Origin: an uncultured Anaerolineales bacterium
GTDB taxonomy: Bacteria; Chloroflexota; Anaerolineae; Anaerolineales; UBA11858
Reading direction: 5' to 3'
DNA: 43,072 nucleotides
NCBI GenBank assembly: GCA_964589145.1
Contig: CAZPSL010000129.1
Span: forward strand, 1-43,072
In this document: positions 1 to 43,072 of the stretch, piece by piece
Layout: every line of letters starts with the position of its first letter
Position numbering within the stretch: the stretch's first letter is position 1
Made by a program: the position numbers and the translations under genes
The notes under the pieces: generated by a model
Seen by the model: the letters and a program-made list of their open reading frames with translations, nothing else
Databases searched by the model: none
Told to the model about the DNA's origin: nothing

Positions 1-5
1 CCGCG

Positions 6-1088
6 CTACGCGCCCACGTTCTCCCAGCGCAAATCCATGCCGTAGGGCATGTCAATCAGGGCTTTCTTGCCGAGGAGCGCGTCCAGTTCCCAGGGCATGA
101 TCGCGCCGGGGGCGGCGGGGCGGAGCGGCTCGGCCATCTCGGCGGTGATGGTTTCACCGGCCCTGATGTCGCGGGCGGCGCGCAGGCAGCGGCGCTGGAG
201 AATGTAGGTCTCCTGCTCGGAGCCGGTGACGAATTTATCGCTGGAGCCGAGAGCGCGTTCCAGGGTGCGGACCTGCTGCACCATCTCCGCCCAGGCTTCG
301 GGGTTGAGGGCAAATTTGTGGTCGGGGCCTTCGCGGTCGTTGTCGTCGGTGAAGTGCCGCTCGATGACGCGGGCGCCCAGCGCCACCGCGCCGACAATCG
401 GCGCCGGGCTGTGGGTGTGGTCGGAGAGGCCGAGCACGGCGTTGGGGTAGAGAGCGGCGTAGGTCTTCAACACGTTGAGGTTGAGGTGGTCGTAGTTGCT
501 GTCGGCGGCAGTGTAGTTGGTGTTGCACTGCATCAGCACAATCTGGTCGTTGACCGCCATCACCGCCCGCATGGCGCGCACCACGTCGCTGATGTCGGAG
601 GCGCCGGTGGCGATGAGGATCGGCTTGCCCAAACTCGCCATGCGGACGAGCGCGTCGGGCCAGGACATCAACCCGGAGCCTGCCTTGTAAGCCGGGACGT
701 AGGGTTCGAGCATTTCGATAGCGTCGTAATCGTAGGGCGAGGAGAAATAGTGGATGCCCGCTTTGTCACATTCTTCCTTGAGAACGGGCGTCCACTCAAA
801 GGGGATGGAGGCATCGTCATAGACCTCGTAAACCGATTTTTTCCATTCGGCCTGATGGGAGAGTTGGCCGCCCAGCGATTTGAAGCCGTAATCCGAGACG
901 ATTTTGGGGGCGCGGAAATTCTGGAACTTGGCCGCATCCGCACCGGCCTCTGCGGCCAGGTGGATGAGCATTTTGGCGCGTTCCAGATCACCGTCATGGT
1001 TGGCGGCGATGTCGGCGATGAAGTAGGTGGGGTGATTGAGACCGATTTTACGGTCGGCGATGGTGATTTCGGGAGCGGGGATGTGCAT
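6..1088 (-). CDS. Nonulosonic (sialic/pseudaminic/legionaminic) acid synthase, NeuB family, with C-terminal SAF-like domain
   Basis: 360-aa ORF. YFIADIAANHDGDLERAKMLIHLAAEAGADAAKFQNF and LGLSDHT are motifs I associate with NeuB/PseI/LegI synthases. The C-terminal ~60 aa (IRAGETITAEM...) resembles the SAF domain of that family. It sits two genes from a PseB-type dehydratase. Confidence 0.8.
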   Translation of the reverse strand: MHIPAPEITIADRKIGLNHPTYFIADIAANHDGDLERAKMLIHLAAEAGADAAKFQNFRAPKIVSDYGFKSLGGQLSHQAEWKKSVYEVYDDASIPFEWTPVLKEECDKAGIHYFSSPYDYDAIEMLEPYVPAYKAGSGLMSWPDALVRMASLGKPILIATGASDISDVVRAMRAVMAVNDQIVLMQCNTNYTAADSNYDHLNLNVLKTYAALYPNAVLGLSDHTHSPAPIVGAVALGARVIERHFTDDNDREGPDHKFALNPEAWAEMVQQVRTLERALGSSDKFVTGSEQETYILQRRCLRAARDIRAGETITAEMAEPLRPAAPGAIMPWELDALLGKKALIDMPYGMDLRWENVGA

Positions 1089-1126
1089 GGGAACCTCCTT
1101 GCGGGGGGATGGGAGGGGGGTAAAGA

Positions 1127-1218
1127 GTTAGGGGGTTAGGGGTTGCAGGTTTAAGGTTGAAGGCTGGGTGTTTGCCATACAGAAACCTTCAACGTTCAAC
1201 GTTCAACGTTCAACAACC
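1127..1218. repeat. Inverted pair of heptamer tandem arrays (GGTTGMA-type arm facing a TTCAACG x4 arm)
   Basis: Left arm gttagggggttaggggttgcaggtttaaggttgaagg (1127-1163), a 21-nt spacer, then right arm accttcaacgttcaacgttcaacgttcaacaacc (1185-1218). Period 7 is read directly from the sequence. Confidence 0.85.
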
Positions 1219-2125
1219 CTCGCAGCATCTGTGGATAATCCTGTTGATAAAGTGTGTAAAACCGCTCGATGCCTGTGGAAACCGCGGGGGGAGATTCGCC
1301 CAAATCACGGGTGAGTTTGTCCACCCGCAGGGTCAGGCGCGGAGAGCGGGGGGCTTCCAGGGACGAATCTGCAATCGAGGCGGGGGCGATCAGCCCGGGG
1401 TCGAATCCGAAGCGCCGGGCAATCGCCACGCCGAACTCGTACTTGGAGAGGCACTCCGGGCTGAAAACGTGGTACAGGCCATCAAGTCCGGCCGCCAGCA
1501 TCTTCAGGAAAATCGCCGCCAAATCGTTGACCAGCAGGGGGCAGAAGAAAACGTCGCTGAAGCCCATCACTGGCCTGCCCGCCGAGAGGCTGTTGAAGAA
1601 AAACTCTGCCAGGCTGCGGCGGCCCGACAGGCTCCAGCCGAACAGGTTGACGCGGGCGATAATCGCCTGCGGGTAAGCCGCGGCAACGGCGAGTTCGGCT
1701 TCGTATTTGGTTCGGGCGTAGGTACTCAGCGGGTTGGGGGCATCGTCCTCGGTGTAGCCGCCGCGCTGACCATCGAAGACCGCATCGGTGGAGACGTGCA
1801 GCAGGCGCGCTCCGCCCCTCCGACATTGCTCTGCCAGAATTCGGGGGACTTCGGTGTTCAGTTGCCAGGCCAAAGCCGGGTCACGCTCGCAGGCTTCCAG
1901 ACTGGCCTGGGCGGCGCAGTGGATCACCCAGTCGGGCGAACTCACCTGGAGCAGTTTTTCCACTGCGCCGGGTTCCAGCAAATCCGCCTTGAGCACGGTG
2001 AAACGGTCGGTGTTCAGCGGATGCCGGTTCACCTGCCCAAAGACAGTGTGCTGGCGGGCGGCTTCCAGAGCGGCATTCAGCCCCAAAAGCCCGCTGGCAC
2101 CCGTGATCAGAATTCTCACAGGCAC
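1196..2125 (-). CDS. RmlD-type NAD(P)-dependent sugar reductase (dTDP-4-dehydrorhamnose reductase family)
   Basis: 309-aa ORF. It has a Rossmann ILITGASGLLG motif, HCAA, STDAVFDG and YARTKYEAE (YxxxK), typical of the RmlD substrate-binding family. The last codons L-N-V-E-R-TGA lie inside the heptamer array. Confidence 0.7.
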   Translation of the reverse strand: MPVRILITGASGLLGLNAALEAARQHTVFGQVNRHPLNTDRFTVLKADLLEPGAVEKLLQVSSPDWVIHCAAQASLEACERDPALAWQLNTEVPRILAEQCRRGGARLLHVSTDAVFDGQRGGYTEDDAPNPLSTYARTKYEAELAVAAAYPQAIIARVNLFGWSLSGRRSLAEFFFNSLSAGRPVMGFSDVFFCPLLVNDLAAIFLKMLAAGLDGLYHVFSPECLSKYEFGVAIARRFGFDPGLIAPASIADSSLEAPRSPRLTLRVDKLTRDLGESPPAVSTGIERFYTLYQQDYPQMLRGLLNVER

Positions 2126-2138
2126 CTATGTTGGGGGG

Positions 2139-2353
2139 GGTGCAGGTTACAGGTTGCAGGTTGCAGGTTTGAGGTTGAAGGTTCTCTATCGCGCTGAGCG
2201 GAGGGCTGAGCAACCCTACAGGGCGGGTCGAAGCCCGCAGTCGAAGCGCTCTATTTGCGGCGTCTCGACTGCGCATCCTGCGGATGCTCCGCTCGACGCG
2301 AAACCTTTCAACCTTCAACCTTCAACTTTCAACTTCCAACCAACCTGCAACCC
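2139..2353. repeat. Inverted pair of heptamer arrays separated by a ~118-nt spacer
   Basis: Left arm ggtgcaggttacaggttgcaggttgcaggtttgaggttgaaggtt (2139-2183). Right arm aacctttcaaccttcaaccttcaactttcaacttccaaccaacctgcaaccc (2302-2353). It fills the whole gap between two minus-strand genes. Confidence 0.85.
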
Positions 2354-2355
2354 AA

Positions 2356-3363
2356 TCACAGCCTTCCTTCCCGGTAGGCCTCCTCAAACGGCGCAACCAG
2401 TTCGCGGATTTGCGTCTCGGTAAGCCATTCGGTGTTGTTGTCGCTGGTGTATTTGAACCCGTCAGGGACGCGGCGCCCTTCCCGGCTCCAGTCGTAGCGG
2501 AACCAGAGATGGCCGACCGGCTCAACCACGAAGCGGTCTTCCAGTTCGATGGTGGAACGGGACTCGTCCCGCGAGATCATCATCTCGTGCAGTTTCTCGC
2601 CGGGGCGGATGCCGATGACCTCGATTTCGGCATCCGGGGCGATGGCGCGGGCCAAATCCACGATGCGGGTGCTGGGAATTTTGGGCACAAAAACCTCGCC
2701 GCCGTGCATCCGCTCCAGGTTGGAGATCACGAAGCGCACTCCCTGTTCCAGCGAGAGCCAGAAGCGGGTCATGCGCTCGTCGGTGATGGTGAGTTTGTTG
2801 CCCTGCTCGCGCTGGCGGATGAAGATGGGCACCACCGAACCGCGGCTGCCGACCACGTTCCCATAGCGGACACAACTCAAACGGGTGCGCTTATCGCCCG
2901 CGTAGGCGTTGCTGGCGACCACCAGTTTCTCGGCGGTCAGTTTGGTGGCGCCGTACAGGTTGACCGGCGTAACCGCCTTATCGGTGCTGAGAAACATCAC
3001 CTTTTCAACGCGGGCGTCAATGGCGGCATCCACCACGTTGGAGGTGCCCAGGATGTTGGTCTTGACCGCCTCCATCGGGTTGTACTCACAGGCCGGAACC
3101 TGCTTGAGCGCCGCGGCATGGACAACGACATCCACGCCCTGCATGGCCCGCCGCAGACGCGGCAGATCGCGCACATCGCCGATAAAGTAGCGCAAACTCG
3201 GATGGTCGAACCCGGCAGCCCGCATCTCGTGCTGCTTGAGTTCGTCCCGGCTGTAGATAATCAACTTGGCAGGATGGTACTCCGCCAGCATGACCTTGAC
3301 GAACTTCTTGCCAAACGAGCCGGTTCCGCCGGTGACAAGAACGGTTTTTTCGCTCCAGTTCAT
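2356..3363 (-). CDS. pseB: UDP-N-acetylglucosamine 4,6-dehydratase (PseB/CapD-type, inverting class likely)
   Basis: 335-aa ORF. TVLVTGGTGSFGKKFV, IIYSRDELKQHEM, YFIGDVRD, HAAALKQVPACEYNPMEAVKTNILGT, STDKAVTPVNLYGATKL and VRYGNVVGSRGSV match the PseB/FlaA1 family almost motif for motif, from memory. Confidence 0.85.
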   Translation of the reverse strand: MNWSEKTVLVTGGTGSFGKKFVKVMLAEYHPAKLIIYSRDELKQHEMRAAGFDHPSLRYFIGDVRDLPRLRRAMQGVDVVVHAAALKQVPACEYNPMEAVKTNILGTSNVVDAAIDARVEKVMFLSTDKAVTPVNLYGATKLTAEKLVVASNAYAGDKRTRLSCVRYGNVVGSRGSVVPIFIRQREQGNKLTITDERMTRFWLSLEQGVRFVISNLERMHGGEVFVPKIPSTRIVDLARAIAPDAEIEVIGIRPGEKLHEMMISRDESRSTIELEDRFVVEPVGHLWFRYDWSREGRRVPDGFKYTSDNNTEWLTETQIRELVAPFEEAYREGRL

Positions 3364-3490
3364 AACTCGCTCCGTAATGTGCTGTCTTTCTCTCGCATCG
3401 CGCCGTGCGGAGAGCAGTGCAGTTGGGACTTACGCCGCTTGCTCTGCACGCCTCAACTCGACGGCTCCGCGCCTTCGTTCAGCAAACCCA

Positions 3491-3540
3491 CAACCTTCAA
3501 CATTCAACATTCAACGTTCAACGTTCAACGTTCAACTTTC
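3491..3540. repeat. Single-armed heptamer array (TTCAACR x7)
   Basis: The sequence is caaccttcaacattcaacattcaacgttcaacgttcaacgttcaactttc. It overlaps the last codons (K-V-E-R-TGA) of the methyltransferase gene. Confidence 0.85.
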
Positions 3541-4391
3541 TTCACCACCACCAGCGGATATTGCCCGTTCTCCCCAAACCAATGTGGAAAACGCTCCTCC
3601 AGCCAGAACAGCGCCCGCAGGATGCTCCGCCCGCCCCAGCGCTCGTGGATGAAGGTTCGCATCACCTTGACGCTCACACTCCGCCAGACAAAAATCTCCA
3701 GCGGCATCTGCGCGCCGACCGTGCGCTTGAGCCAGGCGGCGCTGCTTTTGGCGGTAAAAGTGCTCTTGGTCTCACCGGGACGCTGGGCGGCCTGTGCCGG
3801 GTTCACTGGCTTTTCGACCCGCGGGCGGCGCAAAATTCGATGGGTGATGAAGCCCTGCACCCGCAGGGTGAATTTCATCAGGCGGGAGAGAAACACGCCC
3901 AGGGGCGGGTTGCTCCACCCGTTGACCACCACCGCCGACCGGCCGGGGCGCAGGGTGCGGTAGAGTTCGCCGTAAGCCTGGGAGTGTTCCTCCAGCGGCA
4001 GGTGGTGGATGGTGTGCAGGGAAACCGTGCCGTCGAAAACGTCATCCGCAAAGGGCAGGTTGGCGACATCAGCGACCACGAACAGCCCGCGTTCCCCGAT
4101 GCGCTTGCGGGCCTCGGTCAGCGCCTGGATGGAGATGTCGGCACACACCCGGTAATCGTACCCCTCGGAATAGGTCAGGTATTCGGGGTACTGAATCGGC
4201 CCGGAACCGGCATCCAGCAGAAAACGCCCCGTCGGCGCGAGGTGACGGTTCACCCGCAGGTGGCACCTGTGGATGTACTCGCGGCTTACCGGGCGCAGGT
4301 CTTCGTAGCGGGCGTTCTGGTACACACCTTCGCTGACCTCCTGCCAGCCGATCTGGTCATAGAATTCGCGGACTTGCTGTTTGACGGTCAT
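3525..4391 (-). CDS. Class I SAM-dependent methyltransferase
   Basis: The ORF track gives 3525..4472. The first 27 codons translate the repeat array (NPQFPIPNPQFTNPQ), so I place the start at the ATG at 4391 (MTVKQQVREFYDQIGW). It has a LLDAGSGP motif-I-like segment and ADVANLPFADDVFDGTVSLHTIHH, typical of Methyltransf_11-like proteins. Confidence 0.7.
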   Translation of the reverse strand: MTVKQQVREFYDQIGWQEVSEGVYQNARYEDLRPVSREYIHRCHLRVNRHLAPTGRFLLDAGSGPIQYPEYLTYSEGYDYRVCADISIQALTEARKRIGERGLFVVADVANLPFADDVFDGTVSLHTIHHLPLEEHSQAYGELYRTLRPGRSAVVVNGWSNPPLGVFLSRLMKFTLRVQGFITHRILRRPRVEKPVNPAQAAQRPGETKSTFTAKSSAAWLKRTVGAQMPLEIFVWRSVSVKVMRTFIHERWGGRSILRALFWLEERFPHWFGENGQYPLVVVKKVER

Positions 4392-4513
4392 TGGGGGTTG
4401 GGGGTTGGTAAATTGGGGATTGGGAATTGGGAACTGGGGGTTCAGAAAACGCCCGATTACCCAATCACCCAATTACCTGATCACCTGATTACCTGATACC
4501 TGATACCTGATAC
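4392..4513. repeat. Inverted pair of 7-8-nt arrays (GGGGATT/GGGAATT arm facing a GATTACCT/GATACCT arm)
   Basis: The sequence is tgggggttgggggttggtaaattggggattgggaattgggaactggggg + ttcagaaaacgcccg + attacccaatcacccaattacctgatcacctgattacctgatacctgatacctgatacc. The centre GGGGTTCAGAAAAC is shared with the array at 15186-15345. Confidence 0.85.
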
Positions 4514-6103
4514 CTATTCATCTGCCTCGTCACGCCACATCGGTTCACCCGCCAGATACCCAAACGTGCGACCGAACTGCGCCAGGCCCTCGTCAGAGAG
4601 CACGCGTTCCGGCGGCCAGCGGCGGGTATCCTCGGCAAGGTGCTGAACGTGCCAGGGGAAAGGCTGCGGATACTCCATGAAAAAGCGATAAGCATACGTC
4701 CAGGCGGATTCTACCTGATTTCGGGAAGGATGGTACTTTTCGGGGGATTCCAGCACCCCGTCCAGCAACTCGAAGTAGGAGTCCCAGGACTCGGCATCGA
4801 GGGTGAAGCCCTTGCCCCGGTAGTGCGTCCAGCCCGTGACGATCACCGGCAAGCCGCTCATCGCCATCTCCATGCCGACGGTGGTGGTAAACACCAGCCC
4901 CGCGTCGGCGGCGGCGACCAGGTCGTAGGTGTTGATCTTCGCGTCGGCGGGCAGCAGGTGGATGTGCTCCGGCAGGTCGGGGAACTTCTCGCGCAGGATG
5001 TCATACACCGAGGGGCCCCAACTGCCGCTCTCGCCGGGGTGAACACGGATCACCAGTTGGGCGTCGCCGCGCTGACGGAAATATTCGATGGTGCGAACCA
5101 GCCACTCGGTCATGCTCTCGCTGAAGACCTGCCGCCCCAGGGTGAGCGAATCTCCGAGGACGTTGGTGGGGAGCAAAACCATCGGGCGGGAATCCAGCCC
5201 CAGGGCGGCGCGCGCCGCCTCCGCCCCCTGAGAGGGGGTTCCCTGCCAGCGGCGGGAAAATGTCTTCCAGATGCCGCCTCCCTGCCGGGCGGCGAACAAC
5301 TCCCGGACAAGTGCCCATTCCTCCTCGGTAAGCGGCACATCCCGCCGCGCGTCCCACAAATCGGAGGTATCCTGCCGCATCACGTCGTCGTTCTGCGCCA
5401 GCCAGATGCGCCCGGACTGCTCGCCAAACTCGTAGGTGACAATCGGGATGCCGAGGTGCCGCGCCACCCGGAAGGTGATGCCGAACTCCAGAATGCTGCC
5501 GTTGGGCACGATGATCCCATCCGGGGGCTGCGCTTCCCACAGACGGAACAGGCGGCGGGCCTGTTCCCGGTTGCGCGCCATCCGCAGGCGGTAGAGGTCG
5601 CTGCCGGTGTCCACGTCCTCGCGCAGGAGGCTGTACTGCACGTCCCGGTACGTCGCCGCGGGGAGTTGGGCTGCCAGCGCATCGGGCAGGGATCTGGCCT
5701 GGGGTGCATCCAGCAGCGGCAGAACGGTGAGCATCTCGTCCAGCGGAGCCAGGATTTCGCGCAGGTACAGGTTCTGGCGGCGGAGGTCGAAGCGTTCCAC
5801 GGGGCGCTTCCAGTGGGCGTAGGGCAGGTACGCCAGCGTGACCTCGTGCCCCAGGGCGGCGAGCGCCAGTCCGGTGAGGGCGGTCTGCTCGACCCAGTAG
5901 GGCAGCATGGTGACAACGGTCAGCCGTTTGCCGCCCGCCGGACGCTGAAAGCGGCGCGCTTGCGCCACCCAGTCCGGCAGGGAATCCCGCAGCCGTTCCA
6001 GCGCGTATCCGCCCACCGGCGGCCGATGCGACTGTCGCAGCCACCAGTACAGTTCGGCGGTATAGGGTAGGGTTCCGAGGGTGCGTTTGATGGTGGATTT
6101 CAT
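4514..6103 (-). CDS. Capsule-polysaccharide-biosynthesis family protein (KpsS/KpsC-like putative ulosonic-acid transferase)
   Basis: 529-aa ORF. The C-terminal half has VIRVHPGE followed by VFTTTVGMEMAMSGLPVIVTG. This parallels the xHP...T.NST.G.EA...G.PV...G signature I recall for the Capsule_synth (KpsS/KpsC) family. The N-terminal half was not recognised. Confidence 0.5.
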   Translation of the reverse strand: MKSTIKRTLGTLPYTAELYWWLRQSHRPPVGGYALERLRDSLPDWVAQARRFQRPAGGKRLTVVTMLPYWVEQTALTGLALAALGHEVTLAYLPYAHWKRPVERFDLRRQNLYLREILAPLDEMLTVLPLLDAPQARSLPDALAAQLPAATYRDVQYSLLREDVDTGSDLYRLRMARNREQARRLFRLWEAQPPDGIIVPNGSILEFGITFRVARHLGIPIVTYEFGEQSGRIWLAQNDDVMRQDTSDLWDARRDVPLTEEEWALVRELFAARQGGGIWKTFSRRWQGTPSQGAEAARAALGLDSRPMVLLPTNVLGDSLTLGRQVFSESMTEWLVRTIEYFRQRGDAQLVIRVHPGESGSWGPSVYDILREKFPDLPEHIHLLPADAKINTYDLVAAADAGLVFTTTVGMEMAMSGLPVIVTGWTHYRGKGFTLDAESWDSYFELLDGVLESPEKYHPSRNQVESAWTYAYRFFMEYPQPFPWHVQHLAEDTRRWPPERVLSDEGLAQFGRTFGYLAGEPMWRDEADE

Positions 6104-6113
6104 GGGAGAGACG

Positions 6114-6182
6114 GGTTCCAGGTTAAAAGTTGCAGGTTGAAGGTTGAAATGTTGTCAACTTTTAACCTACAACTTCCAACTT

Positions 6183-6191
<9 letters not shown>
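6114..6191. repeat. Back-to-back inverted heptamer arrays (near-loopless long hairpin)
   Basis: The arms are ggttccaggttaaaagttgcaggttgaaggttgaaatgttg and caacttttaacctacaacttccaactttcaaccttc. The right arm contains the stop codon of the ABC ATPase gene. Confidence 0.85.
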
Positions 6192-7460
<1,269 letters not shown>

Positions 7461-7465
7461 GCGTG

Positions 7466-7503
7466 TTGCCAGTTGAAGGTTAGGAGTTGAAGGTTGCAGG
7501 TTA
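7466..7503. repeat. Single-armed heptamer array
   Basis: The sequence ttgccagttgaaggttaggagttgaaggttgcaggtta lies between the ABC ATPase start and the permease stop (TAA at 7501-7503). Confidence 0.75.
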
Positions 7504-8379
7504 CACCATATCCGCAAACGAGCGTTCCATGCGGCGGAAGTAGAACAGGCCGGTGACGAGCAAGAAGACGGAGACCGCGGCGGAGATGGCGACAATCTGC
7601 CAGAGCGGGATGCCGGGGGTGGGAACCGTTCCCAGCAGCGCCCAGCGGGCGATTTCAATCACGCCGACGATGGGGTTGAGTGCGTACAGGTACTGCCATT
7701 TGACTGCCACCTGGCTGGTGGAGTAACCCACCGGCGAGATGAAGAGCAGCAATTGGGTGAAAACCGGCAAAATGTAGCCCACGTCGCGGTACAGCACGTT
7801 CAGCGCGGAGAACCACAGCCCCGCCCCCAGCGCAGCGACCAGAGCAAACAGCACCACCAGCGGCAGAGCGAGCAGGTTCCACGAGAGCGGCTGATGCCAG
7901 AAGAACATCATCCCAATCAGCACCAGCAGGCCGATGGCGAAGTCCACCAGCCCGCTGAGTACGGAGGCCAGCGGAATAACCAGCCGCGGGAAGTACACTT
8001 TCGTCAAAATCGAGCGGTTGGAGAGCATCGAGCGACCGGCGGCGTTCAGCGCCCCGGCGAACAGACCCCAGGGCAGCACCGAGGCAAAACGGAACAGCGG
8101 CCCCGGCACGCCGCCTTCGGCTTCCATCCCCGCGAAAGTGCCGAACACAATCTGCAACACCACCATGTTGATCAACGGGTTGATCACCGCCCAGGCCGCG
8201 CCCAGCACGGTCTGCTTGTAGCGCACAATCACGTCACGCCAGGTGAGGAAGTAAATCAGTTCCCGGTAAGCCCACAGGTCGCGCAAATTCAACGCCGACC
8301 AGCCCCGCGATGGGCGGAGGACGATTTCGGGCAACGCATCAGATGCGGGTGGGGTCGTGCGACGAGAGACAGGGTGCAT
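7501..8379 (-). CDS. ABC-2 type polysaccharide exporter permease (Wzm/TagG type)
   Basis: 292-aa ORF. It has LWAYRELIYFLTWRDVIVRYKQTVLGAAWAVINPL, the N-terminal signature of ABC-2 permeases, followed by multiple hydrophobic segments. It lies immediately upstream of the ATPase gene. Confidence 0.85.
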   Translation of the reverse strand: MHPVSRRTTPPASDALPEIVLRPSRGWSALNLRDLWAYRELIYFLTWRDVIVRYKQTVLGAAWAVINPLINMVVLQIVFGTFAGMEAEGGVPGPLFRFASVLPWGLFAGALNAAGRSMLSNRSILTKVYFPRLVIPLASVLSGLVDFAIGLLVLIGMMFFWHQPLSWNLLALPLVVLFALVAALGAGLWFSALNVLYRDVGYILPVFTQLLLFISPVGYSTSQVAVKWQYLYALNPIVGVIEIARWALLGTVPTPGIPLWQIVAISAAVSVFLLVTGLFYFRRMERSFADMV

Positions 8380-8383
8380 GAGT

Positions 8384-8426
8384 GAGGTTACAAGTTCCGT
8401 GTTGAAAGTTGAAAGTTGAAAGTTGG
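8384..8426. repeat. Single-armed heptamer array (GTTGAAA x3 core)
   Basis: The sequence is gaggttacaagttccgtgttgaaagttgaaagttgaaagttgg. Confidence 0.8.
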
Positions 8427-8442
8427 CGACGAATGTTAGGAG

Positions 8443-8856
8443 TTAGCCGATTTTGTAGATAGCGGTATTCTCGCGAACGCGACGCGCGTTGGGCTGACGT
8501 TCCAAATAGCGAATAAAGCCCACAAGTTTTCGGGAAATCTCCACAGTAAGTTGGTAAATTTCATCAAATTGCTCTGGGGTAATATAACCCCGATCACTGG
8601 CAACATACAATTGCGCCCGCACTTCCCCAGCAGATGCCTTGGCGCGGTTCAAATAAGAGATGAACATCGCCTGAGTCTGACTTTCAAAACCTTCGGCAAT
8701 GTTGCTCATCACAGAAACCGCCGCACGCCGCATCTGGTCGCGCAGCCCGAAATCCCGAGAAAATCGACCCACATCCGACAAATCGTAAATCTGATTGGTG
8801 AGACGCCGTGCCAATTGCCAGGATTCAATCTCCTCAAAACGTGTGATGGTAGCCAT
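8443..8856 (-). CDS. Four-helix-bundle protein (23S rRNA intervening-sequence protein / Avd-like family)
   Basis: 137-aa ORF. FEEIESWQLARRLTNQIYDL, LRDQMRRAAVSVMSNIAEGF and YLNRAKASAGEVRAQLYVA are the hallmark helices of this family as I recall it. Confidence 0.75.
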   Translation of the reverse strand: MATITRFEEIESWQLARRLTNQIYDLSDVGRFSRDFGLRDQMRRAAVSVMSNIAEGFESQTQAMFISYLNRAKASAGEVRAQLYVASDRGYITPEQFDEIYQLTVEISRKLVGFIRYLERQPNARRVRENTAIYKIG

Positions 8857-8866
8857 AAGTCTTCAG

Positions 8867-8925
8867 GGCTGCAAGGTACAGGTTAACAGCGCAGCAACCG
8901 CAACTTTCAACCTGCAACCTTCAAC
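8867..8925. repeat. Short inverted heptamer arrays
   Basis: ggctgcaaggtacaggttaacag faces cagcaaccgcaactttcaacctgcaaccttcaac. Confidence 0.7.
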
Positions 8926-8936
8926 AAACGCGAAAC

Positions 8937-10524
<1,588 letters not shown>

Positions 10525-11565
10525 CTACTGAACAATAAACCGGGCATTGCGGTAGCGCGCGTCCTGCGGATTGCGGATGAGCCCCTTGTGCAGGGCGTGC
10601 AGAATCTCCCGGACGCCGTCATCCACGGTTTTGCGGGTGGAAAAGCCCAATTCCCGCTGGATTTTTTCAAACGAAACCGAAATGTCACGCATATCGCCGC
10701 CGAAGGTCAGGTCCTTGTAGGTGACGTGGGTTTCCGGCAGACGTTTGAGCACCAGGGTGACGATCTCATCTTTAGTGAGGTTGCCGCGCTCGCTGCCGAC
10801 GTTGTAAACCTGGCCGCGGGTTTTCTCGTCGGGCGCATCCAGCCCCAGGAGGATCGCCCGCACCGCGTCGGCGATGTGGACAAACGAGCGCGAGTAGCCG
10901 CGCTGGTAAATCAGCAGTTCGCGCCGCAGGAAGGCATCCAGTACAAACTGGTTGACAATCATATCAAAGCGCGGGCGCGGCGAAAGGCCATACAGGTGCG
11001 CCGGACGAAAGATGAGCGGTGCGCAGGCTTCGTCAGCGTGGCTGAGCAGGAAGCGTTCGGCAGCGATTTTGGTCTCGGCGTAGAGTGACTGCGGGTTGAG
11101 AGGCGCCTCCTCGGTGACGGGCGCGCCGTCCGCCGAGAGGCCGTAGATGCTGTACGTGGAAAGGTAGATGAACCGCGCCACGCCCATCGCCACGGCCTGC
11201 TCGAACACCCGCTGGGTGGATTCGACGTTGTAACGCCAGGCCACCTGCCGCCCCACCGCCTGGCAGGCCGGGAAACCGGCAATCGCCGCCAGGTGGATGA
11301 CCGCCTGCGGGGCAGGCCAATCGGCGCGCACAGCGGTTTTTACCGCCCGCGGTTCCCAGACATCGGCCTTGACGAAGTGAAAATCAGGGTGCGGCAGGTA
11401 CGCCAGCAGGGATTCTCCGCCAAAGAGCAGGTCATCCACCACGGTGACGCGGTATCCCTGCCGCAGCAGTTCACCCGTCAGGTACGCGCCGATATACCCC
11501 GCACCGCCGGTGATGAGCACATGCGGGGATTGGGAAGTTTTTTGGGGAGCGGATGTTGGGGACAT
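10525..11565 (-). CDS. NAD-dependent sugar epimerase/dehydratase (extended SDR family)
   Basis: 346-aa ORF. It has VLITGGAGYIGAYL (GxxGxxG) and YAETKIAAE (YxxxK). Substrate specificity is not deducible. Confidence 0.75.
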   Translation of the reverse strand: MSPTSAPQKTSQSPHVLITGGAGYIGAYLTGELLRQGYRVTVVDDLLFGGESLLAYLPHPDFHFVKADVWEPRAVKTAVRADWPAPQAVIHLAAIAGFPACQAVGRQVAWRYNVESTQRVFEQAVAMGVARFIYLSTYSIYGLSADGAPVTEEAPLNPQSLYAETKIAAERFLLSHADEACAPLIFRPAHLYGLSPRPRFDMIVNQFVLDAFLRRELLIYQRGYSRSFVHIADAVRAILLGLDAPDEKTRGQVYNVGSERGNLTKDEIVTLVLKRLPETHVTYKDLTFGGDMRDISVSFEKIQRELGFSTRKTVDDGVREILHALHKGLIRNPQDARYRNARFIVQ

Positions 11566-11580
11566 GAGTTTCTTGAGGGA

Positions 11581-11697
11581 GGTGATCAGGAAACAGGTGA
11601 TCAGGTATTAGGTGATTAGGTATTAGGTGATTAGGTGATTAGGTGATCAGGTGATCAGGACACAGGAAACCGAGTTCCTGATTACCCAATTACCTGG
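11581..11697. repeat. Octamer array (GGTGATYA/GGTATTA) with a short complementary arm
   Basis: The sequence is ggtgatcaggaaacaggtgatcaggtattaggtgattaggtattaggtgattaggtgattaggtgatcaggtgatcagga, then a spacer, then cctgattacccaattacctgg. The right arm encodes the last six codons and the TAA stop of the regulator gene. Confidence 0.85.
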
Positions 11698-12179
11698 TTC
11701 CCTAACACCGGCTCCTCCACGCCCGTCAGATACACATTCCAGCCGCTGACTTCCAGCGCGGGGAGCGCAGGGTCGTCCACAACCTTGATGCCCTGCTCCA
11801 GGCAGGTCAGGCGGCAGATTTCGGCGATGTCATCTTCTCCGATGATGCGCACGTTTTCGTACCCGGCCGCCCGCACTTCCGCCAGCAGTTCCAGCACACG
11901 TTGACGGGTGCGGCGATAGAGCGTCATCGAGTTTTCGATGTAGTTGGCAGTCAGACGGGCGCGCAGGGCAATGCCCTCCGGCGTGATGATGTAGCGCAGT
12001 TTTTTGCGCTGGGCGCGCTTGGCTTTGACGTAGCCTTTGGCGATCAACCGTTTGAGATGCCAGTTGACCGTGCCGACCGCTACACCCAATTGCGCCGCTA
12101 ACGTCGCCTGGGTGACATCGGGATTGTTCTCGATTTGCTCAAGCAGGATCAGTTCACGGGTATCGGTAGGCGTTTCCAT
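11682..12179 (-). CDS. Winged-helix (MarR-like, EPS-locus-associated type) transcriptional regulator with a ~60-aa C-terminal extension
   Basis: 165-aa ORF. ILLEQIENNPDVTQATLAAQLGVAVGTVNWHLKRLIAKGYVK is an HTH plus wing. Its position at the edge of a glycan locus matches the small EPS-associated MarR-type regulators I recall. The C-terminal part (NVRIIGEDDIAEICRLTCLEQGIKVVDD) is not assigned. Confidence 0.6.
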   Translation of the reverse strand: METPTDTRELILLEQIENNPDVTQATLAAQLGVAVGTVNWHLKRLIAKGYVKAKRAQRKKLRYIITPEGIALRARLTANYIENSMTLYRRTRQRVLELLAEVRAAGYENVRIIGEDDIAEICRLTCLEQGIKVVDDPALPALEVSGWNVYLTGVEEPVLGNQVIG

Positions 12180-12248
12180 GGGATAATTTCAAAATTCAGT
12201 TGTTGAATTATAAACAGAAAGGGGAAACGGTCAAGAGGCGAACAAAAA

Positions 12249-12433
12249 GGGTGTACGCAAATGTTGTAGAAATTGGGCAGTCGTATGGGCGCTGCTTCCT
12301 TTCCCCCCACCCAACCCTCCCCCCGGCCCTCACCCCTACCCCCTCTCCCTTCGGGAGAGGGGAACCAAAGCGGAAATTTTGGGAGGGCAAGGGAGGGGGG
12401 AACACCGGCGTTCTACATCTTTTGCCTGCACCC
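12249..12433 (+). mobile_element. MITE-like element, copy A (imperfect 23-nt terminal inverted repeats, internal G/C-rich hairpins, flanking 7-nt direct repeat)
   Basis: The ends are GGGTGTACGCAAATGTTGTAGAA ... TTCTACATCTTTTGCCTGCACCC (the reverse complement of the right end is GGGTGCAGGCAAAAGATGTAGAA). ACAAAAA lies immediately on both sides (12242-12248 and 12434-12440). An internal 10-bp perfect inverted repeat cccctctccc/gggagagggg lies at 12340-12362. The first 77 nt are identical to the reverse complement of the copy at 42053-42188. Confidence 0.8.
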
Positions 12434-12440
12434 ACAAAAA

Positions 12441-12513
12441 GGGGTGAGGGCAGGGGAGGGGAGGGGAGGGGAGAGGGGAAACACTGTCGTTCTGCAACAT
12501 TTGCTTGCGCCAC
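12441..12513. repeat. Partial or degenerate copy of the same element family
   Basis: The sequence ggggtgagggcaggggaggggaggggaggggagagggg...cgttctgcaacatttgcttgcgccac ends in a TIR-like sequence (reverse complement GTGGCGCAAGCAAATGTTGCAGAACG). Confidence 0.5.
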
Positions 12514-12608
12514 AAACAAAAAGGGGACAAACAAAAAAGAGGTGACTTGAGCAGGATGCACCTACCCAAATCACCTCCATAATTCAATCGGTGTGCGCAA
12601 AAGTTACG

Positions 12609-12941
12609 TCACGTTGGGCTGCCCCGATGTGCGTTTTGCCGCAGCCAACTAACAAAAAGCAGAATTGCAGCAATAAGAGAAATGATGCCGCGGATTCCCG
12701 ACATGACCAGCAAAACGCTCCCCAGAATGCCGCTGGTCACCAGAACGGCAGTCTGGAATTTGCTGGTTTCTTCCGGCTCGGCAACCGTGACAGCGTTCCT
12801 CCGAGGGAAGCGATCCAGCAAATTTTGGCGGAGACCCGTCACAAATTCCGGCCGAGGGTCCACGGGGGTCAGGGTTTCCTGCAAAAGGGTTTCTATTCGC
12901 AGGGTTCTGCTATCGGTTTGTTTTTTCCAGAAGAACTTCAT
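12609..12941 (-). CDS. Small membrane protein, possible anti-sigma factor partner
   Basis: 110-aa ORF whose start overlaps the end of the ECF sigma gene by 32 nt. Its C-terminal half is hydrophobic (AVLVTSGILGSVLLVMSGIRGIISLIAAILLFV). No zinc-binding anti-sigma motif was seen, so the function is positional inference only. Confidence 0.5.
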   Translation of the reverse strand: MKFFWKKQTDSRTLRIETLLQETLTPVDPRPEFVTGLRQNLLDRFPRRNAVTVAEPEETSKFQTAVLVTSGILGSVLLVMSGIRGIISLIAAILLFVSWLRQNAHRGSPT

Positions 12942-13554
12942 GGTTCACTTCCATTCTTTTGGGTTCAATGCCATACTCTTCACGCAGCGCGATCAGTGTA
13001 CGATGATACAAACTTTTGATTGCGCCCTCTGTGCGTCCCATGATTCGCCCGATTTCTGCGTTGGGAAGCCGTTCAACAAACTTGAGTACCAGCAACTGCT
13101 GCCGTTCCGGAGGCAGTTGGCGGATGACTTGCAGAAGGGCTTCATGTGCTTCCGTGGTTTCCAGCAAATGCTCGGGGTGCGGATCACGCTGAAAGACAGT
13201 GTTGTAACCATCGTCCAGCGAAATCTCATTGCGGCGGCTGGTGTCGCGGTACCAGTTGGCAACCAAATTGTGCGCAATACGATAAAGCCAGGCCGAAATC
13301 GGCAGCCCGCGGTCCTGGTAGTTGCCGATGTGCCGCAAAGCGCGGTAGAACACGCGGGCAGTCAGGTCTTCGGCATCGTGCTGGTTGCCGGTGCGGTAGT
13401 AGACGTAGTTGTAAATGCGGCCTACATAGCGGTCGTACAGAACGCCAAAAGCATCTGCATCTCCAGATGCAGCGTACTGCAATACTTCCTGATCGGAAAG
13501 TTCTTCGAAGCGCCCGTTGCCGCTTACTCCATCACCTGTCATAACACCGTTCAA
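12910..13554 (-). CDS. ECF-type sigma-70 family RNA polymerase sigma factor
   Basis: 214-aa ORF. The region 2-like segment is FGVLYDRYVGRIYNYVYYRTGNQHDAEDLTARVFYRA...ISAWLYRIAHNLVANWYR. The region 4 segment is LPPERQQLLVLKFVERLPNAEIGRIMGRTEGAIKSLYHRTL. The start is either TTG at 13554 or ATG at 13542. Confidence 0.8.
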   Translation of the reverse strand: MNGVMTGDGVSGNGRFEELSDQEVLQYAASGDADAFGVLYDRYVGRIYNYVYYRTGNQHDAEDLTARVFYRALRHIGNYQDRGLPISAWLYRIAHNLVANWYRDTSRRNEISLDDGYNTVFQRDPHPEHLLETTEAHEALLQVIRQLPPERQQLLVLKFVERLPNAEIGRIMGRTEGAIKSLYHRTLIALREEYGIEPKRMEVNHEVLLEKTNR

Positions 13555-13612
13555 CCATGAAAGTTTCCTGATTTGCAGGATTGTGGGTAGTAGAGGCTGT
13601 CATGCACTTTCT

Positions 13613-13738
13613 GTGATGCAGGCAGCAGAAACCTTGCTGTTTTCCCATCTATCCTGTATCCCCTTTCATCCTTCGGGCAAGATTCGTCTCTCCAGAGAAG
13701 GGGGAGCAGCCACTGATCAGCATATTTTGCCTGCATCC
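13613..13738. repeat. Degenerate copy of the TIR element family
   Basis: It starts gtgatgcaggcagcagaaacc and ends catattttgcctgcatcc (TIR-like ends). Inside is the hairpin-prone segment cccctttcatccttcgggcaag. The boundaries are approximate. Confidence 0.4.
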
Positions 13739-13790
13739 GCACTGCAATTATACATCCTTTTTCTGTTCCGCATTGAGTGTCCATCCAAAA

Positions 13791-14095
13791 GGGATGCAGG
13801 CAAATGTTGTAGAAAAATTGCCATCTGCTAACAAACCGTGTCATTTTGGAACCCCATCCCCCCTATGCCCTCTTCACCCTTCGGGCAGGCTTCGCACTCC
13901 CCAGGGAAGGGGGGACTGGGCTTTTCGGTGTGTGCGGCGCACACACACCTGACGAACACGCCCCTCCCCAAAATTTCCGCTTTGGTTCCCCTCTTCCTGT
14001 GGGAGAGGGGTTCGGGGGGAGGGCAGGGGGAGAGCCTGGGGTGGGGCGATGTCGCCACGGCATGTCAAAACCGTATCCGATTTGCCGTGCAGTGA
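13791..14095. repeat. Composite or degenerate copy of the TIR element family
   Basis: It starts with GGGATGCAGGCAAATGTTGTAGAAAAATT. It contains ccaaaatttccgctttggttcccctcttcctgtgggagaggggttcgggg, the inverse of the cargo module in copy A (12339-12395). The right end is uncertain. Confidence 0.45.
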
Positions 14096-14111
14096 TTTTT
14101 CGGATAGCCGC

Positions 14112-15122
14112 TTAGTCCCCCTCTGCGACACAGCGGAAGCCGTAATCGTACTTCGCCACCGAAGGCCCGTTGTGCCGCCGGTCGGCAGAGAGTTGATGTT
14201 TCCAGTTGTAATCCCAAGAGCCGCCTCGTAGCACGCGGGTGATCCCGCTCTCCGGCCCGGCGGGGTTCTCGTAGGGAGCGTTGGCGTAATAGTCGTCCGC
14301 GTACCAGTCCGCCACCCATTCCCAGACGTTGCCCGCCATGTCCAGCGCGCCGTAGGGGCTCGCGCCCAGCGGTTTGCTGCCCACCGGCTGTAACCCGCCG
14401 TGACAATTGCCATATTGGGCGTGTTCGCAGTCAATCTCGCTGCCCCAGGGGAAGACGCGGCCATCTGTCCCGCGGGCGGTTTTCTCCCATTCGGCCTCGG
14501 TGGGCAGGCGCAGCCCCACCCACTGGCAGTAAGCGTTTGCCCCGTACCAGGTGACCTCCACCGCCGGATGGTTTTCGTATCCCTCGCGGGGGTGCCAGAT
14601 TCCGTCCCCGTCCTGATAGAGCAGAGCGTCCGGGCTGGCGGCATCCATCCAGGTGGCGTGACCTTCAATCCGGTTGCCCATCGCGTTCAGGAAATCTGCG
14701 TACATCGCGTTGGTGACGGGGGTCTGGTAAATCCAGAAGGCATCCAGATAGACGGGGTGCGGGGGCAGTTCGTCGTAGTCCGCGCCGGGGGCATCGGGCT
14801 GGCTGCCCATGATGAACTCGCCCGCCGGGACATACACCATCCCCGCACCGTCCTGCGGAGCGATGCGGGTCGCGCCGGGAGGGAGTGTCGGCGTTGCGGT
14901 TGGGGCGGGGGTATTCGTGGCGGTCGGCGTGCTTGACGGCTGCGGTGTGGCAGTCGGCGAGGGCATGGGGGTGTCGGAGGGCCGCGCGGTGGACGTGGAC
15001 GTGCTGGCAACCGTCGGCTGAGGGCTGGCGGCGGTCGGCTGGCGGTTTTCCGCTGTGCAGGCAGCGAGCGCGAGAACAGGCAAAAAGGCCAGAGCGAGAA
15101 AAACGGATTTGGGTGAAGTCAT
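14112..15122 (-). CDS. Formylglycine-generating-enzyme (SUMF1/FGE-sulfatase) family lipoprotein with a Pro/Thr/Ser-rich linker
   Basis: The track ORF 14112..15272 is trimmed to the ATG at 15122 (MTSPKSVFLALAFLPVLALAAC, a lipobox-like LAAC). MVYVPAGEFIMGS, PPHPVYLDAFWIYQTPVTNAMYADF, VLRGGSWDYN and GFRCV are FGE-family motifs. Confidence 0.8.
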   Translation of the reverse strand: MTSPKSVFLALAFLPVLALAACTAENRQPTAASPQPTVASTSTSTARPSDTPMPSPTATPQPSSTPTATNTPAPTATPTLPPGATRIAPQDGAGMVYVPAGEFIMGSQPDAPGADYDELPPHPVYLDAFWIYQTPVTNAMYADFLNAMGNRIEGHATWMDAASPDALLYQDGDGIWHPREGYENHPAVEVTWYGANAYCQWVGLRLPTEAEWEKTARGTDGRVFPWGSEIDCEHAQYGNCHGGLQPVGSKPLGASPYGALDMAGNVWEWVADWYADDYYANAPYENPAGPESGITRVLRGGSWDYNWKHQLSADRRHNGPSVAKYDYGFRCVAEGD

Positions 15123-15185
15123 GGTTTGGTTGCGAGTAGGCAGGTTTGCATGTGGGCAGGTTTGCATTTTTTGATGCCTGGTGAT

Positions 15186-15345
15186 TTTGGGGATTGGGAA
15201 TTGGGGATTGGGGAATGGGGAGTGGGGAGTGGGGTTCAGAAAACACCTGATGCCTGTTTCCCTGTTACCCAATCACCTGATTACCTGATTACCTGATTAC
15301 CTGATTACCTGTTTCCCAATCACCTGATTACCTGACCGCCTGTTT
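15186..15345. repeat. Inverted pair of 7-8-nt arrays (GGGGATT/GGGAATT/GGGGAGT arm facing GATTACCT x5 arm)
   Basis: The sequence is tttggggattgggaattggggattggggaatggggagtggggagtgggg + ttcagaaaacacctgatgcc + tgtttccctgttacccaatcacctgattacctgattacctgattacctgattacctgtttcccaatcacctgattacctg. It runs into the last codons and the TAA stop of ubiE. Confidence 0.85.
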
Positions 15346-16059
15346 CCCTGATTCCCGCTCCCCCCAGTGGATGGCGATGGTGCCAAAATTCAGGCGGCGG
15401 AAAGCGATCTGCTGGAAACCGGCGGCGGCCATGTGCGCGGCGAGGGTTTCGGCGGTGAGAAAGTTTTCGGAGGATTCGGGCAGGTATTCGTAAGCATCCT
15501 CCTGCCCGGCAATCAGTTTGCCCAGCAGGGGGATGACAACGTGCATGTGCAGGCGCACCAGCGGGGTGAAGAGGTTTTTGCGCGGGCGGGTGGTGTCGAG
15601 AATGACGATGCGTCCGCCGGGCTTGAGCACCCGCAACTGCTCGCGCAGGGCCTGCGGCACGTCAATCACGTTGCGCATCAGAAAGCCGGAGACCACTGCA
15701 TCAAACGCGTCATCCGGGAAGGGGAGCGTGAGCGCGTCGGCGACAGCCCAGGCGGGGATGCCGGAAGCCGGGGTACGCGCCATCCCCACGCGCAGCATCT
15801 CGAAGGTGAAATCCGCCTCGATGGGGCGGTTGGCGGGATTCTGCCGAAGGGCCTCGAACCCCAAATCACCGGTGCCGCCCCCCAAATCCAGCAGGAGACC
15901 CCCCTCCGGGGGCAGGGCAGCCCGCCGGATGACCTCCTGCCGCCAGCGGCGGTCCTGCCCGAAGGTCATCAGGCGGTTCATCAGGTCGTAGTTTCCCGCG
16001 ATGCGGGCGAACATCCCCTGGACGTATTGCGCCCGTTCCGGGCCGGTGAGGTGGGTCAT
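15328..16059 (-). CDS. ubiE: Demethylmenaquinone/ubiquinone C-methyltransferase
   Basis: 243-aa ORF. VQGMFARIAGNYDLMNRLMTFGQDRRWRQEV and LLDLGGGTGDL match the UbiE/MenG signature. Confidence 0.8.
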   Translation of the reverse strand: MTHLTGPERAQYVQGMFARIAGNYDLMNRLMTFGQDRRWRQEVIRRAALPPEGGLLLDLGGGTGDLGFEALRQNPANRPIEADFTFEMLRVGMARTPASGIPAWAVADALTLPFPDDAFDAVVSGFLMRNVIDVPQALREQLRVLKPGGRIVILDTTRPRKNLFTPLVRLHMHVVIPLLGKLIAGQEDAYEYLPESSENFLTAETLAAHMAAAGFQQIAFRRLNFGTIAIHWGERESGKQAVR

Positions 16060-16120
16060 AGAAATTTTCGTGTAGGGGCGATGGCAGGGGCGATAGTTGT
16101 AGGGGCGTGATGGGGGTCGT

Positions 16121-16150
16121 AGTAGGGGCGTGATTAATCACGCCCCTACT
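16121..16150. repeat. 30-nt perfect palindrome in a run of AGGGGCG motifs (REP-like hairpin)
   Basis: agtaggggcgtgattaatcacgcccctact is its own reverse complement. It is preceded by three further (t/c)aggggcg(a/t) motifs in 16073-16115. The core GGGGCGTGAT.AATC.CGCCCC recurs at 38538-38565. Confidence 0.85.
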
Positions 16151-16154
16151 GCTA

Positions 16155-18164
16155 TCATGCCCCTGCATTGTTTTGCAGGGCGCGGGCGTCCTCCGCCTGG
16201 GCAACGCGCTTGCCTTCTTCCACGTCCACGCGGGTGAGCAGGTAACCGCCGACCAGGAAGAAGGCCACGATGCTGAGCACCGCCGGTCGGCTGGAGCCAA
16301 AGGTGGCCGCCGCCCAGGCGAAAACCAGCGGCCCGGCCATCGCCGAGAACTTTTCCATGATGCCGAACAGCCCGAAGAACTCGCCCGATTTGGTGGCCGG
16401 TGACATGGCGGAGAACAAACTGCGGCTGAGCGCCTGGCTGCCGCCCTGCACCACCGCCACCATCCACGCCAGGAACCAGAACTCGACCACCGAGTTGATG
16501 AAATAGCCCCAGATGGCGATGATGGTGTAAACCGTGAGCGCGATCAGGATGCCGCGGCGGGTGTCCACGGTTTCGGCGAAGCGCCCGAAGAGCGGTTTGC
16601 CCAGCAGCCACGCCAGCACCAGGCCGACCGCCTGCACGGCGAAGATCATGCCGATAATCAGCCCCAGGTTGCTGTGACGCAGCGGCGGCAGCACCGCCAC
16701 GCGGGCGACCGAGATTTTCGTGCCCGAACTGTCGGGGTTGGCTTCGCCGGTGTTTTGCAGGGTCAGGACGTGCTCGCCGGGTTCGGGCGCCAGGATTTCG
16801 AGACTCTCCTCGTAGCGCGGGGTGGGGCTGTAAGCGTCAATGGTCAGGGGTTCGCCATCCTCGTCGAGCAGGGGTTCGCCATCCATGAGTACCGCCCAGA
16901 TGCCGTGGTCGGGGCCGAGGCTGTAGGTCAGTTCCAGTTTTTGCCCGTTGAAGGGGAAGGTCAGCGCCGCGCCGGGGTTGGTGGAGACCAGGTACTGCGC
17001 GTCCTCTTCCAGGCCGAGTTCGGCGGCGGAGACGGTTTGGGGCTGCCAGTCTCCCTCGGCGGTGAAGGCGTCACCCGCGGTATCGTAAATCCCCTCGCCA
17101 ACCGCGGTGGCGGTATCCGTGAAGGGGGCGGGAGGCGTCCCGGCGATCTCGTGGGGCAGCAGGCGGGCGCCCAAAATCCCCGCCAACGGCAGGGCGATGA
17201 TGTTAAAGAGCACAAACGCCAGGTAGAACGGGCGGCGTTTTTCGGTTTTGCTGGGCAGTTTGCCGAAAATCAAACTGTACGGGATGCCCACAAACTGCAC
17301 CATCAGCAGGGCGGCAATCAACTCGATGGTGCCGAAACCCAGTTCCGCCCCGTAAATCACCGCCACGCCGATAATCGTGCCGATGCCGTCCACGTAAATC
17401 AGGAAGGCGATCAGGTACTTGAAGAGTTCCCTGTACTGACGGATGTCCTTGATGGTTTGCCACAGGCGTTTGAAACTGACCGTGACGACGTTCTCGCCGG
17501 GCCTGAGGCGGGCTGCCGCCGCCGGAGGTTCGGGCACGTTCCGAAAGATGGGGATGGAGAACACCGCCCACCAGACTGCCACGCTCAAAAAGGAGAGCCG
17601 CGGCCCCCAGGTTCCCGGCAGAAGTTGGATCATCACGATATTGACGGCGAGCAGCAATCCCCCGCCCAGGTAGCCGAGCGCGTACCCGCGGGTGGAGACC
17701 ACATCCAGGTCGTCATCCCTGGCAACATGGGGCAGCAGTGCGTCGTAGAAGACATTTGCTCCCGCGAAGCCGATCCGCCCGAAGACGAACAGCAGGGAGG
17801 CCAGCATCCAGTCGCCGGTATCCACCAGCACCAGCAGGCCGGTGGCGATCACGCCAATGGCAACAAAGAAGGAGAGAAACTTCTTTTTGCCGCGCATCAC
17901 GTCCGAGATGGTGCCCAAAATCGGCGAGAGCAAGGCAACGATGAAGATGGAGAGGGAAAGTCCGGTGCTCCAGTAGGCGGTGGCGATTGCCGCGCTGGGC
18001 AGCGTCGCCCCCGCCACCTGACTGTAGTAAACCGGCAGCACTGCCGCCATGATGGTGGTGGCAAAGGCGGAGTTCGCCCAGTCGTACATCGTCCAGGCGC
18101 GGATACGGCGTTTGTACTCCTGCGGATTTTGCTCGGCGAGTTGCTCTGGGGTGATCGCGGCCAT
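16155..18164 (-). CDS. MFS transporter of the Atg22/UMF1-like family with a ~160-aa inserted soluble domain
   Basis: 669-aa ORF with a good RBS (ggagg). The N-terminus RIRAWTMYDWANSAFATTIMAAVLPVYY is typical of the UMF1/Atg22-like family. Hydrophobic segments lie on both sides of a hydrophilic block encoded at about 16674-17153. Confidence 0.75.
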   Translation of the reverse strand: MAAITPEQLAEQNPQEYKRRIRAWTMYDWANSAFATTIMAAVLPVYYSQVAGATLPSAAIATAYWSTGLSLSIFIVALLSPILGTISDVMRGKKKFLSFFVAIGVIATGLLVLVDTGDWMLASLLFVFGRIGFAGANVFYDALLPHVARDDDLDVVSTRGYALGYLGGGLLLAVNIVMIQLLPGTWGPRLSFLSVAVWWAVFSIPIFRNVPEPPAAAARLRPGENVVTVSFKRLWQTIKDIRQYRELFKYLIAFLIYVDGIGTIIGVAVIYGAELGFGTIELIAALLMVQFVGIPYSLIFGKLPSKTEKRRPFYLAFVLFNIIALPLAGILGARLLPHEIAGTPPAPFTDTATAVGEGIYDTAGDAFTAEGDWQPQTVSAAELGLEEDAQYLVSTNPGAALTFPFNGQKLELTYSLGPDHGIWAVLMDGEPLLDEDGEPLTIDAYSPTPRYEESLEILAPEPGEHVLTLQNTGEANPDSSGTKISVARVAVLPPLRHSNLGLIIGMIFAVQAVGLVLAWLLGKPLFGRFAETVDTRRGILIALTVYTIIAIWGYFINSVVEFWFLAWMVAVVQGGSQALSRSLFSAMSPATKSGEFFGLFGIMEKFSAMAGPLVFAWAAATFGSSRPAVLSIVAFFLVGGYLLTRVDVEEGKRVAQAEDARALQNNAGA

Positions 18165-18190
18165 GCGTTTCCTCCGTTTGGGTGCGGGTC

Positions 18191-18290
18191 GTTGCGGTTA
18201 TAGGGTTGCAGGTTGAAAGTTTAAGGTTGAAGGTTGAAAGTTTCAGGTTGGGGACTTTCAACCTTCAACCTGCAACCTGCAACTTTCAAC
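18191..18290. repeat. Back-to-back inverted heptamer arrays at a divergent gene junction
   Basis: gttgcggttatagggttgcaggttgaaagtttaaggttgaaggttgaaagtttcaggttgggg faces actttcaaccttcaacctgcaacctgcaactttcaac. Confidence 0.85.
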
Positions 18291-18500
18291 TTGTGCCAAT
18301 TGCTGGCAATTATAGTACATTTTTGACCGCGGACGGCAGGCGGCAGAGCGCGGTTTCTCCATCGCGGGTATAATGCGCTTGCCTTTTTCACCACAAAGTC
18401 ACCAAGACACAAAAATCCTTCTTCGCGCCTTTGAGTCTTTGTGGTAAAAACCGGCGATGGTCTGTGCCAACAACCAACGCCCCAACACAGGAGGTACAAC

Positions 18501-18917
18501 ATGAAACGACCAACCGGCATCAGCGTTCTCTTTTGGGTTTACCTGATTCTCGGAATTCTCTCCCTGCTTTGGGGGACGATGGTGCTCGGCGTGGGCGGGC
18601 TGAGTTCGCTCTTCGGCTCGCTTTTCAGCGCAGAGGGGATGATGGCTTTTGGCGGCTCCAGCGCGCTGGCAGGCTATATCGGCATTGTCACCGCGGTGGT
18701 GGAGATTGTCGTCGCCTTCGGGCTGCTGGGGCTGCACAAATGGGCCTGGTTCCTGGCGGTGCTCGGCCTGGGGCTGAACGTCGTCGCGGGCGTGATGGGC
18801 ATGTTCAGCGGCAGACTGTACGGCTTCATCTGCGGCAGTTTGGGACTGATTGTGCCCGTCATCGTGCTGTTCTACCTGCTGAAATCCGGCACCCGCGCCG
18901 CCTTCAACATGGGATAA
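18501..18917 (+). CDS. Small polytopic membrane protein, function unknown
   Basis: I trimmed the track ORF 18441..18917 to the ATG at 18501, which is preceded by caggaggt 7 nt upstream. The 138-aa product has about four hydrophobic segments (ISVLFWVYLILGILSLLWGTMVLGV...). Confidence 0.6.
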   Translation: MKRPTGISVLFWVYLILGILSLLWGTMVLGVGGLSSLFGSLFSAEGMMAFGGSSALAGYIGIVTAVVEIVVAFGLLGLHKWAWFLAVLGLGLNVVAGVMGMFSGRLYGFICGSLGLIVPVIVLFYLLKSGTRAAFNMG

Positions 18918-18960
18918 ACATCCCTGGGACTTTCGCTGAAACGCCAGGAAAATCCATGCC

Positions 18961-18991
18961 CCCAACCTCCAACCTGTAACCTTCAACCTTT
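18961..18991. repeat. Short heptamer array
   Basis: The sequence cccaacctccaacctgtaaccttcaaccttt lies directly upstream of larE. Confidence 0.7.
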
Positions 18992-19000
18992 ACGCCCCCC

Positions 19001-19831
19001 ATGCCCTCAAAACTCGTCCGCCTGCATGAAATCCTGCGCGGCATGGAACGCGTCGCCGTGGCGTTTTCCGCCGGAGTGGACAGCACCCTGCTGCTCAAAG
19101 CCGCACATGACGCCCTGGGCGATGAGAATGTTCTCGCCGTCACCGCTGTCTCGCCGAGCCTCCCCGCGCGGGAACGGGACGAAGCCGCCGCGCTGGCCCG
19201 TCAAATCGGGGCGCGGCACATTTTCATCGAAACCCGCGAGTTCGACGACCCCCGCTACCGCGCTAACACCCCGGAGCGCTGCTACTTCTGCCGTCTCGTC
19301 ACCTACGCCGAACTGCTCGATGCCGCCCGCACTCACGGGTTCGGCAGCCTCGTGGATGGCGCCAACGCCGACGACACCGGCGACTACCGTCCGGGGCGGC
19401 GTGCCGCCCGCGGGCACGGTGTCCGCAGCCCCTTGCAGGAAGCCGGACTGACCAAAGCCGAAATCCGCACCCTTGCCCGCGAATTCGGTCTCCCCAACTG
19501 GGACAAGCCCTCCGCTGCCTGCCTGGCCTCGCGCATCCCCTACGGGACGCACATCACCGCGGAAGCCCTCCGAAGCGTGGAAAAAGCCGAGGAAGCGCTG
19601 CGCGCCCTCGGTTTCCGCACGCTGCGCGTCCGCCATCATGGGCAGGTCGCCCGCATCGAGGTGCCGCCCGCCGATTTCCCCGCCCTCCTCCGCCAGCGCG
19701 AGGCCGTCATCCAATCGCTGAAAACCGCCGGTTATGCCTACGTCACCCTCGACCTGGCAGGGTTCCGCTCCGGCAGCCTGAACGAGGTGCTGGCGCAGAC
19801 GGCGGGCAACGGAGCCGACAATGGACACTGA
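19001..19831 (+). CDS. larE: ATP-dependent sacrificial sulfur transferase LarE (nickel-pincer cofactor biosynthesis)
   Basis: 276-aa ORF with a PP-loop AFSAGVDSTLL. The conserved Cys context is AACLASRIPYG and the C-terminus is VRHHGQVARIE. It is followed by larB and larC. Confidence 0.8.
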   Translation: MPSKLVRLHEILRGMERVAVAFSAGVDSTLLLKAAHDALGDENVLAVTAVSPSLPARERDEAAALARQIGARHIFIETREFDDPRYRANTPERCYFCRLVTYAELLDAARTHGFGSLVDGANADDTGDYRPGRRAARGHGVRSPLQEAGLTKAEIRTLAREFGLPNWDKPSAACLASRIPYGTHITAEALRSVEKAEEALRALGFRTLRVRHHGQVARIEVPPADFPALLRQREAVIQSLKTAGYAYVTLDLAGFRSGSLNEVLAQTAGNGADNGH

Positions 19832-20618
19832 CCGCCTCCGCACCCTGCTCGACCGCCTCCAGCGCGGCGAAACCAGCCCCGACGCGGTACTCGAAGCCCT
19901 GCGCGCCCTGCCTTTCGACGACCTCGGCGATTACGCCCGCCTCGACACGCACCGCGCCCTGCGGCAGGGGCTGCCCGAGGTGGTTTTCTGCCAGGGGAAG
20001 ACCCCCGAACAGGTTGCCGGGATTTTCGAGCGGCTGCTGGAAACCCACGACCGGGTGCTGGGGACGCGTGCCGATGCGGATGCCGCCGATTTTGTGATTT
20101 CCCGCCTCCCCGAGGCGAGTTACGACCCGGTTTCGCGGCTGCTCACCGTTTCCCGCAGGGATTTGCCCGCCCCCGCGGAAGACGCACCCTACGTTGCCGT
20201 GGTCACGGGCGGCACCTCCGACATGCCCGTTGCCGAGGAGGCTGCCCAGACCCTGGAATTTCTCGGCGCCCGCGTGGTGCGCGCCTACGATGTGGGCGTG
20301 GCGGGCATCCACCGCCTGCTCGACAAGCGCGACCTGCTGTTCGGGGCGTCGGCGGTGATCAGCATTGCCGGCATGGAGGGCGCGCTGACCTCCGTAGTCG
20401 GCGGGCTGGTGGCCTGCCCGGTTATCGGCGTGCCGACCTCGGTAGGGTACGGTGCCAGTTTCGGCGGGCTGGCCGCGCTGCTGGCGATGCTCAACTCCTG
20501 CGCCACCGGCGTCGCCGTGGTGAACATTGACAACGGCTTCGGCGCGGCGGTTTTCGCCTACAAGATTTTGCAAAGGAAGCCTGCATGGCAGGTCAGCCCA
20601 ACTGCGCGGTCTGAGTAA
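19821..20618 (+). CDS. larB: Nickel-pincer cofactor biosynthesis protein LarB (AIR-carboxylase-like carboxylase/hydrolase)
   Basis: 265-aa ORF that overlaps larE by 11 nt. LDTHRALRQGLPEVVFCQGKTPEQV and VAVVTGGTSDMPVAEEA...GVAGIHRLL...IAGMEGALTSVVGG match LarB as I recall it. Confidence 0.8.
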   Translation: MDTDRLRTLLDRLQRGETSPDAVLEALRALPFDDLGDYARLDTHRALRQGLPEVVFCQGKTPEQVAGIFERLLETHDRVLGTRADADAADFVISRLPEASYDPVSRLLTVSRRDLPAPAEDAPYVAVVTGGTSDMPVAEEAAQTLEFLGARVVRAYDVGVAGIHRLLDKRDLLFGASAVISIAGMEGALTSVVGGLVACPVIGVPTSVGYGASFGGLAALLAMLNSCATGVAVVNIDNGFGAAVFAYKILQRKPAWQVSPTARSE

Positions 20619-20764
20619 CGCGAAAATCCGTAAACAAGGCGAATATCACGAATTTCTGTTTTTCATTCGTGGCATTCATGCCATTCGTGGATGGAAATGC
20701 AGGTGAAGGGTAAAATGCTGCCACGCTCTGGGGCACCACCCGCAAACCGCAACGACAAAACGAC

Positions 20765-21931
20765 ATGAAAATTGCCTACTTCGACCTCATTGCCGGGGCT
20801 TCCGGCGATATGATGCTCGGCGCGCTGGTGGATGCCGGGCTTTCTTCCGCGCGGTTGCAGGCGGACCTCGCCGCGCTGAACCTGCAAGGCTTCGAATTGC
20901 GCACCCGCCGCGTGCGAAAGAACGGCTTTTCCGCCACCAAGGTGGATGTCATCGTTTCGGATGATGTGACTGAGCGCCGCCTGCCGGAAATCGAAGCGTT
21001 CATCGCCGGGAGCAACTTGCCAGCCGCCATCCGCGAGCAGGCAATCGCTATTTTTCAGCGCATGGGCGCGGTGGAAGCGGGCATCCACGGGCTCGCGCCG
21101 GAGCAGGTTCACCTGCACGAACTCGGCGGGGTGGATACCATCGTGGATGTGACCGGCGTCCTGCTGGGGCTGGATGCGCTGGGCGTGGGGAAAATCTGTG
21201 TTTCGCCGGTTCCCCTGGGGCGCGGGTTCGTCTCCGGGGCGCACGGGCAAATCCCGCTGCCCGCGCCAGCCACCGTCGGGCTGCTGACGGGCGTTCCGGT
21301 CACGGGCAGCCCTGTTCAGGCGGAGACTGTCACGCCCACCGCCGCCGCGCTGCTCACTGCGCTGGCGGAGGATTTCGGCGGGATGCCCGCCATGCGCCTG
21401 GAGGCGACAGGCTACGGCGCAGGCTCGCGCGATCTGCCCATCCCCAATTTGCTGCGCGTTTTCATCGGGGAAGCGGAACCCTCCCCAAAGGTCCGCGCCG
21501 AAACGCTGCTGATGCTGGAGAGCAACCTGGATGATGAGAATCCCGAAATTTACGGCTATCTGATGGAAAAACTGTTCGCCGCGGGTGCGCTGGATGTCTT
21601 CCTGACTCCGATCCAGATGAAGAAGAACCGCCCCGGAACACGGGTCAGCGCGCTGTGCCGGGAGGCGGATGCCGCTCCCGTTCGGGAAATCCTGTTTCGG
21701 GAGACGAGTACCCTGGGCGTGCGGGTGACGGAACTGCGGCGCTACGCGCTGAAGCGCGAAATCGGTACGGCGGAGACGCCCTGGGGCACGGTGCGGGTGA
21801 AAATCGCTCACCTGCCCGACGGGAGCGTGAAATCTGCGCCGGAGTACGAGGACTGCCGCCGGGTGGCGGAGGCGGCGGACGTGCCCCTGCGGGAGGTGTA
21901 CCGTGCCGCGCAAAGGGAGCCGGTCCGGTGA
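20765..21931 (+). CDS. larC: Nickel insertion protein LarC (DUF111 family)
   Basis: 388-aa ORF. The N-terminus MKIAYFDLIAGASGDMMLGALVDAGL is the LarC/DUF111 signature. HLHELGGVDTIVDV is also present. Confidence 0.8.
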   Translation: MKIAYFDLIAGASGDMMLGALVDAGLSSARLQADLAALNLQGFELRTRRVRKNGFSATKVDVIVSDDVTERRLPEIEAFIAGSNLPAAIREQAIAIFQRMGAVEAGIHGLAPEQVHLHELGGVDTIVDVTGVLLGLDALGVGKICVSPVPLGRGFVSGAHGQIPLPAPATVGLLTGVPVTGSPVQAETVTPTAAALLTALAEDFGGMPAMRLEATGYGAGSRDLPIPNLLRVFIGEAEPSPKVRAETLLMLESNLDDENPEIYGYLMEKLFAAGALDVFLTPIQMKKNRPGTRVSALCREADAAPVREILFRETSTLGVRVTELRRYALKREIGTAETPWGTVRVKIAHLPDGSVKSAPEYEDCRRVAEAADVPLREVYRAAQREPVR

Positions 21932-22437
21932 AGGCCGCGATCATCATCGCCGCGGATGAGCGGGAGGGAATCGGCTACCGGGGGCGCATCCCCTGGCACC
22001 TGCCCGCTGATTTGCGGCGATTCAAGACCCTGACGATGGGACATCATCTCATCATGGGACGCCGAACCTTTGAGAGCATCGGCCGCCCGCTGCCGGGGCG
22101 CACCACGATTGTGCTCTCCCAACGGACGGACTACGCGGCGGCGGGCTGCCTGACCGCTCCCTCCCTGGCGGCTGCGCTGGATTTGGCACAATCCCGCGGG
22201 GAGACGGAGGTTTTCATTTGCGGGGGAGCGGCGGTTTATCGGGATGCCCTGAGGGTTGCGGATGCCCTCCATTTGACGCGCGTCCACGCGGAATTTCAGG
22301 CGGATACGCGTTTTCCGGGGGTTGATCCGGCCCGATGGGTGCTGCGCTCCGCCGAATTTCACCCGGCGGATGCGGAGAATCCGTATCCGTTCACCTTCTT
22401 CGTGTATGAAAGTTCCGGGAAAGGCGGTGCGGATTGA
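21928..22437 (+). CDS. folA: Dihydrofolate reductase
   Basis: The GTG at 21928 overlaps the larC stop (GTGA). The 169-aa product has IIAADEREGIGYRGRIPWHLPADLRRFKTLTMGHHLIMGRRTFESIGRPLPGRTTIVLS, which parallels classical DHFR motifs (PW.LP.D...FK..T....IMGR.T.ESIGRPLPGR). Confidence 0.85.
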   Translation: MKAAIIIAADEREGIGYRGRIPWHLPADLRRFKTLTMGHHLIMGRRTFESIGRPLPGRTTIVLSQRTDYAAAGCLTAPSLAAALDLAQSRGETEVFICGGAAVYRDALRVADALHLTRVHAEFQADTRFPGVDPARWVLRSAEFHPADAENPYPFTFFVYESSGKGGAD

Positions 22438-22578
22438 CAATCCGCTTTGCTGGTTTGCGCAGATTCGGGTTCGGGGCTTTCGCTGAAACGCTGCGAACCA
22501 CTAAACAGTGCGAAATTCCTGATGCTGAAAGACGGGTGCGGGCAAAAATGCAAAAATTGAGCAAAGTGCGGCTCAGGT

Positions 22579-22608
22579 TTGACGTCCGCGCGGCTTATGC
22601 AGTATAAT
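22579..22608 (+). promoter_or_regulatory. Sigma-70-like promoter candidate for the signalling cassette
   Basis: TTGACG (22579-22584), an 18-nt spacer, then TATAAT (22603-22608). It lies 39 nt upstream of the ATG at 22647, in an AT-richer gap. Confidence 0.5.
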
Positions 22609-22646
22609 CTCTCTAATTCTGGCAAAGACAAAAAGAGAAAAATCTT

Positions 22647-23468
22647 ATGGCCTTAAAAGGTAACCTGCGCGATTTTACAATCACCCAATTGCTCAACCTG
22701 ATTAACCTTGCCCGTAAAACCGGCACGCTAATTATCGAAGGGCCAAACGATACTGCCTGGGTGTCTTTCAGAGAAGGGAAATTAGCCTACGCAAAAATGG
22801 GGAAAGAGGATAACAGTTTATCCACAATCCTTTACCGAGCAAAGAAAATTTCGCAGGCACAATACAAAATGATCCGAGCCAGAGCAGGCAATATGAGCGA
22901 CAAGGAATTAGGCCTGTTGCTGATTAATGCGAATTACATCACCCAGGAAGATATTCTCACCAGTCTGCAAACCGAGTATATTGGCGTTGTTCACCGGCTG
23001 TTTACCTGGGTGGAGGGATTGTTTCGCTTTGAAAACGGGATTCTTCCCCCGGATGATAAAATCACTCTGCGGATCAGCCTTGAGAACATCATCATCGAAG
23101 GTACGCGGCGACTGAGAGAATGGGAACAACTCCAGGATGAGATTCCCAGTCTGGAAATTGCCCTCAAGTTTACCGACCGCCCCGGCACCAATCTGCGCAA
23201 TGTCAATTTGAGCGTGGAAGAATGGCGGGTGGTTTCGTATATCAACCCGAAGAATTCCATCCGCCGGATTGCCAATACGACCAAAATGAACGATCTGGAA
23301 ATCCGCCGCATTGTATATGGACTGCTTCAGGCCGGTTTGGTGGAGATGGTACGGGTAGAGGGCGCTCCCGTACCCAAGCGCGGAAAGATTGCCGGCGTTA
23401 CTACAACCGACCCCGAAGAACAGAAATCGCTGGTCAACCGGCTTATTAACCGCATCCGTTCGATTTAG
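22647..23468 (+). CDS. DUF4388 domain protein
   Basis: 273-aa ORF. The N-terminus LKGNLRDFTITQLLNLINLARKTGTLIIEG...WVSFREGKLAYA matches the DUF4388 pattern (G.L.DF.L.DLLQ.L....KTG.L) as I recall it. Confidence 0.7.
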   Translation: MALKGNLRDFTITQLLNLINLARKTGTLIIEGPNDTAWVSFREGKLAYAKMGKEDNSLSTILYRAKKISQAQYKMIRARAGNMSDKELGLLLINANYITQEDILTSLQTEYIGVVHRLFTWVEGLFRFENGILPPDDKITLRISLENIIIEGTRRLREWEQLQDEIPSLEIALKFTDRPGTNLRNVNLSVEEWRVVSYINPKNSIRRIANTTKMNDLEIRRIVYGLLQAGLVEMVRVEGAPVPKRGKIAGVTTTDPEEQKSLVNRLINRIRSI

Positions 23469-23578
23469 AGCCTATCCGAAAAAATCCCTATATCTTCGGA
23501 CAGACACTTAACTAATTCCCTGCGAATTCATTCCGATTTATTTTCGGAGAAATCCAAATTCCCTGAGGATATGGCATT

Positions 23579-24118
23579 ATGCAAACAGTAAAAATGGTAA
23601 TCACCGGCCCCTTCAACTCTGGCAAGACTGAGTTTATTCAGACGGTCAGTGAAATTGACGTGGTAGCAACCGAGCGTCAGATCACATCCGAGGCTGAAAA
23701 AATCAAAGACACCACCACGGTGGCAATGGATTTTGGACGCATCACCGTCGATGAGGACCTGGTTCTCTACTTGTTTGGGACACCGGGGCAAAAACGCTTT
23801 GATTTCATGTGGGAAATTCTCTCCGAAGGGATGCTGGGCTTCATTGTCATGGTAGACAGCACCCGTCCGGAAACCTTCCGCGAAGCACGCAGCATTCTCG
23901 AAACCTTCCGGGCATACGCGCCAACTCCGTATGTGGTTGCAGCCAACAAGCAAGACCTGGAAGATGCCTGGGATATTGACGATATGCGTATTGCCCTGCG
24001 TCTCGACCCGAAATTGAAGTTTCTGCCCTGCATCGCCACCGACAAGGATTCCGTCAAAAATGTTTTGCTGGAACTGCTTTACAGCATTCTCGCCGAAATG
24101 GAAGCCGCCACATCGTGA
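23579..24118 (+). CDS. Small Ras-like GTPase of the conservon CvnD / MglA-related type
   Basis: 179-aa ORF. The P-loop is GPFNSGKT, the G3 motif is LYLFGTPGQ and the G4 motif is NKQD. The block TTTVAMDFGRITVDEDLVLYLFGTPGQKRFDFMW closely resembles actinobacterial CvnD-type ATP/GTP-binding proteins, from memory. Confidence 0.8.
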   Translation: MQTVKMVITGPFNSGKTEFIQTVSEIDVVATERQITSEAEKIKDTTTVAMDFGRITVDEDLVLYLFGTPGQKRFDFMWEILSEGMLGFIVMVDSTRPETFREARSILETFRAYAPTPYVVAANKQDLEDAWDIDDMRIALRLDPKLKFLPCIATDKDSVKNVLLELLYSILAEMEAATS

Positions 24119-24173
24119 CGCCGGCAACTCACAGCACTGCCTGCCAACCGCTATTTTCTAAAATTGCATTGTC

Positions 24174-24974
24174 GTGTCCTCAATTACCACCGACCAGGGA
24201 ATCGTTCATTACGAAGTCTACGGAAAGGGTCGCCCTGTAATCCTTCTGCATGGCTGGCTCGGCTCTTGGGGACTTTGGCAAGATACGATGGCCTATCTTG
24301 GCCGTTATTACCGGACATACGCGCTGGATTTTTGGGGGTTTGGTGAATCAGGGAAAAAACAGCCCACGTTTGCTGTACAAGATTTTGTCAGCATGGTTGA
24401 CCAATTTATGGAACGTCTGGGGATCATCCGCGCCCCGCTGGTCGGGCACAGCATGGGCGGGACGGTCAGCCTGCTGACCACACTGCAATACCCCGGCCGG
24501 GTAAGCAAAGTGGTGGTGATCGGGTCGCCCATTGTCGGCTCATCACTGGCCCTGCTGCTCAAACTGGCCGGTTACAGTTGGATTGCATCGCTGGTTTTTC
24601 ACACCATGTGGGGGCTGCGAGTCGGATTGCGCGTCAGTGCCCCTGCCATCTCCAAAAATCCTGAGTTCTACGGGATGATCGAGCGGGACCTCTCGCGGAC
24701 CACACTGGAATCTTTCTTTCTCAGCATCGCGTCCTTGCGCAAAACCGACCTTCGCCCCCTGCTACACGAAATCACCATCCCCACAATGGGGATGTACGGC
24801 GATAAAGATGTAATTGTCAACCCCAAACAACGGAATATCCTCAAAGCCGGCGTGCCACACGCACAAATTGCCCGCTTCCGAAATGCAGGGCATTTTATTA
24901 TGCTGGATAATCCCGAGGCCTTTCAGGAAACGCTCAAAAATTTCCTGGATCACAGCAGAATTCCCCTCCCATGA
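24174..24974 (+). CDS. Alpha/beta-fold hydrolase (intact GHSMG nucleophile elbow)
   Basis: 266-aa ORF with a GTG start. It has an HGW oxyanion region (ILLHGWLGSW), GHSMGG with the Ser codon at 24450-24452, an acid candidate GDKDVIV and a His in NAGHFIM. It is a paralogue of 36528-37316. Confidence 0.8.
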   Translation: MSSITTDQGIVHYEVYGKGRPVILLHGWLGSWGLWQDTMAYLGRYYRTYALDFWGFGESGKKQPTFAVQDFVSMVDQFMERLGIIRAPLVGHSMGGTVSLLTTLQYPGRVSKVVVIGSPIVGSSLALLLKLAGYSWIASLVFHTMWGLRVGLRVSAPAISKNPEFYGMIERDLSRTTLESFFLSIASLRKTDLRPLLHEITIPTMGMYGDKDVIVNPKQRNILKAGVPHAQIARFRNAGHFIMLDNPEAFQETLKNFLDHSRIPLP

Positions 24975-25600
24975 AAGCAGAACAAACCTGTAACTATTTT
25001 TACCCCAACAAAATGGGGCGAATTATTCTGCTGGCAATGGAGGAGATTTTAGGGAAGAACGGCATCAATGCGGTTTTGAACCACATCCACTTAACCAAGT
25101 GGATCAACAATTACCCGCCTAACAACCTGGATGCAGCCTTCCCGTTTACAGATTTAAGTCATATCCAAGTCGGGCTGGAGGAAATTTACGGGCCGCGCGG
25201 CGGGCAGGGGTTGGCTATGCGCATCGGGCAGGCAAGTTTCAAGTATGGGTTGCGCGAGTTTGGCCCAATGCTCGGCATCACCGATATCAACTTCCGGCTG
25301 CTTCCCCTGCCAACCAAGTTAAGCAAAGGGGCAGCCGTTTTTGCCAGCACCTTCAACAATTTCACAGACCAGCGAGTGCGCATTGAAGAAACCCCTAATG
25401 AAATACGCTGGCACATCGAGCGATGCCCGGTCTGCTGGGGTCGCCACACCGAACGCCCCAGTTGCAACCTTGCCGTAGGCATCCTGCAAGAGGCCCTTTA
25501 CTGGCTCAGCAACGGCAAATATTTCAACGTTCAGGAAACCGCATGCATTGCACAAGGCGACCCGGCCTGCACGATCGTCATTGAAAAAATTCCGGAATAA
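24971..25600 (+). CDS. V4R (4-vinyl reductase-like) small-molecule-binding domain protein
   Basis: 209-aa ORF whose ATG overlaps the upstream stop (ATGA). The C-terminal pattern RCPVCWGR...SCNLAVGILQEALYWLSNGKYFNVQETACIAQGDPACTIVI fits the Cys-rich V4R signature as I recall it. Confidence 0.6.
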   Translation: MKAEQTCNYFYPNKMGRIILLAMEEILGKNGINAVLNHIHLTKWINNYPPNNLDAAFPFTDLSHIQVGLEEIYGPRGGQGLAMRIGQASFKYGLREFGPMLGITDINFRLLPLPTKLSKGAAVFASTFNNFTDQRVRIEETPNEIRWHIERCPVCWGRHTERPSCNLAVGILQEALYWLSNGKYFNVQETACIAQGDPACTIVIEKIPE

Positions 25601-25708
25601 TCCGAACCGCAGCAGGAAATCTCACCACCAGGCCACCGCAGCATTTCGGTAACACCTCCGAAAAACACCTGCAAAACAGGCAACTGGTGACCACTCCGCA
25701 CTGACGCT

Positions 25709-27004
25709 ATGCTCAAAATCATTCTTTACGAGCCAAAACATATTTACCCCTTCAACGAACCGGCGCGGGACCTGCGTTTGCAAAACAAGCAACTCTGGCT
25801 GATTCAACGCGACGTTCTGGCACCTTATGCCGAAAAAGAACTGGAGATCTACCCAGGGCACAATCTTCCCGATATTCGCGAGGAGTGCATCGTTTTCCGC
25901 AACAATTTGTATTTTGACGAACCTTACATCGAGGCCTTCCTCACAGAAGCACGCAAGCGAAAAATCCCCAGCCGAGCGGCTTTTTCAATCCAGGATCCGG
26001 CTTTTCGGGAACACGCGTTACCCCTCTCTTCCTCCTACGTTCGAAAACCCGGCAAAACCCCGGAAGAGGACATTTACCTGGCCGATTTGTGGTACTACCC
26101 CTACGGCATCGAACCTGACGCCGAGCCATTGGTAATTGACCTGCTTTCGCGGGAGGCAGGCTACTACCATGTTCCGACCTACATGGCAACCGAGCAAGGC
26201 GACCTGGTTTTTCAGGTACCGCTGCGCAGCCTGATCGCCATCGATTCCTGGGTACACATCTTCATCACGGATGTCGTCTTCGGGCTGTTCTCGCGCGGCG
26301 CGCGCTTTGAAGACCGCCTGGAGAAGAACCCATTTTTCAAATTACAGGTACTGGCGCGGGCAATGTACGAGGGCAAGCAAGTGCTGGAATGTTCGGAGGT
26401 CGTGCGTATTGGGCGCAACTGCGTAATTGACCCCTCCGCCGTCATCCACGGGCCAACCACCATCGGAGACAACGTAACCATCGGAGCCGGTGCAGTTATC
26501 GAGAACTGCATCATTGGCGATAACTGCAATATCTCCCAAGGCTGTCAGTTGATGCTCTCCGTCGTCGGAGACGGAGCATTTTTACCCTTCCGCGCCTCCC
26601 TGTTTATGACAACCTTCATGGATAACAGCATGGTTGCCCAAAATACCTGCCTGCAAATGTGCGTGGTTGGGCGCAATACCTTCATCGGCGCAGGATCAAC
26701 GTTCACAGATTTCAACCTGCTCCCCGCCCGCCTGAAAGCCATTGACGGAAACGGAAATCTCTCAGATGCCAACCGCGAGGTTCTGGGAGGCTGCGTCGGG
26801 CACAATTGCCGCATCGGGTCAGGGATGGTCATCTTCCCCGCCCGCACCATCGAATCTGATGTCGTCCTGTTCGCTTCTCCCGAACGCCGGGTGATCACGA
26901 AAGATATCCGCTACGAAGACAGCGATCACCACAAACTTCGATTCTCTCATCTGCACCAGCGACTCCACCCCCGGCCAGGCGAAGCGGGAAACAACACCTG
27001 GTAA
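25709..27004 (+). CDS. Degenerate sugar-nucleotidyltransferase-like N-domain fused to a left-handed beta-helix (hexapeptide repeat) domain
   Basis: 431-aa ORF. The N-terminus MLKIILYEPKHIYPFNEPARDLRLQNKQLW resembles the glycine-loop-less NTP_transf_4-type fold. The C-terminal half has hexapeptide-like runs (IGRNCVIDPSAVIHGPTTIGDNVTIGAGAVIENCIIGDNCNISQGCQL...). Confidence 0.55.
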   Translation: MLKIILYEPKHIYPFNEPARDLRLQNKQLWLIQRDVLAPYAEKELEIYPGHNLPDIREECIVFRNNLYFDEPYIEAFLTEARKRKIPSRAAFSIQDPAFREHALPLSSSYVRKPGKTPEEDIYLADLWYYPYGIEPDAEPLVIDLLSREAGYYHVPTYMATEQGDLVFQVPLRSLIAIDSWVHIFITDVVFGLFSRGARFEDRLEKNPFFKLQVLARAMYEGKQVLECSEVVRIGRNCVIDPSAVIHGPTTIGDNVTIGAGAVIENCIIGDNCNISQGCQLMLSVVGDGAFLPFRASLFMTTFMDNSMVAQNTCLQMCVVGRNTFIGAGSTFTDFNLLPARLKAIDGNGNLSDANREVLGGCVGHNCRIGSGMVIFPARTIESDVVLFASPERRVITKDIRYEDSDHHKLRFSHLHQRLHPRPGEAGNNTW

Positions 27005-27007
27005 ATC

Positions 27008-28087
27008 GTGGATTCATTCGCCTTCATCATTCACCCCATTGACCCAAAACGAGATGTCAGCCGCAAATATCCTCTGCTGGGTCATTATCTCAGTGAGAGC
27101 ATTATCAATTTCGGCTCGACCTTCTTCCCCCCCGTTCTGCTCTCGGAAGTAGAGGGCATTACATCGCAAGCCACCGGGAAAGTACTTAAAGGCTGGTTAA
27201 TTGCATGTCCCCTTACTGCCGCACGTATGTTAGAATTAAATGAACGCATCGCCTATTACAAAATCATCCAAACCGGGCGTTTAGCCGAACGGCTCGGTGC
27301 GGACATTTTGGGGCTGGGTGCATTCACATCCGTTATTGGAGATGGCGGAATCACCATCGCCAATGCACTGGAAATCCCGGTTACCACGGGAGATGCGTAT
27401 ACCATCGCGGTTGCGGTACAGGCCGTCCGCGAGGCTGCCGCGTTAATGGAGATTGATTTTGCCCAAACCTCAGCCGCTATTGTCGGAGCCACCGGAGCCA
27501 TCGGGCGGGTTTGCGCTCAGTTGATGTGCCGTGAAGTTCCTGAACTGCACCTGCTTGGACGGGATAAAACCCGCCTGGAAGCGTTACGGGAAACCTTGCA
27601 GCCCCAAAGCCGCGCCCGCCTGGTAACCCACACCGACTTGCAGCAACTTCGGCAAAGCAAAGTTATCCTGACCGTATCCAGCGCATTGGATACCATTATC
27701 GAACCGGAGTTTTTACAGCCGGGCAGCGTAATTTGCGATGTCGCCCGCCCGCGGGACGTGGCCGCCAGCCTGGTTGACCAGCGCCGCGATGTGCTAGTTA
27801 TTGACGGCGGCATCGTTGATGTCCCCGGCCCGGTAAACTTCAACTTCGATTTTGGCTTCCCGCCCGGCAAAGCCTACGCCTGCATGGCCGAAACAATCGC
27901 CCTCGCCCTGGAAGGCCGGTTTGAAGATTACACCATCGGCAAAAACATTTCACTCCAGCGCGTAGAGGAAATTTCAAAAATTGCTCAAAAACACGGGTTC
28001 AAACTAAGCGGCTTCCGTTCTTTTGAACGCCCGGTTACCCTAGAGCAAATTGAAAAAATCAAAAACAATGCTAAACTACATTTATAA
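27008..28087 (+). CDS. Long-chain acyl-ACP reductase (cyanobacterial AAR)-like NAD(P)-dependent reductase
   Basis: 359-aa ORF with a GTG start 3 nt after the upstream stop. It is collinear with my recollection of Synechococcus AAR. [18 protein letters not shown] parallels [34 protein letters not shown] parallels [54 protein letters not shown] parallels [55 protein letters not shown] parallels FACFAEAMLLEFEG, which contains the catalytic Cys. Confidence 0.7.
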   Translation: [359 protein letters not shown]

Positions 28088-28144
28088 GGCAGGGCAATCC
28101 CCCTCCGCCCTGTACCCCCGTACTCCTAAACCTGGGAGGTTCCC

Positions 28145-29032
28145 ATGAGCAAAGCCCGATTACTAATTGTTGAAGACGACTTCGATATCTCCAACATGCT
28201 GCGCATCTACTTTACCGGGCAAGATTACGATGTGGATATCGCGCCCCGCGGCTCAGACGCGCTGGAGAAAACCCGCCAGCAACTCCCCCATCTGATTGTT
28301 CTGGACATTATGCTGCCAGATATTGACGGGTATGAGGTCTGCCGCCGCCTGCGGACGCAAACCCGCACCCGTCATATCCCGGTCATCTTTCTGACCCAGA
28401 AAGATGAGCGCAGCGACAAACTCCAGGGACTGGAATTGGGAGCAGATGACTACATCACCAAACCCTTTGATATCGAAGAACTCAAACTGCGCGTCCAGAA
28501 CGCCATTGCCCGTGCCGAGCGCGAAAGCCTCACCGACCCCCGCTCCGGGCTGCCCTCCGGGCGGCTGATTGAGGAGGAACTGCGCCGCGTCATCCGCACC
28601 GACGGCTGGGCACTGATGGACATCCGCATCAACCACTTCGGCCATTTCAAGGACGAATACGGCTTCGTGGCCGGCGACGACGTACTGCGTTCCACTGCCA
28701 TGACCATCAACGAAACCGTGGACGAATTCGGCACAACGGACGATTTCATCGGACACGCCGGCGAAGACAACTTCATCGTCATCACCACAGAAGAACACGC
28801 ACCGCAAATTCGCGCCGAAATAAAAAGGAGATTCGCCGAAGAAGTACCCACCCACTACAACTTCATGGACCGTGCCCAGGGATACATCACCATCACCAAC
28901 AAAGACGGTGAAACCGAAAACGTTCCACTGATGACCATCGGCATCGGCGTTGTCAGCCCCTCCGAATACCAGTTTGCAGATATTCGCGAAATCACCGAAC
29001 TGGCCGCCGAAGTCCGCCGAAAAGACGAGTAA
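28145..29032 (+). CDS. Response regulator: receiver domain plus degenerate GGDEF domain
   Basis: 295-aa ORF with an RBS gggagg. The REC domain has LLIVEDD...VLDIMLPDIDG...ITKPF. The C-terminal GGDEF-like fold has DPRSGLPSGR...FGHFKDEYGFVAGDDVL, but the signature reads GHAGEDNF instead of R.GGDEF. Confidence 0.8.
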   Translation: MSKARLLIVEDDFDISNMLRIYFTGQDYDVDIAPRGSDALEKTRQQLPHLIVLDIMLPDIDGYEVCRRLRTQTRTRHIPVIFLTQKDERSDKLQGLELGADDYITKPFDIEELKLRVQNAIARAERESLTDPRSGLPSGRLIEEELRRVIRTDGWALMDIRINHFGHFKDEYGFVAGDDVLRSTAMTINETVDEFGTTDDFIGHAGEDNFIVITTEEHAPQIRAEIKRRFAEEVPTHYNFMDRAQGYITITNKDGETENVPLMTIGIGVVSPSEYQFADIREITELAAEVRRKDE

Positions 29033-29067
29033 TTTTTGAAGTATCAGGAAACCAAAGGTAACGCGGC

Positions 29068-32000
29068 ATGTCTACAGTAGGATTGCTTCCCCTGGGGATT
29101 GTAATCACGCTCGTCGGGTTAACTTTTTTCCTGTTGACCTATTTCATCTTGCGCATCGTGCCAAAAATCCGCCCAACCGCCTCCACCCAAAAGAATCCCC
29201 CCATAATGCCAGACCTGCCTGCGCACAGCGATGCCATTTTAATGGTGCGCTATGGAGGGCAAGTTTCCTACCTCAACGAAGAGGCCCGCGAGTGGTTCAA
29301 CCTTTGGGAGGAGGAACCCAACCTGGAACGCATGGCACGCCAAACACGCCCATCGGAAACATTTTTGGGGCTTTGTGCCGCCGAAGGGCAGGGGCGATTC
29401 GCCATCAACGGCAAGTGGGTTAATGGCATTTCCTACACCCTGCCGGAGCAAGAGCACGGCTCCATACTGGTTTCCATGCACCTGCCGGAAACTGCCAGCC
29501 AACAAAAAGAAACCAACGGAATATCCAGCCAGGTGCTGGCAACCCTGTCCAAATTCAGCCACACCATGGTCGCCAACCTGAATTTGGAGACAATTCTGCA
29601 CTCAATTCTCAGCAGCGCAGAACAACTGGTACCTGCCGATTTTGCAGAAATCACCATCTGGGATCCAGAAAAGCAATGGCTGATCCCCTACCGCTTCTCC
29701 GGCATCCCCGGCATTGATTTGCACATAGAAAAAACCAGCGACCGCTATCCGCTCGGAGAAGGATACTCCGGCCATGTAGCAAAAACCCGCGAACCCCTGC
29801 TGATTTCAGATGTGGATGCAGAAATAAATTTGCGGCCGCTAATTGACATCAAAAAATATCCTTTCAAATCATACCTGGGCGCGCCCCTGCTGGTTGGGAA
29901 CAACCTGGCAGGCACGATTGAATTGATGTCTCAGGTTACCAACTCATTCTCCGAAAACGACCAGGAAATACTCAGCCTGCTCAGCAAACAAGCGGCCATT
30001 ATCCTGCACAACGCCCTGCTCTATCAAAAAGAACAACGCCGCTCCGAAGAACTGAACCGCCTCGCCAACCTGACACAGGATATCGGATCCATTCGCAACC
30101 CTCAGGATTTATACAAGCACCTGATAGAAGGCATTCTCCCCCTCATCAACGTCGAAATTATCGGCTTTCTGATCTACAACGAAAACACGAGGCAGTTAGA
30201 AGCCCAGCCGCCCTTTGTCGGTGTACCGCCCCAATTTGTGGATCTGTATAAAGTAACCATCCCAACCGGAAGCCCCGCAGAACATATCTGGCACCGGCAT
30301 GAAATTATTATCGCAGACAATGCCCTCGAAAACCCCTACCTGATTGATTTAGGGCTGGATCATCCAGCACGGGCAGCCGGCATCCGCGATACGCTCCTGA
30401 TTCCGCTTAGTTCCAGCGGACGGCCGCTGGGCTACTTGCAGGTCGCCAACAAAAAAGACCACAACAATTTCAGCCAAAGCGACATCCGCATCCTTTCCAT
30501 CATCGCCGGGCAGGCCGCACCAATCATCGAAAATGCCGACCTGATACGCCAATCGGTACACCGGGCATTGCGGGCAGAATCCCTGCGGCGCATTGCCAGC
30601 CTTTCCGGCTCATCCGCCAGCCTGGATGAAATCTTCAAATACACAATGGTCGAACTGGCGCGCCTGTTCAAAGCCGAGTACGCCGCAATCCTCCTGCTGG
30701 ATGAAAACATTGGCGAGTTGCGTGTTCACGCAGAATCAGTATACGGCCTCAGCCCCGAAAAAGCCGCGGCTTTGGGGCGGATTAACGCCAACGACCCCGA
30801 ATTCCGCAGGTCCGTCACACAAAACAAAGCGCCGCGCCTGATCAACAACGTTGATATTGAGACTGACATCCCCCCGATTTACCACCCGATGATTCGGCAG
30901 TTGACCGTAAAAGCCGTCCTGGCTGTGCCGGTAATCATCCGTGACCGTGGCATCGGAGAGATCATCCTGGCATCACCGGAGCCGGATGCCTTCACCCGCA
31001 GCGATATGCAACTCGCGGTGACGGTTGCCAGCCAACTATCGGTAGCAATCGAGCGCGCCTCCCTGGCCTCCCAAACCGACGTAGACCTGCGCCGCCGCGT
31101 AGAGCAGTTAACCGCGCTCACCCGCATCAGCCGCGAACTCAACACATCTGTCAACCTGGAACACCTGCTCCAGCGAGTTTACGAAGAATCCTTGCAGGCC
31201 ACCGGCGCCGATTGCGGCACAATTATGCTGTTTGAAGATTTATCCAGCACGCAGGATGAAACCCAACCCCTCACCGTGCTAATGTACTTTGGAGAAGAAC
31301 CGGGAGAATCTCCCCACCCGCTGGAACGCGAAACCGCCAAAACGGCCAGCCCGGTTCTCATTGCCGATTACAACCGAATCTCTCAGGACGAACCCACCGA
31401 AACACGCCTTCCACCCCATGCGGGCGTCCGCGCCTCCCTGATTGTCCCCATTGGATATCAGGAAGAAGTCGCCGGGCTGATACACCTGCACAGCCATACC
31501 CCCGAAAATTTCGGCACATCAGAACTGGAGATTGCACAAGCCCTGGCCGTCCAGGCCGCAATTGCCATCGGGAACGCCCAGCGCTACCAAGAACAAGTCC
31601 GCCGCACGGAACTGCTCAACCGCCAGGTAGAAACACTCTCCAATATGTTCGAGGTTGCCAAAAACCTGAACCTCGGACGCCCCATCGAAGAAACCCTGGA
31701 GGATATTGCCTACGCCATCCAATCCTCCACCCCCTTTGATGTAGTACTGTTCAGTGTTTACGACCAGAGCGACCAAATGCTGCACAGGATCACCAGCGCC
31801 GGGATTCCCCTGGCAAAAATGGAAGAGATCAAGTCCATTCCACAAACCTGGGAAAGCATCCAGCCATTAATGCAAGAACACCTGCGGTTTGGGCGCTCTT
31901 ACTACATTCCCTACGAGCAGCGGCCTGATACACCGGGCACTTCGCACATTGTAACCATTGACGAAAACGCCCCCGAAATCAGGCCAGACGACAACCGCTG

Positions 32001-35000
32001 GCACCCCAGAGATTTACTGATCATCCCGCTGACAACCGCCGACGGCCGCCCGCTGGGGCTGGTTAGCGTAGACAGCCCCAGAGACGGCCTGCGCCCCGAC
32101 ACCACCACAATTGAAACGCTGGAAATCTTCGCTGGGCAAGCCTCACTGGCAATCGAAAGCCAGCAGCAACTTCAGGGGCTGGAAACACAAATTCAGGCCC
32201 TCACCGAGGAACTGGAAGAAGCCCAAAAAGCCCAAAAACTACTCCCAGAAATTATCGCACAAAACCGCCAAAACAGCGCCGCACTGGAACGGCTGGAACA
32301 ATACATCCAGCGGGTTACGGCGGGGCTGATGATGATTGAAACAGCAAATCGGCAACCCGATAAGATTGCAGCGCTGACTGCACTGGGAAACGAATTGCGC
32401 ACCCGGTTCGGGCTGGATATCGCCCTGGCAACGGCAACCGCCCCTGATGGGGAACAAACCTTTCACACCTTTGGCGAAATTTCCGAAAAAGTAAATCCAG
32501 AGGCACTTTTCGGGCAGCGCAATCCGCTCCGCTACAGCCTGCAATCTGGGGAAATCCTGGTTGCAAACAACCTGGCCGAAAACGAAAACTGGCAGCAATC
32601 GCCGCTGCTGGCTGCCCTGGAAGCCCAGGCATTTATCGCACTGCCGGTTCTTTCCACAGGGAAAGTTGAAGGTGCCATTCTGGGCATCAGCAAGCAGGTT
32701 CTGCCGCCCTTCCACGAAGAAGACCACCGGTTCTTCGAACTGCTGGTGCGGCAAATCGGCGCAGCAGTTACCAACCTGAACCTGCTTGCCGAAACCAGGC
32801 AGCGGCTGCAAGAAGTAAACATCCTGCTAGATTTTAGCCAGAAACTGGGCGGGCTGCAACCTGCGCGCATTCTGGAAACACTGCTCGACAACGCCTTTGA
32901 AGTCGTGCAGCAGACAAACACCGGCATCGTTTTACTTTGGGATATGGACAGCGACACCCTGCGCCCGAAATCCACCCGGGGCTACGCCGACCCGGATGCC
33001 ATTCTGCGGGTCGCCTTCAGCCCAACAGCAGGGGTTCCCGGAGAGGTCTTCACACAGGGGAAGGCGGTAAACCTTGGAGAGGTGGATTTCACACAAGATT
33101 ACAGCCTGGTGCTGGACAACCTGCTCAATTACCGGGATGCCACAGGCGGAAAACTGCCGCTCTCCGCACTGATGGTGCCCATCCGTGCCGGAGAAAAATC
33201 CCTGGGAGTCATCGTTCTGGAAAACTTCGAGGCCAGCGCCGCCTTTGACGCGGACGACCAGGCGATGATCGAATCAATCGCCCGCCAGACCGCGCTAACG
33301 CTGGAAAACGTGCGTCTATACCAGTCATCCGAAGAGCGTGCCGCCCAACTGCAAGCCCTGAGCGAAGTTGCCGCCACAATCACATCCCGCCTGGAACCGG
33401 AGGCACTGATCGACTCCCTGCTCGACTCCCTGGCACCTGTAGTCCCTTACAACACCGGTACACTCTGGCTGCGAGAAAAAGATACACTCACCATTCAGTC
33501 GGCGCGCGGCTTTGAAAACAGTGATGACCTGGTAGGCATCACAACGCAGGTAGAAGACAGCCATCTGTTCTACGAAATGATTCAAACCCGCCAGCCGATT
33601 GCCGTGCAAGATGTACGCAACGATAACCGCTTCCCCGACACAGCCATCGAACGCCTTTCCTGGCTGGGCGTTCCGCTGCTCGCGAAGGATGAGGTAATCG
33701 GGGTGATTGCACTTGAAAAAACAGAGCCTGAATTTTACACCCCGGAGTTGATCCGCTCGGCAACCACCTTTGCCAGCCAGGCCGCCGTCGCCCTGGAAAA
33801 TGCCGTTTTGTACCAGCAAAGTTTGCAGCGCACCAAAGAACTGGACAAACGCAGCCAGCGGCTCACTCTGATCAACCGATTCTCCAACCGGATTAGCCGC
33901 TCGCTGGATTTCGACACCCTGCTCACCGTCACCATCGAGGAATTGCAGCAGGCCATCCCCGGAACAACCATCTCGGTAGTCATGCTGGAAGACGGCAACC
34001 ACGTTATGCTGCGCGCAGAAACGCTGCCGCAGGATGAGGAAAACAGCCCGCCGCAAGCCCTATCCTATGCACCGGTTTTTGATTACCTGCAAGAATCGCG
34101 CGGGACATTCAGTTCCCAAGACGTCAGCCGGGAAACCCAATTGGAACCCATTCGGGAACACCTTGCACGGCACAACACCCAGGCACTACTGATACTGCCG
34201 CTTTCTGTAGGAGATGAATTCTTTGGCTTCACCCTGGTTCACTCACCCGAACAGCGGCGTTTCACGCCGGAAGAGGTTGAACTGGGGCGTATTTTGACCA
34301 ACCAGGCAGCAGTCTCCATACAAAATGCAACCCTGTTTGTTGAAACCCGCCGTCTGACCGAGGAGTTAGAGCAGCGCGTCGCCGAACGCACCGAAGAACT
34401 CGGCCGCGAGCACCGCCGCCTACAGACCTTGCTGCGCATTATGCAGGAACTCTCGGCCAGCCTCGACCTGGATCATGTGCTCAACCGCACGCTGGCATTG
34501 CTCAATGAAACCACCGGAGCAGAGCAAAGCACTATCCTGCTGGTACGACCCGATGAGAGCACTTTTTACTATCGGGCATCTCTGGGCTACACCGATCCGC
34601 CGCCAATCGGCGGGCAGCCCTCGTCCATCCCGCTGGGAGAGGGGCTGGCAGGATGGATTGTCAAGCACGGCGAAGGCGTATTGATTGACAATTTGCAGGA
34701 CGACCCGCGCTGGGTTACCCCACCGAATGGAAAAACCGAACATCGCAGCGTACTTGCCGCCCCGCTGCTGGTTGGCGCAGAAGCCCTGGGCGCAATGCTG
34801 CTCTACAGCCGCACACCGGGCGCATTTTCACCCGAACAGCGCGAACTGGTACAAGCCGCCGCCAACCAAATTGCCATTGCCATCAACAACAACGAACTGT
34901 TTACCCTGATCCGCGAACAGGCCGAGAGTTTGGGCAGCATGTTACGTCAACAGCAGGTGGAAGCCAGCCGTTCGCGGGCTATTCTGGAAGCAGTCGCAGA

Positions 35001-36087
35001 TGGTGTGCTGGTTACAGATAGCGAAAACGTTATTACACTGTTCAACGAATCGGCACAGCAAATTCTTGACCTGGAACGCGACGCCGTAGTCGGCCACTCG
35101 CTCGATACTTTCACTGGGCTCTTCGGCAGCGCAGCACACGATTGGATGGAGACAATCCAGCAATGGACGCAAGACCCCGTATCCTTCGAAGATGGCGCCA
35201 CCTATGCCGAACGGATTACCCTCGATAACAAGCGGGTCGTTTCCATCCACCTCGCGCCGGTAAGCATGCAAAACGAATTTCTGGGCACAGTCTCGATTTT
35301 CCGGGATATTACCCATCAAGTTGAAGTTGACCGGCTCAAATCCGAATTTGTCGCGACGGTCAGTCACGAACTGCGAACACCCATGACCTCCATCAAGGGG
35401 TACGTAGAAGTCTTGCTGATGGGAGCCGCCGGTCCGCTCAACGACCAGCAAACCTCTTTCCTCAAGGTTGTGCAAACCAACACCGAACGGCTTAACATTC
35501 TGGTCAATGACCTGCTGGATGTTTCCCGTATCGAAGCCGGAAAAGTCACACTCACCATTCAAATGCTGGACTTAAACGAGATTGCCAGTGAAGTTGTACA
35601 AGAACAGCAGCGGCAGGCCGAGGAAGATGACAAACCGATGACAATCAACATTGAGGTGGAACCCGACTTGCCGCACGTTCCCGGCGACCCGGAACGCATC
35701 CACCAGATTTTCGCCAACCTGGTCAGCAACGCTTACCATTACACCCCTGCCGGAGGCCAAATTGACATCCGCCTGCACCAGGTTGACGATGAAGTTCAGA
35801 TCGACGTTGCAGACAACGGCATCGGTATTTCCCCGGAAGAGAAAAAACGCATTTTTGAACGTTTCTACCGGGGAGAAGACCCGCTGGTGCTGGCAACCCC
35901 CGGCAACGGGCTGGGGCTTTCCATCACCAAACAACTGATCGAGATGCACCACGGACGCATCTGGATGGAAAGCGATGGAATTCCTGGCGCGGGGTCAGTC
36001 TTTCATGTTGCCCTGCCTCTACAAACCGCCAATCAGGAATCCGACGCCCCCGAATCCCAGGATTCCAGCACAGACATCCTGTATTAG
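29068..36087 (+). CDS. Membrane-anchored sensor histidine kinase with ten tandem GAF-like domains, a PAS domain, HisKA and HATPase_c (2339 aa)
   Basis: The N-terminus has a hydrophobic segment (LLPLGIVITLVGLTFFLLTYFILRIV). The end-of-GAF helix motif (A.Q.A.AI.NA.L) recurs ten times. It is followed by a PAS-like block (ILEAVADGVLVTDSENVITLFNESAQQIL). The H-box is VSHELRTPMTSIKGY, with the His codon at 35365-35367. The N-box is FANLVSNAYHYT, G1 is DNGIGI and G2 is GNGLGL. Confidence 0.9.
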   Translation: MSTVGLLPLGIVITLVGLTFFLLTYFILRIVPKIRPTASTQKNPPIMPDLPAHSDAILMVRYGGQVSYLNEEAREWFNLWEEEPNLERMARQTRPSETFLGLCAAEGQGRFAINGKWVNGISYTLPEQEHGSILVSMHLPETASQQKETNGISSQVLATLSKFSHTMVANLNLETILHSILSSAEQLVPADFAEITIWDPEKQWLIPYRFSGIPGIDLHIEKTSDRYPLGEGYSGHVAKTREPLLISDVDAEINLRPLIDIKKYPFKSYLGAPLLVGNNLAGTIELMSQVTNSFSENDQEILSLLSKQAAIILHNALLYQKEQRRSEELNRLANLTQDIGSIRNPQDLYKHLIEGILPLINVEIIGFLIYNENTRQLEAQPPFVGVPPQFVDLYKVTIPTGSPAEHIWHRHEIIIADNALENPYLIDLGLDHPARAAGIRDTLLIPLSSSGRPLGYLQVANKKDHNNFSQSDIRILSIIAGQAAPIIENADLIRQSVHRALRAESLRRIASLSGSSASLDEIFKYTMVELARLFKAEYAAILLLDENIGELRVHAESVYGLSPEKAAALGRINANDPEFRRSVTQNKAPRLINNVDIETDIPPIYHPMIRQLTVKAVLAVPVIIRDRGIGEIILASPEPDAFTRSDMQLAVTVASQLSVAIERASLASQTDVDLRRRVEQLTALTRISRELNTSVNLEHLLQRVYEESLQATGADCGTIMLFEDLSSTQDETQPLTVLMYFGEEPGESPHPLERETAKTASPVLIADYNRISQDEPTETRLPPHAGVRASLIVPIGYQEEVAGLIHLHSHTPENFGTSELEIAQALAVQAAIAIGNAQRYQEQVRRTELLNRQVETLSNMFEVAKNLNLGRPIEETLEDIAYAIQSSTPFDVVLFSVYDQSDQMLHRITSAGIPLAKMEEIKSIPQTWESIQPLMQEHLRFGRSYYIPYEQRPDTPGTSHIVTIDENAPEIRPDDNRWHPRDLLIIPLTTADGRPLGLVSVDSPRDGLRPDTTTIETLEIFAGQASLAIESQQQLQGLETQIQALTEELEEAQKAQKLLPEIIAQNRQNSAALERLEQYIQRVTAGLMMIETANRQPDKIAALTALGNELRTRFGLDIALATATAPDGEQTFHTFGEISEKVNPEALFGQRNPLRYSLQSGEILVANNLAENENWQQSPLLAALEAQAFIALPVLSTGKVEGAILGISKQVLPPFHEEDHRFFELLVRQIGAAVTNLNLLAETRQRLQEVNILLDFSQKLGGLQPARILETLLDNAFEVVQQTNTGIVLLWDMDSDTLRPKSTRGYADPDAILRVAFSPTAGVPGEVFTQGKAVNLGEVDFTQDYSLVLDNLLNYRDATGGKLPLSALMVPIRAGEKSLGVIVLENFEASAAFDADDQAMIESIARQTALTLENVRLYQSSEERAAQLQALSEVAATITSRLEPEALIDSLLDSLAPVVPYNTGTLWLREKDTLTIQSARGFENSDDLVGITTQVEDSHLFYEMIQTRQPIAVQDVRNDNRFPDTAIERLSWLGVPLLAKDEVIGVIALEKTEPEFYTPELIRSATTFASQAAVALENAVLYQQSLQRTKELDKRSQRLTLINRFSNRISRSLDFDTLLTVTIEELQQAIPGTTISVVMLEDGNHVMLRAETLPQDEENSPPQALSYAPVFDYLQESRGTFSSQDVSRETQLEPIREHLARHNTQALLILPLSVGDEFFGFTLVHSPEQRRFTPEEVELGRILTNQAAVSIQNATLFVETRRLTEELEQRVAERTEELGREHRRLQTLLRIMQELSASLDLDHVLNRTLALLNETTGAEQSTILLVRPDESTFYYRASLGYTDPPPIGGQPSSIPLGEGLAGWIVKHGEGVLIDNLQDDPRWVTPPNGKTEHRSVLAAPLLVGAEALGAMLLYSRTPGAFSPEQRELVQAAANQIAIAINNNELFTLIREQAESLGSMLRQQQVEASRSRAILEAVADGVLVTDSENVITLFNESAQQILDLERDAVVGHSLDTFTGLFGSAAHDWMETIQQWTQDPVSFEDGATYAERITLDNKRVVSIHLAPVSMQNEFLGTVSIFRDITHQVEVDRLKSEFVATVSHELRTPMTSIKGYVEVLLMGAAGPLNDQQTSFLKVVQTNTERLNILVNDLLDVSRIEAGKVTLTIQMLDLNEIASEVVQEQQRQAEEDDKPMTINIEVEPDLPHVPGDPERIHQIFANLVSNAYHYTPAGGQIDIRLHQVDDEVQIDVADNGIGISPEEKKRIFERFYRGEDPLVLATPGNGLGLSITKQLIEMHHGRIWMESDGIPGAGSVFHVALPLQTANQESDAPESQDSSTDILY

Positions 36088-36096
36088 AGGTAACTT

Positions 36097-36480
36097 ATGG
36101 CAAAAATCCTAATTGCAGAAGATGAACCCGACATTCGCAATCTGATCACATTCACGCTGCGATTCGCCGGGCACGAGGTAATTGACACCCCCAACGGTTA
36201 TGAAGCCTACCAGAAAGCCCAGGAAATGGCTGCACAGGGCGACCTGCCTGATCTGATTATGATGGACGTGCGGATGCCGCGCATGACCGGTTACGAAGCC
36301 TGCGCACAAATGAAAAAAATCGATTCTCTCAAAGATGTACCGGTCGCGTTTCTCTCTGCCAAAGGACAGGAATCCGAAATTCAAACCGGGCTGGACCTAG
36401 GCGCAGTGGCATACATCATCAAACCATTTGCCCCCGATCAGTTAACCGCTAAAGTAGATGAGTTAATTGGGAACAAATAA
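36097..36480 (+). CDS. Single-domain CheY-like response regulator
   Basis: 127-aa ORF 9 nt after the kinase stop. Motifs are ILIAEDE, MMDVRMPRMTG and IIKPF. Confidence 0.85.
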   Translation: MAKILIAEDEPDIRNLITFTLRFAGHEVIDTPNGYEAYQKAQEMAAQGDLPDLIMMDVRMPRMTGYEACAQMKKIDSLKDVPVAFLSAKGQESEIQTGLDLGAVAYIIKPFAPDQLTAKVDELIGNK

Positions 36481-36527
36481 TACCCGCCAGCAGCAATTCG
36501 GCTGCTGCTGGCTGAACCTCACCACCG

Positions 36528-37316
36528 ATGAGCGCTATCATTCTTCAGGATGAAATCGTCCATTACGAAGTACTCGGACGCGGCCGCCCGTTGATCTTCA
36601 TCCACGGGTGGGTTGGGTCGTGGCGATACTGGATTCCATCCATGCAAGCCGCCTCGACCAATTTCCGCGCCTACGCGCTTGACCTGTGGGGATTCGGCGA
36701 CACCGCCAAAGAGCCCAGCAAATACCTGATTGAACAACAAACCACCCTGCTCGACGACTTCCTCTTCGAAATGGGGATCGGGAAAATCGCCATTGCCGGG
36801 CACGGGCTGGGCGCAATTGTAGCCCTGATGTTCGCCAAAGAAAACCCCAAATTCGTAGACCGGGTGATGGCAATTTGCCTGCCATTCAACAGCAACGCCA
36901 TCAACCCCCGCCTGAAACAAGCCCAGCCCGCAGAACTGGCTGACTGGCTGCTGGGCGATACCCCGGACGCCCAGGCCGCCCGCGTAGAAGCCGCCAAAGC
37001 CGACCAGGATGCAATTCTACGCTCCATTCACAACCTGCAAAATATCGAAATCACCCAATTGGCTGCCAGCATCAGAATCCCCTCCCTGCTGGTTTTCGGA
37101 CAAAATGACCCGGCCGTCAGTCCGGCAGATAATGAAAACCTCGCCAATTTGCCGGAACATGTTCACTACATCACCTTTGACAATTCCGGCCACTTTCCAA
37201 TGATTGACGAGGTCAACAAATTCAATCGCCTGATGATCGACTTTCTCAACCTGCCCTCTGGAGAAAGCCCCCGCCAACTGCAACTCAAAGAAGAGTGGAA
37301 ACGGCGCATCCGCTAA
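36528..37316 (+). CDS. Alpha/beta-fold protein, paralogue of 24174-24974, lacking the nucleophile Ser (GHGLG)
   Basis: 262-aa ORF. IVHYEVLGRGRPLIFIHGWVGSW...YALDLWGFGDTAK parallels IVHYEVYGKGRPVILLHGWLGSW...YALDFWGFGESGK. The nucleophile-elbow position reads GHGLGA, with Gly codon ggg at 36804-36806. The Asp and His candidates (GQNDPAV, NSGHFPM) are retained. Confidence 0.8.
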   Translation: MSAIILQDEIVHYEVLGRGRPLIFIHGWVGSWRYWIPSMQAASTNFRAYALDLWGFGDTAKEPSKYLIEQQTTLLDDFLFEMGIGKIAIAGHGLGAIVALMFAKENPKFVDRVMAICLPFNSNAINPRLKQAQPAELADWLLGDTPDAQAARVEAAKADQDAILRSIHNLQNIEITQLAASIRIPSLLVFGQNDPAVSPADNENLANLPEHVHYITFDNSGHFPMIDEVNKFNRLMIDFLNLPSGESPRQLQLKEEWKRRIR

Positions 37317-37409
37317 CGCGCCCTGATCTCCAAAATTTCCGGTACACCCACATCAGGAACCAATTTTCAGTCTCTACCCGTCCATCAGCCTCAGCACTTC
37401 ACCCGCCCG

Positions 37410-38204
37410 ATGCGTCAATACCTCGATCTCATACAGCACATCCTGGAACATGGCATCCAAAAATCAGACCGTACCGGCACCGGCACGGTCTCTGTTTTTG
37501 GGCATCAGATGCGTTTCGACCTTAGTGAGGGCTTCCCCCTCCTGACCACAAAAAAACTGCACATCAAATCCATCATCTACGAACTGCTGTGGTTTTTGCG
37601 CGGCGAGACCAACATACGCTATTTGCAGGAACACGGCGTGCGCATCTGGAACGAGTGGGCAGACGAAGATGGAGAACTCGGCCCCGTGTACGGCGCACAA
37701 TGGCGGGCATGGCGCGCCCCTGACGGACATACCATCGACCAGATTTCCGAAGTAATCCGCTCCATTCGGGAGAATCCCGACTCGCGGCGGCACATCGTCA
37801 GCGCGTGGAACGTGGGAGAACTCAACCAGATGAAACTGCCGCCTTGCCACATCCTGTTTCAATTCTACGTTGCCGGGGGAAAACTGTCCTGCCAACTCTA
37901 CCAGCGCTCCGCCGACGTTTTTTTGGGAGTGCCCTTCAATATCGCCTCCTACGCCCTGCTCACCATGATGACAGCGCAAGTTTGCGGGCTGCAACCCGGC
38001 GAATTTATCCACACCCTGGGAGATGCACACCTCTACCGCAACCACCTGCAACAAGCCCGCCTGCAACTAAGCCGCGAACCGTATCCGCTCCCCGAAATGC
38101 GCCTCAACCCGAACGTACACGACATCTTTGCCTTCCGTTACCAGGATTTTGAACTGCGCAACTATCAGGCCCACCCCCACATCAAAGCCCCCATCTCGGT
38201 GTGA
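37410..38204 (+). CDS. thyA: Thymidylate synthase (ThyA type)
   Basis: 264-aa [46 protein letters not shown] and [11 protein letters not shown], including the catalytic Cys context, are classic ThyA. Confidence 0.95.
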
Positions 38205-38228
38205 GCCGCCACCACCCAAAAAGGGAAG

Positions 38229-38276
38229 AAAAACGCCTGTGCAGTGACTTCGGTCACCACTGCACACGCGTTTTTT
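38229..38276. terminator. Bidirectional intrinsic-terminator-like hairpin between thyA (+) and a small ORF (-)
   Basis: The sequence is gaaaaacgcctgtgcagtgacttcggtcaccactgcacacgcgtttttt. It has an A-run, an imperfect GC-rich stem around a cttcgg loop, and then a T-run. Confidence 0.65.
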
Positions 38277-38327
38277 GCGTCCCCTTAAGGCTTTCACACG
38301 GCACGAAAGTCCTGCATCTGTTCCGGA

Positions 38328-38513
38328 TCACTTCGAGGCTTCCCGCACGAGTCGCTTCAACTCATCCCATTCTTCGCGGAAAAAGTGCAGCGTGACATTG
38401 CCCAGTTCCAGATGATAGGTGGATTCGCCGTCCGGCTCGTCGGCGCGCCAGGCAATGTAATTGTCGGTTTCTGCCAGGGTGGTGGTTTTGATTTCCGGGG
38501 GTTCTTTTGCCAT
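38328..38513 (-). CDS. Small hypothetical protein (61 aa)
   Basis: The ORF is preceded by a strong RBS (aaggag 7 nt upstream on the minus strand). It is acidic with no recognisable family (MAKEPPEIKTTTLAETDNYIAWRADEPDGESTYHLELGNVTLHFFREEWDELKRLVREASK). Confidence 0.5.
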   Translation of the reverse strand: MAKEPPEIKTTTLAETDNYIAWRADEPDGESTYHLELGNVTLHFFREEWDELKRLVREASK

Positions 38514-38531
38514 GAGTTTCTCCTTATTGTG

Positions 38532-38577
38532 CAGGCAGCAGGGGCGTGATGAATCGCGCCCCTGCTGCCTGTTTTTT
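38532..38577. repeat. 15-bp perfect-stem hairpin sharing its core with the 16121-16150 palindrome
   Basis: The sequence is caggcagcaggggcg tgatgaat cg cgcccctgctgcctg tttttt. The T-run is on the plus strand although both neighbouring genes are on the minus strand. Confidence 0.75.
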
Positions 38578-39658
38578 ATGGTAGCACATACCAGGGGTTG
38601 ACAAATCCACCCTGGTAGCGGACTTCAAAATGCAGGTGCGGACCGGTCGAGTTGCCGGTGCTGCCCGCAAAGCCGATCGTCTGCCCCTGTGACACGCTTT
38701 GCCCGCAACTGACCTTGACGCTGCTCAGGTGAGCGTAAAGGGTCTGGTAGCCGTTGCCGTGGTCAATGGCAACCGTGTTGCCATAGCCGCCGTTCGCCCA
38801 CCCGGCGAAGACCACCACCCCCGAATCGGCGGCGGAAATCGGCTCGCCCAGCGCGGTGCCGATGTCAATCGCCAGGTGTCCCGACCAGTAATCGTTGCCC
38901 GAAATCCAGTGATTGATCGAAGGCCAGATGAACGATCCCGTCCCCATCGCACCGCCTTCGTATCCGCCGGGGCAGGCCCCCGCGCCGTACATGCCGGTGG
39001 AAACCCCCGCCGCGCCGCGCGGGATAATCGGCACAATCCATTGCTGAAACTCGCGCTGCCCGCCGGGGATCATCACCCACTCGCCGGGCTCCACCTGCGG
39101 GTTGGTCAGGTCAAATTTGTTGCCGCCCCAGCCCAAAATCGCTTCGGGGTCGGTTTTGAACTCGGCGGCAACCTTCTCAAAAGTATCGCCTTCCTGCCAC
39201 TGATAGTATACGCCGTCCACCGGCGGGATTTTCAACTCCATGCCCACGCTGATCGCGTGCGGGTTATCCTTCAGCACATCATAATTCGACCACAGCAAAC
39301 TTTCAGGAGTGATACCAAACTCGCTGGCGATTCCAAAGACGGAATCCCCCTTCTGGACGGTGTAGGTCGTCACATCCTGGCGGGGACGGTTCGGGATGAT
39401 GGTTTGGATATCCGCCCGCCGGTGGATGGCATCCACCTTGATGGGATGTTCAAACGCCGGGGCGGGGATGCCGCTCCCGCCCTCCGGGAGGGGAGTCTCG
39501 ACCGGGGCCGCGGGTTGTTCCTCCCTGGACGCGGAAATCCCCTCCCTGGAAAATTCCTGCCATCCCACAAACACCGCACCGGCGACTGCCAGCAGGGCAA
39601 TCAGCCAGGCGATACGGGAGACCCAGAGATTGCGGGCATCGGGTTTTTCAGTATCCAT
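38576..39658 (-). CDS. LysM-domain M23 family metallopeptidase (membrane-anchored)
   Basis: 360-aa ORF. It has an N-terminal TM segment (IAWLIALLAVAGAVFVGW) and LysM-like segments (YTVQKGDSVFGIASEFGI; YQWQEGDTFEKVAAEF). The M23 motifs are HLAIDI and GNTVAIDHGNGYQTLYAHL...GSTGNSTGPHLHFEV. Confidence 0.85.
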   Translation of the reverse strand: MDTEKPDARNLWVSRIAWLIALLAVAGAVFVGWQEFSREGISASREEQPAAPVETPLPEGGSGIPAPAFEHPIKVDAIHRRADIQTIIPNRPRQDVTTYTVQKGDSVFGIASEFGITPESLLWSNYDVLKDNPHAISVGMELKIPPVDGVYYQWQEGDTFEKVAAEFKTDPEAILGWGGNKFDLTNPQVEPGEWVMIPGGQREFQQWIVPIIPRGAAGVSTGMYGAGACPGGYEGGAMGTGSFIWPSINHWISGNDYWSGHLAIDIGTALGEPISAADSGVVVFAGWANGGYGNTVAIDHGNGYQTLYAHLSSVKVSCGQSVSQGQTIGFAGSTGNSTGPHLHFEVRYQGGFVNPWYVLP

Positions 39659-39687
39659 TGCGCTTCGTTTTGGTTTTCGTCACCCTG

Positions 39688-39720
39688 ACGACTGGCAGTC
39701 CTGGCAGGACTGCCAGTCGT
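39688..39720. repeat. 33-nt perfect palindrome (copy 1)
   Basis: The sequence is acgactggcagtcctg g caggactgccagtcgt. A second copy of the core gactggcagtcctggcaggactgccagtc lies at 41361-41389. Confidence 0.9.
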
Positions 39721-39843
39721 AACCCGGAGACGAGGTAGGTGAGACCTTTGGGGTTTTGCCTACCCTCGCTAAACCCAGATGGGGTGATTCCCGCCGGTTG
39801 CGCCCGCGAAAACCACCCCACCTGCTGTTGAACTGTGAAAATT

Positions 39844-41118
39844 TCAGTCGTTGAGCGTTTGCAGAAACTCCTCGTTATCCGCCGTGTTCTTCAGCCGTTG
39901 CAGAATGGCCTCAGTGGCCGCGGCCTGGTCCATTCCCGCGCCGTGCGGGGGAGAAGCAACCATCTGGTCGTACATGCGCCGCATCAGCCAGACACGCGGC
40001 GTGATGTCGGGGCCGAGCAGAAGTTCCTCTCGGCGGGTCGAGGAGCGCGAGATGTCAATAGCGGGGAAAATGCGCCGCTCTTGCAGGTTGCGCGAGAGGT
40101 GCAGTTCCATATTGCCGGTGCCCTTGAACTCCTCGTAGACCACATCGTCCATGCGGGAGCCGGTATCCACCAGGCAGGTGGCGACGATGGTCAGCGAGCC
40201 GCCCTCCTCGATATTGCGGGCCGCCCCGAAAAACCGCTTGGGCGGATACAACGCCGAGGGGTCAATGCCGCCCGAAAGCGTCCGCCCGGAGGGGTTAACC
40301 ACCAGGTTGTAGGCCCGCGAAAGACGGGTGATCGAGTCCATCGCGATGAACACGTCACGCCCCATCTCCACCAGCCGTTTGGCGCGCTCCAGTACCATCT
40401 CCGCGACACGGACGTGGTTGCTGACCGGCTCATCGAAGGTGGATGAGATGACCTCAGCATCCACGGAACGATCCATATCGGTGACTTCTTCAGGCCGCTC
40501 GCCGATGAGGGCCACGATGAGATGCACTTCGGGGTATTTCAGCGCAATCGCGTTGGTGATTTGCTTGAGGATGGTGGTCTTGCCCGCCTTTGGCGGCGAC
40601 ACAATCAAACCGCGCTGGCCGCGCCCTACGGGGGTGATCAGGTTAATCAGGCGGGTTGCCAGCGTGTGGCGGTCGGTTTCCAGATCAAAACGGCGGTCCG
40701 GGAAAATCGGGGTCAGGTTTTCAAAGCGTTCACGCAATCTGGCGCGCTCCGGGTCCATCCCGTTGACGGTTTCAACTTTCAGCAAACCATAATGGCGTTC
40801 AGTCTCGCGCGGCGGACGTACATGCCCGATAACCATATCGCCATTCCGCAATCCGTAACGGCGTATCTGCGATTGCGAGATATACACATCGCCGGGGCTG
40901 GCTTTGTAATTCTCGGTGCGCAAATAACCAATCCCCTCGCTCATCATTTCCAGGATGCCGCCGCGAATCTCCAGGCCTTCGCCTTCAGCCTCGGCCTGAC
41001 GGATGCGCATTACCAGTTGTTCTTTTTTCATTCGGGGGGCGCGCCGGATGCCCAAATCCATCGCCATCTGACGCAATACGTACAGGGGTTGTTTTTCCAG
41101 TTCAAGAATGTCGACCAT
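39844..41118 (-). CDS. rho: Transcription termination factor Rho
   Basis: The track ORF 39844..41241 is trimmed to the ATG at 41118 ([19 protein letters not shown], Rho_N-like). Walker A is [29 protein letters not shown] and the C-terminus [16 protein letters not shown] are canonical Rho. Confidence 0.9.
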
Positions 41119-41304
41119 ATTGTTTTTTCTCAAGGTAGTGAATATCTGGTACGCGTATTGGCCTGCCGCCGCCCGCCCGAACCAACCGGGTAGCCGTGGA
41201 GGAATTGCGTATAAAACGGTTAATCTCACAAAGGGGGGCAAAACGAAAACTTACAGTAGAATTATAGCACGCATGAAAATCCTGTGCAAGCAAGTTGGAG
41301 GGGA

Positions 41305-41487
41305 GGGGCGCAGGCAAATGTTGTAGAAATTCCTATGTGTTTCTCTCGCCCCGCACACAAGACTGGCAGTCCTGGCAGGACTGCCAGTCTTCATTTTGTG
41401 AACAGGACAGGCACCGAACACCCCGCCCCGCCGGGGGAAGGGCAGAGACATGCGGCTGCCCGATTTCTACATCTTTTGCTTGCACCC
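41305..41487 (+). mobile_element. MITE-like element, copy C (same TIR family, different internal cargo)
   Basis: The ends are GGGGCGCAGGCAAATGTTGTAGAAATT ... GATTTCTACATCTTTTGCTTGCACCC. GGAGGGGA is directly repeated at both flanks (41297-41304 and 41488-41495). It carries the 31-nt palindrome at 41360-41390. A further TIR-like fragment (ggggtgcaggcaaggatctctacacc) follows at 41496-41521. Confidence 0.75.
41360..41390. repeat. 31-nt perfect palindrome (copy 2, inside MITE-like copy C)
   Basis: The sequence is agactggcagtcctg g caggactgccagtct. Confidence 0.9.
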
Positions 41488-41579
41488 GGAGGGGAGGGGT
41501 GCAGGCAAGGATCTCTACACCTTTACGTGTACCCCAGAAAACAATCGTGCCGCTGTTCCAGCGCCGGTTGACAAAGGTT

Positions 41580-41981
41580 CTAGAACTCGCCAGAACCGCC
41601 GGGAGCAGCCTCCCCGCCCAAATCGGGGAGGGCGGCCTCGATCTCCTCCGGGCTTTGTCCCTTTTCAAGGCGGTCAACGACCTCATCAAATTCCGGGCCG
41701 AGGTCTTCCCCCATCTCGCGGCTCATCTTGCGCATCATTCGCCCTAACGCCTGGGGGTCTTCTTCCAGCCCGGCAAGCGCGGCGGGATCATCAAAATCAC
41801 CGGCTAAATCTTCAAGGCGGCTGTCCTCCGATTTTGCAATGCGGATGCGGCCAATCCGCCGCCGGACGTTGGCACTCCCGCAGCGCGGGCAGGTGACTTT
41901 GGCGTTGTTGTATTCCTCGTAACTCAGGAAAATTTCAAATCTGCGGTTGCAATCCAGGCAATTGTATTCGTATGCGGGCAT
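41580..41981 (-). CDS. FmdB-family zinc-ribbon protein (CxxC...CxxC) with an acidic tail
   Basis: The track ORF 41580..42386 is trimmed to the ATG at 41981 (MPAYEYNCLDCNRRFEIFLSYEEYNNAKVTCPRCGSANVRR). The upstream part of the track ORF translates repeat copy D and the antisense of gmk. Confidence 0.75.
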   Translation of the reverse strand: MPAYEYNCLDCNRRFEIFLSYEEYNNAKVTCPRCGSANVRRRIGRIRIAKSEDSRLEDLAGDFDDPAALAGLEEDPQALGRMMRKMSREMGEDLGPEFDEVVDRLEKGQSPEEIEAALPDLGGEAAPGGSGEF

Positions 41982-42052
41982 CGTCACAACTCCTGTGTTT
42001 TTTCTGGTATTATAACCTGAACACAGCCGAGCGAGAGACTCCGGGCTGCGAT

Positions 42053-42188
42053 GGGTGCAGGCAAAAGATGTAGAACGCCGGTGGTCCCCCCTCCCTTGCC
42101 CTCCCCCCGACGGGGGGAGGGTTGGGTGGGGGGAAAGGAAGCAGCGCCCATACGACTGCCCAATTTCTACAACATTTGCGTACACCCA
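42053..42188 (-). mobile_element. MITE-like element, copy D (short version of copy A, inverted)
   Basis: The ends are GGGTGCAGGCAAAAGATGTAGAA ... TTCTACAACATTTGCGTACACCC. The reverse complement is identical to copy A over its first 77 nt, and over the last ~50 nt with one mismatch. The internal 10-bp hairpin is ccctcccccc/ggggggaggg. CTGCGAT lies on both sides (42046-42052 and 42089-42095 of line 42181 numbering, i.e. 42189-42195). Confidence 0.8.
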
Positions 42189-42207
42189 CTGCGATCCAAG
42201 GACAACG

Positions 42208-42837
42208 ATGAGCGACGACGAAAAAATCCCATTCAATTTGCTGCACCCCGAACCTTTGCTGATTGTGATTTCCGGCCCCTCAGGCGTGGGGAAAGATACG
42301 GTAGTGCAGGAGATGCAAAAGCGCGGCCTGCCGATCCATTTTGTGGTTACGGCCACCACGCGTCCCCCGCGCAAAGGTGAGGTCAACGGGGTGGATTACT
42401 TTTTCTACACCAAAGATGAGTTCGCTGAACTCATCGAGCAGGACGAACTGCTGGAATACGCGTTTGTCTACAACGATTACAAGGGCATCCCCAAGTTTCA
42501 GGTACGGGAGGCCTGGGAGACGGGGAAGGATGTGGTCATGCGGCTGGATGTTCAGGGCGCGGCGACCATCCGGGAGTTGTATCCCGAAGCCCTGCTGATT
42601 TTCCTGACCACGGAGAGCGAGGACGAACTGGTGCGGCGGCTGCGTGCCCGCAAAACCGAGACCCCCGACGAGTTGAAAATGCGCATTGCCACCGCCCGCC
42701 AGGAGTTGAAGCGTGCCAGCAATTTTGATTATGTGGTACTCAACCGCGAAGACCAGATTGACCGCACCGTGGATACCATCGAGGCCATTATCCGGGCCGA
42801 ACATCATCGTGTCCATCATCGTAAGGTAACGCTGTGA
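42208..42837 (+). CDS. gmk: Guanylate kinase
   Basis: The track ORF 42055..42837 is trimmed to the ATG at 42208 (MSDDEKIP), because upstream codons translate the repeat. The P-loop is ISGPSGVGKDT. TTRPPRKGEVNGVDYFF and LEYAFVYNDYKG are Gmk motifs. Confidence 0.9.
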   Translation: MSDDEKIPFNLLHPEPLLIVISGPSGVGKDTVVQEMQKRGLPIHFVVTATTRPPRKGEVNGVDYFFYTKDEFAELIEQDELLEYAFVYNDYKGIPKFQVREAWETGKDVVMRLDVQGAATIRELYPEALLIFLTTESEDELVRRLRARKTETPDELKMRIATARQELKRASNFDYVVLNREDQIDRTVDTIEAIIRAEHHRVHHRKVTL

Positions 42838-43072
42838 GCAGCCATTATCCATCTTCTGACGTTCCACCGCCGGAATTCGAGCGCGAGCCGACTTACGCGC
42901 CGAGGCCTCCCGTCCGTCCGGTGCCGGTGAAACCGCCCTCAACGCCGCCCACCGTCACCTACGGCCTGATGGGCGTTACCACACTGATTTTCATCGCTCA
43001 ATATCTGACGGAATACTTCCTGGGGCATGATTTGATCTCCCTGCTGGGGATGAAAATCAACGAGGCGATTGC
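42834..43072 (+). CDS. 5' part of a probable rhomboid-family intramembrane protease gene (runs off the window)
   Basis: The GTG at 42834 overlaps the gmk stop (GTGA). The open frame runs to the window end. After a Pro-rich N-terminus comes PTVTYGLMGVTTLIFIAQYL...LLGMKINEAI, resembling the first TM segment and the G.K.N..I lead-in of rhomboid proteases. It is partial, so the call is tentative. Confidence 0.4.
   Translation, partial: MSSHYPSSDVPPPEFEREPTYAPRPPVRPVPVKPPSTPPTVTYGLMGVTTLIFIAQYLTEYFLGHDLISLLGMKINEAI

Follow-up and report, generated by a model that had tools for sequence, protein, structure and literature searches.

A conserved ten-gene cassette of the Anaerolineae: a probable link between a two-component phosphorelay and a PATAN/GTPase switch

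Ten genes within a 43,072-nucleotide stretch of DNA from an uncultured Anaerolineales bacterium (the window) probably constitute one conserved signalling system of the Anaerolineae (Chloroflexota), in which a two-component phosphorelay is coupled to a PATAN/GTPase switch. Judged from its layout and its recurrence in other genomes, the cassette is a real ten-gene operon, its order being kept in hundreds of Anaerolineae species. It would represent a variant of GTPase-coupled two-component signalling that appears new beyond its first two genes. The preliminary description had taken the entire composition to be undescribed, and no account of the whole, or of the other eight genes as a system, was found in the literature searched; however, the pairing of MglA Group 5 GTPases with PATAN was catalogued in 2014, including Anaerolinea thermophila ANT_06780 (PMC4316618).

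Organization of the cassette

The genes are designated g1 to g10, and the features are as follows.

22579-22608, + strand: sigma-70-type promoter candidate TTGACG-18-TATAAT, 11/12 consensus matches, 38 nt 5' of g1
22647-37316, + strand: the cassette, ten genes (ORF listing and translation)
22647-23468, + strand: g1, PATAN (PatA_N/DUF4388) with a putative C-terminal MarR-like winged helix, without REC
23579-24118, + strand: g2, small Ras-superfamily GTPase, MglA family Group 5 type
24174-24974, + strand: g3, alpha/beta hydrolase with intact Ser-Asp-His triad
24971-25600, + strand: g4, V4R-domain protein, optional member
25709-27004, + strand: g5, nucleotidyltransferase-like N-terminal domain and left-handed beta-helix (LbH); the hinge gene of the cassette
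27008-28087, + strand: g6, AAR/PigE-N-terminal-type NAD(P)-dependent acyl-thioester reductase, optional member
28145-29032, + strand: g7, response regulator, REC and degenerate GGDEF
29068-36087, + strand: g8, 2339-aa sensor histidine kinase with 10 GAF stretches, PAS, HisKA and HATPase_c
36097-36480, + strand: g9, single-domain (CheY-like) receiver
36486-36512, unstranded: GC-rich inverted repeat of 11 bp, between g9 and g10
36528-37316, + strand: g10, alpha/beta-fold paralogue of g3, nucleophile Ser replaced by Gly

Eleven genes had been claimed for 22647-37316, but the ORF listing gives ten, the number that the earlier list itself named. The cassette sits between folA and thyA, the latter (37410-38204, + strand) being an eleventh plus-strand gene outside that range. 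The tight spacings reported earlier are exact: g3 and g4 share an ATGA overlap (24971-24974), g5 and g6 are 3 nt apart (27005-27007), and 9 nt separate the kinase gene from the CheY gene; the remaining gaps are, in gene order, 110, 55, 108, 57, 35 and 47 nt. Every one of the domain calls was upheld by profile searches, or by structure search for the N-terminal domain of g5.

The promoter candidate was well chosen, being the top-scoring promoter-like site in 21500-38800, and of the 62 orthologous loci, 76% carry an 11/12 site within 150 nt 5' of g1, compared with 0.6% of shuffles; no equivalent conserved promoter precedes the other cassette genes at the orthologous loci. Transcription probably starts from this strong promoter in front of g1, and the gene order suggests co-transcription. 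The statement that there is no internal terminator hairpin holds in part: the 11-bp hairpin at 36486-36512 does exist, but the terminator scan calls it on the minus strand only, and no T-run follows it on the plus strand. No Rfam elements were found in the cassette spacers.

Conservation and the signalling core

In species-level genomes, g5 has relatives on at least 572 stretches; the 80 best of these all come from Anaerolineae. The overall conserved order is g1-g2-g3-(g4)-g5-(g6)-g7-g8-g9-g10, with flanking genes that are unrelated between loci; g1, g2, g3 and g5 follow one another in this order in 58 of 62 loci, and g5, g7 and g8 in 68 of 72. The complete ten-gene set is also present at a locus where g5 identity is 49% (L090), and the core without g4 and g6 at another (L085, 46%). 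Levilinea saccharolytica, Ornatilinea apprima and Thermanaerothrix solaris are among the cultured species that carry it. The neighbourhood is thus conserved as a unit, with the same order in dozens of species-level genomes and its domain calls sustained. Some lineages carry a split cassette, g1-g5 alone or g5-g10 alone, and a g5-g6-g7-g8 block is kept without g1-g4 at three loci (L057, L058 and L092); the two halves can therefore function unlinked, or possibly independently. Wherever the cassette is split, g5 accompanies either half.

The kinase, two receivers and GTPase form the evident signalling backbone that was proposed earlier. In g8, Pfam finds GAF_2 on 10 stretches, PAS at 1968-2088, HisKA at 2091-2158 and HATPase_c at 2206-2319; the translation has an N-terminal hydrophobic segment and no extracytoplasmic domain, and the orthologues vary from 1854 to 2988 aa and are sometimes split in two. 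The g7 protein matches Response_reg (E 2.7e-29) and GGDEF (E 2.3e-11), the latter with a degenerate motif (GEDNF here, GGDNF in most orthologues) and without the RxxD I-site; the phospho-acceptor Asp and the degenerate motif are conserved, at a median identity of 74%. The g9 protein consists of REC only (Response_reg, E 3.3e-26), and its acceptor Asp motif [LM][LM]D[VI]RMP is kept in 54 sequences. Pfam finds no DNA-binding output domain in g7 or g9.

The GTPase, described earlier as conservon-type or CvnD-like, is better placed elsewhere. Conservon (Group 2) GTPases have the G4 motif NxFD, Roadblock and DUF742 partners and a HAMP/LPxR kinase, whereas g2 has NKQD and the cassette has none of these and carries two response regulators; a Roadblock domain is absent both from the cassette and from 10 kb on either side at the annotated loci. 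A CvnD assignment is thus ruled out, and g2 fits an MglA-family Group 5 GTPase by its motifs (P-loop GPFNSGKT, G3 GTPGQKRF and G4 NKQD, invariant in 68 orthologues). The signature GTPGQ is common to MglA Groups 2-5, and Group 5 genes often adjoin PATAN genes (PMC4316618). Pfam matches are to ATP_bind_1/Ras/Arf, the PDB relatives are Arf, MglA and Rab, and the median identity of 84% is the cassette maximum. Its neighbour g1 (PF14332, 89.1 bits; median identity 69%) may carry a C-terminal winged helix, to which a weak match of the g1-family alignment profile to the MarR structure 7kua (residues 178-259, E 0.039) and a beta-alpha-alpha-alpha-beta unit at 172-235 in a low-confidence AF2 model (pLDDT 63.5) point.

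Conservation is highest in the GTPase and regulators, not in the enzymes. The g2 motifs, the REC Asp of g7 and g9, the g3 Ser and the g6 Cys are conserved in every orthologue examined, and comparison of the orthologues shows purifying selection acting on the signalling features. The invariant core would comprise a phosphorelay, a switch and three proteins of enzyme fold. In the phosphorelay, the membrane-anchored multi-GAF/PAS kinase g8 would be joined by g7 and by g9, a receiver of one domain; the switch would pair the GTPase g2 with the PATAN/winged-helix protein g1; and the enzyme folds are those of g3, a serine hydrolase predicted to be active, of g5, with its nucleotidyltransferase-like domain and beta-helix, and of g10, the hydrolase without the Ser. 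We suppose that g8 reads cytoplasmic small-molecule cues via its GAF/PAS array and phosphorylates g7 and g9, and that these non-DNA-binding receivers act on the g1/g2 module through protein contact; the output would be set by the GTP/GDP state of g2. This output may be a machine of the cell envelope or of pilus type with which PATAN makes contact, or it may be transcription via the g1 winged helix. The phosphotransfer and GTPase-coupling steps are those that the gene order suggests. The enzyme-fold proteins may turn over a metabolite, hydrophobic or acyl in nature, by which the system is tuned; alternatively, because no MglB is encoded nearby, they may be the missing GTPase regulators.

Enzyme-fold proteins and optional members

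The preliminary description proposed that g3-g6 make, modify and present a lipid-derived molecule (aldehyde, acyl or ester) that the GAF/PAS kinase senses, with output through the receivers and the GTPase. The hydrolase g3 (Abhydrolase_1, E 1.6e-29) has the triad motifs GHSMGG, GDKD and GHF, the first kept in 72/72 sequences, which speaks for such chemistry. Its paralogue g10 (Abhydrolase_1, E 1.4e-22; about 30% identity to g3) retains Asp and His, but its nucleophile motif is GHGLGA, with Gly for Ser in 30/30 sequences examined, so that the contrast drawn earlier between an intact and a Ser-less hydrolase stands and both states are conserved. Since g10 and the degenerate GGDEF of g7 are conserved as such, both look like pseudo-enzymes. 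An analogy with RsbQ was not borne out, the PDB relatives being generic (for g3, esterases, epoxide hydrolases and MCP hydrolases), and neither protein is specifically related to RsbQ, D14 or KAI2, hydrolases that act as receptors, which tells against a sensed lipid ligand.

The hinge protein g5 matches Pfam Hexapep/LbH_EIF2B/GMPPB_C at residues 229-291 only, and structure search groups its N-terminal domain with sugar-1-phosphate nucleotidylyltransferases; Foldseek matches (ST0452, GMPPA/B and VTC1) have a probability of about 1 but a TM of about 0.27, with a model pLDDT of 64. The fold of the earlier NTP-transferase-like/hexapeptide call is thereby matched, but the glycine-rich GxGxR nucleotidyltransferase loop is absent and the wider family has no invariant His, which weighs against a role in ligand synthesis; g5 may perhaps be no conventional enzyme. 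Its LbH relatives include the acyl-ACP-dependent LpxA and LpxD. Among distant relatives, L083 adjoins a PATAN protein and L084 a GAF kinase and REC, and three (L084, L086 and L088) adjoin NAD(P)-dependent enzymes, among which is a thioester-reductase SDR. Two others (L087 and L091) lie in a purely metabolic context of radical SAM, cyclase-like and SDR genes without signalling genes, from which it follows that g5 may be a real enzyme and that the enzyme genes could be an output.

The optional g6 product resembles the NCBIfam families PigE (E 1e-63) and AcACP_reductase (E 1e-31), with neither score reaching the cut-off of its family, and the structures 4ppm (E 4e-38) and 6jzq (E 1.8e-25); with the catalytic Cys motif [YF]ACMAET in 39/39 sequences and a GxxGxxG motif, it appears to be a bona fide AAR/PigE-N-type thioester reductase. 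The g4 product scores 44.7 bits against V4R (cut-off 31), with a median identity of 40% and a gene that is split in L001. V4R domains bind hydrophobic ligands (PMC2253512) and are homologous to the TRAPP subunit Bet3/TRAPPC3 (PMC2253512, PMC10933270). Both slots are filled in 21 of 64 cassettes, V4R only is present in 24, the AAR-like gene only in 9 and neither in 10, so that the g4 slot is empty in 19/64 and the g6 slot in 34/64, with decaying remnants at some loci and the rest of the cassette intact. By this distribution the two genes are ancestral, have been lost repeatedly and independently, and are dispensable add-ons. Such losses imply that neither is obligatory for making or presenting a signal, and they weaken the lipid-ligand proposal, as does the lack of an ADO-type or ACP partner gene in the cassette (Pfam). 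What survives of a ligand factory feeding the kinase is the intact g6 Cys and g3 triad, together with the V4R ligand binding, the LpxA and LpxD kinship and NAD(P)-enzyme neighbours of g5, and the g5-g6-g7-g8 block kept without g1-g4; we regard it as possible but doubtful.

Other roles for the enzyme-fold proteins

Alternatively, g1, g5, g10 and, where present, g4 would supply GAP, GEF or scaffold functions for g2 under phosphorelay control. The lack of a nearby Roadblock, the conserved pseudo-enzymes g10 and g7, and the 70-76% identity of g5 across 80 loci in spite of its missing catalytic signatures are consistent with this, as are the V4R homology to Bet3/TRAPPC3, the nucleotidyltransferase-LbH architecture that g5 has in common with eIF2B epsilon/gamma and the regulatory subunit GMPPA, and the top nine Foldseek matches of the g1 model, all of which are NPRL2/NPRL3 (Npr2/Npr3) chains of the GATOR1/SEACIT Rag-GAP complex. 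These resemblances are, however, at fold level and from low-confidence models (pLDDT 64 and 63.5, TM 0.22-0.28), V4R is dispensable, the catalytic residues kept in g3 and g6 argue for real chemistry, and an orphan MglB is encoded elsewhere in Anaerolinea thermophila (Table S2, PMC4316618). This role is improbable.

We consider it quite improbable that the enzymes are themselves the regulated output, in a metabolic or cell-envelope-modification operon (acyl/ester chemistry) with its own regulators and the GTPase/PATAN pair as a mere neighbour. The metabolic clusters around L087 and L091, the intact residues of g3 and g6 and a g1 winged helix that could belong to a transcription factor would suit it, but the receivers have no DNA-binding domain, conservation does not peak in the enzymes, and the PATAN-GTPase pair stays linked to g3-g5 in 58/62 loci, even without the kinase half.

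Finally, the genes could adjoin one another by chance, or the cassette could be a mobile or defence island of recent acquisition. The 52-57% G+C of the cassette against 60-65% upstream in the window might suggest such an island, and the folA-thyA location would suit this reading. Either is a very remote prospect, effectively refuted by the synteny. No meaningful PADLOC defence matches and no integrase or transposase among Pfam calls on neighbouring genes were found, and cassette G+C follows that of each host genome (43-61%) with a modest dip (mean 2.8 points) that is general across genomes.

Organization, conservation and probable transcription of the gene block

Listing and translation of the open reading frames gives ten consecutive + strand genes between 22647 and 37316, designated g1 to g10, and on balance we favour the reading that they form one signalling system; the block holds a kinase, two receivers whose acceptor Asp residues are intact, a GTPase with intact G motifs and a PATAN partner for it. 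The preliminary description spoke of eleven genes, with a list that also held ten, and its domain calls were all confirmed by Pfam and NCBIfam. The features of the region are as follows.

Features of the cassette and its surroundings in the window
19001-21931, +, three genes matching PP-loop/NAD-synthase (LarE-like), AIR carboxylase (LarB-like) and LarC
21937-22437, +, folA (dihydrofolate reductase), directly upstream of the cassette
22579-22608, +, promoter candidate, TTGACG-18-TATAAT
22647-37316, +, cassette: g1, PATAN protein; g2, small GTPase; g3, alpha/beta hydrolase with Ser; g4, V4R protein; g5, hexapeptide protein; g6, AAR-like protein; g7, REC-GGDEF protein; g8, multi-GAF kinase; g9, receiver; g10, Ser-less hydrolase
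36486-36512, 11-bp GC-rich inverted repeat in the g9-g10 spacer, without a U-tract on the + strand
37410-38204, +, thyA (thymidylate synthase), directly downstream of the cassette and the next gene on this strand
38531-38572, +, first convincing terminator, past thyA
38576-39658, -, LysM/M23 peptidase gene, convergent
39844-41241, -, Rho termination factor gene, downstream of the cassette

The block is overwhelmingly conserved, in the same order, in other genomes. More than 120 relatives of g5, with identities of 72-92 %, are present in databases, and every one comes from a Chloroflexota/Anaerolineae source. When each GTDB species was scanned through one genome, at least 572 stretches proved to encode a g5 relative; the best 80 of these are all from Anaerolineae and include Anaerolinea, Levilinea, Bellilinea, Thermanaerothrix, Ornatilinea and Longilinea together with many MAGs. 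When loci holding a g5 relative (designated L001 and so on) were compared with the ten window proteins by tblastn, the order g1<g2<g3<g5 was seen in 58 of the 62 with enough upstream DNA, and g5<g7<g8 in 68 of the 72 with enough downstream DNA. Median identities to the window proteins range from 84 % to 40 %.

Median identity of cassette proteins to those of the window
g2, 84 %; g7, 74 %; g5, 73 %; g1, 69 %; g6, 68 %
g3, 67 %; g9, 63 %; g10, 58 %; g8, 43 %; g4, 40 %

Among more divergent loci, L090 (g5 49 % identical) has the complete set, V4R and AAR-like genes included, and L085 (g5 46 % identical) has the core and lacks these two. An apparent pair of cassettes in Levilinea saccharolytica (L024 and L025, NZ_LGCM01000042.1) proved to be mirror images about the exact midpoint, 60886, of a contig of 121772 bp, which is thus palindromic and an assembly artefact with no true duplication; the two are counted as one cassette.

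The genes on either side of the cassette differ between loci. Upstream of g1 lie GAF-GGDEF and DAGK genes in L001 and an aldehyde ferredoxin oxidoreductase gene in L002, and even in L089, the closest relative of the window (proteins 85-89 % identical), DNA similarity begins only about 53 nt upstream of g1. The genes folA and thyA are neighbours in many bacteria. The cassette lies exactly between them in the window and, as far as the DNA of the other loci reaches, these flanks are found in none, which points to insertion or rearrangement of the block at this site. A dihydrofolate reductase gene lies directly downstream of g10 in L005, and the three genes upstream of folA in the window look like a set for nickel-pincer cofactor biosynthesis.

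The G+C content of g1-g7 (22647-29032 in the window) is on average 2.8 points lower than that of the flanks; it is lower in most genomes, and in 30 of 47 loci the difference from the upstream flank exceeds 2 points. Since this dip is general and the cassette follows the G+C content of its host (43-61 %), it points to a compositional constraint and not to a recently acquired horizontal island. PADLOC returned only two weak matches, both to the REC domain of g7, and a defence system is likewise rejected; with the modest, host-tracking dip, this effectively excludes a mobile island or chance adjacency.

The close packing of the genes noted in the preliminary description is exact in every detail (an ATGA overlap at 24971-24974 and gaps of 3 and 9 nt), and the remaining spacers in the window are 35-110 nt long; no Rfam match (E up to 0.1) indicates a riboswitch or small RNA in those of 110 and 108 nt. 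The promoter proposed ahead of g1 is the top sigma-70-like site between 21500 and 38800. Across loci, an 11/12 match to TTGACA-N16-18-TATAAT is found within 150 nt upstream of g1 in 76 % of 62 loci, as against 0.6 % of shuffled controls, and the same scan upstream of g2, g3, g5, g7, g9 and g10 gave background-like distributions. Median spacers at the three junctions measured across loci (g1-g2, g2-g3 and g9-g10) are 9-24 nt. Because the promoter is kept only before g1 and these spacers are short, the block appears to be driven mainly from one promoter.

The statement that the cassette has no internal terminator hairpin needs a small amendment, in that a hairpin, the GC-rich inverted repeat, lies between g9 and g10; no T-run follows it on the + strand. 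This element could serve in RNA processing or stability. The terminator past thyA is very strong (19-bp stem and T-run), faces the end of the convergent peptidase gene and may end a transcript that crosses thyA, possibly one started at the cassette. As the organism has a Rho gene, Rho-dependent termination is open to it, which bears on how the lack of intrinsic terminators in the cassette is read.

The GTPase module, the predicted phosphorelay and known systems

The g2 protein is a small GTPase with matches to the Pfam families ATP_bind_1, Ras and Arf. Its description as conservon-type or CvnD-like did not hold up: G4 reads NKQD, and conservon (Group 2) GTPases have NxFD at this position (PMC4316618). 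NKQD is invariant in 68 orthologues, all 68 have GTPGQ[KR]RF, and the G2 region reads KDTTTVAMDF with Thr where an Arg finger would be. GTPGQ in G3 and replacement of the Arg finger by Thr in G2 are features of MglA Groups 2-5 (PMC4316618), so that g2 falls within these groups and is no conservon GTPase. Table S2 of the same study lists Anaerolinea thermophila ANT_06780, which at 179 aa has the length of g2, as a Group 5 protein with an adjacent PATAN gene, and gives further pairs of PATAN gene followed by MglA gene in Chloroflexus (Caur_0665), Roseiflexus (RoseRS_2140) and Herpetosiphon. The g1-g2 pair has thus already been catalogued, and from the Group 5 listing of its orthologue ANT_06780 we infer that g2 probably belongs to MglA Group 5. 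No gene for MglB/Roadblock or DUF742 was found in the cassette with Pfam or within 10 kb in L001, L002, L085 and L090; an orphan MglB is encoded elsewhere in Anaerolinea thermophila (PMC4316618 Table S2).

The PatA_N/DUF4388 assignment of g1 (22647-23468) is secure (PF14332, residues 4-160, 89.1 bits against a cut-off of 25), and no Response_reg match indicates a REC domain in this protein. Its C-terminal part shows weak similarity to the MarR family (residues 178-259, E 0.039) and is modelled as a beta-alpha-alpha-alpha-beta winged helix (pLDDT 70-86; 63.5 for the whole model). The top nine Foldseek matches of the whole model in the PDB are all to NPRL2/NPRL3 (Npr2/Npr3) of the GATOR1/SEACIT Rag-GAP complex, with E-values of 2e-4 to 4e-2 and TM scores of only 0.22-0.25. 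Given the overall pLDDT we regard this likeness as a lead and not as a result; on the modelled fold, a GTPase platform of the longin/Roadblock-like kind is one possible role of PATAN. Our literature searches found no link between PATAN and NPRL2/NPRL3.

The phosphorelay proteins agree with the preliminary description. The g8 product is 2339 aa long, with ten GAF stretches, PAS, HisKA and HATPase_c domains and one N-terminal hydrophobic segment; it has no HAMP match in Pfam and no LPxR at its C-terminus. Certain lineages encode the giant kinase as two proteins, one GAF-only and one GAF-PAS-kinase (L090 13532-14425 and 14525-21278; L001 12242-19169), and in L090 a gene for an Rce1-like (CPBP) membrane protease lies between the REC-GGDEF gene and the kinase. 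The g9 protein consists of a REC domain only, with the acceptor Asp kept in its orthologues. In g7 a REC domain, also with a conserved acceptor Asp, is joined to a degenerate GGDEF domain, its motif being GEDNF in the window and GGDNF in most orthologues; the RxxD I-site is absent, the position reading TTDD.

If the ten genes do form one signalling system, as we favour, the kinase, with an N-terminal anchor only and no extracytoplasmic domain, would use its GAF/PAS array to integrate cues from the cytoplasm and would phosphorylate g7 and g9. As neither receiver has a DNA-binding output, both are predicted to act on the g1/g2 module by protein contact. The state of the g2 GTPase would then set the output, through PATAN or the winged helix of g1; in Synechocystis, PATAN makes contact with PilB1 and PilC, proteins of the pilus motor.

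The preliminary description knew of no described system of this composition. This was too broad for g1-g2, catalogued in 2014 by Wuichet and Sogaard-Andersen (PMC4316618), and it stands for the other eight genes: neither these in PMC4316618 nor the full cassette in literature searched by domain, organism and locus tag was found described. The catalogued Group 5 pairs resemble g1-g2 in having PATAN directly upstream of a GTPase of 176-179 aa, with GTPGQ in G3, Thr for Arg in G2 and NKxD in G4, and in Chloroflexi they frequently have no adjacent MglB gene, as in the cassette. The catalogue deals with the pair alone, whereas here eight more genes follow it in a conserved operon.

Conservons (CvnA-D of Streptomyces and the mycobacterial mfp operon) also combine a histidine kinase and an MglA-family GTPase in a conserved operon, to which an enzyme or effector gene (P450 or MfpA) is sometimes added (PMC4316618). 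In contrast to these, the cassette has no Roadblock (CvnB) or DUF742 (CvnC) gene, its kinase lacks HAMP and the C-terminal LPxR, its GTPase has NKQD and not NxFD, and it encodes two response regulators where conservons have none. Membership is ruled out by the G4 motif, by the receivers and by the lack of genes for Roadblock and DUF742. The MglA/MglB/RomR system of Myxococcus xanthus and Thermus similarly ties a Ras-like switch to a phosphorelay through receivers that do not bind DNA; g2, however, falls in the GTPGQ groups and does not have the intrinsic Arg finger found in Group 1 MglA, no MglB GAP is encoded nearby, and the partners share one operon here and are dispersed in Myxococcus. The cyanobacterial proteins PatA, PixG and PixE have the PATAN domain in common with g1, which differs from the PatA type in lacking REC and in its C-terminal MarR-like winged helix, the receivers being separate proteins.

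We regard the cassette, as far as its sequence indicates, as a candidate GTPase-coupled two-component signalling system with a previously undescribed partner set, spread across the whole class. It would add to the few prokaryotic systems that join a Ras-like GTPase to two-component signalling (conservons, MglA/Frz), and its partners, two conserved pseudo-enzymes among them, are entirely different. Its clonable components bear on the regulation of Group 5 MglA proteins without MglB, on PATAN outside cyanobacteria and on sensing by multi-GAF kinases.

To our knowledge few bacteria of anaerobic digesters, sediments and hot-spring mats are as abundant and as little understood as the Anaerolineae, whose cell biology and signalling are almost unstudied. 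The operon ranks among their most conserved non-housekeeping blocks. This conservation is striking, and mechanism and function are proposed here from gene content; the identity of g2 across the class (about 84 %) and the conserved near-consensus promoter make it likely that the operon governs a process of central importance to these filamentous organisms.

The enzyme-fold proteins and their possible roles

Both hydrolase assignments proved correct. The g3 protein has GHSMGG, with the nucleophile Ser intact, in 72 of 72 sequences, and its Asp and His motifs are conserved; in g10 the motif is GHGLGA (25 of 30 orthologues) and the nucleophile position is Gly in 30 of 30. Because this Gly and the GGDEF change of g7 are kept across orthologues, g10 and the GGDEF domain of g7 are conserved pseudo-enzymes and not decaying genes. 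The block is thus predicted to encode one active and one inactive hydrolase, beside an NT/LbH protein. The closest PDB relatives of g3 and g10 are generic esterases and epoxide hydrolases, so specific kinship with RsbQ, D14 or KAI2 is rejected. Any analogy with RsbQ-RsbP of Bacillus or plant D14/KAI2/GID1, in which an alpha/beta-fold protein is likewise paired with a signalling partner, would be functional only; GID1, like g10, is a conserved, non-catalytic member.

The V4R domain of g4 (PF02830, residues 148-205) scores 44.7 bits against a cut-off of 31, with faint sequence matches to MJ1460 and PoxR in the PDB. The AAR-like assignment of g6 is also upheld, as kin of the PigE N-terminal domain (E 1e-63) and of cyanobacterial acyl-ACP reductase (E 1e-31). 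It aligns over its full length with the AAR structures 6jzq and 6jzu (E 1.8e-25, 6jzq over residues 11-332) and with PigE 4ppm (E 4e-38), and shares with AAR and PigE the fold, the catalytic Cys ([YF]ACMAET in 39 of 39 sequences) and the Rossmann/NAD(P) motif (GATGAIG). It is nevertheless no equivalog, scoring 110.4 bits against a cut-off of 449.7 for TIGR04058 (AAR) and 216 against 850 for PigE; it has no aminotransferase domain and is optional in the cassette, and Pfam found no aldehyde-deformylating oxygenase (ADO) or ferritin-like partner among the cassette genes.

Occupancy of the V4R (g4) and AAR-like (g6) slots among 64 cassettes
V4R filled, AAR-like filled, 21
V4R filled, AAR-like empty, 24
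V4R empty, AAR-like filled, 9
V4R empty, AAR-like empty, 10

The presence of both genes in the divergent locus L090 marks them as ancestral, with repeated and independent losses since. Split or remnant genes are present in L001, L004, L013, L018, L036 and L075. Larger breaks also occur: g1-g5 stand alone in loci of the Thermanaerothrix/Anaerolinea type (L015, L021 and L042) and g5-g10 alone in L057, L058, L069 and L092, and since g5 is found with either half it is the hinge of the cassette.

The proposal in the preliminary description, that the products of g3-g6 make, modify and present a lipid-derived molecule read by the kinase, has in its favour the conserved catalytic motifs of g3 and g6, but is weakened because g4 and g6 are dispensable, and we consider it unlikely. 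Regulation of the GTPase by the pseudo-enzymes is a yet more doubtful reading; it would fit their conservation, and its basis is a resemblance of predicted models at the level of the fold. That the enzymes are the regulated output, with g3 and g6 as candidates by their intact motifs, is at odds with receivers that have no DNA-binding domains and seems to us improbable.

The hexapeptide protein and its wider family

The hexapeptide call for g5 was confirmed (PF00132, 60.9 bits against a cut-off of 27), and its profile matches the LbH regions of GlmU, LpxD and LpxA in the PDB. The first 225 residues have no profile match, and PF00483 (NTP_transferase) does not match g5 even when the N-terminal half alone is searched at E up to 10. 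The description of g5 as NTP-transferase-like is therefore valid at the level of the fold, which it shares with NT-LbH proteins of the GlmU/GMPP/eIF2B type, but not at that of the catalytic loop, as GxGxR(L) is missing and the N-terminus reads MLKIILYEPKHIYPFNE. Its AlphaFold model (pLDDT 64) resembles ST0452, GMPPA/GMPPB and VTC1 with a Foldseek probability of about 1 and TM scores of only about 0.27; with a pLDDT near 64 in both the g5 and g1 models, we take such fold matches as leads and not as tests.

One bold combination of these leads is that a Roadblock GAP has been replaced, under the control of a multi-GAF phosphorelay, by three folds of eukaryotic GAP/GEF complexes, g1 corresponding to NPRL2/NPRL3, V4R to TRAPP Bet3/TRAPPC3 and g5 to eIF2B epsilon/gamma. 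V4R is homologous to Bet3/TRAPPC3 (PMC2253512, PMC10933270), and we regard both the replacement and the threefold correspondence as long shots. If true, PATAN would be a longin/Roadblock-like GTPase platform and the cassette a prokaryotic model in which the origin of such regulators could be studied with ease.

Distant relatives of g5 (25-35 % identity) lie in other surroundings.

Neighbours of distant g5 relatives
L083, FHA-PATAN protein
L084, thioester-reductase SDR, 7TM-GAF kinase and REC
L086 and L088, AdoHcy-hydrolase-like Rossmann proteins
L087 and L091, clusters with a B12-radical-SAM enzyme, a cyclase-like protein and a cupin; SDR in L087 only

These mixed contexts tie g5, depending on the lineage, either to both signalling halves or to what looks like metabolism. 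Candidate AAR-like neighbours were rejected, being AdoHcy-hydrolase-NAD-like in L086 and L088 and an SDR thioester reductase in L084, and a 228-aa protein of L083 matched none of the cassette HMMs. Residues conserved across the wider family include a PF dipeptide close to the N-terminus, a Cys where the helix starts and an Asp; no His is invariant. The cluster that recurs at L087 3385-8663 and L091 3766-9771 (g5-like, B12-binding radical SAM, squalene-hopene-cyclase-like and cupin genes, with an SDR gene alongside in the former and a methyltransferase gene in the latter) is possibly a cluster for lipid or terpenoid modification that has so far gone undescribed.

Follow-up and report, generated by a model that had tools for sequence, protein, structure and literature searches.

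An acyl-ACP reductase-like protein of Anaerolineales retains the catalytic residues of its family and is encoded in a conserved gene block with a two-component system

Comparison of sequence and predicted structure confirmed that the gene product studied here is a genuine relative of the reductase of the cyanobacterial alkane pathway, acyl-ACP reductase (AAR), with its catalytic residues intact. The match is far beyond chance: each of 83 orthologous loci carries the key motifs. The protein is not an AAR orthologue, and we consider it reasonably probable that it is catalytically competent, reducing thioesters to aldehydes with NAD(P)H by way of a Cys, and that it is functionally coupled to a signalling module.

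The Anaerolineales are abundant filamentous bacteria of wastewater sludge, sediments and the subsurface, and studies of their conserved gene modules are very few. The window analysed here is a 43,072-nucleotide stretch of DNA from an uncultured member of this order (contig CAZPSL010000129.1, assembly GCA_964589145.1). The original prediction, made from the letters alone, was of an AAR-like reductase that lacks a partner aldehyde-deformylating oxygenase (ADO) and may serve a purpose other than alkane synthesis. Features are listed in Table 1.

Table 1. Genes and sequence elements of the reductase block, with positions in the window.
Feature	Position	Strand	Basis and conservation
Best sigma-70-like promoter match in the region, TTGACG-18-TATAAT (11/12), 5' of the block	22579..22608	+	Consensus agreement alone, which does not demonstrate function
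PATAN (PatA_N/DUF4388) protein, accessory, first gene of the block	22647..23468	+	Pfam DUF4388 2.8e-25; 56/64 loci
MglA/Ras-like small GTPase, accessory	23579..24118	+	Pfam ATP_bind_1/Ras, TIGR00231; 61/70 loci
α/β hydrolase abH1, intact GHSMGG nucleophile elbow, accessory	24174..24974	+	Pfam/NCBIfam; 64/73 loci
V4R-domain protein, hydrophobic-ligand-binding fold, Cys-rich motif, accessory	24971..25600	+	Pfam V4R 1.4e-11; 55/74 loci
LbH partner, 431 aa: degenerate sugar-nucleotidyltransferase-like N-domain and LbH (hexapeptide) C-domain	25709..27004	+	Pfam, Foldseek
Predicted AAR/PigE/TamH-superfamily (COG5322) thioester reductase, 359 aa, GTG start	27008..28087	+	phmmer, AF2, Foldseek
Thr126-Thr127-Gly128 junction motif (AAR T128-T129-G130; TAD T2042-T2043-G2044)	27383..27391	+	Residue mapping
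Dinucleotide-binding loop GATGAIG, residues 160-166 (AAR 162-GATGDIG-168)	27485..27505	+	Alignment, motif conservation
Cys292 codon (catalytic Cys294 of AAR, Cys296 of PigE)	27881..27883	+	Alignment
Response regulator: REC and degenerate GGDEF (GEDNF here, GGDNF in orthologues)	28145..29032	+	Pfam; 79/79 loci
Histidine kinase, 2,339 aa: N-terminal hydrophobic segment, ~10 GAF, PAS, HisKA, HATPase_c	29068..36087	+	Pfam
Stand-alone receiver (REC) protein	36097..36480	+	Pfam; 62/62 loci
α/β-hydrolase-fold protein abH2, no nucleophile Ser (GHGLG; orthologues G or D)	36528..37316	+	Pfam; 58/58 loci

Results

The reductase shares the fold and catalytic residues of AAR

The product had been described as collinear with cyanobacterial AAR, and the alignments bore this out. 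In a blastp comparison with the S. elongatus enzyme (reference sequence identical to 6JZU_A), residues 4–332 aligned with AAR residues 2–335 at 27.8% identity over 349 columns (E = 1.2e-30). Searching the PDB with phmmer returned AAR (6JZQ) at E = 1.8e-25, with the Cys blocks aligned, and PigE (4PPM) at E = 4e-38. The AlphaFold (AF2) model of the reductase (pLDDT 89) adopts the three-domain AAR fold, with Foldseek matches to 6JZY, 6JZU and 6JZQ at TM scores of 0.75–0.81 (E = 1e-20 to 1e-22). Full-domain homology, the Cys, the TTG motif and the Gly-rich loop place the protein in the AAR/PigE/TamH/TAD superfamily (COG5322); more than 7,900 homologues were recovered by sequence search. Family members carry the label 'predicted amino acid dehydrogenase' at JGI, which is the COG5322 label.

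The glycine-rich loop and the Cys-containing block that had been noticed earlier are both retained, the latter as residues 290–303 (nt 27875–27916). VGA[TS]GxxG, VTTGD and [YF]ACMAET each occurred in 83/83 orthologous loci. Among 36 diverse relatives the Cys was kept in 32, and the loop glycines G160, G163 and G166 in 36, 31 and 34, respectively. The role of the TTG junction motif has been described (bioRxiv 10.1101/2024.10.28.620694). By residue mapping, R185, R189 and K312 correspond to R189, R193 and R314 of AAR, the basic pocket for the NADPH 2'-phosphate or CoA 3'-phosphate (residue roles in AAR from PMC7089970). In 31 close orthologues the three positions were R in 30, K or R in 23, and K or R in 30. 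Because this phosphate pocket is kept, NADPH is favoured as the predicted cofactor, a preference read from three residues only; TamH uses NADH.

The reductase is distinct from AAR, and no ADO gene accompanies it

The protein is not an AAR orthologue: it scored 110.4 bits against the AAR equivalog model TIGR04058 (EC 1.2.1.80), the cut-off of which is 449.7, and the ADO-docking loop is missing. This AAR-specific loop, which contains the docking residue R118, was absent from the reductase, from PigE and from 36 relatives. The docking helix (AAR R73–H91) has a net charge of +2 in the reductase compared to +5 in AAR. In a crude neighbor-joining tree, built by a simple distance method with no support values and suited to gross placement only, AAR lay on a long, separate branch, and PigE-N clustered with transaminase fusions, apart from the clade of the reductase.

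The reported lack of an ADO-like gene in the window was upheld: no scanned window ORF matched Pfam Ald_deCOase, and tblastn with a verified ADO (2OC5) gave only noise there (E > 1). Nor did an ADO gene lie close to the reductase gene in related loci. When the window was searched by tblastn together with 87 related loci (88 sequences, 1.56 Mb, including 83 orthologous loci with up to 10 kb on each side, less on short contigs), nothing was found at E ≤ 1e-3. The loss of the docking elements and the lack of ADO in these loci support the earlier suggestion of a use other than alkane synthesis.

PigE and TamH are the nearest characterised relatives

Among solved structures and NCBIfam models, the best sequence match was the N-domain of PigE (4PPM) from the MAP pathway of prodigiosin, at 33.6% identity. 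The PigE model NF053554 gave 215.9 bits, below its cut-off of 850, and only positions 2–355 of its 837 were matched. Both PigE and TamH are characterised enzymes that convert carrier-bound thioesters to aldehydes (PMC8341465, PMC9594044), and for the TR domain of TamH the conversion of acyl-ACP to aldehyde is experimentally supported (PMC9594044). Sequence comparison thus places the reductase closer to the PigE/TamH thioester-reductase domains than to AAR, with these domains as its nearest characterised relatives, so an AAR homologue that works without ADO already has a precedent. The COG5322 literature that we found concerns transaminase fusions. In the literature searched, no paper joined acyl-ACP reductase with Anaerolineae. 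Class-III aminotransferase (Aminotran_3) was absent from the window ORFs and from 83 Anaerolineales-type loci.

The second-best structural match was the TAD of CarI from carmabin (9E4U; TM 0.73, E = 1e-16, Foldseek). A Pfam scan of the window ORFs showed no NRPS or PKS context and the reductase stands alone, so the NRPS setting of the TAD is not reproduced here.

Public names for the relatives include 'shikimate dehydrogenase' and 'predicted amino acid dehydrogenase'. Pfam Shikimate_DH (PF01488) did match at 33.5 bits (cut-off 24.3), over the Rossmann domain only (residues 148–256). The NCBIfam shikimate dehydrogenase equivalog scored 19.5 bits against a cut-off of 295, and the glutamyl-tRNA reductase model TIGR01035 scored 27 bits against 209.6, again in the Rossmann region only. 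Foldseek gave TM scores of about 0.35–0.49 for AroE, at most 0.47 for Leu-DH and ~0.3 for GluTR. A GluTR-like reductase was ruled out on its TIGR01035 score and TM value. The protein therefore did not fall into another dehydrogenase family, a doubt attached to the original prediction.

The clade is widespread and its relatives occur in lipid and regulatory contexts

The reductase forms a tight, separate clade of its own across Anaerolineales. It was found in at least 563 Chloroflexota species genomes at 63–69% identity, which indicates purifying selection; labels of the best 80 matching loci were almost all Anaerolineales/Anaerolineae or Chloroflexota. In sister clades at 45–48% identity, the gene occurs in Aminotran_3–SRPBCC–reductase operons, and Aminotran_3 is present in Atribacterota-type relatives. 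Other contexts in sister clades were lipid-related or hydrophobic: SRPBCC fusions or neighbours, an adjoining ACP gene, and a phasin/patatin/Fe-ADH/DAGAT-type cluster. In yet another clade, a [PilZ-]SRPBCC-reductase is directly followed by a 7TM-GAF histidine kinase (3 cases), an independent recurrence of the reductase–kinase pairing, and the PilZ fusions represent regulatory wiring in a sister clade. Fusion relatives of ~700 aa have N-terminal extensions of ~300 aa; these showed no similarity to the cluster neighbours and contained no Pfam domain.

The reductase belongs to an invariant six-gene core

The reductase is one of six core genes that were never apart in the loci examined, the others encoding a GlmU/GMPPB-like LβH protein, a REC-degenerate GGDEF protein, a multi-GAF histidine kinase, a REC protein and an α/β-hydrolase without the nucleophile Ser. 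The response regulator and the giant kinase, directly 3' of the reductase, are its most consistently conserved neighbours; the N part of the kinase was present in 77/77 loci and the C part in 65/65. On the 5' side, the LbH gene directly preceded the reductase in all 76 loci with enough flank, and in the window only 3 nt (ATC) separate it from the reductase GTG. Upstream of this core, most loci also carry the PATAN, small GTPase, hydrolase and V4R genes, and the genes outside the block vary between genomes. The neighbours named previously (hexapeptide protein, V4R protein and α/β hydrolase) agree with the coordinates and the Pfam matches.

All block genes are on one strand with short intergenic gaps, and we found no convincing plus-strand terminator between them. 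An Rfam scan of the window revealed no regulatory RNA, and PADLOC assigned no defence system, with generic receiver-domain matches only. No ACP, acyl-activating enzyme or aldehyde consumer (ADO, transaminase or alcohol dehydrogenase) is encoded in the block. The V4R gene overlaps abH1 by 4 nt; its product has a CPxCW...C..C motif conserved in orthologues, and its sequence matches in the PDB were marginal (MJ1460 and PoxR).

The LbH partner matched Hexapep/LbH_EIF2B/GMPPB_C in Pfam and no family model at cut-off. Its structural matches in Foldseek were ST0452, GMPPA/B, VTC1 and RmlA, the LbH part of the model being of moderate quality only. In place of the GxGTR nucleotide-binding loop there is a conserved PFNEPARDLRxQNKPLW segment, so the partner looks as much like the non-catalytic GMPPA/eIF2B type as like the GlmU enzymes. 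With this architecture and a degenerate nucleotide loop, acyl transfer by the LbH protein is a putative function only.

Discussion

By homology, we propose that Cys292 would take over an acyl group from its phosphopantetheine carrier (acyl-ACP or possibly acyl-CoA), and that NAD(P)H in the GATGAIG loop would then reduce the resulting enzyme thioester, with release of an aldehyde. Together, the reductase and the LbH protein may produce a hydrophobic aldehyde of lipid origin, or modify one, and this chemistry would be functionally coupled to the signalling module. Such coupling could run in either direction: the product may be a ligand for the V4R protein, the pseudo-hydrolase or the GAF sensors, or the enzyme pair may be a regulated output. 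Conserved synteny says nothing about this direction. Given the invariant two-component context, a signal or a regulated output is more likely than the synthesis of wax or alcohol in bulk. The homology, the fold, the retained motifs, the lack of ADO and transaminase genes in the loci searched and the conserved gene order are observed, and from these we infer the activity, the putative substrate and product, and any direction of coupling.

Several other readings have to be weighed against aldehyde formation coupled to signalling. If the ADO gene lay elsewhere in the genome, the locus could belong to an ordinary alkane pathway of the cyanobacterial type, and the fold and catalytic residues, which are those of AAR, would fit. 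We regard this as very improbable in view of the low TIGR04058 score, the long separate branch of AAR, the deleted R118 loop, the weakly charged docking helix and the lack of ADO in the loci searched. The hosts, moreover, are Chloroflexota, and ADO is not known outside cyanobacteria. Less improbable, but still unlikely, is a pathway of the PigE/TamH/KecF type, in which the aldehyde would pass to a class-III transaminase encoded elsewhere to yield a fatty amine. The closest characterised relatives, PigE-N and the TamH-type fusions, point this way, as do the Aminotran_3 operons of the sister clades; against it, Aminotran_3 is missing from the window and from the 83 Anaerolineales-type loci, the invariant neighbour is the LbH protein, and PigE-N groups with the transaminase fusions instead. 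The dehydrogenase names given in public annotations are hardly credible as functions. They draw on a Pfam score above cut-off that covers the Rossmann domain only, while the TM scores to AroE, Leu-DH and GluTR are low compared to those for AAR, and the Cys and TTG are of the AAR type; the extent of the Pfam match, the phmmer results and the structural matches in effect refute a shikimate or amino-acid dehydrogenase.

The remaining alternatives concern what happens at Cys292. The acyl-Cys292 might be resolved by a nucleophile in a non-reductive, TAD-like reaction (amidation or acyl transfer, in which the LbH protein may take part), with the nicotinamide in another role. A non-reductive reaction has been proposed for the carmabin TAD, although its reaction is not yet settled (bioRxiv 10.1101/2024.10.28.620694). 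The structural match to this domain, the common Cys and TTG, and the acyltransferase-like LbH partner fixed next door give this reading some weight, slightly more than the fatty-amine pathway, yet we doubt it, as sequence and structure are nearer to AAR and PigE, which are both reductases, the basic phosphate pocket of AAR is kept, and NRPS/PKS context is missing. Since abH2 and the GGDEF domain are degenerate enzymes, the reductase too could have been recruited for ligand binding and not for catalysis; as a sensor or regulatory subunit, it would bind NAD(P)H or an acyl-thioester and inform the kinase of redox or lipid status. Its tight embedding in a two-component operon and the PilZ fusions of the sister clade are in line with such a role. 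Unlike its degenerate neighbours, however, the reductase keeps every catalytic element in 83/83 loci, and the experimentally supported relatives (AAR, PigE and TamH) are thioester reductases, the TAD reaction being unsettled; we consider a purely sensory role unlikely, about on a par with the fatty-amine pathway.

Beyond the proposed thioester reductase activity, a more elaborate picture can be offered as speculation that we hold rather doubtful. The block may be an Anaerolineales-wide lipid-aldehyde signalling module, in which the LbH protein and the reductase would make a hydrophobic, aldehyde-derived messenger from acyl-ACP that is bound by V4R, abH2 or the GAF array of the kinase, and a REC/degenerate-GGDEF phosphorelay would control the polarity machinery (PATAN and the MglA-like GTPase) of these filamentous bacteria. 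In such a module abH2 would be a receptor, by analogy with RsbQ and D14. The PilZ-SRPBCC-reductase and 7TM-GAF-kinase pairs would be a second version of this principle, in which an enzyme of the AAR family serves signal transduction as a dedicated component.

The block occurs in at least 563 species-level genomes, none of its members is characterised, and the names that they bear in public records are either wrong or say nothing ("shikimate dehydrogenase", "multidrug transporter"). If the reductase is hard-wired to the two-component system, uses of the AAR family extend beyond alkane, pigment and amine biosynthesis; if shown, this would open a way into a conserved signalling pathway of a phylum that is little understood. 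The annotation "fatty aldehyde-generating acyl-ACP reductase" outside cyanobacteria is not evidence for alkane production.

Compared to known systems, the reductase resembles cyanobacterial AAR (S. elongatus orf1594; 6JZQ/6JZU/6JZY; TIGR04058) in collinearity, fold, GxTGxIG loop, TTG, Cys and basic pocket. It differs in its modest identity, in lacking the R118 loop and the M279 insertion, in a far less basic docking helix, and in having no ADO, another phylum and fixed neighbours of its own, the LbH protein and the two-component system. With the PigE N-domain it has the CMAET Cys block in common, and neither works with ADO; PigE carries a fused class-III aminotransferase and is encoded in a pigment cluster, whereas the reductase is a stand-alone protein of a different clade with no transaminase gene in its vicinity. 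The TamH and KecF fusions of tambjamine and koreenceine biosynthesis contain the same COG5322 reductase domain, and homologous fusion architectures occur among the relatives of the reductase. TamH and KecF are, however, transaminase fusions, with NADH dependence in TamH and a dedicated adenylation-ACP partner, none of which is seen at the reductase locus. The CarI TAD has the two-lobed fold, the invariant Cys beside the nicotinamide and the TTG, all as in the reductase, but it forms the C-terminal domain of NRPS modules, owes its NAD specificity to an Asp, has a dimeric N-domain and is only 19% identical in the structural alignment. For the LbH partner, the arrangement of a nucleotidyltransferase-like N-fold followed by a left-handed beta-helix is that of GlmU, ST0452, GMPPB-GMPPA and eIF2B-epsilon.

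AAR-superfamily assignment and conserved residues

The original prediction had placed an AAR-like reductase at 27008-28087. This open reading frame was recovered exactly (+ strand, GTG start, 359 aa), together with the two motifs attributed to it, GATGAIG (residues 160-166) and a 14-residue Cys-containing block (residues 290-303). The proposed collinearity with cyanobacterial acyl-ACP reductase (AAR) was borne out by blastp against S. elongatus AAR (reference sequence identical to PDB 6JZU_A; 27.8% identity over 349 columns, query 4-332 against AAR 2-335, E 1e-30) and by phmmer against PDB sequences, in which the Cys blocks of the two proteins were aligned (E 1.8e-25). The Pfam match, Shikimate_DH, covered the Rossmann part only (residues 148-256, 33.5 bits), which accounts for its annotation in public databases as "shikimate dehydrogenase" or "predicted amino acid dehydrogenase". 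The top NCBIfam model was PigE (216 bits, cut-off 850), matched at positions 2-355 of 837, the reductase half only, and the second was the AAR equivalog TIGR04058 (110 bits, cut-off 449.7). Both scores fell under their cut-offs, so the reductase belongs to neither equivalog family.

An AlphaFold2 model built on 31 orthologues was confident (pLDDT 89, pTM 0.89) and matched AAR crystal structures with TM 0.75-0.81 (E 1e-20 to 1e-22) and the carmabin "terminal amidation domain" (TAD; 9E4U) with TM 0.73, whereas methylene-H4MPT dehydrogenase, Leu/Trp dehydrogenases, GluTR and AroE reached at most 0.49. Membership of a different dehydrogenase family in which the Cys is not aligned, the alternative raised with the original prediction, is therefore not borne out: the AAR fold is upheld by profile and structure comparison alike, and the Cys aligns with that of AAR.

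The window protein and 36 diverse relatives were compared with AAR position by position, using the residue roles assigned in publications on the structure of AAR (PMC7089970) and on TAD (preprint 10.1101/2024.10.28.620694). The AAR loop that carries R118 is deleted in the window protein, in PigE and in 36/36 relatives. The motifs [YF]ACMAET, VGA[TS]GxxG and VTTGD were each present in all 83 orthologous loci. Judged from these alignments, strong purifying selection acts on the catalytic apparatus, and the interface for ADO, the alkane-forming partner of AAR, is not present. The protein is very likely a catalytically competent thioester reductase of the AAR superfamily.

Functional positions of AAR and their counterparts in the window protein
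Role	AAR	Window protein
Catalytic Cys	C294	C292
Junction motif	T128-T129-G130	T126-T127-G128
Dinucleotide loop	G162/G165/G168	G160/G163/G166
NADPH 2'-phosphate / CoA 3'-phosphate pocket	R189, R193, R314	R185, R189, K312
ADO docking	R118	absent (AAR-specific loop)
Acyl tunnel	M279	absent (second AAR-specific insertion)
ADO-docking helix (AAR residues 73-91), net charge	+5	+2

Searches for ADO and aminotransferase partners

The original prediction held that the window encodes no ADO-like gene, and both searches agreed. The ADO Pfam family had no match among window ORFs, and tblastn with Prochlorococcus ADO (verified against 2OC5) gave only noise in the window. With the same query, none of 88 sequences (1.56 Mb in total) had a hit at E<=1e-3; these were the window, the 83 orthologous loci, each with as much flank as its contig allowed up to 10 kb on either side, and 4 of the more distant loci. 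A class-III aminotransferase, the partner of PigE, TamH and KecF (PMC8341465, PMC9594044, PMC6498172), occurred neither in the window nor in any Anaerolineales-type locus. We consider it highly likely that the reductase is not ADO-coupled.

A conserved ten-gene block

Gene context was the most informative result of the analysis. Ten window genes share one strand and are spaced -4 to 110 nt apart, and the predicted neighbours of the reductase were all found among them: the hexapeptide-repeat (LbH) protein ends 3 nt ahead of the reductase GTG, with the V4R protein and an alpha/beta hydrolase further upstream. The region's best promoter-like match (11/12 to consensus) is directly 5' of the first block gene, and no convincing + strand terminator was found between block genes. 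Presence was counted across the 83 orthologous loci, using for each gene only those with sufficient flank. Genes flanking the block vary among genomes; DHFR and LarC are 5' of it in the window only, and ThyA is 3' of it in just two other loci. This indicates that selection preserves the block, not the neighbourhood.

Coordinates of window features and relatives' loci; block genes are listed 5' to 3'
Feature	Position	Presence in loci	Class
Polysaccharide-type genes	1-11565
23S-rRNA-intervening-sequence-family protein	8443-8856 (-)
AIR-carboxylase-family protein and PF01969 protein	19821-21931
DHFR, longest ORF	21655-22437
Ten-gene block	22647-37316 (+)
PATAN		56/64	accessory
Small GTPase		61/70	accessory
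Alpha/beta hydrolase 1		64/73	accessory
V4R		55/74	accessory
LbH protein	25709-27004	76/76	core
LbH protein, nucleotidyltransferase-like N-half	25709-26400
Reductase	27008-28087		core
REC-GGDEF	28145-29032	79/79	core
Kinase		N part 77/77, C part 65/65	core
Second REC		62/62	core
Alpha/beta hydrolase 2	36528-37316	58/58	core
HAD-aminotransferase-SRPBCC-reductase operon, L084	7468-11381
HAD-aminotransferase-SRPBCC-reductase operon, L086	1273-4069
694-aa fusion and neighbours, L087	195-10924
Reductase-kinase pair, L088	715-5189
Reductase-kinase pair, L090	201-2923

The LbH protein is more conserved than the reductase (best 120 homologues 72-92% identical), and its homologues carry uninformative database names ("multidrug transporter", "isoleucine patch"). 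Its AF2 model was moderate overall (pLDDT 68) with a good N-domain, and matched enzymes that combine a sugar-1-phosphate nucleotidyltransferase with LbH (ST0452, GMPPA/GMPPB, VTC1, RmlA) at E 4e-5 to 1e-3 with low TM, the LbH segment aligning at the GlmU position. A strongly conserved PFNEPARDLRxQNKPLW segment in the N-half takes the place of the GxGTR nucleotide loop. The protein could act as an acyltransferase or a nucleotidyltransferase, or serve as a non-catalytic scaffold in the manner of GMPPA/eIF2B.

Hydrolase 1 has an intact nucleophile elbow (GHSMGG). Hydrolase 2 has GHGLG where GxSxG is expected, and its orthologues have Gly, or in some Asp, but never Ser, at the nucleophile position; the Asp and His positions are apparently retained. 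A role as pseudo-enzyme or receptor is possible, as is, in some species, that of an Asp-nucleophile enzyme. The REC-GGDEF protein reads GEDNF in the window and GGDNF in ~70/80 orthologues, with an intact receiver Asp region and no obvious RxxD I-site; conventional motif criteria make diguanylate cyclase activity improbable. The histidine kinase, of the multi-GAF/PAS type, has 2,339 aa. Ligands of V4R/TRAPPC3-fold proteins are hydrophobic (PoxR, phenols; TRAPPC3, palmitate; PMC10933270), and the pairing of PATAN with an adjacent MglA-type GTPase has been described (PMC4316618). PADLOC assigned no defence system.

The block has 49-56% GC (GC3 0.54-0.69) and the genes just 5' of it (19821-22437; LarB-like, LarC, DHFR) 64-68% (GC3 0.72-0.83). 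With its lower G+C and its position between folA (DHFR) and thyA, the block may have been acquired or inserted relatively recently, or the contig may be chimeric. The AIR-carboxylase-family protein, which has an N-terminal extension, adjoins the nickel-insertion protein, as would be expected of LarB/LarC, which make the nickel-pincer cofactor. The longest DHFR ORF (260 aa, GTG 21655) overlaps the LarC gene end; as its Pfam match starts only at residue 95, translation probably begins near 21928. The polysaccharide-type genes, in the first quarter of the window, encode a NeuB-family synthase, a capsule-synthesis-like protein, a Wzt-type ABC ATPase and an NAD-dependent epimerase.

Distribution and relatives in other lineages

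The reductase had >7,900 homologues at E<=1e-5, of which the best 120 were at least 65% identical; the organism-named entries among these were all Anaerolineae/Chloroflexota metagenome-assembled genomes. In GTDB contigs (one genome per species), at least 563 stretches code for a relative, and the best 80 (63-69% identity) were labelled almost entirely Anaerolineales, Anaerolineae or Chloroflexota. One of these loci (L027, JBLNAU010000486.1; 66% identity) has a typical Anaerolineales block and comes from a bin named Syntrophothermus sp.; mis-binning is the likely explanation, rather than transfer to Firmicutes. Among clusters represented at 50% identity, an exhaustive HMMER search recovered 3,299 at E<=1e-3, with 838 reaching E<=1e-30, and multidomain proteins were numerous; Pfam-detected fusion partners were Aminotran_3, AMP-binding, SRPBCC and PilZ. 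In a rough neighbour-joining tree, the window protein fell within a tight Anaerolineales clade, cyanobacterial AAR formed a long separate branch, PigE-N clustered with transaminase fusions, and another clade held SRPBCC/PilZ fusions.

An Atribacterota relative (48% identity) and one from another lineage (45%) lie in operons of class-III aminotransferase, SRPBCC and reductase, in some preceded by HAD. PigE and TamH fuse aminotransferase and reductase, whereas these operons have the same fatty-amine logic in separate genes; their hosts are not known for fatty-amine products. A 694-aa Chloroflexota fusion (L087) joins a ~300-aa N-domain without assignment to an AAR-like domain and is named 'serine carboxypeptidase' by NCBI. 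Its neighbours (phasin, two patatins, SCP2, Fe-alcohol dehydrogenase, epimerase-family reductase, PlsC/DAGAT-type acyltransferase) suggest a wax-ester or storage-lipid pathway. In a separate clade (38-42% identical), a translationally coupled 7TM-GAF histidine kinase follows directly with a 4-nt overlap in three cases (L088, L090 and one further locus), the reductase being part of a PilZ-SRPBCC-reductase fusion or accompanied by SRPBCC; in one case, an ACP gene and receivers lie there as well. GAF histidine kinases are therefore associated with two separate clades of the family, and, from the relatives' contexts, the acyl substrates of the family are consistently carrier-bound and hydrophobic.

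Proposed function and comparison with known systems

By homology, an acyl group would pass from phosphopantetheine (on ACP, perhaps CoA) to Cys292, NAD(P)H would donate a hydride and an aldehyde would be released. The next step of this aldehyde cannot be ADO-type deformylation nor, within the block, transamination. We propose that the LbH-reductase pair may produce or alter a lipid-derived aldehyde and be functionally coupled to the neighbouring two-component system; such coupling of the reductase with the signalling genes is somewhat favoured. The V4R, pseudo-hydrolase or GAF proteins could sense the product as a ligand; alternatively, the pair could be the regulated output. The specific reading as a signal synthase seems unlikely.

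A literature search found no publication on the reductase clade or the block. The enzyme chemistry is unsurprising; the module is well-defined, widespread and entirely uncharacterised. AAR-family reductases without ADO are not new, having precedents in PigE, TamH, KecF and TAD. New here are a distinct order-wide clade of such reductases, its fixed partner with GlmU/GMPPB-like architecture and its invariant link to a two-component system with many degenerate enzyme domains.
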